Shown here: positions 1 through 64,000 of the stretch, piece after piece
How positions within the stretch are numbered: position 1 is the first letter of the stretch
Layout: each line of letters starts with the position of its first letter
Sequence record: PP885688.1
Length of the DNA: 64,000 nt
Strand: one strand, 5' to 3'
Made by a program: the position numbers and the translations under genes
The notes under the pieces: generated by a model
Told to the model about the DNA's origin: nothing
The model's input: only the letters and a program-made list of their open reading frames with translations
Database searches by the model: none

Positions 1-1
1 C

Positions 2-397
2 AATGGCATCCTCGACCCATGACTTATAGACCGGGACCGTGCAGATAGCTGTACGTACCGTGGAGGGAGTTCCATAAAACTTGGGGTTGCTGTCGCAGAA
101 TACTACGACCTCGTGATCCTCCTCCAACTCGCGCATCACCTTGGTCAGCTCAGCACTGTTCCTCACCGATAGGTTGATGGTGGTGATTGGATCCGTACCG
201 TACTCGTCGATGTTCTCCATCCGCATCTTGGAGACGACGTGCTCGCCCTGGGCCATGAGACGTCCGGCTTCCATGATGATCGTCGTTGTGCTTTTGGATG
301 CCCGGCCCATGGTCGGTACCTGCACGCTGAGTGGCAGGATCACGTAGATCCGCTTCTCATCCGGTTTCGTCTTCGCCTTGCTCAACTTCTTTGCCAT
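2..397 (-). CDS. PTH2-like peptidyl-tRNA hydrolase (3' end runs off window)
   Basis: Not in ORF track. ATG at 397 with GGAGAA RBS; reads MAKKLSK..IYVILP..GRLMAQGEHVVSKM..ITTINLSVRNSAEL..VVFCDSNP..RTAICTVP, matching the PTH2 pattern (GK.aAQ..Ha / kivL.v....eL / D.g / T.laigP). Confidence 0.6.
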   Translation of the reverse strand, partial: MAKKLSKAKTKPDEKRIYVILPLSVQVPTMGRASKSTTTIIMEAGRLMAQGEHVVSKMRMENIDEYGTDPITTINLSVRNSAELTKVMRELEEDHEVVVFCDSNPKFYGTPSTVRTAICTVPVYKSWVEDAI

Positions 398-405
398 CAC
401 TTCTC

Positions 406-1410
406 CTATAGACCGCACAGCTCGGCGGCCAGGTCGTACAGCTTGGGTTCGTTGGCCGGGCACAACTCCCGGAGGACGTCGCGCTCGTCGGTCGACTCGA
501 TGCCGGTGACAGCCGTGTCCATCTCTTTGAAGAACTGGATGACCTCATCCGACTGCCGGACCCGCTCGACTTCGTTGTTGGCTGCTGTGAAGGCGATCTC
601 CAACGGTTTGACTGGGACGAGAACTTCCTTGAATCCAATCTTATTAGGCTTGAACGAAATCACCGCTGCAGCCACTGGCCGGTCGACTTCATCCATCGCC
701 AGGGACGCGCGAGAGAGTGAGCCCAGGCGGACATGGGTGCAGTTGCCGACTGTGACTGTCTCGGTGCGTGAGTGATCGTGGCCCCAGAGCGCCATGTCGT
801 AGTCGCAGGCGGCCATCGTATCGAAGCCGATGATCGGCGTACCGAACATGGTGGGGTTCGACTCAGGGCTGCCGTACTGGTGCATAAGCACGATGCGGTA
901 GGTGACTCCCTCTACGCGAGGCGGCGCATTGAGCACGCGATCGAGAGTGACCAAGTCATCGGCGTAGGGGTAGGCGTCGACCTGGACCCGTACGGAGCCG
1001 TCAGCATTCTCGAAGATGATGGACTCGGTGGAGATGTCGGTGTAAGCGCCGGAAGCGATCAGAGCGCCAATAGGCTGGCTCGGGATGCTGTCGGTGCGGT
1101 CCATGTAGATGTCGTGATTCCCGTGTGTCCCGAACTGCGTGCCGAGAGGATTGCGGCGTAGCGCGTATTCGAGAGCGGTGAGCAGAGAGAAGGTGTTGCC
1201 CCTCGCGGATGGGCTCTTCGAATGGAAGACGTCGCCACCGCAGAGGTGTACACCGTTGACCTGATGCGCGAGATCGGCACAGAAGTTGACCTTGGCCATG
1301 ATCTGATCGCGGTAATCACCGGTCCGGCGACCTGGCGGGTTGTCGGTGAGATGCCAATCAGTGGAAAATACAAAATTTACTGACGTGTGATCGAGCCTGA
1401 TGATGCGCAT
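406..1410 (-). CDS. sbcD: SbcD/Mre11-like metallophosphoesterase nuclease (gp47-like)
   Basis: Motifs DWH, GGDVFH, GNHD, WGHDH; start moved to MRIIRL. Confidence 0.85.
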   Translation of the reverse strand: MRIIRLDHTSVNFVFSTDWHLTDNPPGRRTGDYRDQIMAKVNFCADLAHQVNGVHLCGGDVFHSKSPSARGNTFSLLTALEYALRRNPLGTQFGTHGNHDIYMDRTDSIPSQPIGALIASGAYTDISTESIIFENADGSVRVQVDAYPYADDLVTLDRVLNAPPRVEGVTYRIVLMHQYGSPESNPTMFGTPIIGFDTMAACDYDMALWGHDHSRTETVTVGNCTHVRLGSLSRASLAMDEVDRPVAAAVISFKPNKIGFKEVLVPVKPLEIAFTAANNEVERVRQSDEVIQFFKEMDTAVTGIESTDERDVLRELCPANEPKLYDLAAELCGL

Positions 1411-1414
1411 AGAC

Positions 1415-1816
1415 CTACGCTTTCTCCACGTACACCGCACCGGCAGCCTCTGCGACTAAGATATCGCGCAGTAGGTTATCCCAATGAGGAATCATCTCTT
1501 CATTGCAACCAGCAATGCAGCACGGCCCTCCCTCAGCAACCCACGAGGATCCTTCCACGCGGACTGAGCCCGACTGACCCGCACCGCACCATTGGGGCCG
1601 GGGAACTGCCTCGCGTAATAAGTATGACCAGGCAGCGTCGACAGCCTCGATCGGGCTTGGAGCCAGCGGCCCTAAGAACTTACCTTCCATATCCACGGAC
1701 TGAACAAACCACAAGAGATTTTTGTCCCACATCTTGATCACTGCGTTGCCTATGACCAAATTGATCAGCAAGAATTTGTGGCGATAGTCGCGTACTTTTT
1801 TCACATCGTTATTCAT
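1415..1816 (-). CDS. hypothetical protein (133 aa)
   Basis: C-terminal part of track ORF 1415..2392 from ATG MNNDVKK; fills gap between terminator and sbcD. Confidence 0.5.
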   Translation of the reverse strand: MNNDVKKVRDYRHKFLLINLVIGNAVIKMWDKNLLWFVQSVDMEGKFLGPLAPSPIEAVDAAWSYLLREAVPRPQWCGAGQSGSVRVEGSSWVAEGGPCCIAGCNEEMIPHWDNLLRDILVAEAAGAVYVEKA

Positions 1817-1853
1817 ATTGATGACAAACTCCAGATTTATGTCGTTGCGGATG

Positions 1854-1873
1854 AAGCCCCCTTGCGGGGGCTT
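1854..1873 (-). terminator. hairpin after PEP-CTERM gene
   Basis: AAGCCCCC-TTGC-GGGGGCTT directly beyond the stop; no strong U-tract. Confidence 0.55.
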
Positions 1874-1877
1874 GTGG

Positions 1878-2516
1878 TTAGTTGCTGGAGGTGAGGGTCT
1901 TGGCGCGGCGGTACGCCATGCCAGCGGCACCGAAGAGACCGGTTCCGAGCAGGACCAGTGAGCCGGGTTCAGGGGTAGGTGCGACCGGCACGCTCTGGCT
2001 GATGAAGTCCTGAGCCTGACCGTTGGTCGACACGTAGTCGGTGAACTGGCTGTAGAAGGCGTTGTTATACTGCCCGCCGTTTTCCGTTGCAACGAATTCC
2101 GCGCCAGACAGATTCGACAATTCACTGGCGGTGAGACCGTCGCTCTCTGCACCGCTAAGGTCGTTGATAGCCCAGATCTCGAGCTGACCGGCGACGTTGC
2201 TGAGCTTGCCAGAGTTGATCTCGCTGACGATGATCGCCGCAGCCTTCTGGTCGGTGGAGGACTTGGTGCTGAGAACTTCGACGTCGGCATTCCACGTCTG
2301 ACCGAAGGACATGCTTCGGGCAAGGTCGAGGCAGTAGCCGTTGAGGGAGGTGCCGTTTGCGGTGATGCCGTACGGACCGACATCTTCCGCACCGTTCGGG
2401 GTTGTACCGCTGTTGGCGCTGACGAGTGACATGCTGGCGACGGAATCTGCGAAGGCAGACACAGGAATGGCGAGTAGTACGAGAGCTAAGGCTGAGATCT
2501 TCAGAAAAGTCTTCAA
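1878..2516 (-). CDS. PEP-CTERM sorting-domain surface protein
   Basis: Signal peptide (LALVLLAIPVSAFA), Ser/Asn-rich body, C-terminal TPEPGSLVLLGTGLFGAAGMAYRRAK; TTG start with GGAG RBS. Confidence 0.9.
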   Translation of the reverse strand: MKTFLKISALALVLLAIPVSAFADSVASMSLVSANSGTTPNGAEDVGPYGITANGTSLNGYCLDLARSMSFGQTWNADVEVLSTKSSTDQKAAAIIVSEINSGKLSNVAGQLEIWAINDLSGAESDGLTASELSNLSGAEFVATENGGQYNNAFYSQFTDYVSTNGQAQDFISQSVPVAPTPEPGSLVLLGTGLFGAAGMAYRRAKTLTSSN

Positions 2517-2594
2517 GAGATACTCCAAGGGTTACGGGTTAGGGTTGAGGTTGCGAGGTTTTGTACCTCGGGTGCTGTCATTGGCACCTAAATT

Positions 2595-2625
2595 CAACCT
2601 ACAAAGCGGCTCCCGCCAAAGATGA
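2595..2625 (-). promoter_or_regulatory. class A promoter motif
   Basis: TCATCTTT-N12-TTTGTAGGTTG upstream of PEP-CTERM gene; one of 10 copies. Confidence 0.7.
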
Positions 2626-2645
2626 CTTTGGCGGGAATATATTTG

Positions 2646-2939
2646 CTAGGCTGTTGTGGCTTCGTACTCGCGCATCAGCTGCTCACCCTGCGAGATCTGG
2701 GACAACAGAACGTCGAAGTTTGATTCGAGTTCGGACTGGGTCTTCTCACGCAGCTTGGAGAGCTCCTCGACGGTGAGGGTGTCGGCATTCTCGATACCGA
2801 GCGCCTTCAGCTGTTCGATCGCGCTGGTGACGCGGGCCTCTTCGACGCGTGAGTCGCCGACGAGTTTATCGCGCTTCGCACCGAGGTCCTTGACTGACTG
2901 CTGGGCCGTTTTGAGTTCCTTCTGAAAATCACGTTCCAT
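2646..2939 (-). CDS. small coiled-coil protein
   Basis: 97 aa, heptad-rich, GGAGG RBS, directly downstream of sbcC-like gene. Confidence 0.7.
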   Translation of the reverse strand: MERDFQKELKTAQQSVKDLGAKRDKLVGDSRVEEARVTSAIEQLKALGIENADTLTVEELSKLREKTQSELESNFDVLLSQISQGEQLMREYEATTA

Positions 2940-2948
2940 GACTACCTC

Positions 2949-4406
2949 CTAGGCTGCTGACTTCGAAATGGGATCGCCGCACTTACCGCAGAGAGTTACG
3001 TTCGCCTGAGCCTTTTTTTGCTCAGTCTTTCGCTGCTCTGCCTGTATCGTTGCGACTGCTTCTTGTGCGGCTGCGAGCTCCGCTTCGAGATCAGAGAGCC
3101 TGTGCTGCGCCAGCTGTTGAGCCTCGCGGCCCTTCACCAGCGCCTCATAACTTCTAATACCCAAGCGGTGACGCTCTACCTGAATTACGTGTGCATTTAT
3201 TTGCGTAGTGATCGCGTCGATCGCCGCAATGCGTGACTTCGTTGGTGAGTTCGAGGAGACCGTGAGCGCCGCCTCGGCTTCAGTGAGAACCTTGCCCCGT
3301 TTGTGCAGGGCGACGATGGCTGTCCAGTTGCCGACTACCAGCTCGATCGCATCGAGAACCTTGCCGTTGCTTGCGACGCGCGTCGAAGCTTCGACCAGCT
3401 GACCGAGATAGGCCGCCTGCCGGTACCGTCGTACCGCCGGAGCCGCATCGGGGACAGTGAGGACCTTCAGGAGGTCGGTCGTACGCTGATGGCGACCCTT
3501 GGCGTGCGCGGCCTGAGAGTAGGCGGCAGCCAGGGCGAAGTCATGGGCAACAGGCTCCGCATCCGGGACTACCAGATTCAGGACAACCTTGCTGATGCGG
3601 GCGTGACGTTCGAGAGCGGCGACGGCGGTCGCATAATTGGCGACCAGCTGAATGGCGACGGCGATCGGCTTGGTCTCAGGGATCACGAGCTGCTTGATGG
3701 TGGACTGAATCTGAGCGAGCCTGCGCCTATGCGCGATCAGGACATCGATCGTCGCGAGGATCTTCTCCTGCGTGCGTACCTGGGGCTCCAGACGATCGAT
3801 GACGGCCTGGACGGCTTCCGCACGATCGGCGAGAGCATCCAGCTTGGAGACGCGCTCCTCGGTTCCACGGGTCTCTTTGGCAAGCATCGTGGCCTGGGTG
3901 TTCTTCTCTCCGATGCGCTTGTTGCCAGCCTTCTTCCCAGCTTCAAGGCGCTCAGTGGACGAGAACGCTCCAAGGATAGAGTTCAGTGGGCCGGGCTTCT
4001 CTTCGATGATGAATTGGCCACCGAACTGGGTAGCGAAGATGGGATCGAGGGTGACGTCACCGATCTGGATGTCGCCCATGTTGAGGTCGAGTACCTCTTT
4101 CGGGATCGAGCCGCCCAGCTTGGCATAGGGTTCGCCCTTATCGACGACGTAGACGATGGATCCCTTGGGACCTTTCTTACGGGTAGCCTCGATAACATGA
4201 CCGTCGATCTCCAGAGTTACCTCCATGAGATCGCTGCCGACACGGACCTGACCGGCGTTGAGCTGGTTGCGCACGATACCCATAAAAGAGCGGAACAGGG
4301 CACTCTTGCCGAGGTTGCTCTCACCTACGACGACCGTGAGGTCCTCGATCGGCAGTTCGAATTCTTCCCAAGACTGAAAGTTCTTGGCGCTGAGTTTTAT
4401 AGCCAC
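2949..4406 (-). CDS. SbcC/Rad50-like protein, N-terminal ATPase half + coiled coil + zinc hook
   Basis: LSAKNFQSW, Walker A GESNLGKS, long coiled coil, terminal CGKCG; no signature/Walker B half. Confidence 0.8.
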   Translation of the reverse strand: MAIKLSAKNFQSWEEFELPIEDLTVVVGESNLGKSALFRSFMGIVRNQLNAGQVRVGSDLMEVTLEIDGHVIEATRKKGPKGSIVYVVDKGEPYAKLGGSIPKEVLDLNMGDIQIGDVTLDPIFATQFGGQFIIEEKPGPLNSILGAFSSTERLEAGKKAGNKRIGEKNTQATMLAKETRGTEERVSKLDALADRAEAVQAVIDRLEPQVRTQEKILATIDVLIAHRRRLAQIQSTIKQLVIPETKPIAVAIQLVANYATAVAALERHARISKVVLNLVVPDAEPVAHDFALAAAYSQAAHAKGRHQRTTDLLKVLTVPDAAPAVRRYRQAAYLGQLVEASTRVASNGKVLDAIELVVGNWTAIVALHKRGKVLTEAEAALTVSSNSPTKSRIAAIDAITTQINAHVIQVERHRLGIRSYEALVKGREAQQLAQHRLSDLEAELAAAQEAVATIQAEQRKTEQKKAQANVTLCGKCGDPISKSAA

Positions 4407-4416
4407 TTCTTACTCC

Positions 4417-4581
4417 TCAATGGGTCCGAGCCTCAGCCTGGAGCCGTTCATACTTCTCGATTCGTGACGCGTGGTTGTACTTCACTGCTCCCTGGATTCG
4501 TGTGGCGGCGCGGTGGTCAATGACCATGCACGGATAGCCTGCCTTCGCATCACACGAAGGGCAGCTGACGGTCCGCTGCAT
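4417..4581 (-). CDS. small putative Zn-binding protein
   Basis: MQRTVSCPSCDAKAGYPC..H..R, C-terminal part of track ORF 4417..4860. Confidence 0.5.
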   Translation of the reverse strand: MQRTVSCPSCDAKAGYPCMVIDHRAATRIQGAVKYNHASRIEKYERLQAEARTH

Positions 4582-4622
4582 CACGAGTTCCAACAACTTT
4601 CTACGGTCCTTCACTCTGCTCC

Positions 4623-4847
4623 CTAGCTGAAAAGCTGGCTGGTGATCTTGAAATTCTTCCCGGCATCCGTGGCCGTCCAGGTGTAGTAGGTGTAGCCAGG
4701 AGCTGAGTTGTGGTGCTGGATAACAAGGCCTTTCTTGACTAGAGCCCGCAGGACCGAACCGTCGCAGTTGGTGCTGGCGACTTTGAGAAGCTGGATGCGT
4801 TCGAGTACTCCCATTTGGCGTTCGGTCAGTGTGATCTGCTTGTCCAT
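4623..4847 (-). CDS. hypothetical protein, possible winged-helix fold
   Basis: 74 aa, GAGGG RBS, class A motif upstream; VLRALVKKGLV pattern. Confidence 0.6.
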   Translation of the reverse strand: MDKQITLTERQMGVLERIQLLKVASTNCDGSVLRALVKKGLVIQHHNSAPGYTYYTWTATDAGKNFKITSQLFS

Positions 4848-4861
4848 GTATCCCTCTCACT

Positions 4862-4892
4862 CAACCTACAAACCAGCTCGGGCCAAAGATGA
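4862..4892 (-). promoter_or_regulatory. class A promoter motif
   Basis: TCATCTTT-N12-TTTGTAGGTTG. Confidence 0.7.
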
Positions 4893-4901
4893 AAATGGTC
4901 T

Positions 4902-4936
4902 AAAGAAAAAATCGGGCGAGGCCGGAGCCCCGCCCG
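4902..4936 (-). terminator. intrinsic terminator after recA-like gene
   Basis: GC stem CGGGCGAGGC/GCCCCGCCCG followed on minus strand by a T tract. Confidence 0.65.
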
Positions 4937-5026
4937 GGAGTGATACAGACCGTGGCGTCGTCAGTGATCGGTGTCGGCCTCTCGGAGAACTAGCCGTCCT
5001 GCTGACCGTTTGCCACGGCCTAGGTG

Positions 5027-6322
5027 TTACAGCTCGTCGTCCGACTCCGCGATGAGGCTGGCCGGAATGTTGTTGTCGTTGTCCGCTGCGTAGTCCGACT
5101 CGCCAGCGAGGTAGCGCATTGCGTCCTCGTCGACCGCCAGCGCACCGATGGTGTTGTCGGCGTACATCCGGGCGATGATGGCCTCTTTGAGCTGACCGAG
5201 GACCTCTTCGTTCGGATTGTTGACGAGATCTTCGATCGCGGCAGCCTTGCTGTCGTAGACCTTGATCGCGTCTTCGATGCCGTTGCCGACGAAGTAGCGA
5301 GGACCGTGGTTGGCGATCATCTTCAGGTCGCGGCCCCACTGACGGATCGATACGTTCTCGTCGGTACCCAGACCCGGACGGATCCAGATGCGGCCTTCGC
5401 GGTAGCCGGTGCCGGACACCTTGTTCTTGAGGGTACGCACGCGTACCTCATTGGCCAGGTACTCTTCACCACGCTGCGCCTCAGCTTCGAGGATGAACGG
5501 ATCTTCCAGCTTGCCTGGACGCCACGCCTTGACCGTCTTCAGTTCGATCATGCCCGAGATGGCGTAGCGGTTTGCACGGCCACCGGGGAGCGAGTAGTCG
5601 AGATTGGTCACCGTAGCGTAGCCGGAGGCGGCGCTCTTGGCTTCCTGGGTCATCTCGATACGCGAGCGAGTCTGGTTGATCATCAGCAGGGTGCCATCGA
5701 CTGCCGCGATGTGCGGAAGCATGATGTCGTAGAACTGCTGAATCGCACGGGCGTGGGTGCCGGGCTGAACCTTGAACGCGTTACCGTTCTTGATCTCGCC
5801 GACTTCCACCTTGGAACGCATACGTGGGATCGAATCGAAGGTGAACAGACGGACACCCTGACCCATGAGGTCGATGGCGTTCTTGACTGCATCCTCGATC
5901 GAGTCTGGGCGCTTGACGAAGGCCATGGACTCATCGATACCCATCGCACGGAGGTACCAGGACTTCGTGGTGCGCTCGAAGTCGAAGATCGCAACCGGCT
6001 CCTGCGTGATCTTCTGGTACTCACGATTGACTGCGTACGCTAGGGTCGATTTGCCCGCGCCTTCGTCACCGTGGAATTGATAGACCGTACCGTTGCGGGC
6101 CATGCCGTAGAGGCGGAGACCGTGATCGAGCGTGAGGGAGTTGAACGGAACCAGCTCTTCGGTCTCGTTCTCCTTGACCACACGCCAGTCCTTGCTCAGC
6201 TCGGTCCTCTTCTTCGTGAAAAGTTCGCGCCGCTGTAGAACCGTGAGCTCGCGTGGGTCGATACCCAGCTCGTTGACGGTCTGAAGCTTACTGCTCTTTG
6301 CCTTTGCTGCTTTAGGAGCCAT
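5027..6322 (-). CDS. recA: RecA/UvsX-like recombinase
   Basis: Walker A GDEGAGKST, AIFDFER, FTFDSIP, MINQTRSRI, PGGRANRY, RVRTLKNKV; start moved to MAPKAAK. Confidence 0.9.
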   Translation of the reverse strand: MAPKAAKAKSSKLQTVNELGIDPRELTVLQRRELFTKKRTELSKDWRVVKENETEELVPFNSLTLDHGLRLYGMARNGTVYQFHGDEGAGKSTLAYAVNREYQKITQEPVAIFDFERTTKSWYLRAMGIDESMAFVKRPDSIEDAVKNAIDLMGQGVRLFTFDSIPRMRSKVEVGEIKNGNAFKVQPGTHARAIQQFYDIMLPHIAAVDGTLLMINQTRSRIEMTQEAKSAASGYATVTNLDYSLPGGRANRYAISGMIELKTVKAWRPGKLEDPFILEAEAQRGEEYLANEVRVRTLKNKVSGTGYREGRIWIRPGLGTDENVSIRQWGRDLKMIANHGPRYFVGNGIEDAIKVYDSKAAAIEDLVNNPNEEVLGQLKEAIIARMYADNTIGALAVDEDAMRYLAGESDYAADNDNNIPASLIAESDDEL

Positions 6323-6335
6323 AAAACCCTCTTTT

Positions 6336-7241
6336 TCAAATGGAGAAACTGATACGGTCGAGTCGCGCTTTTTTGGTCTTCGCGTCTCGGAGCAACACGT
6401 CGTAGTTGCGGCGTTCGTAGCGCACCCAGTACTCGCGGCGGTGAAGGATGCCCTTGATGCGGGTGCGGGCATTACGGCCTTTACCCACGACCTCTTCGGT
6501 CGCGTTACACATCGCGGTCAGGAACCGCAGAGGGACGCTCTCAGGACTACCGAGCAGGATGGCTGCGCTGTAGCGGGCCATCATGGCCATCAGCACGGCA
6601 TCGCAGGCGTCGGTGTCGAGGTTGGGATACTTACCCTGGTCGAGATAGCTGTAAGCCTTCGCGACGTTCTCAACCTTGTTGCTCGCGCCTTGCTTCGTCA
6701 GGCCCATGAGGGAGCGCAGAGTCGAAGCATTCGTCATCTGCACCTGGACGCGGTCGATTCCAAATCTCTTGAAGTCCATGTCCAGCAACACGAGGTGCAG
6801 GATTCGGCTGATCGAGATCAAAAAATCGTTTTGCGGCGTAGGTGCTTCGAGCGAGATGATGAGTCCCGTCTTGGCGACGACGTTACGAACAACGAAACTG
6901 TTGAGTAGTTCCTCAAGGTGCTTGCGCAGGGTGAGCGCGATCGACTTCGACCGCACCCACACCGGCACGCTTGCGTCCTCAGGCTTCAGGGAGCCAACGT
7001 CAAGCCATCTGGCTTGTGTGCCCGATTCGAAAGGGATCCTTCCGACGTGCATGAAGGCATAACCTGTGCGTGACAGAGAGGGATCGAGGCCCATGATGAT
7101 CCATTGGTCGATACCTTCCGCAACAGGAGGAACGCGCAGCTCAGGGGCCGCCTGTTCCTTCTTCACGCGAGGTGTCCTGGGAGTCTTTGCGACCTTCGTC
7201 GTCTCTGCTCCCACGATGCTGCTCTTCACTGCTTTGGCCAC
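6336..7241 (-). CDS. RuvC-like Holliday junction resolvase
   Basis: IIMGLDPSLSRTGYA, SLEAP, DACDA acidic motifs. Confidence 0.75.
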   Translation of the reverse strand: MAKAVKSSIVGAETTKVAKTPRTPRVKKEQAAPELRVPPVAEGIDQWIIMGLDPSLSRTGYAFMHVGRIPFESGTQARWLDVGSLKPEDASVPVWVRSKSIALTLRKHLEELLNSFVVRNVVAKTGLIISLEAPTPQNDFLISISRILHLVLLDMDFKRFGIDRVQVQMTNASTLRSLMGLTKQGASNKVENVAKAYSYLDQGKYPNLDTDACDAVLMAMMARYSAAILLGSPESVPLRFLTAMCNATEEVVGKGRNARTRIKGILHRREYWVRYERRNYDVLLRDAKTKKARLDRISFSI

Positions 7242-7257
7242 GTAAAACTCCCATCAG

Positions 7258-7291
7258 CTAATACCGCTCGAAGCGGTCAGTCCCGGATTAC
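7258..7291 (-). promoter_or_regulatory. class B promoter motif
   Basis: GTAATC-N20-GGTATTAG upstream of ruvC/recA operon. Confidence 0.7.
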
Positions 7292-7297
7292 TGGGTG

Positions 7298-7333
7298 AAA
7301 AAAAAGCCGGAGCCACAGAGAGGCAGCTCCGGC
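7298..7333 (-). terminator. intrinsic terminator after SSB-like gene
   Basis: GCCGGAGC/GCTCCGGC stem plus T8 on minus strand. Confidence 0.75.
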
Positions 7334-7341
7334 GTGAAGGC

Positions 7342-8121
7342 CTACAGGTCGTCCGTGTTGTCGATCTGCTTGTTACCCGTGCCCGCACCAGCAGCTGCAG
7401 AGCTGCCGCTGAGGAGTGCCTTCATGTCGAGCTCGGTGATCTTCTTACCGAGCTGCTTGACGAGGAACGCACCATCCTTGAACTTGTTTGCCTCTTCGAT
7501 AACTTCGGCGAGGAGTTCAGGATTGCCACGGAAGCGAGCGCCCTGGGACACGCGCACGTAGTTGAAGCCGATACCGTTGTCGCGGTACTTGATCGCGAAG
7601 TCGAAGCTGTGAGCCTCTTCGCCTTCCATCACCAAGTCAGAGATGCCCTTGAATCCGGACTGCGAAAGCTTGACCCAGCCGAGTTCCCACATAACCGGCG
7701 GGAAGTTTCCACTCGCGTCTTTCTTGTACTTGCCGCTCGCGGGATCAGCGTTCTTGTACTTGAGTGCAAGGACGGCGAAGTTGAGCTGAGCACGCTGGTT
7801 GTCGTCGCCATTGAGCTTCTGGCAGCAGAGTCCCTGCGTGATGATGTTGTGCTTCTTGTCGCGGACAGACTGGCAGCGGTAACCGTACTTCTTGTCACCG
7901 ACCTGGATGAAGTGCATCCACGCCATACGAGGCTTGACGATATCCGTCAGAGCTGCGCAGCGAATGTAGCTGGTCTTATCAGCGGGCATGATCTTCTGCA
8001 GACCAGCTCGCGAAAGAGCATCTTCGTCGCCGAAGTCAACAGCGCAATCGTCTGTATCGAGGTCTGAGTTAGAGGTGGAGGCGAGGGTGGACTTTACTTT
8101 TACGTCTTCGTCATCAAACAT
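7342..8121 (-). CDS. putative single-stranded DNA-binding protein (gp32-like)
   Basis: Aromatic-rich beta-type body, Cys/His cluster, acidic tail DNTDDL, next to recA/ruvC; inference. Confidence 0.55.
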   Translation of the reverse strand: MFDDEDVKVKSTLASTSNSDLDTDDCAVDFGDEDALSRAGLQKIMPADKTSYIRCAALTDIVKPRMAWMHFIQVGDKKYGYRCQSVRDKKHNIITQGLCCQKLNGDDNQRAQLNFAVLALKYKNADPASGKYKKDASGNFPPVMWELGWVKLSQSGFKGISDLVMEGEEAHSFDFAIKYRDNGIGFNYVRVSQGARFRGNPELLAEVIEEANKFKDGAFLVKQLGKKITELDMKALLSGSSAAAGAGTGNKQIDNTDDL

Positions 8122-8178
8122 GCGTAAGGCTCCGGATAGTCGGTGTTTCTGTGGCCAGATCAATCGCGGTCACATTTG

Positions 8179-8212
8179 CTAATACCCATCCGGAGGGGCC
8201 TACCTGGATTAC
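8179..8212 (-). promoter_or_regulatory. class B promoter motif
   Basis: GTAATC-N20-GGTATTAG. Confidence 0.7.
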
Positions 8213-8225
8213 TGAGTTGAAAAAA

Positions 8226-9005
8226 TTACGACCATATGCTTGCGATCTGCATGGCGCAGATGTAGGGCTGCATACGGTTCTGCTTCCATCGCGAAAGCAG
8301 TGCAATCGACTGTGCGACGCGCGTGAGATCTAGCGTGAGGTTCTTGAAGTGCTGTTGTTGCGAAGGTTTTATTCCGAGCTTGCTTGCAGCGTCTTCACTC
8401 AATGCGACCGTCGTCGCATAGCCGATCAACTTCTTATGCAGCGAGTGCAGGCGCACGTTGGGATTGATGTCGTTGTTCAGCCAGCCCAGCGGAGACTCCC
8501 ACGGATCTTGCCATAGAGGCCTCGGCTCCAGGTCGGCGCTGAGCATCCACACGGCCTGCCAGATCAGCTCACGAATGTCATCGCAGCGTCCCTTGGTCAA
8601 CGTGTCGCCGACGCGGTCGGTCACATCACGCTTGAGTGTCTTCTCTCTCCCGAGTATCGCGGCGGCGTGCTTCACGATGGTGTTGATTGCAGCAGAGCCT
8701 TTGACGATCGGTTCTGCAGACCACATACCGGTGCGACCACGCAGCTCAGGCGAGAGATCGATCTTGTACTTGGCGCTGACGTGGAAGAGAAGGCCTTCGT
8801 ATCCTGCGAGCATGTCATCGGTCACACGCTCGACAACGCGAGGCTTGGCACCGATCTGCTGCGCGAGGAAGCGGACCTGGGCGGCGTCATCCCCGACCAC
8901 AATGTGGTTCTTGGGGAGAGCCTTCTTGATCAGAAGGTGGGGAACCGGAGGGAGCTCTGAGGAGACAGTAACTCCCTCCCGGCGGGGTTGCATGGAATCA
9001 GCCAT
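8226..9005 (-). CDS. hypothetical protein (possibly degenerate clamp-loader/Pol III delta-like)
   Basis: 259 aa; class B core ends 5 nt before ATG; function only a weak impression. Confidence 0.55.
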   Translation of the reverse strand: MADSMQPRREGVTVSSELPPVPHLLIKKALPKNHIVVGDDAAQVRFLAQQIGAKPRVVERVTDDMLAGYEGLLFHVSAKYKIDLSPELRGRTGMWSAEPIVKGSAAINTIVKHAAAILGREKTLKRDVTDRVGDTLTKGRCDDIRELIWQAVWMLSADLEPRPLWQDPWESPLGWLNNDINPNVRLHSLHKKLIGYATTVALSEDAASKLGIKPSQQQHFKNLTLDLTRVAQSIALLSRWKQNRMQPYICAMQIASIWS

Positions 9006-9029
9006 GAAGGCTAATACCCATGGAGAGGC

Positions 9030-9365
9030 TTACTTCTTGAAAAAGATTTTCGTTTTGTCGAGTAATTTGTGAGCGTGGGCCAGCGTGGACAGTTCATCCT
9101 GCTTCGCCTGCTGGTAGGCGAGGTACGCTTCGGCCTCCCACGTATGTACAAACCCGCAGGTCTTGGTGCGGACCTGATCAGCGGAGTGGAGCACGTGGTT
9201 GAGGATGCGAGCCGCCAGGACACGGACCTCTTTGGGAGCATCCTCGTCGATCGCAACGACGCTGCTCTCGATACGTTTCAATGCATCACTGGCTTCGGCA
9301 AGACGGGACTTCAGAGCAGCAACTTCCTTGTCGAGGAAGAAGGACACGATGAGACGACGGAACAT
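9030..9365 (-). CDS. hypothetical protein
   Basis: 111 aa, GGAGG RBS. Confidence 0.6.
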   Translation of the reverse strand: MFRRLIVSFFLDKEVAALKSRLAEASDALKRIESSVVAIDEDAPKEVRVLAARILNHVLHSADQVRTKTCGFVHTWEAEAYLAYQQAKQDELSTLAHAHKLLDKTKIFFKK

Positions 9366-9391
9366 GGGGACACCTCCTACCGTGGGGTCCC

Positions 9392-10483
9392 CTAGTTGAT
9401 TGCTTCAATCCTGCTGGAAAACGTCTTACCCTGGGAGTGCGTGATGAGGTCACGGTAGCTACGGGTGTAGCCGAGGAGCCGCAGCAGCTTGGCGTCGTCG
9501 TGTACCCCGTTCTGGTGCGCAACCATGAGCCATACGTCGTCGGTGCCCATGCGCTCCAGGCTCGCTATGGCGGCCAGCTGCCCGTCGGAGAGGTTCGGCT
9601 CATTCCTGTAGAGATCGCTCAGCCAAGTCACCTTGTAGGTCAGGTCTTCACTGGGCGTCTGTTCGCCACAGTCTTGAACGAGGCACATGCCGGTCATCTT
9701 GCCGTGGAAGTAGACCACACGCACCACTGGCGCTTGCGTCATGTGGATCGATTGCGAGAGCTCGACCTCGGTGCTGTACTCCTCTTCGCTCATACCCGGG
9801 AGGTAAGGGTCGGCGTTGCAGAGGCTGAGCACGTTGCCGGGTGTGAAGATGGCGTTGTTCGCGTTGATTGGCGCAGTAGGGAACTGCTTCATGATCACAA
9901 GGACGCGGCGGAGCGCAGAGGTCATGATGACGCCGCGCTCATAGGCGAGCAGCATGCGGGCCGACTTGCGGTTGGCCGCATCGTCACCACGGTTGCCCCA
10001 GGGGCCGATGTCGCTGCGGTAGTCGAGGCCGGTCTGGCAGACGCCGGGTGTGTTCGGGACGTTCCCCCACTTCTTCGAGGAGATATTGGCGACGGGGCCG
10101 GTGCCGCCATCGTGAGACTGTCCGACGAAGCTGGCCCAGTCATACTCCTCGGGGCGCTGCAGGCCCTCAGGCGTATAGGTGAAGGGTTGACCACGGTGCT
10201 GGAGGTCGGCGATCTCTGTGACCCAGTCATTGTCGTTCCCCTGGTTGGGGCTCTCCTGGGTGACCTGATAGATGTGATTGGAGACGGCCATGCGGCGGTA
10301 CATGCTGTTGCCACCGGCAAGGGAGAAGAGCCAGCTGACCGAAAGCCACAGGCCGACGAAGAGGAGCAGGCCGCCCCACTTCACCAGAGAAAGCAGCATA
10401 AAGAAAGGGGTCAGGGCTACATGTTCCAGCTCGGTGATGTCCGCCTGCTGGTCTTCCATCCGTTCGTGGCGTGCGTCGTTCAT
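9392..10483 (-). CDS. hypothetical membrane-anchored protein
   Basis: N-terminal hydrophobic segment (FMLLSLVKWGGLLLFVGLWLSVSWLF); class A motif immediately upstream. Confidence 0.7.
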   Translation of the reverse strand: MNDARHERMEDQQADITELEHVALTPFFMLLSLVKWGGLLLFVGLWLSVSWLFSLAGGNSMYRRMAVSNHIYQVTQESPNQGNDNDWVTEIADLQHRGQPFTYTPEGLQRPEEYDWASFVGQSHDGGTGPVANISSKKWGNVPNTPGVCQTGLDYRSDIGPWGNRGDDAANRKSARMLLAYERGVIMTSALRRVLVIMKQFPTAPINANNAIFTPGNVLSLCNADPYLPGMSEEEYSTEVELSQSIHMTQAPVVRVVYFHGKMTGMCLVQDCGEQTPSEDLTYKVTWLSDLYRNEPNLSDGQLAAIASLERMGTDDVWLMVAHQNGVHDDAKLLRLLGYTRSYRDLITHSQGKTFSSRIEAIN

Positions 10484-10488
10484 ACATT

Positions 10489-10519
10489 CAACCTACAAGG
10501 CTAGGTCGCTTTGAGATGA
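10489..10519 (-). promoter_or_regulatory. class A promoter motif (variant)
   Basis: TCATCTCA-N12-CTTGTAGGTTG. Confidence 0.6.
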
Positions 10520-11217
10520 CTTTCGGCCCTTTGTCCCAGATCTTTCTGCAGCCGGGAGTGGGCTTCCGCCACCTGTTCCACGAATTTCTGCGCGGCATAG
10601 AGGTGCAAAAGGACCCGTTCACCGGTCGGGGTGATGGTGTAGCCCTCGTCGTCCTGGCTGGCGATCAGCCCATACTGGTGGGCGACCATGACCATGGCCT
10701 CGGCCAGCGGCGTAATCATCGACCGGAGCAGCTTCTGGCGGTCGGCCTCGGTCAGATCCCAGTCCTGGTCCTTGAGTTCGACCCGCATGGAGCGCATGAA
10801 GGTGTCGACGAGGTCCCCGTCCGGGGATTCCGGCTTCGAGATCTCGTTGAGCATGACGAAGAGCAGCGATCGGTGCGCCTTGATGAAGACTGGAGCCAGG
10901 AGCCGCAGGTTCGACAGCAGAATCTCACCGACGATCGTGGTGACCGCGAACGTTCCGCCGGGCTGGTGAGCTCCCCTGAGCTGTGGATACTTCTCATGCT
11001 CGATCAGGGTGGGCAGGTTGGCGTACTTAGTGAGCAGCTCCTGGCCACGCTCCAGCATGATCTGGGCGAGATACTCGTCGTCGAACTGATTCTCTTCGGT
11101 GCAAACACCTTTGACGAGATCGTCGACCTCTTGGGTAACGTTACGGCTGTGAAAGCGCTGCTGCTGGAGGGCGCGGTGGAGATCTTCAACGGTGCGGAGT
11201 TCTAATAGCTGGCCCAT
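10501..11217 (-). CDS. hypothetical protein
   Basis: 238 aa; class B core 6 nt before ATG. Confidence 0.7.
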   Translation of the reverse strand: MGQLLELRTVEDLHRALQQQRFHSRNVTQEVDDLVKGVCTEENQFDDEYLAQIMLERGQELLTKYANLPTLIEHEKYPQLRGAHQPGGTFAVTTIVGEILLSNLRLLAPVFIKAHRSLLFVMLNEISKPESPDGDLVDTFMRSMRVELKDQDWDLTEADRQKLLRSMITPLAEAMVMVAHQYGLIASQDDEGYTITPTGERVLLHLYAAQKFVEQVAEAHSRLQKDLGQRAESHLKAT

Positions 11218-11233
11218 GTGTTCCTAATACCGG

Positions 11234-11536
11234 TCAGGAGGTCTGTTCCCTGAGTTCTGGTGCGAGATTTAGTTGATGAATGAGGAACCCTAGCAGCGAC
11301 GGGATGCTGCGGAAGGTCTCGCCGATGTTGTTATCGACCTGGGCCCGGTAGTAGTGACCCATGTAGATGTCGACGATCCACGGGATGTTATTGGTCGTGG
11401 CTGCATACCGGAGGTTCGGCACCCCCTTCTCCGATCTTCGTGGAGTGCAGACGGGTGCCGAGCTCGGTATGTTGGCCTGAAGAGCCCCTATGACGATGAG
11501 CAGGCTCTTCACCTTTGGTGGTTTGCGGTTTTTCAT
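11234..11536 (-). CDS. hypothetical protein
   Basis: 100 aa, ATGA overlap with helicase stop. Confidence 0.55.
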   Translation of the reverse strand: MKNRKPPKVKSLLIVIGALQANIPSSAPVCTPRRSEKGVPNLRYAATTNNIPWIVDIYMGHYYRAQVDNNIGETFRSIPSLLGFLIHQLNLAPELREQTS

Positions 11537-13074
11537 TTCGGCTTCAGAAACTTGAAGAACTGCCCCGGCTGTTTCTTGTGCTCCGGCTTGGGGGTTTCGA
11601 TGTTGACTTCGACCGCGCGTACGTCGTCGTCTTGTTCGCGGGCGATCATACCGGCGTTGATGTTGAGCTCGACCAGAGACGATGGAATGTTCGCGCCGCG
11701 ACGGTGCTTACACGTTCCCATCTTGAGCTGTGCCTGGGCGGAGAGCTCGTCGTTGGTGAAGACGTAGAAACAGTTGTCGAGGGACTTATCCATCTCCGAG
11801 AACTGAGCGATGCCGGTGGTCTCCCACGCGCCATCATTCGCGGTCGCATCCTCATAGCCCTTACGGTTGCCCTGTACCGGTGTGACCATGCAGAAGCCAT
11901 AGTCGCCGGTGTTGAGGGTCAGCTGCTTGGCATCTTGAATGATCGCCATCTTCGCAGCCTGCTGGTCCTTCACCCCCGGATCCCCGAGCAGCGTCAGGTA
12001 GTCGAGGATCACGAGGTCGAGGGGATGGATGTAGTTCTCCCGCTCGATGATCGCTTTGACGTCGGTCCAGGTACGCGCTGCCTTCGGGTCGATGACGATG
12101 ATGTTCTTACCGACCGTGGCCGCGAAGTCGTGACTGACCTCGTCCATGAAGATCTGGTACTCAGCGTCAGTCATCTCGCCAGCGTCGTACTTGCGCCGGT
12201 TGAGATTGCTCAGCTTGAACTTCTTGCCCGAAGCGTGAGCGTGCATGACGTTGTAGGCCGTCAGCTCTTCCTTGAACTCTGACTCCAGCGGGATGTGAAG
12301 TACGCGGAAGCCCTGCTTGGCGGCGTTATAGGCCATCGTGCGGACGACAGCGGTCTTACGCTGGCCGGTGTAGCCCAGAATGCCGTTCAGTTCCTTGCGG
12401 CGCAGTCCACCCATGTGTCCATCGATCAGGGGAATGCCAGTGGGGATGAAGAGCTTCCCCTTCAGCCGGGCGTCACGGTCGCGGTCATAGTTGTCCTGCA
12501 GGTGGTTGCGGTACTCAGACAGCAGGCCGCCCTCGGCACGTACGTCATTGACGAGAATGCCGCGCTGGAACTTCTCCATCATGTAGTTCAGCGAATCGCG
12601 CGTTCCGCTCAGCGCCGGTAGAGGCTTGAAGTTGGTCGAGTTGGGGTGTGGGATCGACCCAATGACGATCTGCTTGGCGACCTCCAGCACGCGCTCCAAC
12701 CGCGTCTTCTCGAAGTCGTCGACACGCAGCTGCAGGTACGCATCCATATCGGCGTGCGTGATCTCCTTGAGATCCATCGCGTGCTTGTCGTAAGCCTCCA
12801 GCAGATCGAGGATGACCTTCGGCTTGCTGCGATTGCGCACCAGCATGTCCGACGTCTCGCGAGTCGGAGTCTTCTTGTAGGAGGTCCAGTGCTCCCACAC
12901 GATACCGATCAGAGACATCTCCGCCTTACTGCAGACGCGCTCGATGGTGTGACGGGTACGGGTGACCCACTCCATCACCTTGTCGGTGCGCTCGATCTCC
13001 GCGTCTGATCCGTCGTCGCGGAACATCGCGTGGAGCATCTGAAAATACGGGCGTGGTTCTAGCTCAAAATCCAT
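11533..13074 (-). CDS. DnaB-like replicative helicase
   Basis: IPTGIPLID..GGL, Walker A variant GYTGQRKT, LVILDYLTLL, VTPVQGNR, KHRRG. Confidence 0.85.
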   Translation of the reverse strand: MDFELEPRPYFQMLHAMFRDDGSDAEIERTDKVMEWVTRTRHTIERVCSKAEMSLIGIVWEHWTSYKKTPTRETSDMLVRNRSKPKVILDLLEAYDKHAMDLKEITHADMDAYLQLRVDDFEKTRLERVLEVAKQIVIGSIPHPNSTNFKPLPALSGTRDSLNYMMEKFQRGILVNDVRAEGGLLSEYRNHLQDNYDRDRDARLKGKLFIPTGIPLIDGHMGGLRRKELNGILGYTGQRKTAVVRTMAYNAAKQGFRVLHIPLESEFKEELTAYNVMHAHASGKKFKLSNLNRRKYDAGEMTDAEYQIFMDEVSHDFAATVGKNIIVIDPKAARTWTDVKAIIERENYIHPLDLVILDYLTLLGDPGVKDQQAAKMAIIQDAKQLTLNTGDYGFCMVTPVQGNRKGYEDATANDGAWETTGIAQFSEMDKSLDNCFYVFTNDELSAQAQLKMGTCKHRRGANIPSSLVELNINAGMIAREQDDDVRAVEVNIETPKPEHKKQPGQFFKFLKPK

Positions 13075-13077
13075 GCT

Positions 13078-14700
13078 TTACCTGAATTCAATGGAGTCCA
13101 GCCACCATTTGGGGAGGATGTCCTGGTTCTGTTGCAGAAAACGCCCGAAGTCGGCGTCGAGAATGATCGTGGTGGCGTAGTCTTCGGCGGAGCGCACACT
13201 GCGGCCAGTTGCCTGCACCAGAGTCAGCGCAGTCTGCAGCTGGTACCACTTGGGGTCGCGCTCCATACGGACGCGGTTGTAGGGATCGAGGAAGGGATAG
13301 GGAACCTTCGTGATGATTTGCACGCGGGAGAGATCGTCCTTGAGATCAAGGCCTTCAGTCATCGAAGGACTCATCAGGATCGTTGGGTCGGTGCTCACAA
13401 CATGCTTTTCAATAGCTGCTTCTCGCGAACCCGGGATATTACTGTGGGTCACGATGCGGTAGTCGTTCGTTGTCTGGCTGAACGCATTCGACAGGTAGGT
13501 GTTGATCTTGTACGAGTGCGTGTGGACGATGCCCTTCTTGTCCACGAACTTCGGCGAATTCAGAATGGCGTTGGTGCGCTCAAACGCACGCGGCAGAGAG
13601 GCCTCGATATTCTTCGCGCCCATGCTGCCGACCGGCCAGTACACTATCCGGCGATTGGGAAGAGGGAAGTCCGATGGTGTTGCGTACTGAACCGCTGTCG
13701 ACGCCTTGATGCCTAGGTTGCGGCGGAAGGTGGCGAAGTCCAGAATCGTCGCCGACATCAGCAGTACGTTGGGTGACTGATCGAACAGGTACCGTTGCGC
13801 GAAGTTCGCTGCGGTGAGCGGCTTGATGCAAAGGCTGCCGTTGTTATCGGACCACTCGAACCACTGCTCCGGCTCGTCGGTGTCCATGTACGTCTCAAGG
13901 TTGTTGAGCAGTTGCTGGAAGGTCTCGATGCGATCGAGGAGAGCGGGCTTAGGCTGTACGCCGCTGTCCTTCACCGATTCGAGCTCTTCCTTCAACGAAC
14001 GCAGATAGGAGCCAGCTGCAGGCACGTAGGTCTTATGCAGCCAGTTGCGAACACTGCGCCCATCGCCCGCGTTGAAGTTCGGGACGCGACCAGCATCGAC
14101 GTCAGTCGCCTTATGCTGGGTGATGGTGATCTCGACCATCGAGAGAATCTCGCGCTCGATGTTGTGCGCCTCGTCGGCGATGAGGTAGTCGCGGGGGGTG
14201 AGCTCTCCGCTGTGCATCGTCTCAGTGAGGAAGTAGGAGTAGTTGGTGACGCCGAGCTTGCCGGTGGTGTAACGGTTCTTCGCGTCACGATACGGGCAGC
14301 CTTCGCAGGTCCGGCCCTTGTTCATGTCCGTGCCGGTCTTACAGTCCTGAGGCAGGAACTTGATGCACTTGTAGTTCCGCTTACCGCGTAGCTCTACCAG
14401 ACCCTTGCTGCCGAAGTCGTTGACCAGCTGGGCTGCGAGCGAGTTCTGGGACGTCAGGTAGTGAGCGCCCGATCCATTCTTCTGCTTGGAGGCGTCGATC
14501 GCTGCGGCGAGGCCGATGCCCGACTTACCGCCGCCGGTGGGGATCTCAAGGATGGTGAATTGTTTGTCGGTGTCACGTGCTTCGGCGACTACCGAGAGGG
14601 AAGACTCCTGTGCTGGGCGCACAGTGGGGAAGGGAAAGTTTTCTTTGAGACCATCCAGTGTTGTGGGTTGGTCGATTGTGACTAGTTCGTCCGGGGCCAT
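13078..14700 (-). CDS. dinG: DinG/YoaA-family ATP-dependent helicase
   Basis: EIPTGGGKS, Cys cluster (CIKF..C..CEGCPY), IADEAHN, MSATI, EGLDL, KVPYP, QATGRSVRSAEDY. Confidence 0.9.
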   Translation of the reverse strand: MAPDELVTIDQPTTLDGLKENFPFPTVRPAQESSLSVVAEARDTDKQFTILEIPTGGGKSGIGLAAAIDASKQKNGSGAHYLTSQNSLAAQLVNDFGSKGLVELRGKRNYKCIKFLPQDCKTGTDMNKGRTCEGCPYRDAKNRYTTGKLGVTNYSYFLTETMHSGELTPRDYLIADEAHNIEREILSMVEITITQHKATDVDAGRVPNFNAGDGRSVRNWLHKTYVPAAGSYLRSLKEELESVKDSGVQPKPALLDRIETFQQLLNNLETYMDTDEPEQWFEWSDNNGSLCIKPLTAANFAQRYLFDQSPNVLLMSATILDFATFRRNLGIKASTAVQYATPSDFPLPNRRIVYWPVGSMGAKNIEASLPRAFERTNAILNSPKFVDKKGIVHTHSYKINTYLSNAFSQTTNDYRIVTHSNIPGSREAAIEKHVVSTDPTILMSPSMTEGLDLKDDLSRVQIITKVPYPFLDPYNRVRMERDPKWYQLQTALTLVQATGRSVRSAEDYATTIILDADFGRFLQQNQDILPKWWLDSIEFR

Positions 14701-14705
14701 GAACG

Positions 14706-14739
14706 CTAATACCGTTCCGAGGGCCCCTTCCCTCGATAT
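14706..14739 (-). promoter_or_regulatory. class B promoter motif
   Basis: GATATC-N20-GGTATTAG, 5 nt before dinG ATG. Confidence 0.7.
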
Positions 14740-14744
14740 CTATT

Positions 14745-15410
14745 TCAGATATTCCTGTAGCAGTCCGAAGTGCATGAGAACTCACGCACAAGTCCGCCTT
14801 CACACACAGCCCACTCGTGGTCTTCGAGCAGATCAAGAAGATCCTCAGCGAGCAAGCCGATGGTGTCGCGCAGCTGGTCGTTCGAGACTGCGTCTGGATG
14901 GAAGGTGTGGATGTGTTCGATCTCGCGCTTGAAGCGTTTGCCGACCTCTTCATGCAACGAGCCTGCAGCCACGCACGCTGTCACCAGCTTGTAGGCTTCT
15001 TTCAATCGCGGCCTGGGGAGATCAGTGTGATCGTGCAGGCAGTTCAGCTTCAGCCACAACTTGGTGCGCTCTGTGAGCGCTGCCCAGCGTGGTGCCTTGC
15101 GCGTCTCCAACACCTCAGAGACGTCGTCGTACATGCCTTCGATCTGGAGGTAGCGTTTGGCCTCATGGAGATCATCCGGGCTGAGAGCAACGAATCGCTC
15201 GCGGCGGCGGATCTTCTCCGCGATCACCAGGTCCATATCGCAACGGGCCTTACCGGCGTTCGCAATCCCAGCCAGAGTGATCTGGTGGTAGGGAAGTTTG
15301 TGAAGTTCTTTTTCCGTGAAGACGCGCTCTTCTTCTAGGAGCTGCTGGCGGAATTCGGGGAAGGGGATGCGGGCGATGCCGTGCGGATCGATGTTGATGT
15401 GCAAACTCAA
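14745..15410 (-). CDS. hypothetical protein
   Basis: 221 aa ORF overlapping upstream stop. Confidence 0.6.
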   Translation of the reverse strand: MSLHINIDPHGIARIPFPEFRQQLLEEERVFTEKELHKLPYHQITLAGIANAGKARCDMDLVIAEKIRRRERFVALSPDDLHEAKRYLQIEGMYDDVSEVLETRKAPRWAALTERTKLWLKLNCLHDHTDLPRPRLKEAYKLVTACVAAGSLHEEVGKRFKREIEHIHTFHPDAVSNDQLRDTIGLLAEDLLDLLEDHEWAVCEGGLVREFSCTSDCYRNI

Positions 15411-15724
15411 ACAGAGACTCCTCGGGTGACTTCAAGTACAGCGCCGTTTTGATCCCAGCGAATGCCGAGGGTGTCTTGGTGACCTTCATAGACGCCGGTG
15501 ACGACCGCGTAGCCGCTCCAGTAGGAGAAGGGGTGCTTGCCGCGATCCTCGACCTTGACGCCGGTGAGGCTAACGCTATGGACCTTGGAGGCCTCGAACT
15601 GTCCGAGCTCTGCCAGCCAGTCGAAGTAGCGGGGGTTGGTCTTCCAGAGCGCCTCATCCCGCTGGCGCTGTTCCGTCTCGTTGTACTCTTCGAGACCGTC
15701 GTCAATATCCTGATTGTGATTCAC
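15407..15724 (-). CDS. hypothetical protein
   Basis: 105 aa, AGGAG RBS, class B motif at 15746. Confidence 0.65.
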   Translation of the reverse strand: MNHNQDIDDGLEEYNETEQRQRDEALWKTNPRYFDWLAELGQFEASKVHSVSLTGVKVEDRGKHPFSYWSGYAVVTGVYEGHQDTLGIRWDQNGAVLEVTRGVSV

Positions 15725-15775
15725 TGATCGTCAAACTCCTGTACCCTAATACCCTAAAACAGGGCAGGAAGGCGT

Positions 15776-15994
15776 TTATTGACGTCCGCGAGATGGAAAA
15801 TTGTGGATATTTTCTCCGAGCCATGGGAAGTCCCGCTTCGCTCCAGAGTCGGTCATCATGTTCATCTTGTTGCCAGGGGTCTTGTGCTCAGTCATCGGCG
15901 TGGAGGTGTCCTCGATGTTCATGTCGCCGTTGTCGGAGACCTCACCCTTCTGATCCATTCCGTATGCCCGGCGGCGTAGCAGCTTCGCTCTCAT
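15776..15994 (-). CDS. small protein with KLLxRRA N-terminal motif
   Basis: Start moved to MRAKLLRRRA, GAGGG RBS; motif shared with 20708..23269 and 34840..35796. Confidence 0.6.
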   Translation of the reverse strand: MRAKLLRRRAYGMDQKGEVSDNGDMNIEDTSTPMTEHKTPGNKMNMMTDSGAKRDFPWLGENIHNFPSRGRQ

Positions 15995-16029
15995 AGGTCG
16001 GTCCCTCACTAGGAGGGACCGTAGCTAGT

Positions 16030-16401
16030 TCAGAGGGTTTCGGGTATCTTTTCGACGATGTTCGAAACCGGTGCCAGGGAACCCTTCTGCAGGTAGTAGC
16101 CGATGACCTTGCCGTTCGCGTCTGCGAGACAATCCAGGTTATAGGAGTAGCCCTTTGCCTCGCAGTACGCGATGACATAGGGGAGGAGCATCCGAGCTCC
16201 TGAGTGGTTGGTGCCACCACGATCCTCGAAGGCCTGGATGGTTTGCTTGACCGAGGCGACAGAGGGCCGGTTACGGGCCGGGGTGGAGAGTGGGAAGACT
16301 TCGGGTGCCCGATGCCTGCCGTCCATCTCGAGAATCTCGAGGATCCCGGGGTTATGGACCTGGGGAGACCCAGGCCTGCGATGTGTTACGAGTGCTGACA
16401 C
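16030..16401 (-). CDS. hypothetical protein
   Basis: 123 aa in operon context; start uncertain. Confidence 0.55.
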   Translation of the reverse strand: MSALVTHRRPGSPQVHNPGILEILEMDGRHRAPEVFPLSTPARNRPSVASVKQTIQAFEDRGGTNHSGARMLLPYVIAYCEAKGYSYNLDCLADANGKVIGYYLQKGSLAPVSNIVEKIPETL

Positions 16402-16434
16402 GTTCTCTCCTTCAAAGCCGTTCAGTGTTGGTGG

Positions 16435-16698
16435 TTATTCCAGAAGTCCGATGGCGCGGCGAACCTCTTGAGCCTTCTTGCGGGAACCTGCTTCCTCCCC
16501 GTGGCGATATCCGACTGCGTAGAGGCGGGTCACAGCTTCGAGCTGTTCAATCTCCCAGTTCCCGTGCAGGGTTGCGATGTACCTCTCAAAATCTCCATCC
16601 ATGATTCTGTAATCGTCGCCCTTCTTCAGGACGTTGAGGTCCCCAAAGTTTCCGGCGAGTACGATCTCCTGCTCTACTTTTGGTTCTGTCGCTTCCAT
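16435..16698 (-). CDS. hypothetical protein
   Basis: 87 aa, GAGGAG RBS. Confidence 0.65.
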   Translation of the reverse strand: MEATEPKVEQEIVLAGNFGDLNVLKKGDDYRIMDGDFERYIATLHGNWEIEQLEAVTRLYAVGYRHGEEAGSRKKAQEVRRAIGLLE

Positions 16699-16710
16699 GG
16701 GCTCCTCTTT

Positions 16711-16962
16711 CTAGTTGGTGGTCTTGCTGACGGTCAGAAGCGCTTCGCTCTGAACCACGGTGAAGCCGAGTTCCCGCAGAGTCTGGGCAGCTGCCGAGGC
16801 GAGACGGTTCGCGCGTGTCTCGCTATCGTTCTGGATCGTGACTGTGACCTGTTCCGGGATTGGGGAGCCTGAGACGAGCACACCCTCGTGAAACCGGTCT
16901 GAACAGATGACGAACCCGGCCTTCTTCAATAGCTTGCTGACGTACTGCGGACTTGTCGCCAT
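16711..16962 (-). CDS. hypothetical protein
   Basis: Start moved to MATSPQY, AGGAG RBS. Confidence 0.6.
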   Translation of the reverse strand: MATSPQYVSKLLKKAGFVICSDRFHEGVLVSGSPIPEQVTVTIQNDSETRANRLASAAAQTLRELGFTVVQSEALLTVSKTTN

Positions 16963-16973
16963 CGGTTTGTCTC

Positions 16974-17117
16974 CTATTTCCGGACGAGCAGCTTCCTGAA
17001 CCACGCCTTCAAGTCGTACTTGTGGCGGCCTGGGTGCGCCATCCCCATAGGATGGATACACTCACCAAACCACGGGTGTCGGCCTGCCTGGCAATCGTAG
17101 AACTTCATCATCGGCAT
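16974..17117 (-). CDS. small hypothetical protein (47 aa, below ORF-track cutoff)
   Basis: MPMMKFYDCQAGRHPWFGECIHPMG..RK*, GAGGA RBS, fills the gap exactly. Confidence 0.5.
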   Translation of the reverse strand: MPMMKFYDCQAGRHPWFGECIHPMGMAHPGRHKYDLKAWFRKLLVRK

Positions 17118-17130
17118 TCTTGTTTCCTCA

Positions 17131-17364
17131 CTAGATCTTCACTGCTGTTACAAACTGTTGGCCGGAGCCTTCGAGCGGTTCGCGGAATACACCGGACACC
17201 ATCCATTTTCCAGCATGAAGGTAGCAGCCAATAACCGCAACATTTGAGCTGATGTTCATGCTGCGTTTGGTCACGATGGTTCCGTCGGGAAGCGTCGCCT
17301 GATAGGTCGTTGACTTCTTTCCGGAATTCGCTCCCTGCTGGCCTTTCTTACCGTAAGTTGACAT
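17131..17364 (-). CDS. hypothetical protein
   Basis: Start moved to MSTYGKK, GGAGGG RBS. Confidence 0.6.
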   Translation of the reverse strand: MSTYGKKGQQGANSGKKSTTYQATLPDGTIVTKRSMNISSNVAVIGCYLHAGKWMVSGVFREPLEGSGQQFVTAVKI

Positions 17365-17518
17365 GGTGCCCTCCCATCCCCGCATCAGCAACTCGCGTGC
17401 TTTTTGAATCCTTTGGCGCTGGCCTTGGTGTCCGGAGACGGTAGGCACGGGCTGTAGATAAGCAATCGCCGATGTTGTAAATGCTGATGCCGGGATGGCA
17501 AGGCATCTTGCCATGAAG

Positions 17519-17926
17519 CTAAAACGGGCAGTAATCTTCGCGGCTGGGATCCTCCGTCTGGGTTGGGGTGTCGACAATGGCTACCTTCGGGGAGCGGACG
17601 CCGATCATGAAGTCGGAGTCGCAAACCTCTTCGGGGTTACGAGCCAGGTAGTCGGCGTCTGCCTCTTCGCGGGTGTTGAAGACGGCAAGAATATGGATGA
17701 TGTCGCCAAGGATGGCGTCTGTGCGGGGGCAGAAGGTGGTGGCTGAGGAGAAAACAACGTGCTTACCCTCTCCGATCAAAACTTCCATCTTGTGGCGATC
17801 GTTCGAGCTCACTGACTGTTCGAGGGAAAACTCTGACCGGGACACCGCAAAGGCGGCCTGCGACTCGTTCTGGTAGCGGCCCATCTCGAACTGGCGTTCT
17901 TCCTCTTCTTGAATGTTTCCAAACAT
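17519..17926 (-). CDS. hypothetical protein
   Basis: Start moved to MFGNIQ, AAGGAG RBS, class A motif upstream. Confidence 0.65.
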   Translation of the reverse strand: MFGNIQEEEERQFEMGRYQNESQAAFAVSRSEFSLEQSVSSNDRHKMEVLIGEGKHVVFSSATTFCPRTDAILGDIIHILAVFNTREEADADYLARNPEEVCDSDFMIGVRSPKVAIVDTPTQTEDPSREDYCPF

Positions 17927-17953
17927 TGTGTTCTCTCCTTGTGCCTTCTTACT

Positions 17954-18039
17954 CAACCTACGGACCCGGAAGCGCCAAAGATGAAAATCTAAAAATCTTT
18001 TTTCAAAGTCATTTTTTGAGGGGTCGACCTTGCAGGTTG
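17954..18039. promoter_or_regulatory. divergent pair of class A promoter motifs
   Basis: Minus copy 17954-17984 (TCATCTTT-N12-TCCGTAGGTTG) and plus copy 18009-18039 (TCATTTTT-N12-CTTGCAGGTTG). Confidence 0.65.
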
Positions 18040-18044
18040 TAGGT

Positions 18045-18377
18045 ATGGATAGATTCTTCATAGCTAGACCTTATAGGTATGCGGACGGCGTGCCATGGAA
18101 CGACGACCGCTACGAGATCTTCGTGCTCAATGACAAGCGGGAGCTGGTCAGCGTCGGCGGTGCCATGCGCCGCTGGGACGGGAACACCATCGCTTTCCTG
18201 TGTAAGAAGGCGGTCAATCGCGAGATCCGCACGCCGGTGCAAGCTGAGGCGAAGACCAAAGGCCTGTACGTCTACGGCACCAGCGTGAAGCGGGCCCTGA
18301 ATACTCTCAAGTGGAAGTATCCGGACCCGGAGGCTTTGCTGGCGGAGATCTGGCAACAGGAGATGGCTGCTTTCTAA
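18045..18377 (+). CDS. hypothetical protein
   Basis: Plus-strand ORF MDRFFIARP right after a class A motif. Confidence 0.65.
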   Translation: MDRFFIARPYRYADGVPWNDDRYEIFVLNDKRELVSVGGAMRRWDGNTIAFLCKKAVNREIRTPVQAEAKTKGLYVYGTSVKRALNTLKWKYPDPEALLAEIWQQEMAAF

Positions 18378-19408
18378 GCGATCGGCTGGAGAAGTCGGGA
18401 CTTGCGACCAAACGGGCGATCCTTCTGTGCCCACAGTGCCTTACCGTCTTTTGTCTGCTCAGTCGAGGGAATGATCTTCAGCTTGGTCTTGCGTTCCGCA
18501 AAGACGTACATCGCGGTTGCCAGACCCTGACGCTGGTGTGTGTCGGTGATGTCGAGGGACATGGGGTCGAGGCAGTCGCCGCGATCGGCGAAGGTGACGT
18601 AGCCGATGCTGGTGCCGTCGTAGTAAGCCTTTATCGTAACCATCGGTGTGCCGATGTACGACTTGCCCTTCTCGAAGGTGAGGGTGAAGTCTTTGTACTT
18701 ACCGGCGGGGGAGACGACTACTGGACCGGCGGCGGCCTTCGCCTGTGCATCGAGCTTCTTGGCCATCAGCCACTCGTTCTGGAGCTCTTCCACCTTGACG
18801 AAGCCCAGACTCTCATACCAGCGCAGCAGGTTGAAGCCCTTCTTCTGCTTACGATCTGTGTCGGTTATGAGGAGAGCCGCGACGGCATTGGCGGTGCGAG
18901 CCTGCGCAAGAAAGTCGTTGATGAGTTTGGTGCCTATGCCCTTGCCAGGTGTGTTTGCTTCGATGAAGCCTAGAACTGCTACCTTGTGACCGCGCGTGTA
19001 GGCGAGGCTCTCCGGCAGCCCATCGACCTCGTACTGGCCAAGTTCGTGCATCAGCTCGTCGTCGGTCTCGGTGATCACACCGTGGAACCATCCGTCGGCA
19101 TTCTGTGCTGTGTCATGGATTTTCTGTGCAGCGGTCTTCGGCTCGATCTTCTTGAAGGACTCCTGCGTCCAGAACACCTTCCAACGATTCAGGAAGCGCT
19201 CGGTCTCAGCGCAGTGGCTCTCACCAGGCTTCTCGATGCGCGAGATCACAGCCTCGGCGATGGGCTTGCGGTCGAGGTTGAAGATGATGGGATCGCCGAC
19301 CTTCGCGCGTACCGGCCAGACGAATGCCCAGAACTCTTCGGTGTTCGGTGGCGGCTCTTGCCAGAAGTGACCGTTATCAATTTCAGATTGCGGGACTGTG
19401 ATCTTCAA
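18374..19408 (-). CDS. multi-domain protein with two GNAT acetyltransferase-like domains
   Basis: PGKGIGTKLI..WYESLGF and HQRQGLATAMY..QTKDGKALW; TTG start inferred; ends SRLLQPIA. Confidence 0.7.
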   Translation of the reverse strand: MKITVPQSEIDNGHFWQEPPPNTEEFWAFVWPVRAKVGDPIIFNLDRKPIAEAVISRIEKPGESHCAETERFLNRWKVFWTQESFKKIEPKTAAQKIHDTAQNADGWFHGVITETDDELMHELGQYEVDGLPESLAYTRGHKVAVLGFIEANTPGKGIGTKLINDFLAQARTANAVAALLITDTDRKQKKGFNLLRWYESLGFVKVEELQNEWLMAKKLDAQAKAAAGPVVVSPAGKYKDFTLTFEKGKSYIGTPMVTIKAYYDGTSIGYVTFADRGDCLDPMSLDITDTHQRQGLATAMYVFAERKTKLKIIPSTEQTKDGKALWAQKDRPFGRKSRLLQPIA

Positions 19409-20243
19409 CGCGGGACCTTCGCTCGATAGGTTTGGTGCCGAGCAGTTTGTTGACGCTCGGGTCACCTAAGAGAGAAGTCGTGAAGTTCACTGGTACCGAT
19501 CCGGAATCGTTCTTCATCTGCTCAATAGCGTCGCCGAACCTGCGCCACTTCTCCATCTCGTCGTTGAGCACCTGGCGGGGCTCGTCGAACCAGAAGACAC
19601 CGGCCCAGACGAACAGGGTTAGGATGTACACCGGCTTGAGACCGTTCTGGACTGTGACCCACCAGTCCTGTTCATGGACCAGGAGCGCCATCTCAGCGAT
19701 CAGCTTGCCGGAGAAGTAGATGACCATTCCAAAGGTGACGGCTTGTGAGTACATACGCAAGCGGATCCCTTCGAACATGGTCATGATGGCGAAGCAGAGT
19801 GCGAGGAAGCCAGCGAGGAAGGACGTGCAGAGGCTGATCTTCACCGCGACCGTAACCACTGGGTCGCCGGTGCCGTGGAGCGTTGACACGACGTACAGGC
19901 AGACGAGTGCGGTGAGTGCGGTGGCGTAGACGAGGGGCCGGACCTTACGGCGCTGGTCCTCTCGCAGATGTTTCGCGGTGATGCGGGCGAGTTCGAACAT
20001 CACACCGAAACGGATGATCGCCTCTAGCACCTCACCGGTCCAGTAGGCGAAGAAGTATGCTTCTTTCGCTCCGGACCGGTGAATGATAAACAGGGCTGCG
20101 GTCTGCACGAGCTCGTACACGAGCAGCCCGGTGAACCACGGTAGTGCTAGGTAGCGTTTGCGATAGATCAGGACTGCGGTCAGAGAAACAAGCCCGACCA
20201 CACCCAAGATCCAGCACCACGCGTCCCAATTAGTCAGCGACAT
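19383..20243 (-). CDS. 7-transmembrane membrane protein (receptor-like)
   Basis: Seven hydrophobic segments; start MSLTNWDAW with AAAGGA RBS. Confidence 0.75.
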   Translation of the reverse strand: MSLTNWDAWCWILGVVGLVSLTAVLIYRKRYLALPWFTGLLVYELVQTAALFIIHRSGAKEAYFFAYWTGEVLEAIIRFGVMFELARITAKHLREDQRRKVRPLVYATALTALVCLYVVSTLHGTGDPVVTVAVKISLCTSFLAGFLALCFAIMTMFEGIRLRMYSQAVTFGMVIYFSGKLIAEMALLVHEQDWWVTVQNGLKPVYILTLFVWAGVFWFDEPRQVLNDEMEKWRRFGDAIEQMKNDSGSVPVNFTTSLLGDPSVNKLLGTKPIERRSRVEDHSPAI

Positions 20244-20274
20244 GGTTTCCTTTATGACAACAAGTGGAACAGTG

Positions 20275-20586
20275 TTACCAACGGCGTCCAGGAACGGGCT
20301 CAATGATGCCATCTGGATTTGGGGTCCAGTGGTGTTTCGTGCTCGTCGGCGTAGTTGGGGTAGTGGGAGCCGGTGTCGATGTCGGATCGGTAGGATCGAC
20401 AGGGACAGCCGTAGGATCGTCCGGATCGTCGTCCGGGTCATCCAGGGAATCAAGGCAGGAGGGATCAGTTGGATCACAGACCGTTGTCGGGTCCGAAGGG
20501 GTGGTTGGTATTGCTTGTTGAGCTCGTGCAGCGTGGGACAGGGACATCAATAAAGCGAGAGCAACCAGAGCCAGGTACTTCTTCAT
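20275..20586 (-). CDS. secreted Pro/Thr/Asp-rich peptide precursor
   Basis: Signal peptide MKKYLALVALALLMSLSHAARA, low-complexity spacer, terminal GIIEPVPGRRW. Confidence 0.75.
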   Translation of the reverse strand: MKKYLALVALALLMSLSHAARAQQAIPTTPSDPTTVCDPTDPSCLDSLDDPDDDPDDPTAVPVDPTDPTSTPAPTTPTTPTSTKHHWTPNPDGIIEPVPGRRW

Positions 20587-20707
20587 GCGATTCAGGGGTT
20601 CCTTCTATGCGTTTCGACTCAGCCTTAGAACTACTGGGAAGATTGTTCCAGCATAGCGTAAAAATTTCCCACTGTGTGCATAGCTTTGCAGATAGTTTTC
20701 AACAGGC

Positions 20708-23269
20708 CTACGACGCGCGACTCTTCCAGAACGCCTTGCCCGCTTCCGTCTGCGTCTTCGCTGGCTGCAGCTTGATGCCGGTCTGCTGTTCGTAGGTGCG
20801 ATAGAGACCGGTGGCGATTCCACGACGCCGGTAGTTCTCATCGACGTACAGATTCTCTCCCTTGAAGTACTCGTCGTCGAAGGTTGCGCCGTAAGTCTTG
20901 TAGCACTCAACGCGGCCTACTACGTTCGTTGGTTCGAAGCCATCTGGTAGGTCCCTTGCATCGATGCCGAAGACGGACTTGAGGTAGCGTGCCTCGTCCG
21001 GCATGTTCGCAGCCTTGTCGAGGGCGAGCACGACGGCGGTCTCGTCAACGTTGACGATGTAGAAGGTGATGCCTGGTGCGGTGCCAGCTGCGGTCTTTCC
21101 TAAGCCAGCCGCAACCTCACGCGACAATTCGATTAGCTTGTTCAGCTTCACGCCCTTCGCGTTGCGGGCTGAGACCGAGACAGGAAGGTATCCTCTGCCT
21201 GTCTGTAGCGCGGCGGCATACCGATGGTGGCCATCGATCAGCGTTACTACGGGTTGCGTGTCGTCGTTCTTTCGACCGAAGCGGAATGCCGTCACATCGA
21301 CAGGTTCGGAGTAGTCCATGTTGTGAGCTACGTCGTCGCTGACAATCTGAACCTCTGGCCGGAAGTCCATCTCCTGCCGTTCAATCGCCGACAGTGGCAG
21401 GTAGTGGATCGCTGGGATAGGTCCGTTGTACTTCTCCTCCGGCTTGTACTTCTGCCCATCATCTGCCGTAGCTGCCGCCGAGCGCGACAAACTCGTCACG
21501 GTCGGGACATACTCGGTCGTCAACAGCTTGAGACGGTTGGGAGCAATCCTCTGCTTGCATACGTACCAGGGCGTACCCCAATCTTCGTCGCGGAACTGAT
21601 ACCCGCCCTCGTCCGGCTGAATATCCAAGCCCTTGACGTTCACTTCCCAGTGATCGAAGTGCTCGGGCTCTGCCGCCTCACCGCTATTAGGATTTGTAGC
21701 GAGGTACACGCCCTTGCGACTGTACTTCGCAGGGTTGAGTCCGTTCTTCAAGATCTCGTCGCGGTAGTAAGGACTAATGCTGTGGTAGAGGATGTCGGGG
21801 TGAGAAACCGCAGCCGTCTTGCGAAGCGTGTTGACTTCGTCCTGGGGATCGAAGCGACGGATGACGCCGGGCCCGCCAAGCACGATGATCTCGTCGTTCT
21901 CACGGTGAACTGATCGCACACGCACAACCGGGGCAGGGAACGCGAGCAGATCGCCAGCCTTCAGATCCTCAGCCTTCATCCAGCTACCAGTCTTGGCGCT
22001 GGCGGCCTTCTGCTGTTGGTGTACCGGGATCTCTTCGCATATAGAGAGGACATCTTTCCCCTCAACGTTCGCCGCGTCTTCTTTCTTGAAGCGCCAGGCC
22101 GTCGTTGGATAGATGGCACCGAGGTGGGCGAGGTGAGCGCCGTGGTCAAGCATCCACTTCACGACTGCGGGCGATAGGAGCTTCTGGACCTTCTTACCGA
22201 CTGCAGCTTGTCCGTCGATGAAGTGATCCATGATTTTCTGGCGCTGCTTATCCGTCATGACGCGCGACGCGGCCCAGCGAAGTTCATTGCGAACCGTCTC
22301 CGGTGTGCCTGGCTGGTTGATCGGGGAGCTCATCGCCCACTGGATCGCCCGATTGAGGGAGTCAGCCTCTCCAGCCCAGCGCAGAGGTGACTTCTCCTTC
22401 GTAATCTCGCGGTGACGCTTCTCCGCCTTATCCATGCTGAGTAGGTGGCTGATGAATTCACCGATCGAATCTTCATCCGGAACTGCATCCCCGGTGAGGT
22501 CGGCTCCACGCATCTCGAAGATGTAACCGTAGGGTTCGGAACCCTGAACGAACTTCTTGGTCTCCTCGCCGTGGTTGAACATGGATCCGCCGAGCGCGTA
22601 TACGGCGGCGTAGGCAACGTCGTGGCTGACGTAGACCCGGCCCTGAGCTGGTGCCAGCTGAGCGCGGCTCTTGGCTTTGGCGGGCATAGATATTTCGCGA
22701 GGCTGGATGCCAGAGGTGAGGATGGCTTGGGCGGCGGCTTCGGTGGGAGTGCCGTGGAAGTAGGGCCGGTCTGCGGCCTCCGCGTGAAGGGGAGCTGCGG
22801 TCTTGGACAGATTCTGTAGCGCCGCCGGTATGCCTTGACCAGCGGGAAGGCGGGAGAAGCTGGTGCCGTTACCTACACGCTTCTCCCAGGTCTGCGGGTC
22901 TCCATATAGCTTCGTGATGAGTGCGGTATCTGAGAGTGGGATCCGGCCCGGGGTTCCCATGTAGTCGGCTGCCCAGGGATCCACGATGAAGTTGTCGATG
23001 ATCGCGAAGTCGTGGCCACCCTCACCGGCTCCGTCTGCGAGTTCTGCGGTCGGGTTGTCCTTCTTCTGGTAGCCGAAGATCTCGCCGTGGCCGATCTGCT
23101 TGATGACGTTCTCCGCCGCCATGGTGCAGTTTCCCCACGGGTTGCCGGTCTCCTCGATCGCGCCGGTCTCGAAGGCGTCGTCAACATCCTTCATCATCTG
23201 GGCCAGGATCGCGTCGATCTGGTCGGGGAGAGAGCTGGCGCGGCGGGTTAGGAGCTTTGAACGGGACAT
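20708..23269 (-). CDS. polyvalent protein: transglutaminase-like + two ART-like + ParB-like + GNAT domains
   Basis: GNC..H..VDP triad; YFHGT..VYVS..PDEDS; LYHS..GVYLA; LIDGHHRYAAA; NYRRRGIATGLY. Confidence 0.7.
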   Translation of the reverse strand: MSRSKLLTRRASSLPDQIDAILAQMMKDVDDAFETGAIEETGNPWGNCTMAAENVIKQIGHGEIFGYQKKDNPTAELADGAGEGGHDFAIIDNFIVDPWAADYMGTPGRIPLSDTALITKLYGDPQTWEKRVGNGTSFSRLPAGQGIPAALQNLSKTAAPLHAEAADRPYFHGTPTEAAAQAILTSGIQPREISMPAKAKSRAQLAPAQGRVYVSHDVAYAAVYALGGSMFNHGEETKKFVQGSEPYGYIFEMRGADLTGDAVPDEDSIGEFISHLLSMDKAEKRHREITKEKSPLRWAGEADSLNRAIQWAMSSPINQPGTPETVRNELRWAASRVMTDKQRQKIMDHFIDGQAAVGKKVQKLLSPAVVKWMLDHGAHLAHLGAIYPTTAWRFKKEDAANVEGKDVLSICEEIPVHQQQKAASAKTGSWMKAEDLKAGDLLAFPAPVVRVRSVHRENDEIIVLGGPGVIRRFDPQDEVNTLRKTAAVSHPDILYHSISPYYRDEILKNGLNPAKYSRKGVYLATNPNSGEAAEPEHFDHWEVNVKGLDIQPDEGGYQFRDEDWGTPWYVCKQRIAPNRLKLLTTEYVPTVTSLSRSAAATADDGQKYKPEEKYNGPIPAIHYLPLSAIERQEMDFRPEVQIVSDDVAHNMDYSEPVDVTAFRFGRKNDDTQPVVTLIDGHHRYAAALQTGRGYLPVSVSARNAKGVKLNKLIELSREVAAGLGKTAAGTAPGITFYIVNVDETAVVLALDKAANMPDEARYLKSVFGIDARDLPDGFEPTNVVGRVECYKTYGATFDDEYFKGENLYVDENYRRRGIATGLYRTYEQQTGIKLQPAKTQTEAGKAFWKSRAS

Positions 23270-23404
23270 CTGCAGGGACCTCTACTTTGCAAATACAAAG
23301 TCGAGGCCCGGTTACCCGTTTATGTGACAAAGAAAGTTTCGACTACCGGACTGAGGGTGAGGGCGAAAGCCCACAGTGCAGTCAAGTCAAGTCGGAGAAT
23401 ATCC

Positions 23405-24355
23405 ATGAGCAAGAGCAGCAAGAAAGACACCCCTGTGTCCGCGAACTTTGTCGCGGTCGCCAGCCCAACACTCAAGACAGCCCCCGCAGTACCGCCGAAC
23501 CCCTCCGCACCACAAGCCTTCTCCACGGTCCACACCTGCGAGTCCCTACCGAACACCATCACCGTCGGTGACAGCACCCTCCAGAACGCCAACCTCCCCA
23601 TCGGCAACTGCTACATCCCCTCACAGACAGCGCCGGATCTCAGCGACTGGAACCGCACCATGCCCAACCAAGGCCTGCCCTATCCACTTCTCGAGCCAAC
23701 CTTCACCTACACCCTCCAGCAGCCGCAGTACTGGGGTGTCCGCCGCCGGACCGACATCCAGCAACAACCACACGGTTATTGGGTTGTTCGTCCGCAGGAT
23801 ATGGTGCACGTCCACAACACTGAGAGCATCGTCGCGCGGTGTGAGACCGAGAATGATGCCATGTACCTCTGCCAGCTCCTCACCAAGGCGGACAAGGAGA
23901 CGAGTAATCCGCAGTGGGGCGTTCAACGCTCACCAAAGACGTCGGACGCTAAGTTTGGTGTGAACTTCCGGAAGCGCAGCCCTGACTCTCTTCGGACACA
24001 TGGAGATGACGGGGTCGTAGCCTGGTGTAAGAACGAAGACTGCGCGGAATCCCTCGTAATGGTGTTGAACGAATCGATGGAGCGCGAAGCTGTGGCCGCG
24101 ACTAAGACGGACGTCAAGCGCCAGGTACAGATGGTGACCTACGAGTACGTCCAGCGGATCACCAAGGACCTCGCCGGTCGCGTCCTGACAGTGCTTGATG
24201 CGTCTTACGTCAACGAGCAGCAGAACAAGGCTGTGAAGTCGCTCACGAAACGTGAATTCCGTGAAACCCTATCGAAGCTCTGGACCTACTGTCACCGTGC
24301 GGACGGAAGTGACGAGAGTGAAGAGGCTGGAGCACCGGATAACATCCTCGACTAA
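23405..24355 (+). CDS. hypothetical protein with internal tandem duplication
   Basis: Start MSKSSKK with GGAG RBS; repeats WGV.R..VA.C..E..A..L. Confidence 0.7.
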   Translation: MSKSSKKDTPVSANFVAVASPTLKTAPAVPPNPSAPQAFSTVHTCESLPNTITVGDSTLQNANLPIGNCYIPSQTAPDLSDWNRTMPNQGLPYPLLEPTFTYTLQQPQYWGVRRRTDIQQQPHGYWVVRPQDMVHVHNTESIVARCETENDAMYLCQLLTKADKETSNPQWGVQRSPKTSDAKFGVNFRKRSPDSLRTHGDDGVVAWCKNEDCAESLVMVLNESMEREAVAATKTDVKRQVQMVTYEYVQRITKDLAGRVLTVLDASYVNEQQNKAVKSLTKREFRETLSKLWTYCHRADGSDESEEAGAPDNILD

Positions 24356-24356
24356 G

Positions 24357-24383
24357 AAAAAGGGGCCGCTCGCCAGCGGCCCC
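24357..24383 (-). terminator. terminator between converging genes
   Basis: GGGGCCGCT-CGCC-AGCGGCCCC with T tract on minus strand. Confidence 0.75.
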
Positions 24384-24388
24384 GCTAC

Positions 24389-26284
24389 TTATCCGATGCC
24401 CAGCTCGGTAAGGAACCGTGACTGGTCGACCGGGGACATGTACTGACCCTTCATAACCCGTTCAGGAACGCAGATAACGCAGGTGTCGCGTGCCCGCGTG
24501 ACCGCCACATACCAGAGGCGTCGCTCTTCATCGCACTCCGTCTCGCTTCCGACGCTGCGCCAGTGGGGAAGATGCGTTTCGACGACGTTGAAGACGAACA
24601 CCACCGGCCATTCGAGTCCTTTTGCCGAGTGGATGGTCGAGATCGTGACGCTTCCGTTCTCATCGTTTGGATCGACCTTCTCCATGGTGAGCTGGAACAC
24701 GAGATCTTCGGTTGAGAGCTCAGAGTCCGCAGCCAGACCTTCGATCATCATCTTCAGACGACCAAGGTTCTCGATCTTCGTCTCGATTTTGTCCTTATCC
24801 TTCGCGTACTTTTTCTTGAGATAGTCGATATAGCCGGATGTGCTCACTGCGTACTGCAGCGCCATTACAGGATCAGCCACCTTGGACTGGATCGCCTTGA
24901 TGGTGTTGGCGTAGGACGCGAGCTTGGTGCCAGATGCAGCGCAGGCCTCCAGCAAATCGCCCTTGAAGGCGTTGTTGGCGAGCTTGCGGATGTTCTCCAG
25001 CGCCGTGTCGCCGACGCCTCGCTTAGGGGCAGCAATCGATCGTGCGAGGGCACTGAAGTCCCGCGTGTTGGTGGCGAACCGGATATAGGCGAGGACGTCA
25101 CGCACCTCTTCGGTCTGCAGCAGGCCGCGTCCACCACGAATGACGTACGGGATGCGAGCGCGGACCAGCTCGCCTTCGATATCGCGGATCTGAAGTGACG
25201 AACGCACGAGGATAGCGAAGTCCTTGTAGGGCTTCTTGCTCTCGCCCATCTGGTACGTGATGCGTTGAGAGATGTCGCGTGGGGTGTCGGCACGAATCAG
25301 CTTCGTCTTGCCGTTCTCTCCCTGCATACCGCGATAGGACTCCATCGACAACGGCAGTGCCTGGGTCATCTTGTCCTGAATCGCGTTGGCGAGGTTCACG
25401 ATCTCAGGTACCGAGCGGTGATTACGGGTGAGCCGGTAGAGTGTCGGTGGGATCCCGCGCCAGCTCTCCACGAAGTCGATGATCAGCTGAGGACTGGAGC
25501 CGTTGAACGAGTAGATGGACTGCGAGATGTCGCCGCAGCAGAAGAGGTTCCTGTTGTTTGGGCCGAGCAGATTGTTCACGAACTCCCAGGAGACGACCGA
25601 GGTGTCCTGGCACTCATCCATGAGGACGTGATCGAAGAGTTGCTGTACCTTGGCGATCCACGCGGGGTCATTGATAGCCCGGCGGTTGACGAGGTGAAGC
25701 ATGTCGTCGAAGTCGATCGAGGAGGTTGCGATCTTCTCCTTCTCGAAGAGGACCCACACCTTCAACTCATCGGATTCAAGGGCATGGGAGCCCGCGTGTT
25801 CGATCAGAGCCTTCTTGTGAATGGCGTCGGTGTAGTCGACGCGGAAGCCAACGCCACGCGCACGATGGAAGGAGATCTTCTCGCGCACGTTCATGAAGTT
25901 GAGGTCGAGTTCTTCGCGCAGGATGATCTTTTTGATCAACTCGTTCTGGTCGTAGTCATCGAGCGGGGAGACCTTCTCCGCGAGACCGAAGCCGACAGGG
26001 TTACGGCGGATCATCGACAGCGCCAGCGAGTGGATCGTGGTGAGGCGGGGAGCCAGCAACTCTTCGAGGCCGGTTGCTTTCAGCACGCGCTCACGGATCT
26101 CTCCGGCGGCTTTGTTGGTAAAGGTCAGTGCGAGGATGCGGCGGGAAGGGACACCCTGTTCAATGAGCCAGGAGATGCGGCGGGTGAGTGTGGTGGTCTT
26201 ACCTGATCCAGCGCCTGCGAGTAAGAGAGCAGCTTCGCCCTGAGGATGGGTTGCTGCTTTGAGTTGTTCTTCATTTAGTGCCAT
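24389..26284 (-). CDS. uvrD: UvrD/PcrA/Rep SF1 helicase
   Basis: AGAGSGKTTTL, LTFTNKAA, MDECQD, GDISQSIY, NHRS, STIHSAKGLEW, EERRLWYVAVTRA. Confidence 0.95.
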   Translation of the reverse strand: MALNEEQLKAATHPQGEAALLLAGAGSGKTTTLTRRISWLIEQGVPSRRILALTFTNKAAGEIRERVLKATGLEELLAPRLTTIHSLALSMIRRNPVGFGLAEKVSPLDDYDQNELIKKIILREELDLNFMNVREKISFHRARGVGFRVDYTDAIHKKALIEHAGSHALESDELKVWVLFEKEKIATSSIDFDDMLHLVNRRAINDPAWIAKVQQLFDHVLMDECQDTSVVSWEFVNNLLGPNNRNLFCCGDISQSIYSFNGSSPQLIIDFVESWRGIPPTLYRLTRNHRSVPEIVNLANAIQDKMTQALPLSMESYRGMQGENGKTKLIRADTPRDISQRITYQMGESKKPYKDFAILVRSSLQIRDIEGELVRARIPYVIRGGRGLLQTEEVRDVLAYIRFATNTRDFSALARSIAAPKRGVGDTALENIRKLANNAFKGDLLEACAASGTKLASYANTIKAIQSKVADPVMALQYAVSTSGYIDYLKKKYAKDKDKIETKIENLGRLKMMIEGLAADSELSTEDLVFQLTMEKVDPNDENGSVTISTIHSAKGLEWPVVFVFNVVETHLPHWRSVGSETECDEERRLWYVAVTRARDTCVICVPERVMKGQYMSPVDQSRFLTELGIG

Positions 26285-26352
26285 GTCGGGTAATACTCGC
26301 CATGAGGCCCCGGCACCCGATATCTTTTTGAGATATTTGGTGCCGGTTTCAT

Positions 26353-26757
26353 TTACTCCGACTTGAGGTCTTCGAACACCTTGAGTCCACCATGCAGGAT
26401 GGGGAACTTCGAGGACGAGACACCAGCGAGGCGTTCTAGATCGCCGGGCTCACCGTGGACCTGTAGTGCCGTTACGAGCAGGGACGCGGCCTTGAGGAAG
26501 CGGATGCGGATCGCACCCAGATCGGGTGTGTAGTTGGCGTAAGCGAGTTTGGCCTCATCGATGTACTTCTCGGCGAAGAGGAGGAAGTCGAACATGCCGA
26601 ATGGCTGGCCAGTGGAGCGGCAGACCATGTGGTCAGGGAAGCCGGGGTGGATGGCTACTTTATCTTCGCCCCATCCCTTCGCATATTCATTCTCTTTGGT
26701 GAGCATCTCGTAGACCTGTTCGCGGTCGAGTGCCTGCTGCGTCTCTGCTGTGTACAT
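26353..26757 (-). CDS. hypothetical protein
   Basis: Start MYTAETQQ, AGGAG RBS. Confidence 0.6.
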   Translation of the reverse strand: MYTAETQQALDREQVYEMLTKENEYAKGWGEDKVAIHPGFPDHMVCRSTGQPFGMFDFLLFAEKYIDEAKLAYANYTPDLGAIRIRFLKAASLLVTALQVHGEPGDLERLAGVSSSKFPILHGGLKVFEDLKSE

Positions 26758-26767
26758 GGTTCTCCTG

Positions 26768-27469
26768 TTAGACCGAGTCGATGAACTTCTCGAACGCGGT
26801 TGGCGGTAGCTGGTGCGTGATGAACTTGAAGTGGATCTCGTTGCCGAAGTCGACGTCACCGTGTGGGCAGAGGTGCGTGTGCTTCTCGTACTGGAAGGCG
26901 ACCTTGCGAAACTTTACCGGGAAGAAATGGGCTAGCCAGATCGGGAAGCAGTCCAACTTGAAGTGTTGCCACCAGGTCGCGGGGACGGTGATGTGTTCGG
27001 TGTGATAGTGCGTGTGAGCGTCGCGTAGCAGGTACGTCCGCAGCTTCACGAGCAACGAGTTGACGTGATAGTCGATGTCGGCCTGGACGCGCATGTTCTT
27101 GAGCAGCGAGTACGGAATCATGTGCTGAACGCCGAGCTCTTCCTTGATCAGCCGGGCTGCATGGACCTCCAGCTTGTCGAGCCCTGGGCGAGTGGGTACG
27201 GCCTCGGACACAGGCTTCTCTTCCGGGTAGGGGATACCTGGAACCGTCATCCTGACGAAGCCACTGTCCAGCCTTTGGTTGACGAGCTCGTCGAACTGAT
27301 AGAGTGCGTGGCCGTGTGACACTGGTCGCGGGGTCAAGTACTTCTCTTGGGGATCGGTACCGCGCAAGCCCTCTGTGTAGCAGGTCCTGTAGCCATCACC
27401 CACCTTGCGAATCTTGGCTGTGAACTCAACCTCATCGCGAATCAGTTTTGCCATTGCTGCAATTGCCAT
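26768..27469 (-). CDS. hypothetical protein
   Basis: Start MAIAAMAK, AAGGAG RBS. Confidence 0.6.
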   Translation of the reverse strand: MAIAAMAKLIRDEVEFTAKIRKVGDGYRTCYTEGLRGTDPQEKYLTPRPVSHGHALYQFDELVNQRLDSGFVRMTVPGIPYPEEKPVSEAVPTRPGLDKLEVHAARLIKEELGVQHMIPYSLLKNMRVQADIDYHVNSLLVKLRTYLLRDAHTHYHTEHITVPATWWQHFKLDCFPIWLAHFFPVKFRKVAFQYEKHTHLCPHGDVDFGNEIHFKFITHQLPPTAFEKFIDSV

Positions 27470-27485
27470 GGTGTTGCTCCTTTTC

Positions 27486-27878
27486 TTACCGCTGACCAAC
27501 CTCACGCAGGTACTCGCGGGTGAGCTCGACCGACAGCTCCCGGCGCTTCATGCTGCTGGGTAACTCAATGACGGGCTTATTGAGGACGATGAACCAGTCG
27601 ATCTCTTTGGCGACACCGGCGGGAATTGCACCGTCGGGGAGAGCGCGAAACGCAATGGCGTCGCACTCGATCGAGAACTGCTCGAAGAAGGCCATGCGTT
27701 CATCTGAGGTGGGAAGTTTGTTGCACTCGGCGCAGATCGCCGGATCGCTGGGGTTGACAACCTCGAAGCCGAGGTTCTGAAGCGTCTCGATGTCCCGCGC
27801 TTCCTGCTTGGTGCCGTACAGGCCCATGTTATGGGCGTAGTAGATCTTTTTTGTTGTACCCACTGTCCGAATGTCCAT
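27486..27878 (-). CDS. nucleoside 2-deoxyribosyltransferase-like protein
   Basis: KIYYAH..GFEVVNP..CDAIAF..GVAKEI pattern; class B core 5 nt before ATG. Confidence 0.55.
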   Translation of the reverse strand: MDIRTVGTTKKIYYAHNMGLYGTKQEARDIETLQNLGFEVVNPSDPAICAECNKLPTSDERMAFFEQFSIECDAIAFRALPDGAIPAGVAKEIDWFIVLNKPVIELPSSMKRRELSVELTREYLREVGQR

Positions 27879-27917
27879 GACTTCTAATACCCAGACAGTG
27901 GGCGCAACGGTGATTAT

Positions 27918-28616
27918 CTAAGCAACATTTTTCGCGAGCGCAGCAGCCTGCTTGTGGCCGGGAGCGAACCCGACACCACGATCAGGCACGATGGTGCCGC
28001 AGCAGCACTTGCACAAACGCGGCTCCGCGTCCTGCTGAGCAGCTTCCCCAGCAATGACAACAGCCAGAGCCTTACGCGCACGGTAGAGCACGAGCCGGGC
28101 GTTGGCCTCGGTCGTATCAAGCAGCTCCGCCATCGCCTCGAACGAGGTTCCGGCGAGGTGAAGGTTCAGCGCGATACGGAACCGGCCTTCCAGCTTCCCG
28201 ATCGCGTTGTGCACCGTCCGGTGGGCGAGGTTCTGCTCAGCCTTCCGGTCCTCGTAGCCGACGTCGATAGCCTTCCGGATCTGCCCGGTCGAGTTGGTGA
28301 CCATCCGATCGATCGAGTCGACCACCACCTCACGCTCGGTCTTCGTGTCCCGCCGGAACGACTGCGCGGTGTTCTTCGCAATCACAACCGTCCAGGTGCT
28401 GAAGCTCGAATCACCGGCGAAGCTGTCCAACTTACGGAAAGCCTTCACCAGCGTCTCCTGAATGATGTCGTCAATGTCGTCGACGGGCACCAACCGGTAA
28501 AGCTGACGAGTCAAGATGGGCGTGACGTACTCGCAGAGCTGCGTGATTGCAGTCTGGTCGCCCGTGCGGGCGGCTTCAACAAGTACGTTCTGTTCTTCCT
28601 TCGTGAGCCGGATCAT
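27918..28616 (-). CDS. ECF-type RNA polymerase sigma factor
   Basis: Region 2 (GDQTAITQL..DDIIQETLVKAFRKLDSF.GDSSFSTW) and region 4 HTH (SFEAMAELLDTTEANARLVLYRARKAL). Confidence 0.85.
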   Translation of the reverse strand: MIRLTKEEQNVLVEAARTGDQTAITQLCEYVTPILTRQLYRLVPVDDIDDIIQETLVKAFRKLDSFAGDSSFSTWTVVIAKNTAQSFRRDTKTEREVVVDSIDRMVTNSTGQIRKAIDVGYEDRKAEQNLAHRTVHNAIGKLEGRFRIALNLHLAGTSFEAMAELLDTTEANARLVLYRARKALAVVIAGEAAQQDAEPRLCKCCCGTIVPDRGVGFAPGHKQAAALAKNVA

Positions 28617-28617
28617 C

Positions 28618-29211
28618 TTACCCTCTCGTTCCCATGCTGCCGTTCTGAGACTTCGCGTACATGCGCCAGACGTAGGTGTCGAACTCGCGCACCGTCGCCC
28701 CAGCCTTCTTTGCTTCCGCCACGAAGATCGCCTCCCACTTCGCGTACGACTTACCCGCTGGTGGTGTGGCCTTCGGTGCGTCCTCGTACCCCAGCTTGCG
28801 CAGGTACTTGAGGATGTGAGTGTCAAGCGGCACCACCTCTGCGTCTGGCAGGTAGTACAGCAACGTCATGCGTGCCGTCTTAGGGCCGATCCCATGGACA
28901 CTCTCAAGAGAGGCCACGGAGATGTTGTCCAGGTCGAGCTCCACGACCTGGGTGAATGCCTTGTAGATCCGCCCATACTGCCCGACCCGGTGCTTGGTCA
29001 GCAGCGCCATGAGTGTTCCCTTGGCCATGGCGGAACGCACGCGATCAAACGGACTGGCGTGTCGGCCAAAGTCCTTGAGGAGTGCGTCCAGCTTCTTGCG
29101 CGTCTGCGTTGCTTCTTTGTTAGCTACGCATATGCCAAAGAGGATCCAATCCTCCAGCTGGTGCCGCGTGAGTGACGAGGGGATATTGGTTGGGTTTACA
29201 GTCGAGTCCAT
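28618..29211 (-). CDS. HhH-GPD family DNA glycosylase
   Basis: LESVHGIGPKTA..VPLDTHILKYL; class B core 5 nt before ATG. Confidence 0.75.
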   Translation of the reverse strand: MDSTVNPTNIPSSLTRHQLEDWILFGICVANKEATQTRKKLDALLKDFGRHASPFDRVRSAMAKGTLMALLTKHRVGQYGRIYKAFTQVVELDLDNISVASLESVHGIGPKTARMTLLYYLPDAEVVPLDTHILKYLRKLGYEDAPKATPPAGKSYAKWEAIFVAEAKKAGATVREFDTYVWRMYAKSQNGSMGTRG

Positions 29212-29216
29212 GTGGG

Positions 29217-29250
29217 GTAATACCCATGGAGCCTCTGAAAAAGTGATTAC
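29217..29250 (-). promoter_or_regulatory. class B promoter motif
   Basis: GTAATC-N20-GGTATTAC ahead of glycosylase-sigma operon. Confidence 0.7.
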
Positions 29251-29357
29251 TGATTTCACTTTTAGCCGCTAGTCCCGGGAGGGAGCGGAAGTGCATCGGG
29301 CGGTCAGTCAACATACTCTCTCCTTTCGGGTTGAGTACGGACATTCCGCCCGTACTC

Positions 29358-29681
29358 TTATTGGTCTCTGCGCTTAGCGCTTGTCAGGGCACTGAAGATA
29401 TCGCCCATGGTGGATGCGCCTTTGTTGATGGTGTACGGCGTAACGATCAAGCCGATCAGTACAGTTACGATTCCTGGGAATGCCAGGATCCATATCGACA
29501 GGACCGCTGCATCCTTCACTTGGATCATGTGATGGACGATTGCTCCTAGAACGGACATCGTGAAAACACTGAACAAAAACATAAGAATCCGTGTGCTGGA
29601 GGGTGTACCGTCAGCCTCGCTGAATACTCCCTGAACAAACAATCCCAGCTTCTTTGCTACCTTTTCTACTACGTCGGCCAT
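29358..29681 (-). CDS. small 2-TM membrane protein (holin-like)
   Basis: SSTRILMFL.. and two hydrophobic helices, basic C-terminus. Confidence 0.55.
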   Translation of the reverse strand: MADVVEKVAKKLGLFVQGVFSEADGTPSSTRILMFLFSVFTMSVLGAIVHHMIQVKDAAVLSIWILAFPGIVTVLIGLIVTPYTINKGASTMGDIFSALTSAKRRDQ

Positions 29682-29720
29682 GGTGACCCTCCTACAGAGG
29701 GCCCCGAAGTCCGGTTTGGG

Positions 29721-30245
29721 CTATCCGTCGAGTCCGTACTCCTGAACCAGCTGAATGATCCGTTTCAGGATGCGACGCTTACGGGTACTTGCGACCGTGT
29801 TGTCCGGGCTGACATGGAACTCCAGTCCGATCGGGGCGATGCACATGTGGTACTCGTCCTCCTCAAACACCCACGTTTCGGGTGATATGAGTCCGGCCTG
29901 GTACCGTCTCCTGGCAGCCTTGACCCGTTCTTCCTTCAGAGCCTTGAGCAGGGTCGTGCCCGCATACGTCTCCACAGCACGCTTGGCGAGCTCGCTGGGA
30001 TCCCGGAGGATCTTACGGTCGACGACGTGTCCTGTGGTGTTATGCACCATCGCATAGATGTCGAACTGCACACCGTTGACCCTAACCGAGCGGCGACGCT
30101 GGTTGGAGTTGGGCTGTTTGAACTCAGCTCCCAGTTGTACGGTGTACACCCCAGACAGTTCAGGCTCGTTCGGGTCAACATGCTCGACCTTCATGGCCGG
30201 ACCGTACGTGCCAACTGCGATGGTAGGTTTCTTCTTTGCTGCCAT
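29721..30245 (-). CDS. hypothetical protein
   Basis: 174 aa, GGAG RBS, class A motif at 30289-30319. Confidence 0.65.
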   Translation of the reverse strand: MAAKKKPTIAVGTYGPAMKVEHVDPNEPELSGVYTVQLGAEFKQPNSNQRRRSVRVNGVQFDIYAMVHNTTGHVVDRKILRDPSELAKRAVETYAGTTLLKALKEERVKAARRRYQAGLISPETWVFEEDEYHMCIAPIGLEFHVSPDNTVASTRKRRILKRIIQLVQEYGLDG

Positions 30246-30332
30246 GCGTATTATCTCCCAGGTCTTTTGAAAAAGCTTCCCTTTTCTGCAACCTACAAAC
30301 CTGGGGGGCCCAAAGATGAATATCGGTAGAAA

Positions 30333-30608
30333 TTAGTTGGAAGATGCAGCGGTGCGAGCCGTTTCCCGTAGGTCTCGATTCATCTGGTCGCAGATCGACT
30401 GGGTGTACTGGATCGATGCTGGCTTGGTGACGTAGACCGTACCCTGGTCGTCGGTCTGCCCGAGAGGAGTGTTGATGTCGAGCGCGACAACGTAGCCAGA
30501 GCTCGTCGAGGTCACGTAAAAGTAGCCCAGGGCGTGCCGGGTGGTTGGGCCGCAACCGGCGAGAAGTGTTGCAGCGGCGAGAACGGCGATCGAGAAAATT
30601 CGTTTCAT
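30333..30608 (-). CDS. putative lipoprotein
   Basis: MKRIFSIAVLAAATLLAGC lipobox. Confidence 0.7.
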   Translation of the reverse strand: MKRIFSIAVLAAATLLAGCGPTTRHALGYFYVTSTSSGYVVALDINTPLGQTDDQGTVYVTKPASIQYTQSICDQMNRDLRETARTAASSN

Positions 30609-30717
30609 AAATCCCTCACAAAAAGTTGGGGGCGTCACGGTCTTCACCGGGACGCCGCCTCCACCATCAAACTATTGAGGGGACCGAGTCGCGTCGGCTA
30701 CCCCCTCGGGTATTCAG

Positions 30718-31101
30718 CTACGCGTTCAAGCTTGTGAGCAAAGTGCGGGACTTCTCCGCGATCGCTTTGTGCGACGGCGTCAAGGGGCCAGGGCGGCCTT
30801 CGGTCGCATGCTCAAGGGCCTCAGTGGTGGCCAACAGCATCTTGCGGAGATCGCGGTTCGAGCGCATGTGCTTGCCGATGCGGACGTCAGCTTCGAAAGG
30901 AAGCAGGTTCTTGCGGCCACGGCGGACGGGCGCTGTGAGTAGGCCTACGATGGCGGCGTCACCTTCGTTACGCAGAGTGAGCGAGATCGTCTTGGTGATT
31001 GGCTCACGCTTGGAGTTGATGGCACTCGTGCGCGTCCGGCGGATTCCGGTGGTGCTACGGGTGGCGAGTTTCGTGCTGCGGCTTGCTAAAGTGTTTGACA
31101 T
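30718..31101 (-). CDS. basic hypothetical protein
   Basis: Start MSNTLASR; class B motif at 31118. Confidence 0.6.
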   Translation of the reverse strand: MSNTLASRSTKLATRSTTGIRRTRTSAINSKREPITKTISLTLRNEGDAAIVGLLTAPVRRGRKNLLPFEADVRIGKHMRSNRDLRKMLLATTEALEHATEGRPGPLTPSHKAIAEKSRTLLTSLNA

Positions 31102-31153
31102 TTCTAACCCTCGAAACCTAATACCCAAAAAAGAGTCATGAGGTCGATTATTG

Positions 31154-31193
31154 AAAAAAGAAAATTTGCCCGGCCTGTTGAGCGCCGGGCAAA
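31154..31193 (-). terminator. terminator after NAMPT gene
   Basis: TTTGCCCGGC/GCCGGGCAAA stem plus T tract. Confidence 0.75.
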
Positions 31194-31195
31194 CA

Positions 31196-32596
31196 CTATG
31201 CTGCGAGAGCTCTTTGGCGAATTTCTGGCCATGTAAAGCGCTGGGTGATCTCACCGTTCTTGAACACCGTCTCCAACGCATTGTCGGTGTAGAGCGCGTT
31301 CTCCTGAATGAAGCGGAAGCCATACTCGTCCTGCATCACAGCCAGGCGACCACGCTTCGAGCTCTTATTCGGGGAACCCTTCGGATCCTTGAACACGTCG
31401 AACCACTTACCGTCGATGTCCACAGCGCAGGCCTTGATCGCCATGTTCAGCGTGTCGCGGTCGCACTTCTGGTGGATACCGCCACCCTCACCGAGACAGG
31501 CGAGGTTATCGACTGACCAGCGGTTGTGCTCGATCGAGGCCAGCAGAGAGTAGGCGGACTCGTAGTGGATGCCGTCACCCTGCAGCAGGCGGACCTTGGG
31601 GTTGATCACCTTGTAGCCCTTGTCGTTGTACTCGCAGCCAAACTTGTCTGCGAGGATCTCGAAGCCGCGACGTACTACGCCTTCTGGATCACCAGAGTCA
31701 GGCCGGACAACGAAGACACCGTCACGCCTGAGGATCTGGTCGCGGAGGATGCTGCCGTAGATCTCAGAGCAGGCGGCCTCGAAGTCGTAGGAGTCTGACA
31801 CATTGGACACGGGACCCGTGGGGTAGACCGTGAGCATGTTGCGTGCGGCTTCGGCTTCACGCTCGCGTCCCCATGAGGTGACAGTCGAGTGCTCCGACGC
31901 CGGAACGCTGCCGCTGACGGTTCCGTTCTCACCGATTCCACCGTAGTACTCTTCGATGAACTCGTTGGCCGGGTGCGTGTCCGATCCGCTGAAGCTGAGC
32001 AGGTGGGCGGCACCGGCGAGCATCGCCGATTCCTGGGTGGTTGATCCGCGATAGCCGAAGTCCTGCCACATCCAGTCGATGTTGGCCGGAGTGCCGGTGC
32101 GGTTGAGGAAGTCGAGCATCATGACGCGCTTGGCGTACTGCTGTGACGCTACCGTGGTCGGATACCAGTCGAGCAGAATGGTCTCGACGAAGTTGGTGAG
32201 CCAACCCAGCTTTGGATCCGTGTTCTCGACGGTGAGAAGAGGAATGCCGTGGCCGGTGCGTGTGCCTTCTGGCAGAGCCTTGATCAGAAGAGGCAGTCTG
32301 CCGCCATGGGCTTCGAGGAGATGCTCCCAGCCAGCGTCATTCCAGACGCGGGGACCCATGCTCGAGATAATGCGGGCCTTGTTGCGGTCGATGTCTCTGC
32401 GGGTGACGCGGATGCCTTCGAGGTACTCGGTGAGCAGGTACTGCAGACCGAAGGTGATTACGTTGCGATACTTGCCGCCGCGTGCTTCGAAGTAGGACTG
32501 CATGTAGCGCATCCCTGGCGGATACAAGCGCCAGTGGCTGTACTTGTAGGCGTCGGAGCGTCCGACGATCGACGATGACATTTTCGATAGGGCCAT
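31196..32596 (-). CDS. nadV: nicotinamide phosphoribosyltransferase (NAMPT)
   Basis: SDAYKYSH, DFGYRG, VPASEHS, SDSYD, VRPDSGDP, LLQGDG, KDP..K.SKRG. Confidence 0.95.
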   Translation of the reverse strand: MALSKMSSSIVGRSDAYKYSHWRLYPPGMRYMQSYFEARGGKYRNVITFGLQYLLTEYLEGIRVTRRDIDRNKARIISSMGPRVWNDAGWEHLLEAHGGRLPLLIKALPEGTRTGHGIPLLTVENTDPKLGWLTNFVETILLDWYPTTVASQQYAKRVMMLDFLNRTGTPANIDWMWQDFGYRGSTTQESAMLAGAAHLLSFSGSDTHPANEFIEEYYGGIGENGTVSGSVPASEHSTVTSWGREREAEAARNMLTVYPTGPVSNVSDSYDFEAACSEIYGSILRDQILRRDGVFVVRPDSGDPEGVVRRGFEILADKFGCEYNDKGYKVINPKVRLLQGDGIHYESAYSLLASIEHNRWSVDNLACLGEGGGIHQKCDRDTLNMAIKACAVDIDGKWFDVFKDPKGSPNKSSKRGRLAVMQDEYGFRFIQENALYTDNALETVFKNGEITQRFTWPEIRQRALAA

Positions 32597-32613
32597 GGTG
32601 TTCCTCTGCTTTC

Positions 32614-32708
32614 GTGTGCTGTCTTTAGCGGCTTAGGCCGGTTAGTGTGCTGTCGTTAGCGGGTGCCCTCAAGAGCACGTAAAGCGGGATAAGGTGCTCT
32701 TGAGGGCA
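32614..32708. repeat. two 18-nt direct repeats and a perfect 15-bp inverted repeat
   Basis: GTGTGCTGTC(T/G)TTAGCGG at 32614-32631 and 32645-32662; TGCCCTCAAGAGCAC 32664-32678 / GTGCTCTTGAGGGCA 32694-32708. Confidence 0.85.
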
Positions 32709-32713
32709 GGTGG

Positions 32714-33763
32714 TTACTTCTTGTCGGGCTGCGGCCAGGGTTCGGTCGGCTGCCCGCGAGAGGGGAGGGGTGCGCAGGTGTCGGAACCAAACCACGGCTT
32801 GAAGAAGGGGCGGTTGGTTGGCGTTTCGTCTGCCTCGTAGTCGCCGGTGGCCTTGATCTCCTCGATCTTGGTAAGGGCCGCGTGAGCGAGGATGAGGTGG
32901 TTAGGCATGATCTGGTCGAGCGGGATCCCGTCGAACCAGCGGACCTCTTCGAGATCGTCAGAGGCGATCGCAAGCTGATCCTTACCGGCGTTGATCATGA
33001 ATAGTGCGGTCATGATCTTGTCCTTGGCGCTACGGTAGCGGTGATCGTCGATGCGATAGCTGCCGATGTAGGTCGCGTTCACGACGTTGATGCCGGTCTC
33101 TTCATCCACTTCGCGGCAAGCTGCGAACTCTAACGAAGGATCCGTGGGATCTACGAAGCCACCGGGGAAGCGGTAGAGAGTCTCGCCATGCTTGCGACCA
33201 AGAAGGATGCGGACGGGGTCGATGCCTGGCTGAGCCGAGTCAAAGATGGCCATGTCGACGCACTGATAGGAGATAGGGAAGCGCTGCTGGGTGGAGTAGA
33301 TGATGCCAGCGCGGAAGTCTTCAGAAGCGCGGGCGTGCTTGCCGATCTGTGCGCGAACCTCGGTGCCGGAGGGCGCTGCGAGCTCAGGGAGGACAACGGC
33401 GGAGAACTTGCCGGTGTAGTGCTTGATGAACGAGTCGCGTGATCCGTAGAGGACCGGTGTCAGATCTCCGGCTGCGTAGGCGACGCGTGCATCGAGCGCC
33501 TTGCTCCACTCTTCGTCGGAGGCCATGTCCGGAATGTCCATGGTGTAGTTGCCGACGCCGAGCTTCTCGGTGAACATCTGGCGGCGCGTCTCATAGTCCA
33601 GGGGGTTGGTGTCGGTACCACGTGTGACAGAGGTTCCGATCATGATCAGAACCTTCTCGTGCCGTTCTGCTACGCGGTTGATCAGCGAGCGGTGGCCTTC
33701 GTGTAGCTTTGTGACCTGAAAGCGTCCAACGACTACGCCGATCGTCTTTGAATCTCGTGCCAT
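32714..33763 (-). CDS. bifunctional NMN adenylyltransferase / Nudix hydrolase (NadM-Nudix, NatV-like)
   Basis: VVGRFQ..LHEGH, NPL, SGTEVR; Nudix box PGGFVD..REVDEETG. Confidence 0.9.
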   Translation of the reverse strand: MARDSKTIGVVVGRFQVTKLHEGHRSLINRVAERHEKVLIMIGTSVTRGTDTNPLDYETRRQMFTEKLGVGNYTMDIPDMASDEEWSKALDARVAYAAGDLTPVLYGSRDSFIKHYTGKFSAVVLPELAAPSGTEVRAQIGKHARASEDFRAGIIYSTQQRFPISYQCVDMAIFDSAQPGIDPVRILLGRKHGETLYRFPGGFVDPTDPSLEFAACREVDEETGINVVNATYIGSYRIDDHRYRSAKDKIMTALFMINAGKDQLAIASDDLEEVRWFDGIPLDQIMPNHLILAHAALTKIEEIKATGDYEADETPTNRPFFKPWFGSDTCAPLPSRGQPTEPWPQPDKK

Positions 33764-33817
33764 GAATAAGTCCCTCACCGGCTAATACCGTTCCGAGGGG
33801 CGCGAGGGTGATTATTG

Positions 33818-33851
33818 AAAAAGAAAAAGCCCAACTTTTTAGGGTTGGGCT
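33818..33851 (-). terminator. terminator after tmRNA coding piece
   Basis: AGCCCAAC/GTTGGGCT stem plus TTTTCTTTTT. Confidence 0.75.
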
Positions 33852-33859
33852 CCTTCTTG

Positions 33860-34092
33860 GTGTTGAGAAATAAACCCACCGGGTTCAGAGGCCTATTACT
33901 AGGCGGCCATGGCGAAAGCGCGGGTCGAGCTGACGGCAGGCACGAACTTACGTGCGAACGACAGAACCTTTGCAGTACCACGGACAACAGGGCTGTTTTT
34001 GGCAGTTGTTGGTTTATGTGTCCTTTTACGATGGCCACACCGGTCGGCTAGTCACTCTCTCAACTTTTCACCCGTCGAAGCCTGGCGGGCCC
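33860..34092 (-). ncRNA. ssrA: permuted tmRNA, coding piece
   Basis: 5' end GGGCCCGCCAGGCTTCGAC at 34092, pk1-like segment, tag ORF 34003-33899 ending AFAMAA then TAG TAA TAG; 3' end approximate. Confidence 0.85.
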
Positions 34093-34128
34093 ACAATTCA
34101 ACACACGCGGTAATGTTCATGTGCTGAA

Positions 34129-34395
34129 TGGTGGACCCGGCGAGAATCGAACTCGCGTCCGAATGACAAAACAAAGAGCATGTCTTTTCACTAGCTTTAC
34201 CACTCCTCTGTTAAGAGGCGGCGTCTGCGATGATCTGCAGGAATATCAAATTTGAAAGATTCTCAGAGGCTACCTGGGTAGCTTGATGTTGCAGCCCTGA
34301 GTGACTCACCTCCGGGTAGCGTTACTGCGGTCCGGCAGCGTAAATCACTCAGGTACTAATAGGGGATTCGGAAGTCGTTTCTCATCCGTCCCACA
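34129..34395 (-). ncRNA. ssrA: permuted tmRNA, acceptor piece
   Basis: Ends GGACGCGAGTTCGATTCTCGCCGGGTCCACCA at 34129 (T-arm, discriminator A, CCA); pairs with coding-piece 5' end including G3.U70; 5' end inferred from promoter at 34401. Confidence 0.85.
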
Positions 34396-34400
34396 CTTAC

Positions 34401-34434
34401 CTAATACCCAAGTGCGGGGCACTTCACCCATTAT
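34401..34434 (-). promoter_or_regulatory. class B promoter motif for tmRNA
   Basis: ATAATG-N20-GGTATTAG. Confidence 0.65.
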
Positions 34435-34778
34435 TGTTTTCGTAATCCCCAATCACTTGTATCGAGGACGACGACGGTGTCGCTGTTGGTAGGTAGCGGC
34501 TCGACCCCTGCCATGTAGTCGGTGACCACAAGCTTGCCGCGCGGGACCGACTGGTGCGTCCCCAGAACACAGTCCCAGATACCGCCGACGACTTCCTGCT
34601 TGCGCTCCTTCCATGTCGCCTTCCTCCGATAGATGAACGGGTGGAAGTCGATGCGGAAGTGCACGCGGTCAGCGGGGTGCATGTAGATTCGAATCTGGGC
34701 ATCCTTCACAGCCAGTGCGGTGATGTAAGCGACAGCTTCGGCGAGGCGGTGTAGATTTCTTTGCTGCGATTGCGTCAC
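34431..34778 (-). CDS. hypothetical protein
   Basis: 115 aa, AGGAG RBS, class B motif at 34810. Confidence 0.65.
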   Translation of the reverse strand: MTQSQQRNLHRLAEAVAYITALAVKDAQIRIYMHPADRVHFRIDFHPFIYRRKATWKERKQEVVGGIWDCVLGTHQSVPRGKLVVTDYMAGVEPLPTNSDTVVVLDTSDWGLRKQ

Positions 34779-34839
34779 TACTTACTCCTGGGCGCAAGCG
34801 CCACATACCCTAATACCCGTCCTACAGGCGCTTGGGCGA

Positions 34840-35796
34840 TTACTGAGGGGAAGATTCCTGCTTGACGTGCTCAACCAGCCACAGAGGCTTGTCGTAGGTG
34901 CTCTTCTTGTCGCTCTTCGTGATCCGGATATCGACGCCCTCTGCTGGCACCGGTAGCAATGTAACCTGGCCCGGCTTCGTAGGAAGTTGCTCCGGCGTCA
35001 TCCCTGCAAACGCGTAACCACCGATAACCTGATCGTTGGTGAGCAGATTCTGGAAGGTGACGCCAGGAGCGCGGGGAGCGATGCTAGCTTCCTTGACCTC
35101 GACAGGCTCAGCGTCGAAGTCCTTTGAAGTGACTCCGTCGGCGATCTGCTCCACGTCGATGAACATGCTGGCGCTGTCTTCGACCCACTCCACGTTGAGT
35201 CTGCGGCGGACTCGGTCAAACAGTTCGCGGGCCTGGTCATCATCGAGACCATCGATCAGGTCGGCGTTCTCCGGCAGCTTGTTCTCCAAGGCACGGATGA
35301 AGTCATAGTGCGCCCACTCGTTCCAGGCATCGTCGATCGCCTCATGACCAGCCTGGGCGTGGTCGTCAGAGTCCATGGTGGGGTCCTGATCGAGGGCCTT
35401 GAGGTCATCGAGGATCGAGCCTGTGATGGCGCTGATGCGGATCGCGATGCCGAAGGAGCCCTTATCGCCCTTGATCGGGAACACACCTTCGATGTCGGCG
35501 TAGCGCTTGAGGAAGACTCGATAGTTGCTGACCGCTGCCGCATCCTTCTGCAGGTCTGAGCCGGTGAGGCTGTTCGGCAGGAGGAAGGAGCCGGGATCGA
35601 TCTCGCCGCTGCCATTCTCGTTGTGGCGGATGTCGCGGAAGAGCTCGGGCGCTTCCTTGTCGGAGAGGTAGACCTCTTCACGGTGATGGCGGACGTAGTC
35701 CAGCACTTCGGCGGACGCGTCTACAGCGTGAACTTCAACTTCGGGCTCGGCCTGTACAACATCGGCGATGCGGATCAACAGCTTGCTCTTGGACAT
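34840..35796 (-). CDS. acidic hypothetical protein, possibly virion-associated
   Basis: Start moved to MSKSKLLIRIA, GGAG RBS. Confidence 0.7.
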   Translation of the reverse strand: MSKSKLLIRIADVVQAEPEVEVHAVDASAEVLDYVRHHREEVYLSDKEAPELFRDIRHNENGSGEIDPGSFLLPNSLTGSDLQKDAAAVSNYRVFLKRYADIEGVFPIKGDKGSFGIAIRISAITGSILDDLKALDQDPTMDSDDHAQAGHEAIDDAWNEWAHYDFIRALENKLPENADLIDGLDDDQARELFDRVRRRLNVEWVEDSASMFIDVEQIADGVTSKDFDAEPVEVKEASIAPRAPGVTFQNLLTNDQVIGGYAFAGMTPEQLPTKPGQVTLLPVPAEGVDIRITKSDKKSTYDKPLWLVEHVKQESSPQ

Positions 35797-35807
35797 TACG
35801 GTGACTC

Positions 35808-36227
35808 CTAGTACTCGATGAGGTCCGACTCGACCCACCAGTTGGGTTGTGAAAATAGCTTGATTGGGCCGCCCTCGAACATGACGTAGTAACCGGCGAT
35901 GGGGTCTTTGCCGTAGTCAAGTAACCGGAGGTTCTCTTCAAGAACCACGGTGACGGGGAACTTGGGCCAGATGGCATAGACCTGTTCGAGCGTGTCCTCG
36001 GCGGCTATACGGAGCTGATCCCACAGCAGGATCGAGTTGCGCTTATCGCTGAAGAACTTCATGTAAAGCGACGGGTTGTCCTGCGGGAACATCAGCTGAT
36101 TGCCGAAGATGAGAGTGTGTGGGGGACGGTCCTGATACTGATGAACGAACTTGTGCGACGTCACCGTGATGATGGGGCGATAGCCAGCGCCTTCGTTGAT
36201 CGCGAGGATGCGTCCGCCCAGGCTCAT
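35808..36227 (-). CDS. hypothetical protein
   Basis: 139 aa in operon. Confidence 0.6.
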   Translation of the reverse strand: MSLGGRILAINEGAGYRPIITVTSHKFVHQYQDRPPHTLIFGNQLMFPQDNPSLYMKFFSDKRNSILLWDQLRIAAEDTLEQVYAIWPKFPVTVVLEENLRLLDYGKDPIAGYYVMFEGGPIKLFSQPNWWVESDLIEY

Positions 36228-36282
36228 TTAGAACCTACCCGAACGAGGATTGGATCGTTGACCGCTACTTCTCCGTTACCCT

Positions 36283-36867
36283 TCAAAACTGGATCTCCCA
36301 GTCGATGCCCATGTCGACAGCCGCAGGCAGGATGAAGCTCGGGGTCGTGATGTAGTTGATTAGGGTGACGCTGTTAGCAACTGGATTGGTGGGGTCGAAG
36401 TACGGCGCGGTGAGCATGTTCGTTGGGCCGCCATTCGCGGTCAACGTGGTGCCGCCGCCGATCAGACCCATCTCTCGGATCGGAGTCGAGATCGCGTCCG
36501 TCGTGGCATTGAGGATGGTCTGGAAGGATACGAGGGTGGTGAGGCCGGTGGTCGGCTGCTCGGTGGCATCGAGGAAGCGGACCTGTGAGAGCTGCTTGCG
36601 CTTGATCTCGGAGACCATGGCGATCTGCGTCGGCAGGGGATCCGGCTGAGTGGAGGGAGACCATCCATTCACGCCCTGGCCGCCAGCGCCGACAGCGAGG
36701 CCCCAGACACCGGCGACCGGGTCAAGGGAGTTGGCGAAGATACGGGCGGCGAGCCATGACACGCCCTCGGTGATGACATTCTTGCGCTCGTAGAGAGTGA
36801 CCGATGGCCGCTCCAGAGCATAGATACGGACGTGGCCCTTGAGGGCGAGAGCTAGACCTTCACGCAT
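36283..36867 (-). CDS. putative tail/baseplate-associated protein (tail-collar fibre-like)
   Basis: KNVIT.G, LAVG.G, IREMGLIGG..F..I.WEIQF pattern typical of myovirus tail-fibre N-terminal modules. Confidence 0.5.
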   Translation of the reverse strand: MREGLALALKGHVRIYALERPSVTLYERKNVITEGVSWLAARIFANSLDPVAGVWGLAVGAGGQGVNGWSPSTQPDPLPTQIAMVSEIKRKQLSQVRFLDATEQPTTGLTTLVSFQTILNATTDAISTPIREMGLIGGGTTLTANGGPTNMLTAPYFDPTNPVANSVTLINYITTPSFILPAAVDMGIDWEIQF

Positions 36868-37307
36868 TTGAAAATCTCCTTGACGAAACCGACCCGTGCA
36901 ACATCGGGCACATTCTTCGGGGTCAAGGAAGTCCAGCGGCTTGTGATCGTCCAGTCCGAGAAGCTATCGAACAAGGAGATATGTAGGCCGACCGGGAGCT
37001 TACGAGTGTCCCCTATCCAGAACACGGAAGTCTGTCCGCGTTCATTCGTTAGGCCGAATTGAGTGAGGAGGTTGACTGCGGGGTGTAGCAGGCTTACCGA
37101 GAGGAATCCCGGAAGAATCGAACCGGGGTAGGGCTCGACAGATACGATGTCGCGCCACACCTCTTCGCCGGTGAGTGTGTCAGTGATGTGGAGCCGGTCA
37201 CCACGGCGGTACGTCTCGCCCTGGGGATTGATGGCAACGTGGTGGCGTTTGCAGTCAACCAGCGACTTGAAGTCGTGGTAGCTGTCCTCGTAGTGGTGTA
37301 GCGACAT
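36852..37307 (-). CDS. hypothetical protein, possibly ASCH/PUA-like
   Basis: 151 aa; YRRGDRLHI pattern; class B motif at 37324. Confidence 0.55.
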   Translation of the reverse strand: MSLHHYEDSYHDFKSLVDCKRHHVAINPQGETYRRGDRLHITDTLTGEEVWRDIVSVEPYPGSILPGFLSVSLLHPAVNLLTQFGLTNERGQTSVFWIGDTRKLPVGLHISLFDSFSDWTITSRWTSLTPKNVPDVARVGFVKEIFKCVKV

Positions 37308-37334
37308 GAAAAGGCCTCATGTGCTAATACCCAT

Positions 37335-39401
37335 CTAGGAGGCTCTTGCCTGAATAAGTCGTGAACCCCAATCTGCGGGTCGTCCTTTCGGCTTCTTGGT
37401 CAGCGAGTCGTGGATCGTGACATGGAAGGCTCGCGGGGTGCTGCGGGTGCTCTGATCGCGGTAGAACTCGATGACGTCCTTCGGGGTTCCGTCGGGATCT
37501 TTGACCTCGACGATGTTGAGCTCCAGGTGGCGGACCTCGGGGGTGCGCTGCACGGTCGCGGCGGTCACAACCTTCTTATAGGTGGCGTCGGTGAAGGCCA
37601 GCGGCATCTCGAAGCTTCCTTCGTACATGCGGAGGGTCGGATCCTGGGAGCTCATGCCGGAGTCGGTGGCACTTTCGCCGGTGATGTCACGGAAGCAATC
37701 CTGTGCGAGGCCGGTGACCTCGACGATCTCGTCCTCGGTGTACTTCATGGAGAGCAGGAAGGCCGAGATATCGTCGAGCAGAGCAGAGCAGGCCTGGCGG
37801 CTGAAGCTCGAGACTTCGGCGTGCGTCAGACCGTTGATCGGGAAGGTAATTGTGAATTGGGTGAAATTGGGTATGCCTAGGTCGAGGCCGATGGTGACCT
37901 GTGGACGCGTGCCCTGCTCGATAGCAACAGTAAGCTCGGCGTTGCGTGGGGAGATGAAGGCGGTCTTCGGGGCGGTGACGGGGCGATAGGCCTGGATCGC
38001 GGTGTCACCACGCAGTCGTGCTGCACAGATGCGATGGAAACCGTCGATGACTCGACCTTTGCGGCTAACCACTACGGGCGGGAACGGTGTCTTCTCGTCT
38101 GCATACTCGCGGATCCGCTCAGCGGGAGATGGGGTATCGGCCTGGAAGCGGAACTCGAGACTCTCCATGTTTCGCGCATTCCAAAGGTCGTCGGGGTGGA
38201 GCTCGTTCAGATTGAACGTGCCCAGTTTCCACTCGGGGCACTGCGCGATCTGCCTGGCATACGATTCCTTGCCGTTGAAGCCGCTACCCTTGGTGATGCC
38301 GCGAACGTACTGGATCAGATCTTTGGAGGAGATGGTGTCTGGACCCTGCACCGCAATCTTCATCACATAGATGCCATTCTTCGCGTCTCTCTTCACTGGA
38401 TAGCGCTGCTTCAAACGTCCCCAGGCCTTCTTGGCGTCAGACGTCTGGTCGCTGCTCGACTGGAAGTACTCGGCTCCGAGCTTCTTCGCTTCCTCGATCG
38501 CCTTGTCATAGAGCAGCTGGCCGAGGCCGGTACCGCGCCAGTCATCCTCGACGTTGATGTCGTAGACCATGAGGGCGTTTGCGTCTTGGTTCTCGGGCTT
38601 GCCGACTTCGATGTAGCCGACCGTGACGCCGCCATCACGCAGACGTTCGGTGTGCGGATACATCTCGGCAGGAGCGACAGCCCAGATGACCCACAGCTCG
38701 TTCAGCGCGGGCGTACCGTCATTCACAAAGCGGAGTTGAGAGAGATCTTTCGCCGCGCCGGTCTTAGCCGCTGGCTCCTTCGGTTCACCGTACACAGCGA
38801 ACACAGGCTCGGGCTTGATACTCTTTGAAATCGTCGTATTCTCAACCGAGTCCACGAGGCCAAAGTTGATGCGTCCGTTATTCCCACCGATGTAGCTGAT
38901 GATCCAATCCCGACCGTCATAATGCAGCGGCTTGCCGACATATTGATCAGCGTAACGACGCGCGTCGCCGACCACACGGGGGTGCTCCGGTGCACGGTGC
39001 TGCCACAGTTTGAAGGCGTCGTCCGACACGGAGTGAAGCGGAACGCCCATTCCGGGGACAAGTTTCAGACCGTTGGTCCTGAGCCATGCATCCGCTGCGT
39101 CGTAGAGCTTGGTGGCAACGCCCTTGCGCTGGAACTTCGGGTCCACGGCGGCCTTGTATACGGTGCGCTCATCCTTGGGGCAGTCGTCACACTTCCACGG
39201 CCACAGTGAGATGTAGCCGATGAGACGGGTTCCAATGTAGGCCCGGAACTCATACTCACCGCCGCCTCTGCGTCCCTGGCCCTGGCGGATTTTGACCTTG
39301 TCGATGGTGAAGCCAGCAGGCACGGGCGTCTCGCTGGTGAACATCTCTTTACCAGCGGCGAGGGTTGTGATCGGGTTGAGCAGACTGGCGCGGACGGTCA
39401 T
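37335..39401 (-). CDS. polyvalent protein: two GNAT domains + ParB-like domain
   Basis: FQRKGVATKLY; WRGTGLGQLLY..QTSDAKKAW; PPVVV..VIDGFHRICAA; start MTVRASLL with AGGGG RBS. Confidence 0.7.
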   Translation of the reverse strand: MTVRASLLNPITTLAAGKEMFTSETPVPAGFTIDKVKIRQGQGRRGGGEYEFRAYIGTRLIGYISLWPWKCDDCPKDERTVYKAAVDPKFQRKGVATKLYDAADAWLRTNGLKLVPGMGVPLHSVSDDAFKLWQHRAPEHPRVVGDARRYADQYVGKPLHYDGRDWIISYIGGNNGRINFGLVDSVENTTISKSIKPEPVFAVYGEPKEPAAKTGAAKDLSQLRFVNDGTPALNELWVIWAVAPAEMYPHTERLRDGGVTVGYIEVGKPENQDANALMVYDINVEDDWRGTGLGQLLYDKAIEEAKKLGAEYFQSSSDQTSDAKKAWGRLKQRYPVKRDAKNGIYVMKIAVQGPDTISSKDLIQYVRGITKGSGFNGKESYARQIAQCPEWKLGTFNLNELHPDDLWNARNMESLEFRFQADTPSPAERIREYADEKTPFPPVVVSRKGRVIDGFHRICAARLRGDTAIQAYRPVTAPKTAFISPRNAELTVAIEQGTRPQVTIGLDLGIPNFTQFTITFPINGLTHAEVSSFSRQACSALLDDISAFLLSMKYTEDEIVEVTGLAQDCFRDITGESATDSGMSSQDPTLRMYEGSFEMPLAFTDATYKKVVTAATVQRTPEVRHLELNIVEVKDPDGTPKDVIEFYRDQSTRSTPRAFHVTIHDSLTKKPKGRPADWGSRLIQARAS

Positions 39402-39408
39402 AGTTCCC

Positions 39409-42400
39409 CTACTTACCATCCGGTAGCGAACCGGCGGCGGTATAGTCTGCGGTCTCTCCGTTGAGCCATGCGAGGAAGGCGGGGTCCGACTTAATGCCAG
39501 CAGGTGCTGCCGCCTGCTTGCGTGGCTGCAGGAGCCTCGACGTCTTTTGAGGAGCGTCTGTGTCGTGTTCCAGTTCCTGCTGCAGCTGTTCTGGTGTGGT
39601 CTTATCAAAGGAATCGCGATAGTCGTTCTTTACGGAGTTGACTACCTCGTGATACTTACCACTGATGTTCTCACTGAGCGACGGCTTGTCTTCGCTGCGC
39701 CGGTCTTCCATGTCGTCGCTCTTGTAGCCCTTCGGGAGCTGATCGATCCTCTGTGTGAAGCTGCTGGGTTGTGTCGTTGGCTGTTGTTGAGTGGGTTGCG
39801 TGTTTCCCGGATGAGCCATCATGAACGGAGCGAGGGCGAGGCCCAGCCAGTCCTTCTTTGCAGCTTCCTTGTTGGCAACGTACTCGGCCCAGTGCTGTTT
39901 GCGCTCCGCTTCAGGGTTGGTGGATGCGAGATGAGTGTTCGTGAGATCGAGGTACTTCGCAGTAAATGAGCGGCCAAGGATTGCGGCTGCGGTTGCGCGA
40001 TGGTTTCCGTCGAGCAGCCACAGGCCAGACTGCGTCTTCGCGACGATCATCGGCTCTTTGTCCGACGTTGCGTCCACCAGATCGGGGTGCGCGAGAAAGT
40101 AGTCGACGCCCTTCGCGGTCACCATGTTCTGGCTGACCTTCACCTGATCGGGACTGAACGTCTTGGTCTCTGCCTCCGCCATCAGCTTGTGTAGTGGAGT
40201 CGTGAGCGTGAAGAGCTTCATGAATGTTGGGCCGGACTCGTCAACCTTCAACCACCGCTGCTTGACCCAAGTCTTGTAGGGGGCTTCCACGTATGGCGAT
40301 GTGAGGTCCTCTTCTGTGTGCCAAACACCTGTCTTGGCTATCGCGCCAACGATCTTCACTGGTCCGATGTGTGCGGCCTTACCGCTGTCCCGTATGATCT
40401 GTTTCGAGATCTCGGGCTTCTGCTTCGCGAGGACAATCGCCAGACGCTTCAGATAGCGGAAGAACATGGTCCGCTTGATCGGAGACGCCAGATCTTGAAT
40501 CGCTTCACGGCGGTTGCCCTTCCAGTCCGGGTCTCCGCCAGAGCAGATCCAGAACATGTTGAAAACCTCGGCAAAGTAGTGGTCATTACCGTTGAGCTCT
40601 CCACCCTCAATCAGCTCGCCGAGGGAGTCTTCGTCGGGGATCAGGTGAGAGTCACCCGAGTCGACCTGAACCTGCAGCACGACACCGTCTTCCCCTGCGT
40701 AGTTCTCCGCGATCACAGGATCGGTGGTGATGTAGACCGCGTTCTCCTGGGGTGCTGGGCCTCCGCTGTTCTGTGCCTTTCCGGGGACGATCTCACCTGC
40801 AGCCTCGATCGCCGCCGCATTGGCCGCAGAGGTGCCGTGATACCACTTCTCGGCAGAGGCACTCTTGCGCGTTACGAAGTTGAATCGGTCGAGCTCTTCG
40901 CCGTTGAGCTGATCGAAGGTCTTTCCGGGCGCGACCTCTTCCAGTGCAGCCTTGAACTCTGGCGACGCCATGTATTTGCGGCCAGCTTCACGGGCCTCAT
41001 TCACTGTAAGGAATCGAGCCTTCTTGCTTGCGGTGGTGCTGTGATTCTGAGTGCTGAACTCGCCGTTATTGCCAATGGCTGACTTTGCCTGGCTCTTGTC
41101 GAAGATCTTGTACTCGACCTCACCGGAGTTCTCGCCATAGCCTTCGTGAATCGCACCGTCGAAGCCCTTCGCTTTAGCCTCCGCAATGAACTCGTTGTCT
41201 CCGAGAAGTGGGAACGCGAACATGTAGAGCTCGTGTAGACGATCCGGGGCCTCGGTCAGCATTTGCTCAACGCTATCGAACTCCTGAGACCAATCCTCCT
41301 CCCACGCACCCGTCTCGCTGATTCCGTCAGCATGCTTGAGCGCGTACTTCATGGCGACGTCCTCACCCATCTGTGTGGCGAGATCTGAGAAGTTGATGAA
41401 CGGCTCGTCGAGCGTGTTCAAGATCGGATTCTCGATGCGCAGATAGCAGGCGTAGACACGTGGTCGGGCAGGTATGTCACCCTGCTCATTCGGTGACTCT
41501 GCGTAGAGGCTGGCGGTACCGGCGTCGCCGAAGCTGATTGCTGTATCGCGAGAGTGAAACTCTTCGTTCGACTCTCCATGCTCCCCGCGATAGACGACGA
41601 GAGGATTGCCTTGGGCATCCTTGACGAGGGAGTTGCGAAACCACGCTTTGAAGGCTGGTGTGTCTGTGAGTTTCTGTGCCTGGGCCGGTGCCTCTGCGAC
41701 CGCAGCGGTAACCGCGAAAGAGTATGAGTGATTCCCTTCGTAGCCGTCGTCCTCAGCCTCAGCTGCGGTTTGGATAACGATCGGATAGTCCGTGTGGAAC
41801 TGGTCGTAGGTTGGATCCACGACAAGACCCTGTATCGTCAGCCATGTGTGGGAGACCCCGTTGTACTCCCCGGCGGTCATCGCACAGCGGTGTCCGTTCT
41901 TGGTGAGCAGGGTGTAGAGCTCCTCGGTGACGGGGATGCAGTCTCCGTCCTTCGCAGTGCGGGTTCCTATCGTGTTGTGACGTGCCTGCTGGGCGACCTC
42001 GGTGAGTTGTTCGTTTGTCAGCGGGGCGGAAGCCGTAATGCTCTTATTGTTTGGATCGAACGCGCCACTGTTGCCGATCGCAGACTTGACTTGATTAGGA
42101 TTGAAGACGATCCAGCTGTCATTCCCGGCGTCCTCGACGACGTTCTCGTAAACGATTCCGTCGTACCCCATACCCTCAAGGACCTTGAAGGCCGCGTCGT
42201 TGTCGTACTGGAGCTCCCAGAACGTGTCGCTGTCGATGATGTTCTGTTCGCGTAGGGTCATGGCGACGGAATCTTCGCCTTCCCAGCCGCGTGGGTAACG
42301 TCGCTCTCCATCCTCGTCGTCATCCGAGAGCGGCTCACCATCGTCACCGATGGAAGCAAGGTCAGGTAGACGCAGGGCATTCTTGATCGACAGGTAGACA

Positions 42401-43197
42401 GGAACGATGTTCGCGCCATGGCTGCGTGCGGGGTTCTTGATGGTGTTGTCGTAGAAGCTGGTCAGATCGGAGTGCCGATCGTTCGCGGCTTGCTGCGTCC
42501 CAAAGTGTGTGAACGCGCGGAACTCTCCGATGTCGGACTGGGTCGCGTGGTACATCACGAGTGGCTTGCCCGCCTTGTCGACTACCTCTGACCCGGCGAA
42601 CCAGGCCTTGAATGCCGGTGTCTCAGTGACCGGCATAGTGGCCGGTTTTGACTCCGCGGAATTCGCTGATTCTGGGGTGTTTACCTCAACCTCTGGCTCT
42701 GCGATGGCCGCTTGTTTGGCCGATCCTTTTCCGAGGCCCTTCTCGTCTAGAATCCCCTTGAGGTGGTCGAGGAGTTCTTCCAGCGTCTCGTATACCGGCA
42801 TACCGGCACGCTCGCAGACAATGTCCACGTTTCCCTTGCGGTAGAAGCCTTGGGGACACGCCACAGCGCCGGGCACTTCGAGGTGCGCTCCGAGTTCTTC
42901 GAAGGTGATGGGTGACTTGCTGCTCTCCTCAAAGTTGAAGATGCGGAAATCGGCGGCTTCGAGGTTGTCCTGCTCCCACTCGACCTGCTCGCGGAAGTTG
43001 GGGTCATCCTTGCTCTGCTCCCACGACGAGTCCCAGTCCGCGCGGCGCGGGTTGGTGAGCACGACGTCGTAGTCAGCAAGGGCCTCGACGACCATCTTCT
43101 GCCAGTCGCGTGACTCGCCCATGTCGATGGTGCCTGCCAAGAAGATGCTGAACCGGTCCGCCGGTACCTTGTGTGGTGCTTGGATCTCTGTCGCCAT
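39409..43197 (-). CDS. large polyvalent protein: NDT-like + two ART-PolyVal + transglutaminase-like + ART + ParB-like
   Basis: IFLAGTIDMG..W..NPRR..EWE; twice TPAFKAWF..D..G.PLV.Y..GYDG..VKSAIGN.G.F; GDC..HTW..VDPT; WYHGT..PDEDS; LLDGNHRATAA. Confidence 0.75.
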   Translation of the reverse strand: MATEIQAPHKVPADRFSIFLAGTIDMGESRDWQKMVVEALADYDVVLTNPRRADWDSSWEQSKDDPNFREQVEWEQDNLEAADFRIFNFEESSKSPITFEELGAHLEVPGAVACPQGFYRKGNVDIVCERAGMPVYETLEELLDHLKGILDEKGLGKGSAKQAAIAEPEVEVNTPESANSAESKPATMPVTETPAFKAWFAGSEVVDKAGKPLVMYHATQSDIGEFRAFTHFGTQQAANDRHSDLTSFYDNTIKNPARSHGANIVPVYLSIKNALRLPDLASIGDDGEPLSDDDEDGERRYPRGWEGEDSVAMTLREQNIIDSDTFWELQYDNDAAFKVLEGMGYDGIVYENVVEDAGNDSWIVFNPNQVKSAIGNSGAFDPNNKSITASAPLTNEQLTEVAQQARHNTIGTRTAKDGDCIPVTEELYTLLTKNGHRCAMTAGEYNGVSHTWLTIQGLVVDPTYDQFHTDYPIVIQTAAEAEDDGYEGNHSYSFAVTAAVAEAPAQAQKLTDTPAFKAWFRNSLVKDAQGNPLVVYRGEHGESNEEFHSRDTAISFGDAGTASLYAESPNEQGDIPARPRVYACYLRIENPILNTLDEPFINFSDLATQMGEDVAMKYALKHADGISETGAWEEDWSQEFDSVEQMLTEAPDRLHELYMFAFPLLGDNEFIAEAKAKGFDGAIHEGYGENSGEVEYKIFDKSQAKSAIGNNGEFSTQNHSTTASKKARFLTVNEAREAGRKYMASPEFKAALEEVAPGKTFDQLNGEELDRFNFVTRKSASAEKWYHGTSAANAAAIEAAGEIVPGKAQNSGGPAPQENAVYITTDPVIAENYAGEDGVVLQVQVDSGDSHLIPDEDSLGELIEGGELNGNDHYFAEVFNMFWICSGGDPDWKGNRREAIQDLASPIKRTMFFRYLKRLAIVLAKQKPEISKQIIRDSGKAAHIGPVKIVGAIAKTGVWHTEEDLTSPYVEAPYKTWVKQRWLKVDESGPTFMKLFTLTTPLHKLMAEAETKTFSPDQVKVSQNMVTAKGVDYFLAHPDLVDATSDKEPMIVAKTQSGLWLLDGNHRATAAAILGRSFTAKYLDLTNTHLASTNPEAERKQHWAEYVANKEAAKKDWLGLALAPFMMAHPGNTQPTQQQPTTQPSSFTQRIDQLPKGYKSDDMEDRRSEDKPSLSENISGKYHEVVNSVKNDYRDSFDKTTPEQLQQELEHDTDAPQKTSRLLQPRKQAAAPAGIKSDPAFLAWLNGETADYTAAGSLPDGK

Positions 43198-43248
43198 AAG
43201 TCCCCTACAAAGAAGCCGGTATTCCTTCGGTCGGAATAGGCCCATTTG

Positions 43249-43336
43249 CTAATACCCATCGCGAGGGGCTGAGGGCGAATATTAAAAAATTTCCCCACTT
43301 CAAATTCATCTTTGGGTCGATCTGGTTTGCAGGTTG
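43249..43336. promoter_or_regulatory. divergent control region: class B (minus) and class A (plus)
   Basis: ATATTC-N20-GGTATTAG on minus; TCATCTTT-N12-TTTGCAGGTTG at 43306-43336 on plus. Confidence 0.7.
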
Positions 43337-43341
43337 TAGAT

Positions 43342-43599
43342 ATGTCCGTCATCAAATGCACCCAGTGCCACCAGCTAGTCGACCGAGAGAATGATTCTCA
43401 CGTTGTAATTCCGAACACCGAGCACGTCGGCTACAAGCGCCACCGCCCGACCAAGTTCGTTCACGCCTCCTGCTTCGAGAAGCTCGTCATCTTCAATCAC
43501 GAGATCCGTGTTCGTGACGACGCGAAACGCGACGCCCAGCTCGCGGAGGTCATGAAGAAACTCGAAGCGAAGCAGCTGGAGAAGGCAGGTCAGGAGTGA
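43342..43599 (+). CDS. small Zn-binding hypothetical protein
   Basis: CTQC..HASC. Confidence 0.6.
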   Translation: MSVIKCTQCHQLVDRENDSHVVIPNTEHVGYKRHRPTKFVHASCFEKLVIFNHEIRVRDDAKRDAQLAEVMKKLEAKQLEKAGQE

Positions 43600-44684
43600 A
43601 CATCTCCCGACCCTCCACCCGCTACCTTGAACTCGACTCCCTTCGCGGCCTGGCCGCGATGATCGTTGTCTACCACCACTTCAGAAACATGTTCTTCTCC
43701 CAGACCGACCCCAGCAGCTTCCTACAAAACGTGCTGCTGCATCCCTTGGCTTCTGGCTTCGAGTCAGTGCGGCTGTTCTTCGTGCTAAGCGGATTTGTGC
43801 TGGCGCTCCCCTACCTATCGGGGCGGCAGAAGCCCTACCCCAAGTTCGTCCTGGGCCGCGTCGCCCGGATCTACGGCCCTTACCTGTTTGCCCTTGCCCT
43901 CGCAGTCGGCGGCGCTCTGATATGGCACGGTCAACTCACCGCCTTCGATTGGGCTCGGGGCTGCTGGAATAACCCTGTGTCGTGGAAGCTTGTGCTTCAG
44001 CACATCCTGTTTCTAGGTAACTACGATCACGCGGAGTACAACGTCGCGTTCTGGTCTCTGATCGTCGAGATGAAGGTCTCCCTCATCTTCCCGCTGCTCG
44101 TTCTATTCGTGCGCTACACCCGCGTGAGCGTTCAAGCCGCGACCGTGCTCGTCCTTGTGATTGTGTCTCAGAGACTTATGCACCCGATCCTTCATCCAGA
44201 GGACCTCAGCGCCTTCCTGATCGGCGTTATGCTGGCCAAATATCGTGGGCAGATCCAAATGCTCTGGCTGCGGAGCAGACTATGGGCGCGGGCAAGCTTC
44301 ATGCTCGCATCGCTAATCGCCTTCTTCTGCAACCTTCACCCGATCGGGTTCATGTGGCACATCGGGGCGCTCCCGATCATCCTCGGTGCTGCCGGAATCA
44401 TCGTCTTTTCCTTGAACTCCACCCGAGTACAGGGCCTGTTGAAGATGCGTGTGCCGGTCTTTCTCGGCAAGATCTCCTTCAGCCTCTACCTCGTCCACAA
44501 CACTGTGCTCTTCGCGCTCACAGCGGTCCTGCAGGGGAAACATCCTTACTTCTTCCTCCCTATCTACCTGACTGCCGCAATCGCGCTGGCCTACCTCTTC
44601 TATCTCGCGATCGAGAAGCCGTTCACTGAGCTCAGCAAGTGGGTGAGTTCGGTACGTCGGGTTGCCGTGGAGGTGGCCGCCTAA
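43596..44684 (+). CDS. acyltransferase family 3 (OafA/YrhL-like O-acyltransferase)
   Basis: LDSLRGLAA..YHH, V.LFFVLSGFVL, FWSLIVE, LGKISFSLYLVH, IEKP; multi-TM. Confidence 0.9.
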   Translation: MNISRPSTRYLELDSLRGLAAMIVVYHHFRNMFFSQTDPSSFLQNVLLHPLASGFESVRLFFVLSGFVLALPYLSGRQKPYPKFVLGRVARIYGPYLFALALAVGGALIWHGQLTAFDWARGCWNNPVSWKLVLQHILFLGNYDHAEYNVAFWSLIVEMKVSLIFPLLVLFVRYTRVSVQAATVLVLVIVSQRLMHPILHPEDLSAFLIGVMLAKYRGQIQMLWLRSRLWARASFMLASLIAFFCNLHPIGFMWHIGALPIILGAAGIIVFSLNSTRVQGLLKMRVPVFLGKISFSLYLVHNTVLFALTAVLQGKHPYFFLPIYLTAAIALAYLFYLAIEKPFTELSKWVSSVRRVAVEVAA

Positions 44685-44700
44685 AAATCTCTCACCAAAG

Positions 44701-44731
44701 TCATCTTTGAACGTTTTCGGTTTGTAGGTTG
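44701..44731 (+). promoter_or_regulatory. class A promoter motif
   Basis: TCATCTTT-N12-TTTGTAGGTTG. Confidence 0.7.
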
Positions 44732-44749
44732 AGGAAGAGGACACCACAC

Positions 44750-45001
44750 ATGGTTATGGCAGCAGTCAGCGAATTTTCGGTAGCAGAGCAGATCGAGGCA
44801 GTTCAACTTGCCAAACAGAACGGAGACTGGTTCCCCGCATGCGGCGGCACTGAGACCCCCTTCACCTCCCGCTCCGGCATCCGGATGCTGTACTGCTGGC
44901 AACCATCCACCGGCAACCACGCCTACATCAACCTCGGCACCGACATGATCATGTCGCAGGAAGAAGCCGACGCCGCCCTGATGCACCACATCAACCAGTA
45001 A
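44750..45001 (+). CDS. hypothetical protein
   Basis: ..CGGTETPF..RSG.R.LYCWQPSTG.HAY.. typical small phage protein. Confidence 0.65.
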   Translation: MVMAAVSEFSVAEQIEAVQLAKQNGDWFPACGGTETPFTSRSGIRMLYCWQPSTGNHAYINLGTDMIMSQEEADAALMHHINQ

Positions 45002-45022
45002 ATAACTTTTTCACCACCAAAT

Positions 45023-45053
45023 TCATCTTTAGTCGATTTCACTTTGTAGGTTG
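45023..45053 (+). promoter_or_regulatory. class A promoter motif
   Basis: TCATCTTT-N12-TTTGTAGGTTG; next 12 nt identical to the 44701 copy. Confidence 0.7.
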
Positions 45054-45067
45054 AGGAAGAGGACAAC

Positions 45068-45412
45068 ATGACATTCACTTACTGCTACGACGACATCGCG
45101 AAGAACCAAGTAAAGCTTGCCCAGGCCCGTTTTATGCGCAAGGTGAAGAAGCTTCTTCCCAACTTCAAAGTGGAGTTCTACTTCAACCGTGGTGGTATCG
45201 CTGTGTGGGGTGAGACCTACGTCAAGGTCTTCAACCAGGGCGGCGAGCCCGTTGTCGAGGCCTGCCTCTCGAAGGATCACAGCTACATCCGTCAGTGGAA
45301 CGGTAACCGCAGCGGTCGCAACATCACCGTCCAGACCATCGGCTCACTCGCCGACCTCAAGTTCGCCGAGCACGTCAACACGCTGTCGGCGTCCCCTTTC
45401 CGCGCCTTCTAA
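45068..45412 (+). CDS. hypothetical protein
   Basis: 114 aa, GAGG RBS. Confidence 0.65.
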   Translation: MTFTYCYDDIAKNQVKLAQARFMRKVKKLLPNFKVEFYFNRGGIAVWGETYVKVFNQGGEPVVEACLSKDHSYIRQWNGNRSGRNITVQTIGSLADLKFAEHVNTLSASPFRAF

Positions 45413-45597
45413 TGAACACTTCGCCCAAGCCGCGTCGACCCAGAGTGCCGTCCCCCAAGAAGGGCTGCCCTATCTGCACCCGGTCGATCTCGATCAACGG
45501 ATTCGCGTGGTCTTCTCACCAGAGAATGCACCAGCGCCACGAACAGCGTCACGGAATGCTTCTGCCATTCCCCACAGGAAAGGAACACCATGCGTAA
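45412..45597 (+). CDS. small C2H2-type zinc-finger-like protein
   Basis: CPIC-x13-HQRMH; stop/start overlap with neighbour. Confidence 0.5.
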   Translation: MNTSPKPRRPRVPSPKKGCPICTRSISINGFAWSSHQRMHQRHEQRHGMLLPFPTGKEHHA

Positions 45598-46072
45598 GCA
45601 AGCCACGATTCAACTTTACGGATTCACCGGCACCGGTTCCAACATGAAGGAAGCCAAGGAAGACGCTATCCGTCAGATCATGCAGGTCAGCCAGGGGAAG
45701 TGGGATCCGATCCTCGTCTCATGGCGTGGTCACACTGCCCTGATCTACCGCATCCCCGAGGGCTACGTGTCGCGTTTCCTCCAGCACGACGGGGATCCGC
45801 TCAGGATGTCGGGTGGCTCGCAGATGCATGGCCTCGACCTCTCTGAAGTAGTCCGCTCCGTCCAGAACCATGTCGTGCAGCTCGGATGGAACCACGAGGA
45901 TCCGATCGACACCTTCCCCGAGTGGTTCACCGATACCAACGCACGCGCCGAGGCGATCAGCTACCGGCAGTGGCAGCTGAACTACCGCGAGCTCAAGAGT
46001 CGTGGCTTCAGCGACACCCAGGCCCACCAGCTCGCAGCCGGGCATCCTGACACGTGGCCGGTTCGCGCGTAA
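45590..46072 (+). CDS. hypothetical protein
   Basis: 160 aa, AAGGA RBS. Confidence 0.65.
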   Translation: MRKQATIQLYGFTGTGSNMKEAKEDAIRQIMQVSQGKWDPILVSWRGHTALIYRIPEGYVSRFLQHDGDPLRMSGGSQMHGLDLSEVVRSVQNHVVQLGWNHEDPIDTFPEWFTDTNARAEAISYRQWQLNYRELKSRGFSDTQAHQLAAGHPDTWPVRA

Positions 46073-46089
46073 TATTTTCTTCGCCAAAG

Positions 46090-46120
46090 TCATCTTTGGG
46101 TCATCGAGGTTTGTAGGTTG
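46090..46120 (+). promoter_or_regulatory. class A promoter motif
   Basis: TCATCTTT-N12-TTTGTAGGTTG. Confidence 0.7.
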
Positions 46121-46134
46121 AGTTTGAGGGCACA

Positions 46135-46659
46135 ATGAGCGCACACACAATCGAGATGATCGTTCTTCAGAAGCACAGCGGGGAATTTCTCCAGTACAAG
46201 TTCGCCTCTCCGTCGCAGATGGGCAAGCTGAATGCTGCGGGTCGCAAAAAGATTCAGGGCCAGAGCTGGATCAGCTACTCCTGCCTCAACGATGCCGAGA
46301 AGGCTAGCTTCCGCCGTAAGTTCCGTGGCGGCTGGGAGTATGGCGACAAATACAAGGATCCCGCCGAGTACCTCGCGAAGATGACCAAGGATTCGGACGG
46401 CGTCTATCGCTGGCAGTCTAACGATCAGGTACCGCCGAAAGAGATTATGGACCTGATGGGCCTCGACGCTGATGAGACGAATCTCCACGACGTCGCTCGT
46501 GACCTTGAGACGACCGCTTTCCTCGACGCATATGTCGCGGCCCAGGCCAACCGTACCCCCGCACAGAAGGCTGAGCGTCTGGCTGAGGCTCGTGCGGCGA
46601 TCGGCCCTGAAGCTGACAACCTCATCGACGTCGTCACCGGCGAGAAGGTTGGGCGCTAA
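46135..46659 (+). CDS. hypothetical protein
   Basis: 174 aa after class A motif. Confidence 0.65.
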   Translation: MSAHTIEMIVLQKHSGEFLQYKFASPSQMGKLNAAGRKKIQGQSWISYSCLNDAEKASFRRKFRGGWEYGDKYKDPAEYLAKMTKDSDGVYRWQSNDQVPPKEIMDLMGLDADETNLHDVARDLETTAFLDAYVAAQANRTPAQKAERLAEARAAIGPEADNLIDVVTGEKVGR

Positions 46660-46913
46660 TGGCCACTCCAGTCGTCACCGTCAACCAGGAGCTGCTTGAA
46701 ATCGCTCTCAAGAAATACGCCGCCGGGAACAAGGCTTACTACACCGGGAATATCACGCTCGAAGAAGGCTGGAAGCTAGAAGCTCAGGCCACCAGTCTCG
46801 GCGCAACCAAGAGGCAGCTCGCTCTCGCCCGTGGGGGCCGTCTGGTCTCCCGTTGGCTCGGCGGGAACCTCTGGGCTACCGACGTCGTCGAAGGCTACCA
46901 AACCAACCCATAA
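46659..46913 (+). CDS. hypothetical protein
   Basis: 84 aa, translational coupling. Confidence 0.6.
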   Translation: MATPVVTVNQELLEIALKKYAAGNKAYYTGNITLEEGWKLEAQATSLGATKRQLALARGGRLVSRWLGGNLWATDVVEGYQTNP

Positions 46914-46920
46914 GGACACC

Positions 46921-47298
46921 ATGCCAGTCATTGCACAGGCCGAGACGGTTCAGATCAGAGTCACACCCTCGGTCGTAGAAGAGATCACGCACAAGATGGG
47001 GATCCTCGCAGTCGAAGAGGATCTTCAGGAAGACTACGGCCTCACCAAGGAAGAAGCGGAGCAACTGGCCGACATCTTCACCAACCCGAAGCAGAAGCTG
47101 TACACCGTGCCCCTCAAGTTCGTGAAGGCACTACGCGAGGAGCTCGACAACCACGTCGGCGTTCTCAAGGATATCAGGACGAACATCAGGACGGATATCC
47201 CACGGAAGAGCCCTGAGTATGCCCAGGTCGGGTCCCTCTCGCGATACATCAAGGCCCTGCAGGATCTGGTGGCAGAGCTCGAAGCCGTTCAAGTTTGA
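46921..47298 (+). CDS. hypothetical protein
   Basis: Start MPVIAQ, AAGGA RBS. Confidence 0.6.
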   Translation: MPVIAQAETVQIRVTPSVVEEITHKMGILAVEEDLQEDYGLTKEEAEQLADIFTNPKQKLYTVPLKFVKALREELDNHVGVLKDIRTNIRTDIPRKSPEYAQVGSLSRYIKALQDLVAELEAVQV

Positions 47299-47348
47299 GA
47301 AAATAGAAGACGTCGTAGTCACGCTACGACGCACGAAAGGGTCTCTCG

Positions 47349-47825
47349 ATGTCACAAGCGTTCCCCACATATAAACAGTTCATCGAACAGGTCCGCACCC
47401 GCATGAATGCGGAGTATCCCGACGAGCGCGGCGAAGGCCTCAACGATTGCATCAAGATGCAGACGACCGAAGAGATCTGGCTCACCCACCTCGGCCAGCT
47501 GATCAAGAATGGCGTCCAGGCGGAGCAGCCGGTGCTCGACACGCTGACCAAGGATCAGCTCTACAACCTGAAGAAGCACTACGCCCCCTTCGAGTCGCTG
47601 TCTTGGTACATTCCACGTGCGTTCCGCACCAACAAAAGCTACGAGGACCCTGGGCCGTCCTCAAAGGCTGTAGAGGCGTTAGATAAGACAATCATCATCT
47701 CGTGCATTCCGCCGGGCCCGTTTGAGGAGCGCACGACGCTTGTGATGAACAAGGTCCGCAATAAGCAGCCAGGGGCAGCCGTGTTTTCAGTTTTAGACTT
47801 ACACTTTGGAAAGATCACAGAATGA
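47349..47825 (+). CDS. hypothetical protein
   Basis: 158 aa. Confidence 0.6.
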   Translation: MSQAFPTYKQFIEQVRTRMNAEYPDERGEGLNDCIKMQTTEEIWLTHLGQLIKNGVQAEQPVLDTLTKDQLYNLKKHYAPFESLSWYIPRAFRTNKSYEDPGPSSKAVEALDKTIIISCIPPGPFEERTTLVMNKVRNKQPGAAVFSVLDLHFGKITE

Positions 47826-48142
47826 CTGGCGTCGACCCAAAAACCATTGACTACTCCCGGATCGAAAATGGAGAGGCTCGGTTATTACCACACCTGCTTC
47901 TCTTCGTGTACGGGCTCCGAGGCTACCGCTCGCAACCGGTGAGCTACGATCATATCTGCCGGTACTTCGCAGCGACGTCTCATGAGTTTGTCTGCCAAAC
48001 CGTTCGTGACGCTTGGTACTACGACGGATACCTTGAGGGCGTAGCCTGTGACCCCACAGCCACCTACCGCGTGAAGTGTCCTCGTTATTTCCGGCTCACG
48101 CGATCCGGGCTTGGCATCCTCGAACAACGGAGGGCTCTCTAG
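47822..48142 (+). CDS. hypothetical protein, possible winged-helix fold
   Basis: 106 aa ending YFRLTRSGL. Confidence 0.55.
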   Translation: MTGVDPKTIDYSRIENGEARLLPHLLLFVYGLRGYRSQPVSYDHICRYFAATSHEFVCQTVRDAWYYDGYLEGVACDPTATYRVKCPRYFRLTRSGLGILEQRRAL

Positions 48143-48685
48143 ATGAACGCCGTAACTTTATGGGAGTGTCCTGAATACCAGCAATGGAGAGCTCCCCATA
48201 TGGTGGAGGAGTATCTCTTCAGGACGTGCTTCATCTTCGCCTTGGCGCTCCATAACGTCCATCGCTATCGCATGGAGTTTCTCTGGGACGAGCGTGCTCC
48301 GTGGGTTGACGGGTCGACGGTGCGACATATCCTGCATGCCTACTGCGTTCGCAAGGACGGTTCGTTGGTGGATGCCCGGGGAACTATTACCCGTGAACAG
48401 ATTCAGGCTGAGTATGGCCGCTCAGCGGTCCTGCCAAACACCGTGACCGTCACTAAGCCGGAGCTCTTGGAGATGTTCGCCAGCGGGAGCTTGACGGCTC
48501 CAGAGAGAGCTGAAGTAGGTGCCGCTCAGGAGTTCATTTGCCGGAATAGGGATGTGTACAAACTAGGTCAGCGAACCATACTTCCCGTTGGTCCTGATGA
48601 GCAGAGACGTCTCTGGAACTGCATCCCTCCGGAAGTCCTTCAATATCAGGAGAACCGGCTAACAGAAAGGTACGGGGACGTATGA
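48143..48685 (+). CDS. hypothetical protein
   Basis: 180 aa; C..FALAL..HAYC..LVDARG pattern. Confidence 0.6.
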   Translation: MNAVTLWECPEYQQWRAPHMVEEYLFRTCFIFALALHNVHRYRMEFLWDERAPWVDGSTVRHILHAYCVRKDGSLVDARGTITREQIQAEYGRSAVLPNTVTVTKPELLEMFASGSLTAPERAEVGAAQEFICRNRDVYKLGQRTILPVGPDEQRRLWNCIPPEVLQYQENRLTERYGDV

Positions 48686-48765
48686 AGCGAGACTCTCATA
48701 CCTGCCGCCGAGACCGCTCGTCACACCGTTAGACTTACACTTTGGAAAGATCACAGGAGAGTAGT

Positions 48766-49320
48766 ATGTCGAGAGTCAAAGCCTACGACCACAACAAGTA
48801 TTCCAACATCGCCCTCGTCGCCGGTCTCATGGATCTGCATCTGATGGCCGACCTTACCGGGGATGACCCAGCGATTCACCCCGAGTTCAGTTACTCCATC
48901 GGGACCGACGGGGATCCGGAGGGTGGGCTCTTTCCGATCCGCTGGACGCCCTACTTCAACAGCATCGATGAGCTGGAGGCTTTCTGCCTGAAGCACATCG
49001 CGAAGTACAACGACATCTCCAGCCTGAACGAACCACCCGAGGGCGAATTCTGGGAGGCCTGGGAGGAGCCTGTATTCAAGCACGACTACCGGCAGATGCA
49101 CACGGTCGGCTGTGTCGTGAACGGCGGCTACGTCGACAGGAAGATTGAGCTGGTTCACCTGTTGGAGAAGGCCGCAGAGGTCGCCGGTCATGACACGTTA
49201 CAGCTCTATGTCGACGGTCAGCCCTTCCCCCGCATGCTCTACGGCGTGATGGGCCACCTGCAGCGCTCCATCGACTCCGCACGGGAGAAGGAGAAGCAGA
49301 CGGTTGGCACGCAAGCGTAA
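48766..49320 (+). CDS. hypothetical protein
   Basis: Start MSRVKAY, AGGAG RBS. Confidence 0.65.
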   Translation: MSRVKAYDHNKYSNIALVAGLMDLHLMADLTGDDPAIHPEFSYSIGTDGDPEGGLFPIRWTPYFNSIDELEAFCLKHIAKYNDISSLNEPPEGEFWEAWEEPVFKHDYRQMHTVGCVVNGGYVDRKIELVHLLEKAAEVAGHDTLQLYVDGQPFPRMLYGVMGHLQRSIDSAREKEKQTVGTQA

Positions 49321-49591
49321 CATCCGTGGGTTCCCGGTCATGGCTGCTAAGTGCGCCTCATGCCCCTTTGCGGAGGGTGGTGACCGGGAGCTCGCAGCCA
49401 GGGTCATAGAACGGACTGCGCTGCAGGCGAGCCAGATCTGCCATCATCCGGCTCTGCATGGCAAGAAGGAGACACACCTCTGCCGGGGAGCGCGAGACGC
49501 ACAGCTGACTATCATGCACCGCATGGGCCTGTTGAGCGAGGCCACTGACAAGGCATTCCGCGAAACGAGCGAGAGATTAGGAGTGATCTGA
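49304..49591 (+). CDS. Cys/His-rich hypothetical protein
   Basis: CASCPF..ICHH..HLCRGA. Confidence 0.6.
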   Translation: MARKRNIRGFPVMAAKCASCPFAEGGDRELAARVIERTALQASQICHHPALHGKKETHLCRGARDAQLTIMHRMGLLSEATDKAFRETSERLGVI

Positions 49592-49592
49592 G

Positions 49593-49811
49593 ATGGATAT
49601 CGAAGTAAAGAAATCGGGGACCGCGAAGCAGCGGACCTTCTTTGCCGACTGCAAGGACCTTCCAGGCTCACCGGCGTGTGGGACTGGATTCACCGAGGCG
49701 GAGGCCGTCGCCACCCTGTTCATCCGGAACATGGACACCTTCAGGAACGTCGACATGAGCATACTCCGCGTGAACGGCAAGCTTTACCGGCATCCGGGTC
49801 CAGGTCGGTAG
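49593..49811 (+). CDS. HicB-like antitoxin-domain protein
   Basis: FFADCKDLPG..GTGFTEAEA resembles the HicB N-terminal motif. Confidence 0.45.
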   Translation: MDIEVKKSGTAKQRTFFADCKDLPGSPACGTGFTEAEAVATLFIRNMDTFRNVDMSILRVNGKLYRHPGPGR

Positions 49812-49814
49812 GCG

Positions 49815-50849
49815 CTAGGTCAGCCGGTAGATCTTCAGCTTGTCCGACTTCATCATCCACGCCTTCTCCAGCTGTGGTGCCAGGACGCCAACCGCAGTCG
49901 ATACGTCACCGGTTGGATTCCCGTTCGCATCAAGAATGACCACATCATTAGCGCTCGCCGGGTTCACCGAGTAGGTGCCGTCGGGATTCAGGATGTACTC
50001 TGCGCGGAAGGCATCCGACATGAGCGCTGCATACTGCTCTGCCGTGATTGGGGACGTGAGGAACTCGCCGACCGCCTTACCGTACGCGGTGAGCCGGGTG
50101 TCGGGCGACGTCGGATCTTCAAACGGTGCATCGGTAAAGATCGGCGGCAGCGGTGCGGGTTCGATACCATTGAAGACAATCTTCAGCTTGTCGGTCCAGC
50201 TCGCGATCAGCGTGTGCATGTTCTCGATCGTCCCGAAGGTGAGGGAGAAGTCGAGGCCGATGTGCGCAGGCTTTGCCAGGTCGATGGCTGAGTAGAGATT
50301 CTGTGCGAGGGTCTGCAGCAGGTTCGCAGAGGCCAGCTGGCTGAGCGGTTGAACGCTGGTGGTGTTGAGCCCGACGCGGATGGTGTTGCGGTCGTAGTCG
50401 TTGACCAGACCATTGCCGATCTCTTTGTAGAGCTCCTCGACGACCACAGTCTCGCCGGTGTAGGCCTTGATGACCTTACCGATAGCATCAGTCGTGCAGC
50501 CCTCTGGATAGGCCGCCAGAAGCGCCACGATGAGCGCCTTGTAGTCGAGGTCGAACTGGGAGTCCTGAGGGTAGCTCTTGTTGATCTGAAGCGGTGCAGC
50601 CCAACGTCGCTTGATATCGGGTGGCGTCAAGAAGGCGGGGTTCATGCCAGCCAGGTCATAGGCGTACGCGTACTCCAGGCGGGCGAGCTCCTCGGCGACG
50701 ATACGGATGATCGATCCCCACAGCGTGTAGTCGGACTGCGAGACGTAACAGTTCGGGATACTGGCCATGAGCGCGTTGAAGTGTGCGTCCTCATAGGGGA
50801 GGAGCGCTTCTCTTTGCTTGACGTAGAGGAGGTCCGGAACGATCGCCAT
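49815..50849 (-). CDS. putative baseplate wedge protein
   Basis: Follows baseplate J; GCT..I..VIKAY.G, AKPAH pattern. Confidence 0.6.
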   Translation of the reverse strand: MAIVPDLLYVKQREALLPYEDAHFNALMASIPNCYVSQSDYTLWGSIIRIVAEELARLEYAYAYDLAGMNPAFLTPPDIKRRWAAPLQINKSYPQDSQFDLDYKALIVALLAAYPEGCTTDAIGKVIKAYTGETVVVEELYKEIGNGLVNDYDRNTIRVGLNTTSVQPLSQLASANLLQTLAQNLYSAIDLAKPAHIGLDFSLTFGTIENMHTLIASWTDKLKIVFNGIEPAPLPPIFTDAPFEDPTSPDTRLTAYGKAVGEFLTSPITAEQYAALMSDAFRAEYILNPDGTYSVNPASANDVVILDANGNPTGDVSTAVGVLAPQLEKAWMMKSDKLKIYRLT

Positions 50850-50851
50850 GG

Positions 50852-53800
50852 TTACTCCGTCACGTAGTTGATCTGCAGGGTTCCGACCGAGAGGAACTCG
50901 CTTGATGACACCGTGATGTCATTCGCACTCGCGGCACCGAAGACCTGATAGGTCAGGCGATACGGCAGCGCACTCGGATCCGGTACGTTCGCGGGAGAGG
51001 ACAACAGCAGACGGCCAGAGTAAGGCGAAGGCAGCGGCAGGGAACCGGTGATCTGGTCGTTGGTGCCGATAACGTAGAACGAAGGCTGAGCGCCGGAGAG
51101 GAAGTCTTGTACGCTGAGCGCACGGCGATAGTTCTGTCCCTCGTAGAGCAGGCCGACATACGCGTTCGCCGGGCCACCCGATGGGATGGTCGGATCCGGC
51201 AGTAGCAGGGTTCCCGAGATGAAGGTGTTGGCCGGTACCGAGATCGTTTTGAACATCGGGTCCGACGCAAGCGGAAGCCATGAGGTGCCGGTCGGGATGA
51301 CGACGCCGATGTTGTACGAGCCATCAGCCTTCGCGCACTTGAGCAGAGGCAGCTGGATGTTTGTGAGGCCGGTGAGCGCCATGACGCTTGCAACCATCTT
51401 CGCCTGGTTGAACTGAGTGTTGGCCTTGTCGAGCGTGAGATCGACCGTCGTGCGGATGCGTCCGTCGACGGTGTCTGGCGTCGTGGCATCATTCAGCACA
51501 ACGTTCATCGTGATATCGATCGGGGTCGGTACCATGGACTTGATCAGAACGTCGGCACCGGCATGCTTGGTGACCGCGACCGCATTGACCAGCTGCTCGA
51601 CGAACGAAGGGAACTCAGTCGCAACGGAGAGGACTTCGTTGGTGAAGTAGACGACGGTGACTGCGCCACCATCGGGGATCGCTCCGCCGAGAGTACGCGC
51701 GATGCTGGCCACGCTGGTGGTCGGGTTGACCGTGAGGATGAAGTCCTTGCCCTCGATCATGACCACGTTGGTCACGCCATTGTTGAAGGTGACCTTGATG
51801 TAGCGTGAGGCCGGGGCGATACCAGCGCCAAGCAAGCCGGTGAAGGCGAGCGACGTACTGGCGAAGCCGTCCAGCAGGAGAGTCGTGTCGCCGTGGGCCG
51901 CAGGCAGCCAGCTGTTGTGAATGAAGCCAGCGGTCGAGAGCGGTGTGGGCTGGGAGCCATTGAGAGTCAAGGTATCGGTCTGTAGGGTGACCGTCTCTCG
52001 CAGCTGGAACCGGTTATAGGCAACTACGACGCTGGGTGGGTTGGTGATCTGCGGGGTGATGGCGGAGCCTTCAGGGATCGAGAGCGCGTAGGTGCGGTAA
52101 CGGCCAGCCGGTTCAATCGTGTAGTCGACGCCGTACGTGTAGAGCGTGGAGAGATCTGCCGAGCGTACCGAGATGACATTCTGGACGACGCCGTTCGCAT
52201 TGATCGCGAGGTCCATGTTGTCATCGATCGTGGTGGTGCCGGTCGAGAGCACGAGCGTCGCCTGGGTGAGCAGGGACGTGGTGCCTGACACCGCGACCAG
52301 GTCATTGGCCTCGTTCGATCCGCCGGTGAGCAGGAAGTCATTCGTGTAGACGAGCTTGATGTCGGCGTCCGGGATGGAGCCGGTGAGCGGGCCGGAGATG
52401 GAGTCGATCGCGGTGACTGGCTGCAGCGCCGGGGTATGCGCGATGCCGGTCTTCAGCTGAGCCATCAGGAAGAACGTGACCGGCGAGGAGCTGACAGCCT
52501 GCAGGAACACCGAGTTGGTGGCGTTGACACCGTTGATCTGCCAGTTGGTCTGCGTGCCGTCGGCATTCACGATATACGTGAGCTCGTTCGGATCGAGGAA
52601 GACGATGCCGTTGACGTTATCGAACTGCGCGTTCGCCGATCCCAACCACACCGAGTTACCTGCGGAGGACGCGACCATCTCAACCGCGTCGTAGATCGGA
52701 GCGGTGAGTGCGGTGAAGTCGTTGATGCGGAAGCTGGAGTTCGACAGGTTCAGCAGCGTCGCGGTCAGGTAGGTAGAGAACTGTCCGTAGGTAGAGGTGG
52801 GGGGTAGCGTAAGCGGGAGCGTCTCCACCTGCTGTGAGGTGCTGCCTCCGCGTGCGTAGATGTCCACACAGCCGAAGGTGTGCTTCTGGATGATCGAGGA
52901 CCAGTCGCGGAGCATGTCCACGTCACCGGCGGCCACGACAAGAGCGTTGGTAACTCCGGAGATCTCCATCGCAGTCGTCCAGTAACCCCAGCGGGATCCT
53001 GTGTCCTTGCCGACAATCTGACGATTCTGAATCATGGCGGCGTAGTCGGCGTTCGACTGCTCATCCGTTCCACCAGAAGCAGCTTTCAGGTTGATGACCG
53101 AGATGCCGGTCGGTCCACCAGAGTTGACCTGGGTGATCGTCGTTGCGCCTACCTCACCGTCAGAGCCAGCTACCTGGGCCTCTGCGGGAACGGTGACGGA
53201 GTACCACTCGTTGACCGGATCCCAGAAGCTGATCGCGTTCTGTGGGTCGATCGAAGCAGAGCCGCGTGTGATGAAAGTGATGGCGGGGGTGCCGGTGGTG
53301 TCAGGCTTGGTTGAGCACACGATACCCAGCGGAATCGAGATGAGGCTGGTGGGCAGCGAGTAGGTGTAGAAGGTCAGAGGCACCACCGAGGTGGTTGCGC
53401 CGCCGCGTGCGATACCGGCTTGTTCGCCGAGGATGTCGAAGCGCTGATCGATGAAGGTCTGTACGGCGGTCGAGGAGAGATTGTAGGCCGACGCGAGCTG
53501 TTGCTTGATCGGCGAAGTGCTGAAAGGATCGGAGACACCGTCGCCATCCTGATCATCGACCTGGGCGAGGAACGAGACGGACATGGCACCGCGAGAGAAC
53601 CATTCGCGTACGCTCATCGTGGCGAGCACGAGCGAAAGCGGATTGATGATCAGGTCGCGAGCTTCCGAACGAGCCGTGAGATCGAGGTCCGGACGGCGGG
53701 TCGTCAGATCATTGATCATACGGGCCGCGATATCGGTCGCCTGCTGTAGCGCGAGGAAGTCGGTGGTGTTGACCTTCTTCAGGTTGACGAAGCCACCCGT

Positions 53801-54571
53801 GAACGGACCGGCGGCCTGCGACTCGTAGACGATGTTCGTGTCCGCGTCCTGCACCAGCGTGGTGAGGATGACATAGAACTGATCGGCGTTGATCGCGGCG
53901 GCGGGGATGTCGACTGAGCTGTAATTGACCGTTGAGGTCAGCTGCGTTGACGTCGTGGTGACGTTGTTATTGCCTGGCTGATTTGTAGATGGTGTCGAGG
54001 TGGTAGTCGTCACTGGCGTGCCCAGCGTGACGTCAGCCGAGCGCGTGAGGTTGGTCACGACATCGCCATACTGCACGAAGGGGACGGTGACGCCCGAGGG
54101 GTCGGTAGAGAATTGGACGCGGACGCCCTGGAATCCGGCAAAGGTCGGTGTGGCCCACTCAACACGGCAGGTGCTCTGGCCCTTGTAGATCGTGACGCCG
54201 GACGGAGGCCCGATCAGGACTGCAAGGTTGCTCTGGGTGTAGAGGACATCGAACTGCAGCGTCGGTGTGACGAGGAAATTAGTGGGGGTGACGGTCGGCG
54301 AGAAGTTGCGTCCGGTGATCTCGATGGTCTCAAGGCCGACGAGGTCCGTGAGGGAGATGCTGCCGGAGAATTGATTCACGCCATTGACCACAACGGGGTT
54401 TGCAAGCGTCGTGGTGATGCCCGCGAGCGAGACGTCGATCGCGATGGTGTTCAGATCCGCATTGATGACCAGCGCCAGGACGGATGTGTCGACCGAGAGG
54501 GTCGTGATCCCGGCGGGGATGGTGGGAGTGACAAACGAAAGAGCGGCGAGTCCGAGTTGAGGTGTGGGCAT
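50852..54571 (-). CDS. baseplate J-like wedge protein
   Basis: RDLIINP, G..RGGAT, A..AG..G.V....I, GGTDEQSN..Y, VDIY. Confidence 0.8.
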   Translation of the reverse strand: MPTPQLGLAALSFVTPTIPAGITTLSVDTSVLALVINADLNTIAIDVSLAGITTTLANPVVVNGVNQFSGSISLTDLVGLETIEITGRNFSPTVTPTNFLVTPTLQFDVLYTQSNLAVLIGPPSGVTIYKGQSTCRVEWATPTFAGFQGVRVQFSTDPSGVTVPFVQYGDVVTNLTRSADVTLGTPVTTTTSTPSTNQPGNNNVTTTSTQLTSTVNYSSVDIPAAAINADQFYVILTTLVQDADTNIVYESQAAGPFTGGFVNLKKVNTTDFLALQQATDIAARMINDLTTRRPDLDLTARSEARDLIINPLSLVLATMSVREWFSRGAMSVSFLAQVDDQDGDGVSDPFSTSPIKQQLASAYNLSSTAVQTFIDQRFDILGEQAGIARGGATTSVVPLTFYTYSLPTSLISIPLGIVCSTKPDTTGTPAITFITRGSASIDPQNAISFWDPVNEWYSVTVPAEAQVAGSDGEVGATTITQVNSGGPTGISVINLKAASGGTDEQSNADYAAMIQNRQIVGKDTGSRWGYWTTAMEISGVTNALVVAAGDVDMLRDWSSIIQKHTFGCVDIYARGGSTSQQVETLPLTLPPTSTYGQFSTYLTATLLNLSNSSFRINDFTALTAPIYDAVEMVASSAGNSVWLGSANAQFDNVNGIVFLDPNELTYIVNADGTQTNWQINGVNATNSVFLQAVSSSPVTFFLMAQLKTGIAHTPALQPVTAIDSISGPLTGSIPDADIKLVYTNDFLLTGGSNEANDLVAVSGTTSLLTQATLVLSTGTTTIDDNMDLAINANGVVQNVISVRSADLSTLYTYGVDYTIEPAGRYRTYALSIPEGSAITPQITNPPSVVVAYNRFQLRETVTLQTDTLTLNGSQPTPLSTAGFIHNSWLPAAHGDTTLLLDGFASTSLAFTGLLGAGIAPASRYIKVTFNNGVTNVVMIEGKDFILTVNPTTSVASIARTLGGAIPDGGAVTVVYFTNEVLSVATEFPSFVEQLVNAVAVTKHAGADVLIKSMVPTPIDITMNVVLNDATTPDTVDGRIRTTVDLTLDKANTQFNQAKMVASVMALTGLTNIQLPLLKCAKADGSYNIGVVIPTGTSWLPLASDPMFKTISVPANTFISGTLLLPDPTIPSGGPANAYVGLLYEGQNYRRALSVQDFLSGAQPSFYVIGTNDQITGSLPLPSPYSGRLLLSSPANVPDPSALPYRLTYQVFGAASANDITVSSSEFLSVGTLQINYVTE

Positions 54572-54577
54572 GGCTTC

Positions 54578-55339
54578 CTAAGAGGACTGCAAAGCGACAT
54601 TGAGAGGAATCGTTTCGGTTGAGCCATACGCCTGCAGCACAATGGCGACGAAGATCTTGGTGGGGTCCTCGGGATCCTGTACCGCGTCGACCGAGACAAC
54701 GTCCTGGATCATCTCGTTCGGGTTCATGGCCTGAACCGTCTTCTGCGCACGCTGGATTGACTGATAGGTCGCAAGAGCTGTGCTGACAGCGGTCGAGATG
54801 TCTTGATCGGTGATGCTCAGGCCGAACTTTTGGCCGAGGAAAGAACGGATCGGGCAGACCAGTGTGGGATTGAAGGGATTCTTCGAAGTCAGCACATACT
54901 TCAGGCTCTGCTGTGCGAGTTTCTTCACGCCGGTGGTGTGATTGATCGCTCCACTCGGAGACACACGCCAGTCCGCGACGTTGCCGGTGGAGCTGCACTT
55001 TAGGCAGAAACCGACACGCGTGAAATAAGAGAGCTCGATGAGAGGAGTTCGTAGGCGGACGTACTTATTGAACTGAACTTTGAGGAAGGGGTAGTTCTCT
55101 TCCTGAATGCGGTCCGGGTCCGCCACCACGCTATAGCCAAAGGTTGGATCCTCTGGATGGACGAGGACACCTTTGATGTAGAGACGCAGCATCGAAGCGC
55201 TATTGATCGGCGCACGCATGTTGAGCGAGGTATTGGAGGCGAACTGAAGTGTCCGGAAGTCGAAGGGTGAGACGACATACCGTTCCAAGATTTGGAGGTG
55301 GTCACACGGACGGTTTGCTGCGGAAAAATCGAAACTCAC
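54578..55339 (-). CDS. baseplate wedge gp25/gpW-like domain protein
   Basis: KLAQQ..K..LT, IQDVVSVD..QDP.DPT; position upstream of J. Confidence 0.6.
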   Translation of the reverse strand: MSFDFSAANRPCDHLQILERYVVSPFDFRTLQFASNTSLNMRAPINSASMLRLYIKGVLVHPEDPTFGYSVVADPDRIQEENYPFLKVQFNKYVRLRTPLIELSYFTRVGFCLKCSSTGNVADWRVSPSGAINHTTGVKKLAQQSLKYVLTSKNPFNPTLVCPIRSFLGQKFGLSITDQDISTAVSTALATYQSIQRAQKTVQAMNPNEMIQDVVSVDAVQDPEDPTKIFVAIVLQAYGSTETIPLNVALQSS

Positions 55340-55403
55340 GAACCCACCTCACCCCTTCGCACGGGTCTTCTAAAGGAGTGGGTAGACGTCTGACGGGGAA
55401 GTA

Positions 55404-56021
55404 CTAAGCCGAGGGGCTGCGGGACGATCGGGTATCGCGTTCGTACGCCGTTGGCTCATCCAGCTGGTGGACGCGGAAGCGTGGTTCGCCTTTGTACTGA
55501 TCGCTGATGTCCTTGACGAGCGCTGCCTGGTACTCCGGCTGCCCGAAAAGCGTCTCCAGCCGGTCCATCAGCTGGGTGACATTGGTCGTTCCCTCAAAAG
55601 CGAACTCCGCAAGGTCCTCCTGCTTTTCAACCTGAGCTCGCAGATGGTTCATGTGGAAGACCGCGTCATCCTGATGCACCAGCCGCGTGTGAAAGTGCTT
55701 CTTGATGTTCGAGACCACCATGGCCGGAGCGTGATCATTGCGCTGGGCATAGGGGTAGTGACCGTGTGGGCCCGGGGTCCACGAGTTCTTGATGAACGTC
55801 GGGGCCAGCTGGTCGGGTGTAGCGTTCGAGGTCGCGTAAAAAGTCTCGAGAAGGCCGCCGGTCTTGCGCAGCTGCTGGGCGCGGACCTGGTGAAAGGTCT
55901 GCACCGCAGGCAGCGTTGGCGCTTGCTTGGTGACCCAGGCCGTGAAGGCGTTCTTCTGCGTCTCGGAGAGATTACCGAGGAAGTGGAACGGTGGTCCGGT
56001 GATGGCGTAACGGTAAGCCAC
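55404..56021 (-). CDS. putative structural protein
   Basis: 205 aa within structural operon. Confidence 0.55.
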   Translation of the reverse strand: MAYRYAITGPPFHFLGNLSETQKNAFTAWVTKQAPTLPAVQTFHQVRAQQLRKTGGLLETFYATSNATPDQLAPTFIKNSWTPGPHGHYPYAQRNDHAPAMVVSNIKKHFHTRLVHQDDAVFHMNHLRAQVEKQEDLAEFAFEGTTNVTQLMDRLETLFGQPEYQAALVKDISDQYKGEPRFRVHQLDEPTAYERDTRSSRSPSA

Positions 56022-56029
56022 GTGTGTCC

Positions 56030-57286
56030 TTAGGCGATAAGAATGCCGGTGAGCGAGATCTCGTAGATGTAGTGGGTCATGTCATCGTGTGAGTCGATGA
56101 AGGCCATGATCTGCACCAGCGATGGATCCTGTCCGTTGGGCAGATTGAAGCGATCGGTCGTCTGTCCGCGTGGGCCGGTGTTGTAGATGTTGGTCCAGCT
56201 GAAGCCACCATCGAGCGAGTACCAGATACCGGCGGAACGGACGTTGACGACGTTGCCGTCCGGCGTTGCCGAGGGGATCTGGGAGTTGATGCTGACCACG
56301 CCATTGGTGACCGTGTATCCCGCGTACTGCGAGAACGACCAGATGCAGCCAGCGTACTGGTGCGTGTGCTCATACGAGGCAGAACAGAAGGTGCTGGCGT
56401 TTCCATCGATCGCGTTCTGTGGATTGGTGTACGCGTTCGCCGCGCCAAGGGTCCATGAGTGGCCCTGATCGACGCCGTTCTCGAAGTCGCCAACGTGCGA
56501 GCCCCAGCCATTGAGAATGGTCTGCGGTGACGCGGTGGTCGGAGCCACACCGGTCAGGGTGATCGCTGCGATCTGCCCATTGATGTAGGTGACGTTGTTG
56601 GTCACGAACTGCGTTCCCGAGAGGTACGTGATCGTGCCTGAGAGATTGAGGAAGAGCGAAATCGGAGTGGTCGCTCCTACGATCGGTGTCTTGATCAGCA
56701 CCGTCCAACCATTGACGAAGTTCTGACCATTGATCGTTGTGAAGTTGAAGGTCGTCGACTGCACAGTCGCGCCACCCGAGCAGGTAAACTGAGCCGTGCA
56801 CCCAGCTTGAATCGGGGGCATAGGCTTGGCCAGGCTGACTGTGACCGAGTAGGTGTTGCCGTCGCCACGTAGAGCGCTGGGGCTGACACTCACGACTTGT
56901 GGTGCTACGAGCCAGTAGATCGGGATGGTCAACTTGGAGCCGCCGCCCTGGCTGTTGACTTGGAATGTGTCCACAAGGCTGTTCGCTGTGTTCCACCACG
57001 CGATGTCCTGCGCGGTGAGCGTGAAGTTTGTCACCGCAATCAACGGGTCAACCGTGGAGCCGTTGTAGAAGAGGTTGAAACCGGACGAACCGTTAGCCGA
57101 GATGCCGACGCGGCCCTGCCATGAGGCATTGTCCGCGCTCACCTGGAACAGGCCTATAGCTGCGGCGTAGTTGACTCCGCCACCCTCAGGAAGCGTAGGG
57201 AAGCTGTAACCTGAGCCGCCGGGCTGGTTGGAGATGCTGAGCGAACCTTGTGTTCCTTCCCACAGTGGGAGATACGGGCTTGGCAT
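56030..57286 (-). CDS. putative tail/receptor-binding structural protein
   Basis: Beta-rich 418 aa; C-terminal NAIDGN..C..W discoidin/galactose-binding-like impression. Confidence 0.6.
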   Translation of the reverse strand: MPSPYLPLWEGTQGSLSISNQPGGSGYSFPTLPEGGGVNYAAAIGLFQVSADNASWQGRVGISANGSSGFNLFYNGSTVDPLIAVTNFTLTAQDIAWWNTANSLVDTFQVNSQGGGSKLTIPIYWLVAPQVVSVSPSALRGDGNTYSVTVSLAKPMPPIQAGCTAQFTCSGGATVQSTTFNFTTINGQNFVNGWTVLIKTPIVGATTPISLFLNLSGTITYLSGTQFVTNNVTYINGQIAAITLTGVAPTTASPQTILNGWGSHVGDFENGVDQGHSWTLGAANAYTNPQNAIDGNASTFCSASYEHTHQYAGCIWSFSQYAGYTVTNGVVSINSQIPSATPDGNVVNVRSAGIWYSLDGGFSWTNIYNTGPRGQTTDRFNLPNGQDPSLVQIMAFIDSHDDMTHYIYEISLTGILIA

Positions 57287-57295
57287 GGTTGATCC

Positions 57296-60200
57296 TTATC
57301 GTGTGGGCAGTGCGCCGTTTGAGGCCACGAGAGTGATGGCGTTAGAGGGGTAGACAGTCCAGGTGAAAGCGACTGAGGCGTTGACGCCGGAGTCCGACAC
57401 CGAGAAGTTGAAGGTATGAGTCCCCACCCCTGCCGCACCAAAGGGTCCGCTCAATGCGAAGACAGCGGACTTGGGCAGAGTGATCGTCTGGGAGCCAACG
57501 GAAAGGTTGATGGTTCCCAGGGAGACGCAGGAAGCACTGAAACCAGCCGGGACGCCGAAGCTGAAGCCAGACGGCGAGGTCGAGATGACGTTGGTCGCTA
57601 CGATCAGGAAGCTCAGGTTGGGACGCGGGTTGATGGCGGTGACATCTCCATTCGCGACAAGACCAAGCGAGTTGAGCGAAGAGCCCGCGATGACGTCAGG
57701 ACCAGCGAAGAGCTTGATACCGGCGAGCACGGTAACCGGGAATGTCGCCTCACGCACGACGCCGATCGAGTCGGTGACGCGGAAGGTGATGTTCTTCGAG
57801 AAGCCCGAGGCCAGCGTGGTGCCGAAGATCGTGCCGGACGGAGGATCAATGCTGAGTCCGCTTGGCAGAACTGAGGCAGAGTTCGGGGACACAGACCATG
57901 TGTAGCCGGGTGCGCCGCCAGTCGCGGTGAGAGCGAAGTTGTAGGGAACGCCTGCAGTGGCCTGCGCCACCGAGGTGGAGGTGATCGCCAGTGTGGAGGC
58001 GAGCGCAATCAGCTGGAGGCCCTTGGTGGCGAAGTCTCCGAGATGATCCGTTACGCGAACCACGATAGTGAGATTTGCTGTCGCCGTGGGAACGCCGGAG
58101 ATGATGCCGCCGCTGGAGATCGTGAGTCCATTCGGGAGCGGCGGCGAGGTGGGATCAAGCGACCAGGTGAAGGGTGGGTTGAGACCGTTCGCCAAGAGCT
58201 GCACCGAGTAGTTTCCGGTGACCGTTGCCTGGGGCAGCGAGGTCGTCGCAACCGAGAGGCCGGAGAAGGTGTCGAGCGGCAGGAAGGTCACAGCCGAGTT
58301 TCCGTTGGAGTCGACGACCTGAACCTTGACCGAGTCATTGAGCAGCTGAGCCACGGTACGTCCGGCGAGCGTCGCGGTTGCACCCTGATTGGTCGCGTCG
58401 CCGGTAAGTGTGAAGCCCGGCGGGAGGATGTTCGGAGAGTCAGCAGCGATCGACCAGGTGTAAGGCGCAATACCGTTGCCGATGACACTGAGACGACCGT
58501 TGTAGGTTGCTCCGCGAACGATGGGGCCGATACCTTCGGTGTCGATGATGAGGCCGAAGTTTGATCCGATCGCGAGCAGGAAGGTCGCCGTGGCAACGTT
58601 GTTGGCCGCATCGGTCACTTGCACAATGATGTTCTCGGAGAAGCTGCTGAGGCTGGTGGCTCCGGACAGGATGCCAGAGGCAGATAGCGTGATGCCGCCG
58701 GGAAGCGCTGCAGATCCCGAGCCGAGTGACCACTGGTACGCGCCTTGTCCGCCTGCTGCCTGAACCTGGAAGATGTAGTTGGTGCCGGGGGTGATGACGG
58801 GGAGAACCGGGGTCGTGATCGTCAATGTGTTGTTGATGATCAGAGCCAGTGCAGCTGAAGCCGAGACGCCGCGTGCATCGGTGACCTGGAAGGTAATGTC
58901 TGAATTGAAAGCCGCGTCGCTAGGAGTGCCTGAGAGGACGCCGGAGTTCGCGTTGAGCGTGACACCGTTGGGCAGCGTGCCGCCGGTAACGGCCCACGTG
59001 TAAGGCTGAGTTCCGCCGGTGGCGTGGAGGGTCTGTGAGAACGCTACGCCGGTGAGGATGTTCTGGAGGAAGGTCGTCTGAACGACGAGCGGCGCAATGT
59101 ACGCGAACACGAGGCGCTTGTAGAGGTAGGCGACCTGATTGTTTGCGTTGGTCACCGAGATCCACACGTCGTAGTAGCCAGCCTGCGTCGGCGTGCCGGT
59201 CAGAGTGACAGACTTCGCATCCGTCGAGATCCCGAAAGCCATGCCGGTGGGCAGCACGCCACGGTGAATCGTGACTCCACTGAGTGGTGCCGAGGAGCTC
59301 GATCCGAGCGTGCCCGTGTAAGCCGCCTGCAGTTGGCCGTCGACGAGGTTATCGATCAGCTGGAACTGGCTGGCGACGATGTCCCACACCACGGTGATCG
59401 TGGCCTGAATGGTGCCGGTCGAATCGACGTACTGAAGGGTCGACTGCGCGACGTCGGCGGCAAGCACGGATCCATAGATCAGGCCGGTGACTGAGTCGAG
59501 CGACAGGCCGAGTGGGAGCGTGCTGTTGAGCGCAACCTGAACCTTGTAGCCTGCGTTCTTGAAGATGCTGGGAGAGTTGAAGTAGGGGCGCTGCGGGTTG
59601 AGACCGACGACCTCTCCTACGATGTAAGGCTTGGTTGTGCAGGTCATGTCTCCGCTGTTGTTGGTTCCGTTGTAGGAGACCAGCGTGAACGCGCGGGTGA
59701 TGGTGGCGACCTGTGTGGTGCCCTGCAGGATGGCGATCGGAAGCTCGATCTCAGCGTTGCCGAACTTGGTCGGTGGGCCGGTGACGATGAGCGAGTTGGT
59801 GGTAGGGTCAACTGTCGCGGTGAGGCCGTTCGATGCGGTCACCGGCGTGCCAGCGCCGATAGCGAAGCCAGAGAGATCTCCGGCAATGGGGTACACGACC
59901 TCGGTGGTGTCGCCTGCGCCCCAGAAGTGATCGACCGCAGTCTCTGCGATATCGACACTGGAGACCGGCGTGTCCACGGTGTAGTTGAAAGTATTGTGCG
60001 TCACGGTCGCGGTGGAGTCGGCGACGGTGAGCGTGAACTGGTGGGTTCCAACTTCACCCTGCAGCGCCGCGACCTGAATCAGCGCATGGCCGTCGACGAT
60101 GGAGACGACGGTAGCCGAGGCGACCGAGATGCTGAGAACGCGTGTGACGGTATTGCCGAGGAGATCGGTTGCACGGACGCCGATCGCCCACTCACCCAGA

Positions 60201-60616
60201 GAGGTCAGGGTGAAGGAGAGCGTGCTTCCGACGATGTCTGCGCCAGGCAGAGTTGTGACCGAGGGAATGAGCGACCAGGTGACGGCTCCGTTCCCGCCGG
60301 TGGAGGACAGGGGGACGGTGGCGGAGAAAGGGAGGATGTTGGGTTCAATGGCGACGTCGCGGTTCAGAATACTGAACGTGGTGGGATCAACGACATCGAC
60401 CGAGATGATCTTGGTGGAGACGATACCTTTTTGATCGGTGATCTGCAGCTGGACCGAATAAGTGCCGGTCGCGAGTGAGGTTGCATCGACCGTGAGGGCC
60501 GTTCCTGCGAGCGTCGCGGGAATTGTGGTGTTGGGTCCGGCGACCACTGCGAAGTTATATGGCGGCGAGCCACCCGCTCCCACCAAAGTTACTGTTGTCT
60601 GATTCGTCTGACCCAT
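57296..60616 (-). CDS. large Ig-repeat (He_PIG putative Ig domain) protein
   Basis: Repeated A.GG..PY.W....G.LP.GL.L...G.ISG.PT modules. Confidence 0.85.
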   Translation of the reverse strand: MGQTNQTTVTLVGAGGSPPYNFAVVAGPNTTIPATLAGTALTVDATSLATGTYSVQLQITDQKGIVSTKIISVDVVDPTTFSILNRDVAIEPNILPFSATVPLSSTGGNGAVTWSLIPSVTTLPGADIVGSTLSFTLTSLGEWAIGVRATDLLGNTVTRVLSISVASATVVSIVDGHALIQVAALQGEVGTHQFTLTVADSTATVTHNTFNYTVDTPVSSVDIAETAVDHFWGAGDTTEVVYPIAGDLSGFAIGAGTPVTASNGLTATVDPTTNSLIVTGPPTKFGNAEIELPIAILQGTTQVATITRAFTLVSYNGTNNSGDMTCTTKPYIVGEVVGLNPQRPYFNSPSIFKNAGYKVQVALNSTLPLGLSLDSVTGLIYGSVLAADVAQSTLQYVDSTGTIQATITVVWDIVASQFQLIDNLVDGQLQAAYTGTLGSSSSAPLSGVTIHRGVLPTGMAFGISTDAKSVTLTGTPTQAGYYDVWISVTNANNQVAYLYKRLVFAYIAPLVVQTTFLQNILTGVAFSQTLHATGGTQPYTWAVTGGTLPNGVTLNANSGVLSGTPSDAAFNSDITFQVTDARGVSASAALALIINNTLTITTPVLPVITPGTNYIFQVQAAGGQGAYQWSLGSGSAALPGGITLSASGILSGATSLSSFSENIIVQVTDAANNVATATFLLAIGSNFGLIIDTEGIGPIVRGATYNGRLSVIGNGIAPYTWSIAADSPNILPPGFTLTGDATNQGATATLAGRTVAQLLNDSVKVQVVDSNGNSAVTFLPLDTFSGLSVATTSLPQATVTGNYSVQLLANGLNPPFTWSLDPTSPPLPNGLTISSGGIISGVPTATANLTIVVRVTDHLGDFATKGLQLIALASTLAITSTSVAQATAGVPYNFALTATGGAPGYTWSVSPNSASVLPSGLSIDPPSGTIFGTTLASGFSKNITFRVTDSIGVVREATFPVTVLAGIKLFAGPDVIAGSSLNSLGLVANGDVTAINPRPNLSFLIVATNVISTSPSGFSFGVPAGFSASCVSLGTINLSVGSQTITLPKSAVFALSGPFGAAGVGTHTFNFSVSDSGVNASVAFTWTVYPSNAITLVASNGALPTR

Positions 60617-60662
60617 CGCGGAAAGCCTCTCTAAGAGGTGGCCGCTAGTTCACCCTTGCCAC

Positions 60663-63600
60663 CTAACTGATGACAAGGGTGATTGTGACGGTCTGTGTGG
60701 CGATTAGGGCATCCGCATCGACGACGCGTAGAGCTGCCTGAATGGAGTAGCTGCCAGCTGCCGGGGCCGCACTCGGAGCAACTGCCGCGACGATGAAGCT
60801 GCCGGAGCTCGTGAGCGTCTGGTCGACATCGAAGATGCTGGCCGAGGCGTTGGAGTTATTGCAGTTGATCGCCAGAACACGCTTCGAGGGCGAGACCTGT
60901 ACGAAGCCCACAAGGGCCTGTGGCAGGGTTACCGAGTCTACGTAGAACTGGTAGGGCGAGTGACCGAGTACCGGTACCGACTGCGCCTGGTTCGGGATCA
61001 GCGAGATGTTGATCGGAGCCGAGCTTACGGGAGCCGACCAGTTGGCGTTCGAGAAGTTCACCGTGATGAAGGTCTCCTGACGCACCGTGACCGCGACTGT
61101 ACCGGTTGCGGTGGTCGAGTTACCGGAAGCATCGACAATCAGCATTGAGACCTGGCAGCTGGTGGTCTGGCCGGTGGGGATGGTCGAGACGCTGACTGTG
61201 ATCTGTCCGCCCAGCGCCGTGAAGCGAGGATCCGAGAAGCCGGTGAGCGTGACGGTGTACGGTGCCAGTCCGCCCGTGATGTCGACCGGCGGAGCCAGCG
61301 TTGCCGTCTTCGAGTACTCGGACACCGTGACCGCGACCGTTTTGCCGGTGGCGATGATGGCTGGATAGTTGACCGGCAGCGAGAGAGTCGCAAGACTGTT
61401 GCCGAGAGTGATGACGTCGCTTCCGAAGACCGAGTTGAAGTAGTCGAAGCTCAGGATGAAGCCGTCGGAGGTCAGACTCGAGACTCCGGTCGTTGGGAAG
61501 CCGCCCGAGAACACGCCTGGGGCACCAACCGTTCCATTCAGAGAGGTGAGGATTGGTAGGTTCGCATCCGTCGGCTGGTAGCCGGTGTACTGGACCTGCA
61601 GGATGGCGTTGTTGTTGACGACGCGGTAGTTCGTTCCCACCGTGGCCGAGGCTGGCGGGTTGAGGAAGACAGCGGTCTGCGGACGGACCTGGAACGCAAC
61701 CGGCAGAGTCGCGGTGAGGTTCGAGGAGGTCGAGACAGCGGTCACCGTGGCCGAGAAGTTTCCGGACGCGGTCGGTGTGCCCTGCAGATAGGCGCGTGTG
61801 CCTGGAGTGGTCGTCAGCGTGACACCAGCTGGCAGACCCGTAGCTCCGAAGCTTGCCTGGATGTCGGTCTCGACGAAGTAAGTGTTCGCCGGGATCAGAC
61901 GGTTCGCATAGATGAAGGTCGGCAGATTCGAGTCGACGATGTGTACCGGCTGAGACGGTGTGTTCACGATATTGAAGGTGATCGTCGTCGGAGCCGAGGT
62001 GACGCCATTCGCATCGGTCGCCGCAACCACAACCACGAAGGTTCCGGTCTGCTGCGTATAGGACGTGAGGACCTGTCCGTTGAAGCCAGTCAGCTGTGCG
62101 CCGGGTAGCGTAGTGCCGCCGAGGATATTCCACGAGTAGCTCTTGCTTCCACCCTCTGCATTGAGCGGGTAAGCCCATGGCAGGATGCCGCTCGAAGGCT
62201 GCGTCGAGAGTGCCTGGCTGAGGTCGATCTCTGCGTCTTCGGTCGAGATGACAACCACCACAGGGGTTGTGCCGCCGCCCGCCGTGGTGACGGTGATGGA
62301 GTAGCGGTTGACGGACTGAGTGATCGATCCCGAGTCGGTGACGATGTTCGAGAACTCGCACTCGAAGCTGTAGTTTCCGTTGTCGGTGACGTTCTGGCCG
62401 CCCGAGACGTTGAAGAGCACGATGCCCGAGAAGTCCTGAGCCTGGCCGAAGGTGTTGCCCGAGAAGGCGACGATGCCGGTAGGAAGCGCACCCTTGGTCA
62501 CAGTGAAGTTGATGGGAGTGTCGCCGCCCGACTGGGTCAGGTGGAGCACACCGCTCTTGTAGAGCGCGATACCGTAGAAGGTTCCCGAGCCCGCGTTGTA
62601 AGGCTGCTCGTTCTGCGCATCCGGCAGCGCCGCGATCTTGGTGACCGTCCAGTTGGTTGGATTGTTCGAGCCGTTTAGGTTCACCTGTACGGGGCTGCTC
62701 GTGTAGACGCCACGATTCTTACCCTGCGCGGTGAGATTGATGAGCTTGGTCGCGGTCTGGCCAACGTGGTCGGTGACCTGAACGACTGCGCCGAAATCGC
62801 CGTCGCCCTGCAGCTCATAGGCGAGCAGATCCTGCCAGATGATCGAGGCAGGGATGTTGTTCTGCACGAGAGAGAACTTGTACGGAGCCACGCCGCCGGT
62901 CGCCTCAAGCTTGATCGGGAGGTCGATCGGATAGCCTTGCGGGAAGACCAGCTGGTCGGTTGTCGTGATCGTGAGCGCCGGAGGAACAACACCCGCGAGC
63001 GCCGCAATCGCGCCGGAGTTGGCGATCTGGAGGCCGGTACCGATGGTCCCGTCGTCGGTGAAGCCCGCGAGGGTGTAAGGAGCGGATCCGCCGAACACGG
63101 GGATGGCGAGCTGGAAGTCTTCGTTGGCGAAGATCTCCGGCTGGTCCACAGGTCCGAACTGGAGAGCGGCAGGGGCTAGCGTGCAGGAAAGAACTGCAGA
63201 GGCCAGCGCTCCAATCGCGTCCACCACTTCGACCGTAAATGTGAAGACCTTATTGAAGTCGGTCGTCGAGTTGTAAGTCACCGGCGTTCCGACGATGATG
63301 CCAGTCTGCGGATCGATGCTGAGGCCGAGCGGAAGGTTGCCCGCGACAAGCGACCACTGGAACGGTGGGATACCGCCAGAGTTCTGGATCTGGATGTTGT
63401 ACGCGGTACCGACCACGGCCTGAGGCAGCGCGGTGGTGGTGATCTTGAGATCGCTCTCGACAACCACCGGCAACGTGATGTGTGCGATGAACGGCGGAAC
63501 GTTTGAGTCGACCACGGAGAAGTCGCACGAGGTCGTACCGATCGTCATGGCTGTACCAGAGAGAGTTCCGCTGGTCGAGAGCTTGATGCCGAAGGGAAGA

Positions 63601-63998
63601 TTGTCCGCGTACCAGCTGAAGGGCCCCACGCCGGAGTTCACGCCAACCTGCATGGGGAAGTCAGCCATCGGCTTGCCGACGATGATGTTCGGCAGAGCGG
63701 AGACAGCGATGCGGACCGGGTTACCGGCGGTGCCCATTTCTGCCGTGAGGTAGAGCGAGGGATCGATGAGGTCCTTGACGCGCGGACGGCCCTGAATCGG
63801 GAAGACGTCGATCGCCATGGTGCCAAGCAGCGAGCTTGCATCCGAGGTACGCGAGGTGGCCACCATGATCTTGAGCTCGTTCGAGATGGTGTCGCGTACG
63901 AGTGCGCGGACCACAACCTCATAAGGCTGCAGTGCGACACTGGCGCTCGACGCATCGGTGATTTCGAAGCCGGACTCGCCACCGATTCCCAGGTTGCC
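60663..63998 (-). CDS. large Ig-repeat (He_PIG) protein, 5' end outside window
   Basis: Same He_PIG modules; frame stays open from 63914 to the window edge (..GNLGIGGESGFEITDASS..). Confidence 0.85.
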   Translation of the reverse strand, partial: GNLGIGGESGFEITDASSASVALQPYEVVVRALVRDTISNELKIMVATSRTSDASSLLGTMAIDVFPIQGRPRVKDLIDPSLYLTAEMGTAGNPVRIAVSALPNIIVGKPMADFPMQVGVNSGVGPFSWYADNLPFGIKLSTSGTLSGTAMTIGTTSCDFSVVDSNVPPFIAHITLPVVVESDLKITTTALPQAVVGTAYNIQIQNSGGIPPFQWSLVAGNLPLGLSIDPQTGIIVGTPVTYNSTTDFNKVFTFTVEVVDAIGALASAVLSCTLAPAALQFGPVDQPEIFANEDFQLAIPVFGGSAPYTLAGFTDDGTIGTGLQIANSGAIAALAGVVPPALTITTTDQLVFPQGYPIDLPIKLEATGGVAPYKFSLVQNNIPASIIWQDLLAYELQGDGDFGAVVQVTDHVGQTATKLINLTAQGKNRGVYTSSPVQVNLNGSNNPTNWTVTKIAALPDAQNEQPYNAGSGTFYGIALYKSGVLHLTQSGGDTPINFTVTKGALPTGIVAFSGNTFGQAQDFSGIVLFNVSGGQNVTDNGNYSFECEFSNIVTDSGSITQSVNRYSITVTTAGGGTTPVVVVISTEDAEIDLSQALSTQPSSGILPWAYPLNAEGGSKSYSWNILGGTTLPGAQLTGFNGQVLTSYTQQTGTFVVVVAATDANGVTSAPTTITFNIVNTPSQPVHIVDSNLPTFIYANRLIPANTYFVETDIQASFGATGLPAGVTLTTTPGTRAYLQGTPTASGNFSATVTAVSTSSNLTATLPVAFQVRPQTAVFLNPPASATVGTNYRVVNNNAILQVQYTGYQPTDANLPILTSLNGTVGAPGVFSGGFPTTGVSSLTSDGFILSFDYFNSVFGSDVITLGNSLATLSLPVNYPAIIATGKTVAVTVSEYSKTATLAPPVDITGGLAPYTVTLTGFSDPRFTALGGQITVSVSTIPTGQTTSCQVSMLIVDASGNSTTATGTVAVTVRQETFITVNFSNANWSAPVSSAPINISLIPNQAQSVPVLGHSPYQFYVDSVTLPQALVGFVQVSPSKRVLAINCNNSNASASIFDVDQTLTSSGSFIVAAVAPSAAPAAGSYSIQAALRVVDADALIATQTVTITLVIS

Positions 63999-64000
63999 CG

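Follow-up and report, generated by a model that had tools for sequence, protein, structure and literature searches.

A phage-encoded PEP-CTERM protein with a predicted thioester-like domain in the jumbo phage Tunturi_5 of Acidobacteria

PEP-CTERM proteins abound in the bacteria of soil and wastewater, and to our knowledge a molecular activity has been assigned to almost none of them. The Acidobacteriota, a dominant phylum of soils, are poorly studied. Phages are known to carry morons, or conversion genes, for surface proteins, examples being bor and lom of lambda, sieA of P22 and the O-antigen acetyltransferases. A full-text search of the literature returned no PEP-CTERM protein described from a tailed phage, and its sole virus-related mention of PEP-CTERM concerned a Dehalococcoides integrative element. 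Thioester domains (TEDs) have been reported "exclusively in Gram-positive bacteria" (PMC4450167), and their description in 2026 was still Gram-positive (PMC13685950). A TED adhesin is also encoded by the conjugative plasmid pLS20, where TIEpLS20 is required for mating in liquid medium (PMC8092201). Here we analyse gp179, a phage gene whose product is predicted to combine a PEP-CTERM tail with a TED-like domain.

The gene lies in a stretch of 64,000 nucleotides, analysed as a whole and referred to here as the window, which corresponds with 100% identity to bases 124001-188000 of PP885688.1. This record is the genome of Tunturiibacter phage Tunturi_5, an isolated, lytic-looking 309-kb jumbo myovirus and a soil phage of Acidobacteria, which encodes two sigma factors. 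In GenBank the product of gp179 (XOB77622.1) is labelled "hypothetical protein". Its coding sequence, on the minus strand at 1878-2516, specifies 212 amino acids plus the stop and begins with a TTG codon, with a GGAG (2523-2526) six bases upstream; the program-made open reading frame at this locus extends to 2528, the GenBank gene only to 2516. The features of the locus, in window coordinates, are as follows.

1878-2516, minus strand: gp179 coding sequence (GenBank annotation, family matches, homologues, dN/dS), comprising a predicted Sec signal peptide, a TED-like domain and a PEP-CTERM tail.
2448-2516, minus strand: predicted signal peptide, residues 1-23 (translation, conserved Ala at -1, modelled helix).
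1989-2447, minus strand: mature domain, spanning approximately residues 24-176 and predicted to adopt a TED fold (AlphaFold2, Foldseek, conservation).
2331-2333, minus strand: codon of Cys62, a key residue of the predicted TED.
2172-2186, minus strand: segment with Gln111 and Trp115, key residues of the predicted TED.
2010-2012, minus strand: codon of Gln169, a key residue of the predicted TED.
1881-1979, minus strand: PEP-CTERM sorting signal, residues 180-212, with T-P-E-P, hydrophobic helix, R-R and a short tail (PF07589, TIGR02595, column conservation).
2595-2625, minus strand: two-box promoter-like motif, repeated genome-wide with constant spacing; the "class A promoter" of the initial annotation.
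2610-2637, no strand assigned: stable inverted repeat, 12 pairs when folded around a 4-base loop, 3' of gp180 and overlapping the upstream box of the promoter-like motif.
2517-2594, minus strand: putative 5' leader of 78 bases that separates the motif from the start codon and contains the GGAG.
1856-1871, minus strand: GC-rich hairpin with a GCAA loop directly past the stop codon, terminator-like, without a U-tract.

Both ends of the protein carry features of a sorted surface protein. The N-terminus has basic residues, a hydrophobic core and A-F-A directly before D24; Ala occupies position 23 (-1) in 98 of 100 relatives, and residues 2-15 are helical in the AlphaFold2 model. A Sec signal peptide would probably be cleaved before D24. 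At the C-terminus, T-P-E-P (residues 181-184) is followed by a hydrophobic helix (185-201), R203-R204 and a short tail, and gp179 scored above the curated cut-offs of PF07589 (24.3 bits, cut-off 20.7) and of TIGR02595 (19.2 bits, cut-off 16), the latter being the profile against which the initial annotation had proposed to check it. Within the tail, P182, E183 and P184 are kept in 99, 100 and 99 of the 100 relatives, respectively. The signal peptide, TPEP motif, transmembrane helix and basic tail that had earlier been taken to make a complete exosortase substrate were all found, and the sequence evidence supports the view that gp179 is such a substrate, of the PEP-CTERM type, in a genuine phage. 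Because it combines a predicted Sec signal peptide with a PEP-CTERM tail, gp179 would be expected to be exported, anchored and exosortase-sorted.

The window yielded no exosortase, as had been noted at the outset, and neither did the rest of the Tunturi_5 genome. A screen of all open reading frames for multi-pass membrane proteins returned just two, one of the Acyl_transf_3 family and one that matched no family. The five-helix membrane protein gp204, considered as a divergent exosortase, was set aside for want of family support. Tunturi_5 encodes a second PEP-CTERM protein, gp97, which is unrelated to gp179; a further phage-like contig encodes a homologue of gp97 that is likewise a PEP-CTERM protein. 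Among bacterial relatives, exosortase-CPBP fusion genes (TIGR04162) lie 1-4 kb from members of the gp179 family in the Acidobacteriaceae loci L018 and L009 (202 and 158 bits, cut-off 150), and such a fusion is partly present near the family member of L025. The named substrates of these fusion-type exosortases carry a different tail motif. Another surface-modifying gene of Tunturi_5 is gp227, which encodes an Acyl_transf_3 O-acetyltransferase, and the glycosyltransferases of the phage have been listed (PMC11924767).

Searches of gp179 against Pfam and NCBIfam recognised the sorting tail alone and not the body of the protein. An AlphaFold2 model of the mature domain of about 150 residues reached a pLDDT of 90.7 and was compared with the PDB using Foldseek, in which TEDs filled all of the top 25 matches (at least five proteins, E 5.6e-5 to 3e-2). 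The best match was the C. perfringens TED 5a0g (E 5.6e-5, target-normalised TM-score 0.50-0.53), and Cpa, SfbI and TIE proteins followed in the ranking; the query-normalised TM-scores of 0.38-0.46 against TEDs correspond to a moderate structural match. All three published TED motifs, of which the Cys motif has been defined as [YFL]C-hydrophobic-hydrophilic (PMC6194298; a further source is PMC4450167), occur in gp179 in the right order and with matching predicted secondary structure. Y61-C62-L63-D64 fits the Cys motif and stands at the end of a predicted strand (56-62), while G110-Q111-L-E-I-W115, in a predicted helix (107-118), fits TQxx-hydrophobic-W except for the replacement of T by G at a position that is variable among gp179 relatives. 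A168-Q169-D170-F171-I172 fits the Gln motif hydrophobic-Q-hydrophilic-hydrophobic-hydrophobic, which in TEDs lies in a beta context towards the C-terminal end of the domain, and a strand is predicted at 171-173. C62 and W115 were each conserved in 100 of 100 relatives, Q169 in 99 and Q111 in 92; exactly one Cys beyond residue 25 was present in 221 of 272 relatives. The TED motifs were also retained by every phage-borne copy at 34% identity or above.

Sequence profiles gave no significant link to TEDs. The Pfam TED family PF08341 did not match gp179, and two of 100 relatives matched it weakly (E 0.006); the family profile had zero matches to PDB sequences, even at E 10, and the gp179 model had no match in the viral structure library BFVD (best E 0.15). 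In hhalign comparisons, a single annotated TED (pLS20) gave a non-significant 0.3% probability (E 0.2). A ten-sequence plasmid TED profile, consisting of the annotated pLS20 thioester-domain gene (accession via PMC8092201) and nine plasmid relatives of non-pathogenic species, gave 5.7%, which was likewise non-significant. In both comparisons the best local alignment paired the Cys motif of gp179 with that of the TEDs. A Janthinobacterium match (P0020) was rejected as a TED-like relative, having only the tail in common and missing the motifs. Judged by modelled fold and motifs, the body of gp179 is predicted to be TED-like; it is not a member of the Pfam TED family. A thioester-domain body would have been missed in the earlier sequence-only reading.

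Upstream of gp179, the motif at 2595-2625 consists of TCATCTTTG, a 12-base spacer and TTGTAGGTTG. About 31 copies with constant spacing occur in the Tunturi_5 genome, all of them lying between genes and pointing towards the one that follows, and none of the genes behind them is annotated as virion structural. The 13-mer core was matched eight times in the window against 0.48 expected, and the two-box motif had zero matches in 897 kb of Acidobacteriaceae DNA; it was also found 5' of the 77%-identical homologue in the related contigs L092/L093. A sigma-70 scan detected no promoter for gp179. The "class A promoter" stands as a genuine, repeated and phage-specific element and is a putative promoter. 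The early activity that the initial annotation had suggested for it is conjectural, as the motif is specific to the phage and Tunturi_5 encodes two sigma factors. The motif could serve to mark one class of Tunturi_5 promoters across the whole genome.

The 78-base leader is of unusual length, as in most other motif copies the start codon follows within 5-25 bases downstream; its 3' part is conserved in relatives, and an Rfam search of the leader returned no real family. The inverted repeat at 2610-2637 is stable (-20.8 kcal/mol, z -5.5) and was placed by a terminator-like scan at 2611-2636 with 11 pairs. Its inner 6+4+6 bases are the partly palindromic upstream box common to other motif copies, and the repeat is preserved, with wobble pairs, in L092/L093. 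Beyond the stop codon, the downstream hairpin that the initial annotation had reported could be located at 1856-1871 (8 bp, -16.4 kcal/mol, z -3.8), where it lacks a U-tract and represents a single occurrence within the window. It is conserved among relatives, being found 3' of the gene, identical or with 1-2 mismatches, in L092, L093, L094, L004 and L104 and after the bacterial copies L005 and L006.

The order of genes around gp179 is gp181-gp180-gp179-gp178-gp177, in which family profiles identify an AAA_15/AAA_23 N-terminus in gp181 and Metallophos in gp177. The placement of gp179 between sbcC-like and sbcD genes holds as regards these two flanks, but the small genes gp180 and gp178 also intervene. 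The surrounding genes are DNA-recombination genes with no functional link to gp179. The GC content of gp179 (59.2%) and its GC3 (74%) equal those of the neighbouring genes. In L092-L094, which represent two metagenomic lineages, homologues with 77% and 53% identity occupy the same site; the related phage contig L004 has the gene at another site. In L105 the gene is absent from the Tunturi_5 site, and the gp180-like and SbcD-like genes there are 19 bases apart. That gp179 was inserted, as had been claimed, is supported by this empty site and by the relocated copy in L004. The downstream hairpin accompanies the gene. A search based on SbcD for further syntenic relatives found none in viral contigs and one in metagenomes.

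Bacteria account for most of the gp179 family, for which 433 cluster representatives were found at E<1e-10; a member with the same tail is present in Tunturiibacter gelidiferens. Against its closest phage homologue, gp179 has a dN/dS of 0.28 at a dS of 0.59, and all copies are intact. In the phylogeny, which the initial annotation had called for against host paralogues, the phage copies form a clade of their own (86% bootstrap) apart from that of Granulicella, Edaphobacter and Tunturiibacter. The closest "bacterial" copies of gp179 look to be phage-derived and not the donor of the phage gene.

We propose, with a probability of roughly 0.6, that gp179 is a moron-type cassette long carried by Tunturi_5-like jumbo phages, and that it encodes an exosortase-sorted, thioester-forming surface protein. 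The cassette would comprise its own promoter-like motif, one gene and its own hairpin. The product would be exported via the Sec signal peptide and then held in the inner membrane by its C-terminal helix, where a host exosortase would cut it and pass it to the cell surface or the exopolysaccharide (EPS) layer, PEP-CTERM and exosortase replacing LPXTG and sortase. The exposed part would amount to a thioester domain in minimal form, some 150 residues without a stalk, with a predicted internal thioester between Cys62 and Gln169; this bond could react with an amine on a target to give a covalent isopeptide link, as in the TED adhesins of Gram-positive bacteria. An infected or carrier cell would in this way gain a covalently reactive surface protein. 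Its likeliest uses would be to make the cell stick to neighbours or to the soil or EPS matrix, favouring local spread or fitness in the carrier state, or to modify or mask a surface receptor covalently. Each step of this scheme is putative: that the motif drives transcription, that the protein is exported and processed by an exosortase, that the thioester forms and meets a target, and that the phage benefits. The biological role is presumed to be one of adhesion or exclusion, and the roles suggested in the initial annotation, namely superinfection exclusion, receptor masking and titration of exosortase, are speculative.

A broader scheme, to which we give slightly less than even odds, could also be envisaged. 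gp179 would belong to a large, unannotated, exosortase-sorted family of single-domain thioester "harpoons" in the diderm Acidobacteriaceae. Soil phages, both jumbo and others, would have acquired the gene repeatedly, would express it from promoters of their own, rendering the infected cell covalently sticky or masked, and would have returned it to chromosomes as a stand-alone cassette.

An exosortase-sorted surface protein might instead have a TED-like fold without thioester chemistry and act non-covalently, for example in receptor masking or superinfection exclusion. The evidence for the PEP-CTERM tail and signal peptide is independent of the TED reading, the sequence-profile links between gp179 and TEDs are non-significant, and gp227 together with the glycosyltransferases (PMC11924767) would fit a theme of receptor remodelling. 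However, the near-invariant Cys and Gln are placed within published TED motif contexts, TEDs make up the whole of the 25 best structural matches, and an exported protein with a single unpaired invariant Cys is hard to account for without a thioester; we regard a purely non-covalent function as unlikely. A different possibility concerns the tail, which might be an unprocessed anchor tethering a periplasmic protein to the inner membrane, with exclusion exerted via, for example, peptidoglycan amines or the entry machinery of other phages. P-E-P is conserved in every phage copy and in 99-100% of relatives overall, which speaks for a motif read by a sorting enzyme and against a plain anchor. The same tail is kept by the second Tunturi_5 protein, gp97, and by gp179 family members encoded in the host genus. 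Set against these observations, the failure to find an exosortase in Tunturi_5 and the fusion type (TIGR04162) of the exosortases beside bacterial relatives, with the other tail motif of their named substrates, would favour a tether, which we nevertheless consider quite improbable.

That gp179 is a passenger without a phage role, whether a chimera of the assembly, newly captured host DNA or a hitch-hiker in decay, is scarcely credible and already contradicted, even if the family is chiefly bacterial (433 cluster representatives, E<1e-10) and the gene sits among functionally unlinked DNA-recombination genes. The Tunturi_5 genome comes from an isolate, and in independent contigs, too, the gene occupies this site, at 77% and 53% identity. 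Its GC and GC3 match those of its neighbours, every copy is intact, and the dN/dS is 0.28. A phage-type promoter motif precedes it, and the phage copies group apart from those of Granulicella, Edaphobacter and Tunturiibacter. The chimera with host DNA, which the initial annotation had named as one case that would refute its reading, is excluded by the isolate genome, the same-site contigs, the base composition and the dN/dS.

If gp179 is indeed an exosortase-sorted thioester protein, one PEP-CTERM family would gain a concrete chemistry, namely covalent attachment to an amine-bearing target. Thioester adhesins would then reach beyond Gram-positive bacteria and be paired with a second, unrelated sorting system. 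It would also present a virus that relies on a protein-sorting enzyme of its host to decorate the infected cell, in an example where phage and acidobacterial host are available as an isolated pair.

Compared with known PEP-CTERM substrates, gp179 is alike in its signal peptide, P-E-P, hydrophobic helix and basic cluster and in passing the profile cut-offs, but differs in being encoded by a lytic-looking jumbo phage without an exosortase. PepA (NF033554) is likewise a small PEP-CTERM protein and is similar to gp179 in length. Weak matches to NF033554 occurred in 53 of 100 relatives, some extending past the tail, with a best E of 2.3e-11 and a top score of about 35 bits among the ten examined individually; gp179 itself scored 17.2 bits against a cut-off of 80, and its assignment as the flocculation-associated PepA was rejected.

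The Class I TEDs CpTIE (5a0g), S. pyogenes Cpa (4c0z, 2xid) and SfbI (5a0l) share with the gp179 prediction a fold of beta-barrel and helices, the order of the motifs, a near-invariant Cys and Gln and a domain located N-terminal to the sorting signal. In contrast, Class I TEDs use LPXTG and sortase where gp179 has a PEP-CTERM/exosortase tail, and gp179 is a single domain without the isopeptide stalk of these adhesins. The known TEDs are Gram-positive, whereas the gp179 family occurs in Acidobacteriaceae and their phages. TIEpLS20 offers a predicted parallel as a thioester adhesin encoded by a mobile element and serving the carrier cell; it is, however, a Class II TED of 767 amino acids (RefSeq annotation) with a long stalk, from a Gram-positive plasmid, and gp179 is stalk-less. 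From the phage morons, gp179 differs in its protein family and sorting route and in the lytic-looking nature of Tunturi_5. Like them, it is a single gene with promoter-like and terminator-like signals and a predicted envelope product, and it shows the pattern of presence, absence and relocation expected of a moron: L092-L094 share its site, L004 has it elsewhere, and in L105 the site lacks it.

The protein is encoded by Tunturi_5, an isolated jumbo myovirus from Arctic tundra soil with a genome of 308,711 bp, assembled as circular, and with Tunturiibacter psychrotolerans X4BP1, a member of the Acidobacteriaceae, as isolation host (PMC11924767). Window coordinates equal those of PP885688.1 minus 124000, and the first 12 kb, which were matched, were 100% identical to the record. 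In GenBank the product (XOB77622.1) is labelled a hypothetical protein, and neither PEP-CTERM nor exosortase occurs in the text of the Tunturi_5 paper (PMC11924767). The initial annotation described gp179 as a complete exosortase substrate with signal peptide, TPEP motif, transmembrane helix and basic tail, and every one of these elements was present. The protein scored above the cut-offs of both the Pfam PEP-CTERM model (24.3 bits; cut-off 20.7) and TIGR02595, the HMM proposed as a check (19.2 bits; cut-off 16). The mechanical ORF reaches 2528, as against 2516 in GenBank.

1878-2516, minus strand: gp179 coding sequence, 212 aa, TTG start with GGAG six bases upstream
Residues 1-23: signal peptide ending in A-F-A (-1 Ala in 98 of 100 relatives)
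Residues 61-64: Cys motif Y61-C62-L-D, predicted at the end of a strand (C62 in 100/100 relatives)
Residues 111-115: helix motif Q111-L-E-I-W115, in a predicted helix (Q111 in 92/100, W115 in 100/100)
Residues 168-172: Gln motif A168-Q169-D-F-I, at a predicted strand (Q169 in 99/100)
Residues 181-184: T-P-E-P, then a hydrophobic helix, R203-R204 and eight further residues

An AlphaFold2 model of gp179 was built from a 100-sequence alignment (pLDDT 90.7) and compared with the PDB using Foldseek, where matches 1-25 were all thioester domains (TEDs), with no other fold. The best was CpTIE of C. perfringens (E 5.6e-5, TM by target 0.50-0.53), and others included both TEDs of S. pyogenes Cpa, SfbI and the B. 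anthracis TIE protein. The three TED motifs were found in order and in the predicted structural context. Exactly one Cys after residue 25 was seen in 221 of the 272 full-length relatives collected; 208 of the 272 fitted a strict pattern requiring every motif, and PEP, in order, and phage-borne copies at 34% identity or more kept the motifs. Sequence profiles made no connection between the gp179 family and known TEDs; hhalign against the adhesin of the Gram-positive conjugative plasmid pLS20, and against a 10-member plasmid TED profile, was not significant, the best alignment pairing the Cys motifs in both comparisons. As sequence profiles fail to connect the two, the modelled body of gp179 is called TED-like by fold and motifs. 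We put the probability that this fold is homologous to TEDs at about 0.8, and consider the presence of a real thioester likely, with somewhat less assurance.

1415-1816, minus strand: gp178, 133 aa, between gp179 and SbcD; GC 53.5%, GC3 61%
1856-1871: hairpin 3' of gp179, stable (z -3.8), without U-tract
2646-2939, minus strand: gp180, separate 97-aa protein after gp181, probably coiled-coil
2949-4406, minus strand: gp181, SbcC/Rad50-like 'exonuclease', family matches only at the P-loop N-terminus (residues 4-46)

The gene order is gp181 (P-loop AAA_15/AAA_23 N-terminus, annotated exonuclease), gp180, gp179, gp178 and gp177 (Metallophos, SbcD-like), so that the proposed position between sbcC-like and sbcD genes holds for the flanking gp181 and gp177, with gp180 and gp178 also intervening. 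No family matches were found for gp178, which is missing in two syntenic relatives (L093 and L094), where SbcD directly follows the adhesin gene, and it looks like a later insertion. No C-terminal ATPase half was recognised near gp181, so the Rad50-like gene may be split or unusually organised. The C-terminus of gp181 ends with a C-x-x-C motif.

Independent JGI contigs carry homologues of gp179 at 77% and 53% identity, with the flanking genes arranged alike (AAA_15 protein of 485-486 aa, 97-aa protein, PEP-CTERM gene, SbcD). A 45-kb contig that has portal, methyltransferase and other genes in common with Tunturi_5 carries the gene (56% identity) at another site, and on a metagenome contig 19 bases separate the gp180-like gene from the SbcD-like one, with no gene in between. 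Present, absent or relocated from one relative to the next, the gene follows the pattern of a moron-type cassette. The hairpin, which occurs once in the window, was found in the same or near-identical form 3' of the gene in every close relative with a readable 3' flank, including a phage with the gene at another place and two bacterial copies, and on this conservation belongs to the cassette. An assembly chimera with host DNA had been raised as an objection. The shared order on independent contigs, a GC of 59.2% and GC3 of 74% equal to those of the neighbours (gp178 being GC-poorer), and a Nei-Gojobori dN/dS of 0.28 at dS 0.59 against the closest phage copy all speak against it; all copies compared are intact, and gp179 is neither a chimera nor a recent passenger.

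Searching 1.84 billion proteins with a profile built from the first 11 sequences gave 433 cluster representatives at E<1e-10, almost all 200-250 aa long; named members carry only the labels PEP-CTERM or hypothetical protein. Among species-representative genomes, full-length relatives occurred in Acidobacteriaceae and related Terriglobia, including Granulicella, Edaphobacter, Terracidiphilus, Acidipila, Candidatus Sulfotelmatobacter and Tunturiibacter gelidiferens. Seven IMG/VR contigs carry a relative, and some of them also encode a related major head protein or a terminase that shares 46% identity with the Tunturi_5 terminase. A further copy was located on a phage-like contig of 13.8 kb, together with Acb2/Tad1 and T4-type RNA ligase domains. 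In a second phage-like lineage (L103 3874-3945, L086 807-879) a tRNA gene lies within about 25 bases 3' of the family member, one of undetermined type and one tRNA-Ile by ARAGORN.

Neighbour joining with 200 bootstraps placed the Tunturi_5-like phage copies in one clade (86%), nested in a 100% clade also holding four copies on long bacterial contigs. Ordinary Granulicella/Edaphobacter/Tunturiibacter copies formed a separate clade (91%). Immediately upstream of all four bacterial copies lies a stretch similar to the 3' end of a gp180-like gene (by tblastn as well for L005, by reading the translated upstream sequence for the other three), and one of the four also has a short recognisable gp181-like stretch upstream and transposase genes nearby; the phage hairpin is kept in two. 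In the surrounding 6-10 kb or so on each side, no further genes of the Tunturi_5 type were detected. The simplest reading of these four loci would be that phage fragments were left in chromosomes and that the adhesin gene alone stayed intact, which suggests, as with conversion genes, that it is useful to the bacterial cell.

2595-2625, minus strand: two-box motif of gp179 (9-mer, 12 bases, 10-mer)
4862-4892, 10486-10516, 17954-17984, 18009-18039, 30289-30319, 43306-43336, 44701-44731, 45023-45053, 46090-46120: further motif copies in the window

The 'class A promoter' assigned to gp179 survives as a real, repeated, phage-specific element, with its promoter role a prediction and its early timing a conjecture. 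About 31 copies with equal spacing were found in the Tunturi_5 genome, scanned in eight separate pieces, about 21 of them in the rest of PP885688.1 outside the window. All are intergenic and oriented toward the next gene, except three weak in-gene matches, and none directly precedes a gene annotated as virion structural. The same search of 897 kb of Acidobacteriaceae chromosomal loci gave no match, a sigma-70 scan misses the motif at gp179, and the motif bears no resemblance to the sigma-70 consensus; therefore it is not simply the host consensus. Tunturi_5 encodes two sigma factors, gp3 and gp211. Some quarter to third of the copies, including 7 of the 25 strict matches, have an ATG exactly 5 bases past the motif. 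Transcription starting at the start-codon A should give this spacing, so these mRNAs would be leaderless; other copies are followed by a short leader that contains a ribosome-binding site of the GAGG type. Among motif-preceded genes gp179 is unusual in the 78 bases from motif to start codon. The upstream box is partly palindromic and at gp179 extends into a 12-pair stem (-20.8 kcal/mol, z -5.5); this stem might also terminate transcription of gp180. The motif is kept upstream of the 77%-identical homologue.

20708-23269, minus strand: gp205, 853 aa, annotated ADP-ribosyltransferase exoenzyme-type toxin (record, PMC11924767)
43596-44684, plus strand: gp227, eight-helix Acyl_transf_3 O-acetyltransferase (E 8e-36)
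L018 7743-9413, L009 10792-12585, L025 5686-6975: fusions of exosortase with CPBP (Rce1-like protease) in Acidobacteriaceae
PP885688.1 75107-75703 (L100:25107-25703), outside the window, minus strand: gp97, 198 aa, 'hypothetical'

Screening every ORF for multi-pass membrane proteins yielded only gp227 and gp204 (no family), and the absence of an exosortase noted for the window extends to the whole phage. Three Acidobacteriaceae loci with full-length family members have a gene for an exosortase-CPBP fusion 1-4 kb further downstream; with TIGR04162 (cut-off 150) two of these fusions reach 202 and 158 bits, and the third copy is cut by the contig end; fusion and TED-like protein may form a dedicated sorting-enzyme/substrate pair. 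A second phage PEP-CTERM protein, gp97, has a signal peptide and tail (PF07589, 26.4 bits) and a body unrelated to gp179 with two conserved cysteines. The search for homologues of gp97 gave just two: a full-length protein on a phage-like contig (L106), which keeps the tail, and a shorter one (P0171). Two independent substrates, recognised from their sequences, argue that Tunturi_5 really uses the host sorting pathway.

We propose that gp179 would be exported by Sec, retained by its C-terminal helix, then cleaved and handed over by a host exosortase, displaying a stalk-less thioester domain that would react with an amine on its target. The infected or carrier cell might thereby be glued to neighbours or matrix, an adhesion role with a plasmid precedent (PMC8092201). 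Alternatively, the receptor might be covalently masked, and either role could fit equally well here; exosortase titration, from the initial annotation, may be a further candidate. Enzymes of the Acyl_transf_3 family acetylate surface polysaccharides, and gp227, in a short operon behind the motif copy at 43306-43336, is on that account another hint of cell-surface modification by the phage. Besides gp205 in Tunturi_5, an ART-PolyVal domain protein is encoded on the related phage contig L004, which has the family gene elsewhere.

Full-text literature searches brought up no published PEP-CTERM protein from a tailed phage, the sole virus-related mention being a Dehalococcoides integrative element. 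TEDs were described as Gram-positive in 2015 (PMC4450167) and still in 2026 (PMC13685950). What is new here is that two known kinds of protein, the TED adhesin and the exosortase substrate, appear to be combined in one, and that this protein is borne by a phage.

Follow-up and report, generated by a model that had tools for sequence, protein, structure and literature searches.

Bacillus phage SPO1 and phage phiEco32 run their development through sigma cascades (gp28 and then gp33/34 in SPO1, gp36 in phiEco32), in which the host core polymerase is used and the phage's own factor replaces the sigma specificity; their several sharply defined promoter classes are tied to gene function, and both phages begin from ordinary host-type early promoters. 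In the middle promoters of phage T4, a −30 box accompanies the −10 element of sigma-70. The promoters read by ECF sigma factors, such as those of E. coli RpoE (GGAACTT-N16-TCAAA), are built of two short, stringently conserved boxes, with approximately 17–18 nt from the AAC-type −35 core to the GT of the −10 box. AAC at −35 is regarded as an ECF hallmark (PMC1540707), and ECF sigmas typically autoregulate (PMC7826278).

Tunturi 5 is a 309-kb phage of Acidobacteria, and the paper that describes it makes no mention of promoters, sigma factors or expression data. Acidobacteriota are among the most abundant soil phyla, genetic tools for them are scarce, and to our knowledge nothing is known about transcription in their phages. 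The window considered here is a 64,000 nt stretch, bases 124001–188000 of Tunturiibacter phage Tunturi_5 (PP885688), in which the initial annotation recognized ten copies of a two-box motif, called class A, and took them for promoters.

Tunturi_5 appears to resemble SPO1 and phiEco32 in relying on the host core polymerase with a sigma specificity of its own and in having a number of sharply delimited promoter classes that follow gene function; unlike those phages, it has no recognizable host-type promoter before its lytic genes. Class A resembles T4 early and middle promoters in being conserved over a longer stretch than usual, in its upstream A/T tract, and in heading many small ORFs of unknown function together with DNA-metabolism genes, and it shares with the T4 middle promoters the combination of a −30 box and a sigma-70 −10 element. 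On the other hand, the class A −10 element is invariant beyond TAnnnT, its predicted start is fixed exactly on AUG or on a Shine-Dalgarno core, and MotA-like or AsiA-like genes are not annotated in Tunturi_5. The likeness to ECF promoters covers the two short, stringent boxes and the distance between them, a C at the equivalent of −31 that is followed by T-rich bases, and a sigma gene (gp211) that would lie under its own promoter class. Relative to the ECF pattern, the AA of AAC has become AT (TCATC) and the upstream GG has become TC, the −10 box is GTAGGTTG instead of GTCAAA, and TYYG is conserved upstream of it even though gp211 has no recognizable domain 3; and the Tunturi_5 sigma, unlike E. 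coli RpoE, is phage-encoded and carries a Cys-rich C-terminal tail.

A bipartite motif in register with gene starts

A pattern search of the window with up to three mismatches allowed returned exactly the ten sites with a 12-nt spacer that had been reported (Table 1); six are exact and the others have one to three mismatches, and no match was found across 100 dinucleotide shuffles. The whole Tunturi_5 genome contains 35 such sites, all with the same spacing between the boxes, and a reversed control pattern has no match in it. With a matrix built from the 35 sites, members score 34–59 bits and the best non-member 17 bits. The conserved element runs from motif position −18 to +41 and, at approximately 60 nt, exceeds the motif as originally delimited.

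In order, the element consists of an A/T tract, cAAA[G/T]TCATCTTTGG, a T-rich spacer, GGTYYGTAGGTTG and, 6 nt on, a purine. Numbered from the inferred start (+1), the A/T-rich tract lies at about −55 to −46, the −35 box cAAA[G/T]TCATCTTTGG at −41 to −27, and the −10 box reads GG-TYYG-TAGGTT-G, its TAGGTT spanning −12 to −7. If TAGGTT is taken as the −10 hexamer, the −35 hexamer separated from it by 17 bp is CATCTT (motif positions 2–7). Each base of GTAGGTTG is invariant in 31–35 of the 35 sites.

We infer the transcription start from the register between motif and genes. Motif position 37 is a purine in all 35 sites; in 12 of them an ATG lies exactly there (0.47 expected), and 11 of these 12 are annotated gene starts, while in 13 further sites the position is occupied by a Shine-Dalgarno core (GAGG, AAGG or AGGA). 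The exact register to ATG or GAGG, 6 nt after TAGGTT, thus holds in 25 of 35 sites. It argues that TAGGTT, already suspected of being the −10 element, does have that role, with the standard 6-nt gap to +1, and suggests that the first bases of the transcripts are the start codon or the ribosome-binding sequence. In the GenBank annotation every one of the 35 sites is co-oriented with the next gene, whose start lies 5–150 nt downstream. Two boxes about 17 bp apart and a putative start 6 nt past the downstream box conform to the sigma-70-family layout, in which the start lies 5–8 nt beyond that box. The promoter assignment is therefore upheld by the 35 sites against none in the controls, the gap in scores, the co-orientation and the fixed distance to starts; judged from these sequence features, class A is a true promoter class that is used 35 times by Tunturi_5.

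Two further types of promoter were considered and rejected. A T7-like single-subunit polymerase promoter, a continuous block of about 23 bp that ends past +1, does not suit a motif that is bipartite, about 60 bp long and has a variable spacer; the Tunturi_5 annotation contains no RNA polymerase gene, and PF00940 had no match in six frames of Tunturi_5, a weak search as the control genomes gave none either. A sigma-54 promoter, with GG and GC doublets spaced by 10 bp (TGGCAC-N5-TTGC), does not suit it because GG (positions 9–10) to TTG (22–24) is 13 nt and the GC doublet is absent.

Table 1. Class A sites of the window and the candidate sigma gene (window coordinates; predicted starts follow from the motif register)
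Feature	Position	Strand	Match	Predicted +1	First gene	Downstream unit or remark
Class A core	2595–2625	−	exact	2589	gp179, start 2516 (73-nt leader)	gp179, then gp178 and SbcD-like gp177
Class A core	4862–4892	−	exact	4856 (GAGGG)	gp182, ATG 4847	gp182, then exonuclease gp181
Class A core	10489–10519	−	3 mismatches	10483	gp188, ATG 10483 (leaderless)	core overlaps final 19 nt (3′ end) of gp189
Class A core	17954–17984	−	2 mismatches	17948	gp201, ATG 17926	gp201 to gp189, including helicase and DnaB-like helicase
Class A core	18009–18039	+	3 mismatches (weakest, 34 bits)	18045	gp202, ATG 18045 (leaderless)	
Class A core	30289–30319	−	exact	30283	gp214, ATG 30245	gp214-gp213-gp212-gp211 (ECF sigma operon)
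Class A core	43306–43336	+	1 mismatch	43342	gp226, ATG 43342 (leaderless)	gp226, then host-derived O-acetyltransferase gp227
Class A core	44701–44731	+	exact	44737 (GAGGA)	gp228, ATG 44750	
Class A core	45023–45053	+	exact	45059 (GAGGA)	gp229, ATG 45068	
Class A core	46090–46120	+	exact	46126 (GAGGG)	gp231, ATG 46135	gp231 to gp239, including annotated regulator gp235 and endolysin gp236
gp211	27918–28616	−				ECF-type sigma factor by profile matches; candidate class A reader

Comparison with host-type promoters

Tunturi_3 and Tunturi_4 are unrelated phages of the same host genus without an annotated sigma or RNA polymerase gene; they carry approximately 12–18 and 13 strong TTGACA-N17-(TG)TAnnnT promoters, respectively, and neither has a class A site. 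A host-type matrix trained on these promoters finds no match in Tunturi_5 at ≥18 bits and only 7 at ≥10 bits, compared with 31.6 ± 5.7 in shuffles, and no class A site reaches a total of 10 bits. On this matrix the −35 hexamers of class A come out at −10 to −21 bits, in agreement with the original remark that the upstream box, here TCATCTTTGG, is not TTGACA. In a consensus scan of positions 30001–50000, sigma-70-type matches were not in excess and did not occur at class A sites, and the two other Tunturi_5 promoter classes do not look host-like either. The presence of canonical promoters in Tunturi_3 and Tunturi_4, and their absence and depletion in Tunturi_5, argue that class A does not belong to the standard sigma-A promoters of the host.

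On the −10 part of the host-type matrix the downstream box TG-TAGGTT obtains +6.6 bits, and its similarity to the host extended −10 sequence TGTAnnnT means that sigma-A could bind class A. Class A might then be recognized early, by host sigma-A, from the extended −10 alone (TG-TAGGTT plus the A/T tract), and the TCATCTTTGG box would serve not sigma domain 4 but a separate protein, either an activator made by the phage or a repressor that shuts the class off later. TG directly before TAnnnT at −10, with some A-rich bases upstream, is common to class A and the Tunturi_3 and Tunturi_4 promoters and is the form found in strong Tunturi_4 promoters (TGTATTAT, TGTACTAT, TGTAGAAT). The two sets differ in that TTGACA occupies −35 and the −10 hexamer varies in Tunturi_3 and Tunturi_4, whereas class A has TCATCTTTGG and an invariant TAGGTTG. 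As E. coli sigma-70 shows, an extended −10 can make a −35 hexamer dispensable. Of the three classes, class A alone has T−12, A−11 and T−7, and the genes of its units include a DNA methyltransferase and many small ORFs without known function, as is usual for early genes. This reading is nevertheless unlikely. Sigma-A tolerates variation at −10 to −8, and it needs neither the G, G and T there nor the G at −6, yet these are invariant here and in the metagenomic relatives. The reading would also require a further protein to bind the TCATCTTTGG box, and the genome overall avoids host-type promoters. The near-invariance of GTAGGTTG is a better fit to a stringent alternative sigma than to sigma-A.

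gp211 as a candidate reader of class A

The gp211 protein has the Pfam domains Sigma70_r2 and r4_2, scores 62.5 bits against TIGR02937 (cut-off 42.9), and has E. coli RpoE as its best solved relative (E = 3e-19). When all six frames of the whole Tunturi_5 genome were searched, gp211 gave the sole Sigma70_r2 match and no RNA polymerase beta-like domain was found. The protein keeps the residues equivalent to RpoE R171 and R176 (PMC1540707). The A[T/A]C of the −35 box and the YGT of the −10 box (CGT in six sites, TGT in 29) are 17 nt apart in every class A site, which is within the ECF range of 16–18 nt, a range that the two other Tunturi_5 promoter classes do not fit. Two features count against gp211 as the reader: the −35 core itself (TCATC box) is ATC in 33 of 35 sites and AAC in one, and the −10 box mostly has TGT and not CGT.

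The proposal that class A is an early regulon, possibly with an uncharacterised host sigma specificity, is not supported: housekeeping promoters of the host follow the canonical pattern, class A has the geometry of ECF promoters, and an ECF sigma is encoded by the phage itself. The last two points make a class that depends on a phage sigma, and is delayed-early or middle in timing, at least equally likely, and the label "early" is unproven. The most likely reader of class A would be the phage's own RpoE-like sigma, gp211, acting with the host multisubunit RNA polymerase core, and class A would be a delayed-early or middle regulon and not the set first read by the unmodified host sigma-A holoenzyme; we put the chances that class A is such a gp211 regulon at about even. 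Its transcripts would start on the AUG itself, and so be leaderless, or on the Shine-Dalgarno core GAGG.

The gp211 operon itself is headed by a class A site (30289), as expected of a cognate ECF sigma under its own class; positive feedback would result. Motifs of the other classes also lie in this operon, one of class B at 29226 immediately before gp212-gp211 and a class C-like one ahead of gp213, so the argument from autoregulation does not single out class A.

Additional support may come from metagenomic relatives, whose sigma is 62% identical to gp211. Two orthologous class A sites in them keep GTAGGTT and have TCAAC at −35; one, in L018 (1663–1692), corresponds to the 30289 site and reads TCAACTCT..GGTTTGTAGGTT, and the other, in L330, corresponds to the 10489 site. 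Across gp211 and its relatives, identity is 70–75% in sigma domain 2 and 45–51% in domain 4, and on the basis of two orthologous sites and three sigma sequences this divergence would fit a conserved −10 box and a changed −35 box; alternatively, domain 4 may simply be evolving faster. Homologues of gp211 in soil bacteria, with CTCAACC-N16-GGTCTAA ahead of their own genes, also speak for gp211 as the reader.

If gp211 reads class A, the first gp211 must have another maker, which raises the question of how a phage without host-type promoters gets started. One tentative answer, to our minds a real but minor possibility, is that the whole lytic programme proceeds without a host sigma-A-type promoter, and that class A is the phage ECF sigma regulon, primed either by an ECF sigma of the host's envelope-stress response or by a protein coinjected with the DNA, with transcripts that start exactly on AUG or Shine-Dalgarno. 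If this is true, the phage hijacks the ECF, not the housekeeping, branch of host transcription from the first minute.

A related idea, close to the initial one, is that one of the host's alternative sigmas, such as an RpoE-like ECF sigma freed by envelope stress upon infection, is the first to read class A as an early class, after which gp211 takes over and amplifies. This would explain the first gp211 in a genome without sigma-A-type promoters, and the class A architecture is ECF-like. The nearest bacterial relatives of gp211 are RpoE-like ECF sigmas of soil bacteria, which use a TCAAC-type −35; however, these homologues share only about 30% identity with gp211, they have GTCTAA and not GTAGGTT as their −10 box, and 21 kb of Tunturiibacter DNA contains no class A-like site, so we consider the idea improbable.

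There are three promoter classes and one recognizable sigma in Tunturi_5, so unrecognized factors must exist, and class A might be read with one of these instead of gp211. It could be gp3, a very divergent sigma-like candidate, or a MotA/AsiA-style pair that remodels sigma-A such that TCATCTTTGG replaces the −35. The box at about −30 with a sigma-A-like −10 is arranged as in T4 middle promoters, but their TAnnnT is variable where TAGGTTG is invariant, and gp3 matches nothing in Pfam, PHROGs, NCBIfam or the PDB sequences; such a reader has, in our estimation, only a small chance of being the right one.

With gp211 as an accompanying candidate orthogonal ECF sigma, the compact class A promoters, which have a predictable start and come in leaderless and Shine-Dalgarno-at-+1 variants, could be ready-made genetic parts for Acidobacteriota, and the class A sites constitute a testable map of the temporal programme of the phage.

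Class A units and repeated sequences

The statement that class A marks accessory genes is true of only some of its units, as others hold SbcCD-like nuclease, helicase/DnaB, ECF sigma and endolysin genes, and sites beyond the window head genes for a DNA methyltransferase, a ligase, a RecT-like protein and a peptide deformylase. The sites at 17954 (− strand) and 18009 (+ strand) are arranged back to back. The TAA stop codon of the preceding gene often falls within the A/T tract, which may also act as a terminator tail.

Such a double role would suit the view that class A is not a promoter at all but a repeat that duplication or recombination has dispersed, a site of RNA processing, or the target of a protein not involved in initiation. 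This view is very improbable because the boxes are fixed while the spacers and flanks differ, all 35 sites point toward the downstream gene, the ATG/GAGG register is exact in 25, sigma-70-family promoters have this same two-box layout and spacing, and gp228 and gp229 are not duplicated cassettes. Shuffling of promoter-gene cassettes by recombination had been proposed from 23 identical bases at the 44701 and 45023 sites. The identity is present (44721–44743 = 45043–45065), but gp228 and gp229 have no protein similarity, which argues against cassette duplication. The 12 extra bases that these two sites have in common are the class consensus for the transcript start (AGGAAGAGGACA-like), which is present at three other class A sites as well.

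Anatomy of the class A motif and its apparent start site

The ten window copies of class A, a repeated bipartite promoter-like motif that the initial annotation described as having an invariant 12 nt spacer, were all recovered at three or fewer mismatches, and 100 shuffled sequences gave none. The window, of which bp 43000–63000 match at 100% identity by megablast, corresponds to bp 124001–188000 of record PP885688.1, the 308,711 bp genome of Tunturi_5, a myovirus whose host is the acidobacterium Tunturiibacter psychrotolerans X4BP1; the paper that describes this phage mentions no promoters, sigma factors, RNA polymerase, transcripts or virion proteomics (PMC11924767). In the whole genome (rebuilt from annotated stretches) there are 35 sites, of which 16 lie on the plus strand and 19 on the minus strand; with the pattern reversed as a control, the count is zero. 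When the 35 sites are turned into a position matrix, they themselves score 34–59 bits on it, and the next-best place on both strands (617 kb) reaches 17 bits; the class has a hard edge, with no tail of weak members. In an alignment of the 35 sites, numbered with position 1 at the T of TCATCTTT, conservation extends over about 60 nt (table). The A/T tract at its upstream end may tentatively be read as an UP element and no more firmly than that, since the TAA stop codon of the upstream gene often falls within it.

All 35 sites are oriented toward the next annotated gene, which starts 5–150 nt downstream. In 12 of them an ATG lies exactly at positions 37–39, where about 0.5 would be expected from the per-position ATG frequency of 0.013, and 11 of these 12 are annotated start codons (gp188, gp202 and gp226 in the window). 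At 13 further sites position 37 is the first base of a Shine-Dalgarno core (GAGG, AAGG or AGGA), with an ATG following 4–10 nt later. If position 37 is +1, TAGGTT occupies −12 to −7, the TG −14/−13 and TCATCTTT −36 to −29, and the gap from TAGGTT to the start is the textbook 6 nt. The bases after +1 are alike across sites whether they are coding or not (ATGAGCACAC, GAGGGCACA), which points to a constraint acting on the first transcribed bases. We are highly confident that class A is a promoter whose transcripts begin at position 37.

Features of the window and elements of the class A motif (nt of the window, or motif positions where indicated)
Feature	Location	Strand	Remarks
Class A sites	2595, 4862, 10489, 17954, 30289	minus	30289 heads gp214-gp213-gp212-gp211
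Class A sites	18009, 43306, 44701, 45023, 46090	plus	
A-then-T-rich tract	motif −18 to −9		
cAAA[G/T]	motif −4 to 0		
TCATCTTT	motif from 1		then G/C and G at 9–10
T-rich spacer	motif, between 10 and GG at 19–20		
T-Y-Y-G	motif 21–24		
TAGGTTG	motif 25–31		six of seven bases invariant in 35/35; position 25 is T in 31/35
A	motif 32		
Purine	motif 37		35/35 sites
Shine-Dalgarno core	motif 37		window genes gp182, gp228, gp229, gp231
Class B copies	3155–3163, 8180–8188, 9012–9020, 27885–27893, 29218–29226	minus	
Class B copies	31119–31127, 34402–34410, 37325–37333, 43250–43258	minus	
gp211	27918–28616	minus	Sigma70_r2 and r4_2 domains only
Cys-rich tail of gp211	27918–28060		C-terminal 45 residues
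Class C-like motif	29682–29790		before gp213
Permuted (two-piece) tmRNA	33899–34195	minus	Rfam RF04321, 86 bits
O-acetyltransferase gp227	43596–44684	plus	in leaderless class A unit
tRNA-Leu (GAG)	59758–59848	plus	91 nt

The size (about 60 bp), bipartite layout and variable spacer of class A suit a sigma-directed multisubunit polymerase and not a T7-like enzyme, and a T7-like promoter reading was rejected on these features. A sigma-54 reading fails on spacing, and the Bacteroidetes type (TTTG/TAnnTTTG) on a spacing of 15 rather than 19 nt and on TTG in place of TTTG. A six-frame search of the Tunturi_5 genome found no beta-subunit domain, with matches in 14 of 14 control genomes; the corresponding search for a T7-like polymerase domain was blank for Tunturi_5 and for its controls as well. 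The large hypothetical proteins gp128, gp160, gp70, gp348 and gp332 have no Pfam match, and no hidden polymerase was found among them.

Host-type promoters and the class B and C motifs

The preference of the host sigma-A can be read from Tunturi_3 and Tunturi_4, unrelated phages that share the host genus and in which neither a sigma nor a polymerase gene is annotated. About 13 intergenic promoters in Tunturi_4, a siphovirus infecting T. empetritectus, follow the pattern aaCATC-TTGACAcc-N13-gTGTAnnAT, and about 12–18 promoters in Tunturi_3 (host T. psychrotolerans) follow gcTTGACA-N14-TGnTATAgT; as judged from these TTGACA-type sequences, host sigma-A is canonical. The class A and class B motifs are absent from both phages. 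The word CTAGGAT was rejected as a Tunturi_4 −10 element because it occurs genome-wide and inside genes; its 93 copies in the 88 kb genome (both strands, mostly within genes) are many more than would be expected of a 7-mer that contains CTAG.

A matrix trained on these promoters gives 18 matches of at least 18 bits in Tunturi_3, 11 in Tunturi_4 and none in Tunturi_5. Lowering the threshold to 10 bits brings 7 matches in Tunturi_5 vs 31.6 ± 5.7 (minimum 14) over 40 dinucleotide shuffles; its genome is depleted of host sigma-A-type sequences, and throughout it no lytic gene is preceded by a strong host-type match. In window bp 30001–50000 a sigma-70 consensus scan found 4 matches (5.5 ± 2.2 expected), none at a class A site. 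A few weak host-like promoters (TACACT-N6-ATG) are present, only in a plasmid-like replicon block outside the window. No Acidobacteria are among the matches of the phage ParA to genome contigs; in a plasmid collection ParA has only distant matches, and the replicon block has no DNA match.

The second motif, class B, is likewise promoter-like in sequence. It consists of an A/T tract followed by ATAATC-N18-TGGGTATTAgc, with about 40 copies genome-wide, mainly before genes for replication and nucleotide metabolism, the sigma-like gp3 and a tmRNA. The spacing of its boxes is fixed in 34 of 38 copies, an ATG follows TATTA after 4 or 6 nt, and the spacer often pairs with sequence directly after the start. 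No match to gp3 was found in Pfam, PHROG, NCBIfam or PDB sequences. The tmRNA, which lies about 200 nt downstream of a class B motif, is missing from the GenBank annotation. Class C, a late-type motif of roughly GACTAC/GATTAC-N10-CTTTAKAGG, precedes structural genes (for example at record bp 276394, 290092 and 290946), and a similar sequence inside the sigma operon is conserved in the metagenomic relatives L018 and L019. Both class B and class C lack a T at the −7 equivalent and ECF-type spacing.

The sigma factor gp211 as candidate reader of class A

The only Sigma70_r2 domain detectable in the six-frame translation of the genome is that of gp211, which passes the ECF superfamily model TIGR02937 (62.5 bits vs a cut-off of 42.9) and matches PHROG 1740; among solved structures it is closest to E. 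coli RpoE (E = 3e-19). Its gene sits in an operon that is itself headed by a class A site. ECF sigma promoters are recognized by their stringent boxes, with AAC as the −35 core and, 16–18 nt after that core, a −10 box that contains GT; autoregulation is a further mark (PMC1540707, PMC7826278). Class A resembles them in that the C of A[T/A]C is 17 nt from YGT at every site, but differs in that 33 of the 35 Tunturi_5 sites have ATC rather than the AAC hallmark.

The AAC is present in the −35 box at two orthologous sites of metagenomic relatives. Contig L018 is syntenic with Tunturi_5 from gp214 through gp210, its sigma is 62% identical to gp211, and upstream of its gp214 homolog it carries ..TTCAACTCT-N12-TTTGTAGGTTC; contig L330 has ..TCAACATC-N12-GATGTAGGTTG, followed after six bases by the ATG of a gp188 homolog (56% identical). 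GTAGGTT is the same in Tunturi_5 and these relatives despite a protein divergence of about 40%. Across gp211 and two related sigmas, domain 2 is 70–75% identical and domain 4 is 45–51% identical, with recognition helices NARLVLYRARK in gp211 and NAKSVLLRARK and NAKSTLHRARK in the relatives; equivalents of the RpoE contact residues R171 (as R or K) and R176 (PMC1540707) are retained. The differences between sigma domains follow the same pattern as the class A boxes, with −10 conserved and −35 changed. Because the class B boxes are identical in Tunturi_5 and in the relatives L018 and L019, they do not follow the domain 4 change. The genes of four soil-bacterial homologs of gp211, about 30% identical to it, are each preceded by CTCAACC-N16-GGTCTAA, which shows TCAAC to be a genuine −35 variant of ECF promoters in the gp211 branch.

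In metagenomes the sigma alignment matched only bacterial ECF sigmas of about 30% identity, a sigma search of viral contigs gave nothing useful, and GenBank phages hold no close relative of gp211. Three motif scans of viral contigs (class A whole, class A half and class B) gave single matches only, consistent with chance. Beyond domain 4, gp211 has a Cys-rich tail (CKCxCGT...GHK) that also occurs in its two relatives of 62% identity and may be a zinc-binding regulatory extension.

One rival to gp211 is sigma-A, which would act through an extended −10 element while another protein occupied the −35 box. The −10 region of class A resembles the host extended −10 element TGTAnnnT (+6.6 bits on the host-type matrix) and its −35 region is unlike the host type (−10 to −21 bits); class A differs from a normal host promoter. 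Priming by a host ECF sigma or reading by an unrecognized phage factor are further candidates. We put the chance that gp211 reads class A at about even, because the case consists of resemblance and covariation at two sites, gp211 has all three motif classes upstream of it, AAC is missing from the Tunturi_5 box, and the −10 box suits sigma-A too. If gp211 is needed, class A promoters would be delayed-early or middle.

Genes headed by class A

The description of class A as a marker of accessory genes is too narrow. The units that it heads in the window contain SbcCD-like nucleases, an endolysin, the sigma operon and a helicase/DnaB run, and also a probable PEP-CTERM protein and an O-acetyltransferase of apparent host derivation. 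The O-acetyltransferase, gp227, was probably acquired from the host lineage, since it is 43–48% identical to Acidobacteriaceae acyltransferases (Edaphobacter, Tunturiibacter); a homolog is present at a locus of Tunturiibacter gelidoferens. The relative of gp227 on L334 is bacterial and not from a phage.

Shuffling of promoter-gene cassettes had been proposed from 23 identical nt at bp 44721 and 45043. There is no sign of it, because this repeat is the class consensus (promoter plus transcript start), with similar strings at record bp 91295, 236413 and 66700, and duplication of a cassette was rejected because gp228 and gp229 are unrelated.

A tRNA-Leu predicted by ARAGORN lies antisense within the large tail gene gp245 and may be a false positive. 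Elsewhere in the genome, a class A site at record bp 81696 begins a seven-codon mini-ORF (MGTHNSR-stop, bp 81660–81683, minus strand) some 100 nt before gp104. The opening codons of this mini-ORF are similar to the N-terminal end of gp62 (MSTHNSP), itself located at another class A site.

Follow-up and report, generated by a model that had tools for sequence, protein, structure and literature searches.

The recurrence of one short sequence, GGTATTAS, in front of many genes of Tunturiibacter phage Tunturi_5 raises the questions of whether it is a promoter element and, if so, what reads it. Tunturi_5 is a soil jumbo phage with a genome of 308.7 kb (PP885688.1); the hosts belong to the Acidobacteriota. 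The 64-kb stretch analyzed here, the window, corresponds to positions 124001-188000 of the record. A preliminary description had placed GGTATTAS at 15 minus-strand positions of the window as the core of a "class B" promoter, RTAWTC-N20-GGTATTAS. Fourteen of these copies are exact and the one at 26290 is AGTATTAC, as had been claimed. An additional exact copy, absent from that list, is located inside the gp181 coding sequence (Table 1). All 15 exact matches in the window are on the minus strand, while shuffles of the window gave an expectation of 0.56 and a maximum of 3. For RTAWTC-N20-RGTATTAS with at most one mismatch, 11 matches were observed in the window versus 0.01 expected. The described position just upstream of genes was also found: of the 16 sites in the window, 15 lie between genes or at the end of a gene, on the strand of the next gene.

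The whole genome contains 54 exact copies, about 50 of them intergenic and oriented toward the next gene. Together with approximately 8-10 variants whose upstream box is good (AGTATTAG/C, GGTATTGA, GGTATTAA and GGTATCAA), class B amounts to about 60-65 copies. The hexamer GTATTA occurs 64 times genome-wide, at least 57 times in class B context as judged by inspection of the match listings. Where the upstream box reaches a PWM score of at least 13, the core nearly always follows at exactly +20; thus, the two halves of the motif are coupled. The repeated signal is real.

Table 1: Class B sites and associated features in the window (all on the minus strand; starts at +1 and leaderless assignments are predictions).
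Feature	Position	Core	Remarks
Doubtful copy within gp181 (exonuclease) CDS	3148..3205	3154-3161	upstream box GTAATT 1 nt off; PWM score <8; no nearby gene start
Before gp184 (RuvC-like)	7252..7309	7258-7265	box GTAATC at N20; predicted +1 is first G of GGGAG; GTG at 7241
Before gp185 (SSB)	8173..8230	8179-8186	box GTAATC at N20
Before gp186	9005..9062	9011-9018	annotated ATG 9005, 5 nt after core (leaderless); TCTTTTTC in place of box, same variant in relatives L205 and L207
Before gp189	11218..11275	11224-11231	ATG 11217, 6 nt after core (leaderless); weak box AGAACTC
Before gp192 (DinG/Rad3-type helicase)	14700..14757	14706-14713	ATG 14700, 5 nt after core (leaderless); box GATATC at N21 (1-nt shift); core and ATG enclosed by GGGGCC/GGCCCC hairpin
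Before gp194	15740..15797	15746-15753	AGGAG from predicted +1; GTG start 15724
Before gp207 (UvrD-type helicase)	26284..26341	26290-26297	variant core AGTATTAC; ATG 26284, 5 nt after core (leaderless); orthologous sites L122:3312, L206:1057
Before gp210	27878..27935	27884-27891	ATG 27878 (leaderless); long-range hairpin CCCACTG/CAGTGGG, maintained in relatives
gp211, RpoE-like ECF sigma	27918..28616		sigma2 and sigma4 domains
gp212 (HhH/Ogg-like, phrog_11575)	28618..29211		first gene of gp212-gp211 operon
Putative gp212-gp211 (sigma) operon promoter	29211..29268	29217-29224	core GGTATTAC; ATG 29211 (leaderless); no change of box or core in L121 and L122, spacer diverged
Before gp216	31112..31169	31118-31125	GAGGG from predicted +1; ATG 31101; conserved at L121:835
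Before gp218-gp217 (cytidyltransferase/NMNAT-like and nicotinamide phosphoribosyltransferase)	33776..33833	33782-33789	GAGGG at +1; terminator-like hairpin and T-run just before
Permuted tmRNA	33899..34195		Rfam RF04321, 86.4 bits, E 3.5e-15
Upstream of tmRNA by ~205 nt	34395..34452	34401-34408	core within 10-bp hairpin
Before gp219	34804..34861	34810-34817	
Before gp223-gp222	37318..37375	37324-37331	GAGG at +1; ATG 37307; overlaps gp224 3' end
Before gp225 (1262-1278 aa, polyvalent-type), divergent region	43243..43300	43249-43256	late-type TTTGTAGGGGA signal just ahead of annotated start 43197

A logo of the 54 exact copies revealed the layout of class B, which reads 5' to 3' as an A/T tract, TC-RATAWTC, N20 and tG-GGTATTAS-C. 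As reported before, 9011, 11224 and 26290 have a weak or shifted box; at 14706 it is likewise displaced, by 1 nt. Spacer columns -11 to -7 are C-rich, in agreement with the CCTC noticed earlier in many spacers. The sixth base 3' of the core is a purine with a pyrimidine directly before it (logo column 12 pyrimidine in 41 and column 13 purine in 46 of the 54 copies), and this base is the predicted transcription start. In about 16 copies it is the A or G of an annotated start codon, so that the corresponding mRNAs would be leaderless. Eleven annotated starts are positioned exactly 5 nt and one 6 nt after an exact core, and four further starts (gp4, gp47, gp170 and gp207) have the leaderless spacing behind AGTATTAG/C variants. 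In about 15 other copies a GAGG/GGAG ribosome site begins at the predicted +1. Neither of these fixed positions had been recognized previously. Roughly a quarter of the class B promoters would then carry the start codon at +1, and another quarter the first G of GAGG/GGAG.

Leaderless mRNAs are known for lambda cI and from the Thermus phage phiYS40. They also occur in Actinobacteria and Deinococcus-Thermus and are predicted for Acidobacteria, at 9.7-19.4% of the genes and with a TANNNT element approximately 12 bp upstream (PMC3160421). As in these systems, the class B -10 element would stand at a fixed distance of 6 nt before the start codon without a ribosome site, which points to leaderless translation; in contrast to them, the class B hexamer is GTATTA and not TAnnnT.

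With this start site the core would represent the -10 region: GTATTA would span approximately -12 to -7, the RATAWTC box -40 to -34 and the A/T tract -57 to -47. The TAnnnT recognized by primary sigma factors is missing from this -10 region. The long spacer, formerly described as unusual, turned out to be a shared feature. A second promoter class of the phage, class A (-10 hexamer TAGGTT, n=35), has the same A/T tract and an A.A.TCA box 21 nt upstream of the hexamer. Consequently, it is the -10 region that defines class B; box and tract probably provide upstream contacts in both classes. The class A hexamer is a proper TAnnnT, and TAGGTT-N6-ATG matches the host-type leaderless rule exactly. 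Canonical sigma70-type sites are scarce between 26 and 44 kb of the window (1 versus 5.3 expected).

At orthologous genes of eight metagenomic relatives, GTATTA is preserved as the core, and so is the spacing GTATTA-N6-ATG. Orthologous promoters of L121 and L122 retained box and core, and their spacers diverged; in L205-L208, L210 and L211 core and spacing were retained. Across nine related loci (L209 included) GTATTA was found 42 times on the gene strand versus 4 times on the opposite strand. The upstream box is variable in relatives (ATAAGG, ATAAAG, AAATCC, TTTTTC), GTATTA is invariant. Class B thus behaves as a promoter class with a -10 region unlike that of sigma70, as had been proposed, because of its enrichment, its strand and intergenic placement, the fixed distance to start codons, the conservation at orthologs and the -10 sequence itself.

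The quasi-palindrome TAAT...ATTA had suggested a dimeric activator, and an activator or repressor site of this kind would account for two A/T-rich halves containing TAAT and ATTA. We regard it as barely credible. When the two consensus sequences were compared, CTAATACC, the core in reverse complement, agreed with the box CRATAWTC at only 4 of 8 positions, and the halves are unequal in length and conservation. Their centres are 28 bp or about 2.7 helical turns apart, so the halves face different sides of the helix. Moreover, all copies have the orientation of their genes, an arrangement that a symmetric site would not require.

The CCTC of the spacer forms the 5' arm of a hairpin overlooked so far, with the core in the loop and the ribosome site or start codon in the 3' arm. 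Pairing energies within class B sites were compared with those of cross-site pairs, and a clear excess was obtained (z -7). Hairpins of -15 kcal or below were present in 17 of the 54 copies versus 8% of the cross pairs. The excess was replicated in the relatives (z -4.3) and was absent from class A (z -1.1). A strong hairpin is found in only one third to one half of the class B copies. Transcripts arriving from upstream might have their ribosome site or start codon folded away, or transcription might stop at the hairpin; transcripts begun at the class B promoter would lack the 5' arm and be translated. The same logic is known for the T4 genes e, soc, 49 and I-TevI, whose late promoters lie in hairpins that mask the ribosome site (PMC3014915). 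In both cases the hairpin carries the promoter in its loop or 5' arm and the start codon or Shine-Dalgarno sequence in its 3' arm, and only transcripts from the promoter itself would escape the structure. This likeness suggests a regulatory role for the class B hairpins. T4 has such hairpins at a handful of genes, whereas here they characterize, in the statistical sense, an entire class of about 60 copies, leaderless and tmRNA units included. The leaderless copies count against a masking role, as they should need no masking of the start codon. The tmRNA copy at 34401 has a hairpin though there is nothing to translate.

Hairpins bring two further explanations into play. In the first, RATAWT is the true -10 element with the transcription start some 7 nt further downstream, and a 5'-UTR RNA hairpin with GGUAUUAG as its conserved loop would stabilise the mRNA or recruit ribosomes or a phage RNA-binding protein. 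RATAWT does resemble TATAAT and is followed by G-rich, discriminator-like bases, the hairpin would start 2-3 nt from such a 5' end, and gp125 and gp223 are annotated as RNA-binding proteins. Nevertheless, this is improbable: the box varies in relatives and GTATTA does not, the same box is the -35 region of class A, and the logo shows no -35 signal upstream of RATAWT. In addition, many copies are devoid of a usable hairpin, and a start codon in the 3' arm would hamper translation. The second explanation dispenses with a promoter: polycistronic RNA is cleaved by a phage or host nuclease, either within the GGUAUUAG loop or behind it, to yield leaderless monocistronic mRNAs, or the hairpins terminate upstream transcripts. 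The class-specific hairpin excess, the fixed start-codon distance and T-runs after some hairpins (for example at record positions 45408, 218496 and 161331) fit this scheme. It is about as improbable as the first, as the 20-nt distance to the box is fixed with or without a hairpin, a pattern that proteins on duplex DNA typically show. Furthermore, copies at window position 43249 and record positions 44477, 212804 and 223823 are in divergent regions without an upstream transcript on the same strand, and a terminator scan revealed no excess and no terminator at class B cores.

The genes behind class B copies serve replication, recombination and nucleotide and NAD metabolism or encode tRNAs and the tmRNA, the latter, previously predicted, now being identified by Rfam. 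The structural modules are nearly free of class B and carry a C-rich TTAGRGAGG-like signal instead. Of the "middle/late" regulon postulated earlier, the middle part is upheld and the late part is not; the timing of expression is deduced from gene content, which argues for a replication or "middle" regulon. T4 middle promoters combine a MotA box with a sigma70 -10 element and depend on sigma appropriation by AsiA. They resemble class B in the functions served (replication, recombination, nucleotide metabolism, tRNAs) and in a bipartite structure with a non-standard upstream element. The T4 promoters, however, join a host -10 to a new box, whereas class B has a new -10 and a box in common with class A.

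Which factor reads class B? We slightly favor the view that class B is a middle promoter specific to the Tunturi_5 clade, probably read by host core RNA polymerase with the RpoE-like ECF sigma gp211. The protein aligned end-to-end with E. coli sigmaE, passed the ECF superfamily cut-off and has at its C-terminus a conserved, Cys-rich tail of about 45 amino acids. All four phages checked have an ECF sigma gene or operon preceded by the motif, so a phage ECF sigma, as suggested before, is plausible as the reader, and gp211 is the best candidate. In a 303-kb relative the ortholog is 38% identical, has the same Cys-rich tail and is directly preceded by the motif. In phiCbK-like and Erythrobacter phages gp212 is present, and neither sigma nor motif was found. 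Co-occurrence of sigma and motif could merely mirror shared ancestry. As the gp212-gp211 operon starts with a class B promoter, positive feedback would result; the initial supply of gp211 could come from read-through from a class A promoter upstream of gp214.

Autoregulation is the rule for most ECF sigmas (PMC5758882), and the ECF (group 4) promoters of E. coli sigmaE (GGAACTT / GTC) and B. subtilis sigmaW (TGAAAC-N16-CGTA) have -10 elements comparable to the GTA of class B (PMC6648896, PMC5758882). Class B copies are likewise near-consensus. However, ECF promoters normally have AAC in the -35 region and spacers of 14-17 bp (PMC5758882), whereas the class B box contains no AAC and is separated from the core by 20 nt. 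GGGAA-like bases occur in about half of the copies, 3 bp too close, and the alignment with sigmaE showed no linker insertion in gp211 that would account for a longer reach. An anti-sigma gene does not adjoin gp211, which has the Cys-rich tail instead. The upstream box is common to class A, presumably read by the host primary sigma, and is therefore no evidence for gp211.

These deviations from the ECF rules lend weight to another reader, namely the host primary sigma with a phage appropriator or activator, as in T4, or gp3. The A/T tract and A.A.TCA box lie as far from the -10 hexamer as they do in class A with its proper TAnnnT, TATTAG retains the T-A-T of a primary -10, and gp3, annotated as sigma-like, also lies behind a class B copy. 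We consider this unlikely, though deserving of attention. Instead of the key -7 T, the equivalent position invariably has G or C, the part invariant in the clade is GTATTA, no MotA- or AsiA-like gene is annotated in Tunturi_5, gp3 gave no sigma match against Pfam and PHROG, and the motif stands at the ECF gene itself in four phages.

With gp211 as its reader, class B would be a fresh instance of a well-known kind of phage control. The B. subtilis phage SPO1 encodes sigma factors, gp28 and gp33/34, with their own promoters. Promoters of this kind are tAATGTAtA for phiEco32 gp36, with the start 6-8 bp downstream, and GTAAtg-N16-aCTA for gp47 of Salmonella phage 7-11 (PMC8948821). Class B shares with them the proposed use of an own sigma with host core and a near-invariant, phage-only consensus before non-early genes. 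It differs in the consensus, in the longer bipartite spacing, in a regulon for replication and not for late functions, in the many predicted leaderless mRNAs and in the hairpins enclosing the -10 region. Class B resembles phiEco32 in having GTAT within the -10 element and the start only a short distance away.

Tunturi_5 is a jumbo myovirus from tundra soil that was isolated on a host of the Acidobacteriota. Its genome comprises 308,711 bp (PP885688.1), the window being record positions 124001-188000, and the class B signal RTAWTC-N20-GGTATTAS (S = G or C; core GGTATTAS, upstream box RATAWTC) was counted over the whole genome as well as in the window. In the window the core occurs 15 times against 0.56 expected copies, always on the minus strand (15/15). 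For RTAWTC-N20-RGTATTAS, one mismatch being allowed, 11 matches stand against 0.01 expected. Thus, the motif proposed in the preliminary description exists and is enriched. The site listed there at 26290 indeed has a variant core, AGTATTAC; an exact core at 3154 inside gp181 had been missed and looks like a doubtful copy. Genome-wide we found 54 exact cores and about 8-10 variants with a good upstream box. Placed by hand on the deposited annotation, about 50 of the 54 exact cores are intergenic or at gene ends, all of them on the same strand as the next gene, and 3 or 4 lie inside genes; the non-coding share of the genome was estimated at about 8%. Of 64 GTATTA hexamers in the genome, at least 57 are, judged by inspection, in class B context. 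No bipartite copy was detected in 632 kb surrounding ordinary bacterial ECF genes. This control consisted of 80 loci (27-43% identity over the best segment) from a metagenome scan with the sigma alignment, which returned ordinary ECF loci because the back-translated peptides are generic ECF blocks. A scan of IMG/VR with the pattern ATAATC-N20-GGTATTAG yielded, among the matches listed, single chance matches only, mostly on A/T-rich contigs.

Elements of the class B logo and coordinates of related features (window positions unless marked otherwise; logo column 0 is the core's first G)
Feature	Position	Strand	Remark
A/T tract	columns -44 to -34		54-site logo
T-C	columns -29, -28		54-site logo
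RATAWTC box	columns -27 to -21		54-site logo
G-rich (CAGGGWA) or C-rich (CACCCTC) stretch	columns -21 to -15		54-site logo
G, then C-rich	column -12, then -11 to -7		54-site logo
T-G	columns -2, -1		54-site logo
GGTATTAS core, then C	columns 0 to 7, then 8		54-site logo
Pyrimidine 41/54, purine 46/54	columns 12 and 13		54-site logo
Class A copies	2603, 4870, 10497, 17962, 30297	-	first base of TGTAGGTT-type 8-mer
Class A copies	18031, 43328, 44723, 45045, 46112	+	first base of TGTAGGTT-type 8-mer
TTAGRGAGG-like signal	43200-43215		example, before gp225
TTAGRGAGG-like signal	record 28035-28050, 261480-261497, 283000-283015		examples
Permuted (two-piece) tmRNA	33899-34195	-	Rfam RF04321, 86 bits; absent from the record's annotation
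Repeated upstream signal of the L209/L212 lineage	L212:5400-5448, 7110-7158, 11005-11053; L209:13380-13405		

A logo of the 54 sites resolved several elements upstream and downstream of the core (see table). Box and core are tightly coupled, since a matrix of the upstream half scores high almost only where a core follows exactly 20 nt on. The annotated start codon lies exactly 5 nt past the core in 11 exact copies and 6 nt past it in one, and AGTATTAG/C variant cores precede the starts of four further genes (gp4 primase, gp47 dUTPase, gp170 and gp207 helicase). These approximately 16 close-to-core start codons have no ribosome site. Within the window, ATG codons of this kind stand at 9005, 14700, 26284, 27878 and 29211. 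At the same position a GAGG, GGAG or GGGAG ribosome site begins in about 15 other copies, the start codon following 14-21 nt past the core. Column 13 corresponds either to the A of the start ATG or to the leading G of the ribosome site, with a pyrimidine before it, which is the usual signature of a start site. We therefore infer that class B transcription starts at column 13, and GTATTA would then span -12 to -7. The core-to-ATG geometry of the leaderless-type copies recurs in relatives and in class A, the second promoter-like motif of this phage. Leaderless mRNAs would be reasonable in a phage of this host, because 9.7-19.4% of acidobacterial genes are predicted to be leaderless, a TANNNT preceding their start codon by about 12 bp (PMC3160421). 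Complementarity between the core and a conserved stretch of 16S rRNA was considered and dropped, since the predicted transcript begins only downstream of the core.

Four annotated starts seem misplaced relative to their promoters. For gp184 (7166-7241) the GTG at 7241 is the more likely start, with GGGAG 7 nt upstream; for gp303 (record 248839) it is probably the ATG 5 nt past the core; that of gp270 (record 223764) may lie 94 codons earlier; and the annotated start of gp139 (record 103219) is located upstream of its own promoter core. A further copy with a fair upstream box lies outside the window within gp321, a 1362-aa polyvalent protein (record 261821-261836). Exactly 5 nt after this core follows an in-frame ATG, which makes a shorter leaderless isoform of 1251 aa conceivable.

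The class B signal was compared with known promoter families. A primary-sigma -10 element, TAnnnT, has A as its second and T as its sixth base and lies about 7 nt ahead of the start. The class B hexamer in the frame of the start codon is GTATTA, and in the alternative frame TATTA[G/C] the last position is T in 0 of 54 sites. The -35 element of this family, TTGACA-like and 16-18 bp upstream of the -10, is equally missing: RATAWTC ends 20 nt before GGTATTAS and 22 nt before TATTAS, and the canonical -35 place is occupied by CASGGW. Consequently, class B is outside the primary-sigma promoter family. A consensus scan of 26-44 kb found one sigma70-like site against 5.3 expected, and this site is not at a core. 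Both elements of a T4 middle-type promoter, a TGCTT-type MotA box near -30 and a sigma70 -10, are missing from the logo. N4-type hairpin promoters have stems of 5-7 bp and loops of 3 nt; the loops observed here measure 6-10 nt and many copies are stemless. The deposited annotation of the record contains no giant virion RNA polymerase of the N4 type. Class B was filed as a probable phage-specific sigma-dependent promoter class. It would work in the same way as the promoters of SPO1 that depend on phage-encoded sigmas. Those of phiEco32 (tAATGTAtA) and phage 7-11 (GTAAtg-N16-aCTA), also read by phage-encoded sigmas (PMC8948821), would be further counterparts.

The candidate reader of class B is gp211, an RpoE-like ECF sigma with sigma2 and sigma4 domains. 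It scores above the ECF superfamily threshold, and an alignment of its residues 9-184 to residues 10-184 of E. coli sigmaE shows no linker insertion. As a rule, ECF sigmas control their own expression, and the -10 recognised by sigmaE is GTC (PMC5758882, PMC6648896). Class B copies precede the gp212-gp211 operon (copy at 29217) and the sigma genes or operons of metagenomic relatives (copies at L121:2756, L122:930 and L208:8394). GGTATTA contains GTA, which resembles the GTC of sigmaE and the CGTA of sigmaW (PMC6648896, PMC5758882), but this is a resemblance only. We favour gp211 because of its fold and score, the habit of ECF sigmas to drive their own genes, and the GTA of the core next to the sigmaE GTC. 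Against gp211 stands the upstream half of the signal. ECF promoters carry a conserved AAC in the -35 region and a spacer of 14-17 bp between the elements (PMC5758882), whereas the class B box is RATAWTC, without AAC, at 20 nt from the core. Only about half of the copies have a GGGAA(C)-like run, at 13-14 nt from the core. Thus, class B lacks two of the defining features of ECF promoters and shows another, autoregulation. That a host sigma with a cofactor, or gp3, the second annotated sigma-like gene, located outside the window, reads class B instead of gp211 seems rather unlikely to us; searches of Pfam and PHROGs with gp3 gave no match. Beyond region 4, gp211 has a conserved C-terminal tail of about 45 aa (27918-28060, C-x-C-x-C...G-H). 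The motif R-x-C-K/R-C-x-C-G ... G-H-K/G is present in all four orthologs (38-62% identity), and the tail is possibly a zinc-binding module. A search of IMG/VR with the gp211 protein produced one weak match only.

Class A, with the hexamer TAGGTT, has 35 copies in the genome. Its layout is an A/T tract, cAAAKTCATCTTTGG, N8 and GGTTTG-TAGGTT-GAG. Ten copies show TAGGTT-N6-ATG in the same geometry as class B and are predicted to be leaderless. The upstream part CCAAAG-TCAT-CTTTGG is an inverted repeat that could serve as an operator. The genes behind class A are mostly small and of unknown function, and this class would be early and of host type. It shares with class B the A/T tract and an A.A.TCA box 21 nt from the hexamer. 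The upstream half is therefore a feature common to both classes, perhaps contacted by the alpha subunit or the -35-reading region of a sigma, and the class-specific part of class B is, by comparison of the two motifs, its predicted -10 region. Consequently, the unusually long spacer that had been taken as special to class B is not, class A having the same distance. At about 24 of 40 structural genes a C-rich run is followed by TTAGRGAGG, TTTGTAGGGGA or TTATAGGAG, 2-30 nt before the start codon. This signal is found also before the gp187 orthologs of relatives and is tentatively regarded as a third class, either a late promoter or partly a ribosome site.

Class B precedes genes for the clamp, primases, helicases, DnaB, SSB, UvsX/RuvC neighbours, ligases and exonucleases, for dUTPase, dCMP deaminase, thymidylate synthase, RNR, dNMP kinase and the NAD salvage pair, as well as tRNA arrays, a permuted tmRNA and both sigma-like genes. 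Few copies are found in the tail, baseplate and head modules. Judged by these genes, the label middle in the middle/late regulon postulated before is apt and the label late is not. The tmRNA behind the motif was confirmed by an Rfam match to the permuted form; ARAGORN did not find it at this position. The permuted form is characteristic of the Alphaproteobacteria and of a small number of other groups. Replication genes of Tunturi_5 are common to Caulobacter phiCbK-like phages. ARAGORN also called a tRNA-Leu (GAG) at 59758-59848 (+), antisense inside the large tail-region gene gp245 (57296-60616, -), which is probably false. In the proposed cascade, class A would be read by the host sigma and its promoter at 30297 would give read-through into gp212-gp211; gp211 would then activate class B, including its own operon and gp3; and the late genes would come next.

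On two metagenomic contigs with the same gene order, the encoded sigma shares 62% identity with gp211. Their promoters of the gp212-sigma operon, gp210, gp216 and gp207 keep box, core and exact spacing, while the spacers have diverged. More distant relatives were reached through the gp192 helicase (49-62% identity, contigs of 39-307 kb); their orthologous promoters keep GTATTA, or GGTATTGA/GGTATCTC, and GTATTA-N6-ATG, and the upstream box is more variable. Counted over nine related loci, GTATTA lies on the gene strand in 42 cases and on the opposite strand in 4. Another ECF sigma, 38% identical to gp211 and likewise equipped with the Cys-rich tail, is encoded by a 303-kb relative, directly behind a copy of the motif. 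Phages of the phiCbK type and Erythrobacter phages (vB_EliS-L02) share gp212 and have neither a gp211-type sigma nor the class B motif. In a sister lineage of lower GC (L209/L212, GC 48-49%, helicase 56% identical) a different repeated signal, CCGTATATTAAGAGT/CCAGCTCCGTATATTAAGAGT, stands upstream of several genes. No ECF sigma was found in the 20 kb examined of this lineage, and the class B promoter and its reader may have co-diverged there.

The CCTC noted before in many spacers turned out to be the 5' arm of an inverted repeat. Its 3' arm is the ribosome site or start-codon region, and the core sits in the loop. Hairpins were forced around the core, using either the flanks of the site itself or flanks swapped among sites. 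Pairing was stronger with a site's own flanks (mean -11.8 versus -9.0 kcal, z = -7, 54 sites), and 17 of 54 own-flank hairpins reach -15 kcal or below versus 8% of swapped pairs. The excess was observed in relatives (z = -4.3, loosely filtered set) and was absent around the class A -10 (z = -1.1). The stems of the orthologous helicase promoter differ, being GGGGCC/GGCCCC in Tunturi_5 and CGTCCTG/CAGGACG in the relative L207. About 20-28 of 54 copies, at -10 to -12 kcal or below, show the T4-type arrangement, that is, the promoter in the 5' arm or loop and the Shine-Dalgarno sequence and/or start codon in the 3' arm. The T4 late promoters in masking structures (e, soc, 49, I-TevI; PMC3014915) would be functional counterparts. 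Since only a third to half of the class B copies have a convincing stem, the hairpin is, as far as folding indicates, an accessory feature.

Other readings of the elements are disfavoured. Against RATAWT as the -10, with the core as an RNA loop element, speak the variation of the box in relatives, its position in the -35 region of class A and the lack of a hairpin in many copies. A pure RNA processing or terminator signal is at odds with the fixed DNA spacing and with copies in divergent intergenic regions. An intrinsic terminator was rejected for most copies, as a consensus terminator scan gave no excess and no hit at class B cores. The quasi-palindrome bound by a dimeric activator, suggested earlier as an alternative to a sigma factor, fails on both sequence and geometry and was discarded. 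Finally, the hairpin loops might, besides masking RNA, have a mechanistic reason throughout the class. Negative supercoiling could extrude the inverted repeats and offer single-stranded GTATTA to a weakly melting ECF sigma, and RATAWTC, just upstream of the normal -35 place, could be read by the conserved Cys-rich C-terminal tail of this sigma. We consider this mechanism quite improbable. If true, it would add a new geometry to the promoters of group-4 sigma factors and, together with 5'-terminal start codons or Shine-Dalgarno sites, tie transcription start to translation competence across the genome of an Acidobacteriota phage.

We know of no described promoters of Acidobacteriota phages. The paper describing Tunturi_5 is silent on promoters, sigma factors, leaderless genes and tmRNA. 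The present analysis gives a testable map of about 60 transcription units and their predicted starts, several predicted corrections of gene starts, and the picture of a three-class programme with class A (probably early and host-type), class B for replication and a tentative late class. Of interest in class B are the predicted high share of transcripts that are leaderless or begin with a Shine-Dalgarno sequence, and the putative class-wide hairpin embedding, which would widen a control known from few T4 genes to a whole regulon. If confirmed, the compact, near-invariant promoter and its candidate cognate ECF sigma could be developed into orthogonal expression parts for the phylum Acidobacteriota, for which few genetic tools exist.

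Two sub-types of class B differ in the stretch after the box. The G-rich one (TCAGGGWA) is found mostly at record 3-140 kb, the C-rich one (TCACCCTC) mostly at record 150-168 kb and in the tRNA region at 240-257 kb, which may reflect local promoter duplication or a functional split. One copy outside the window (record 89150-89189) is followed within about 40 nt by a strong terminator-like hairpin with a T-run, with no annotated gene, and could give rise to a short non-coding transcript.
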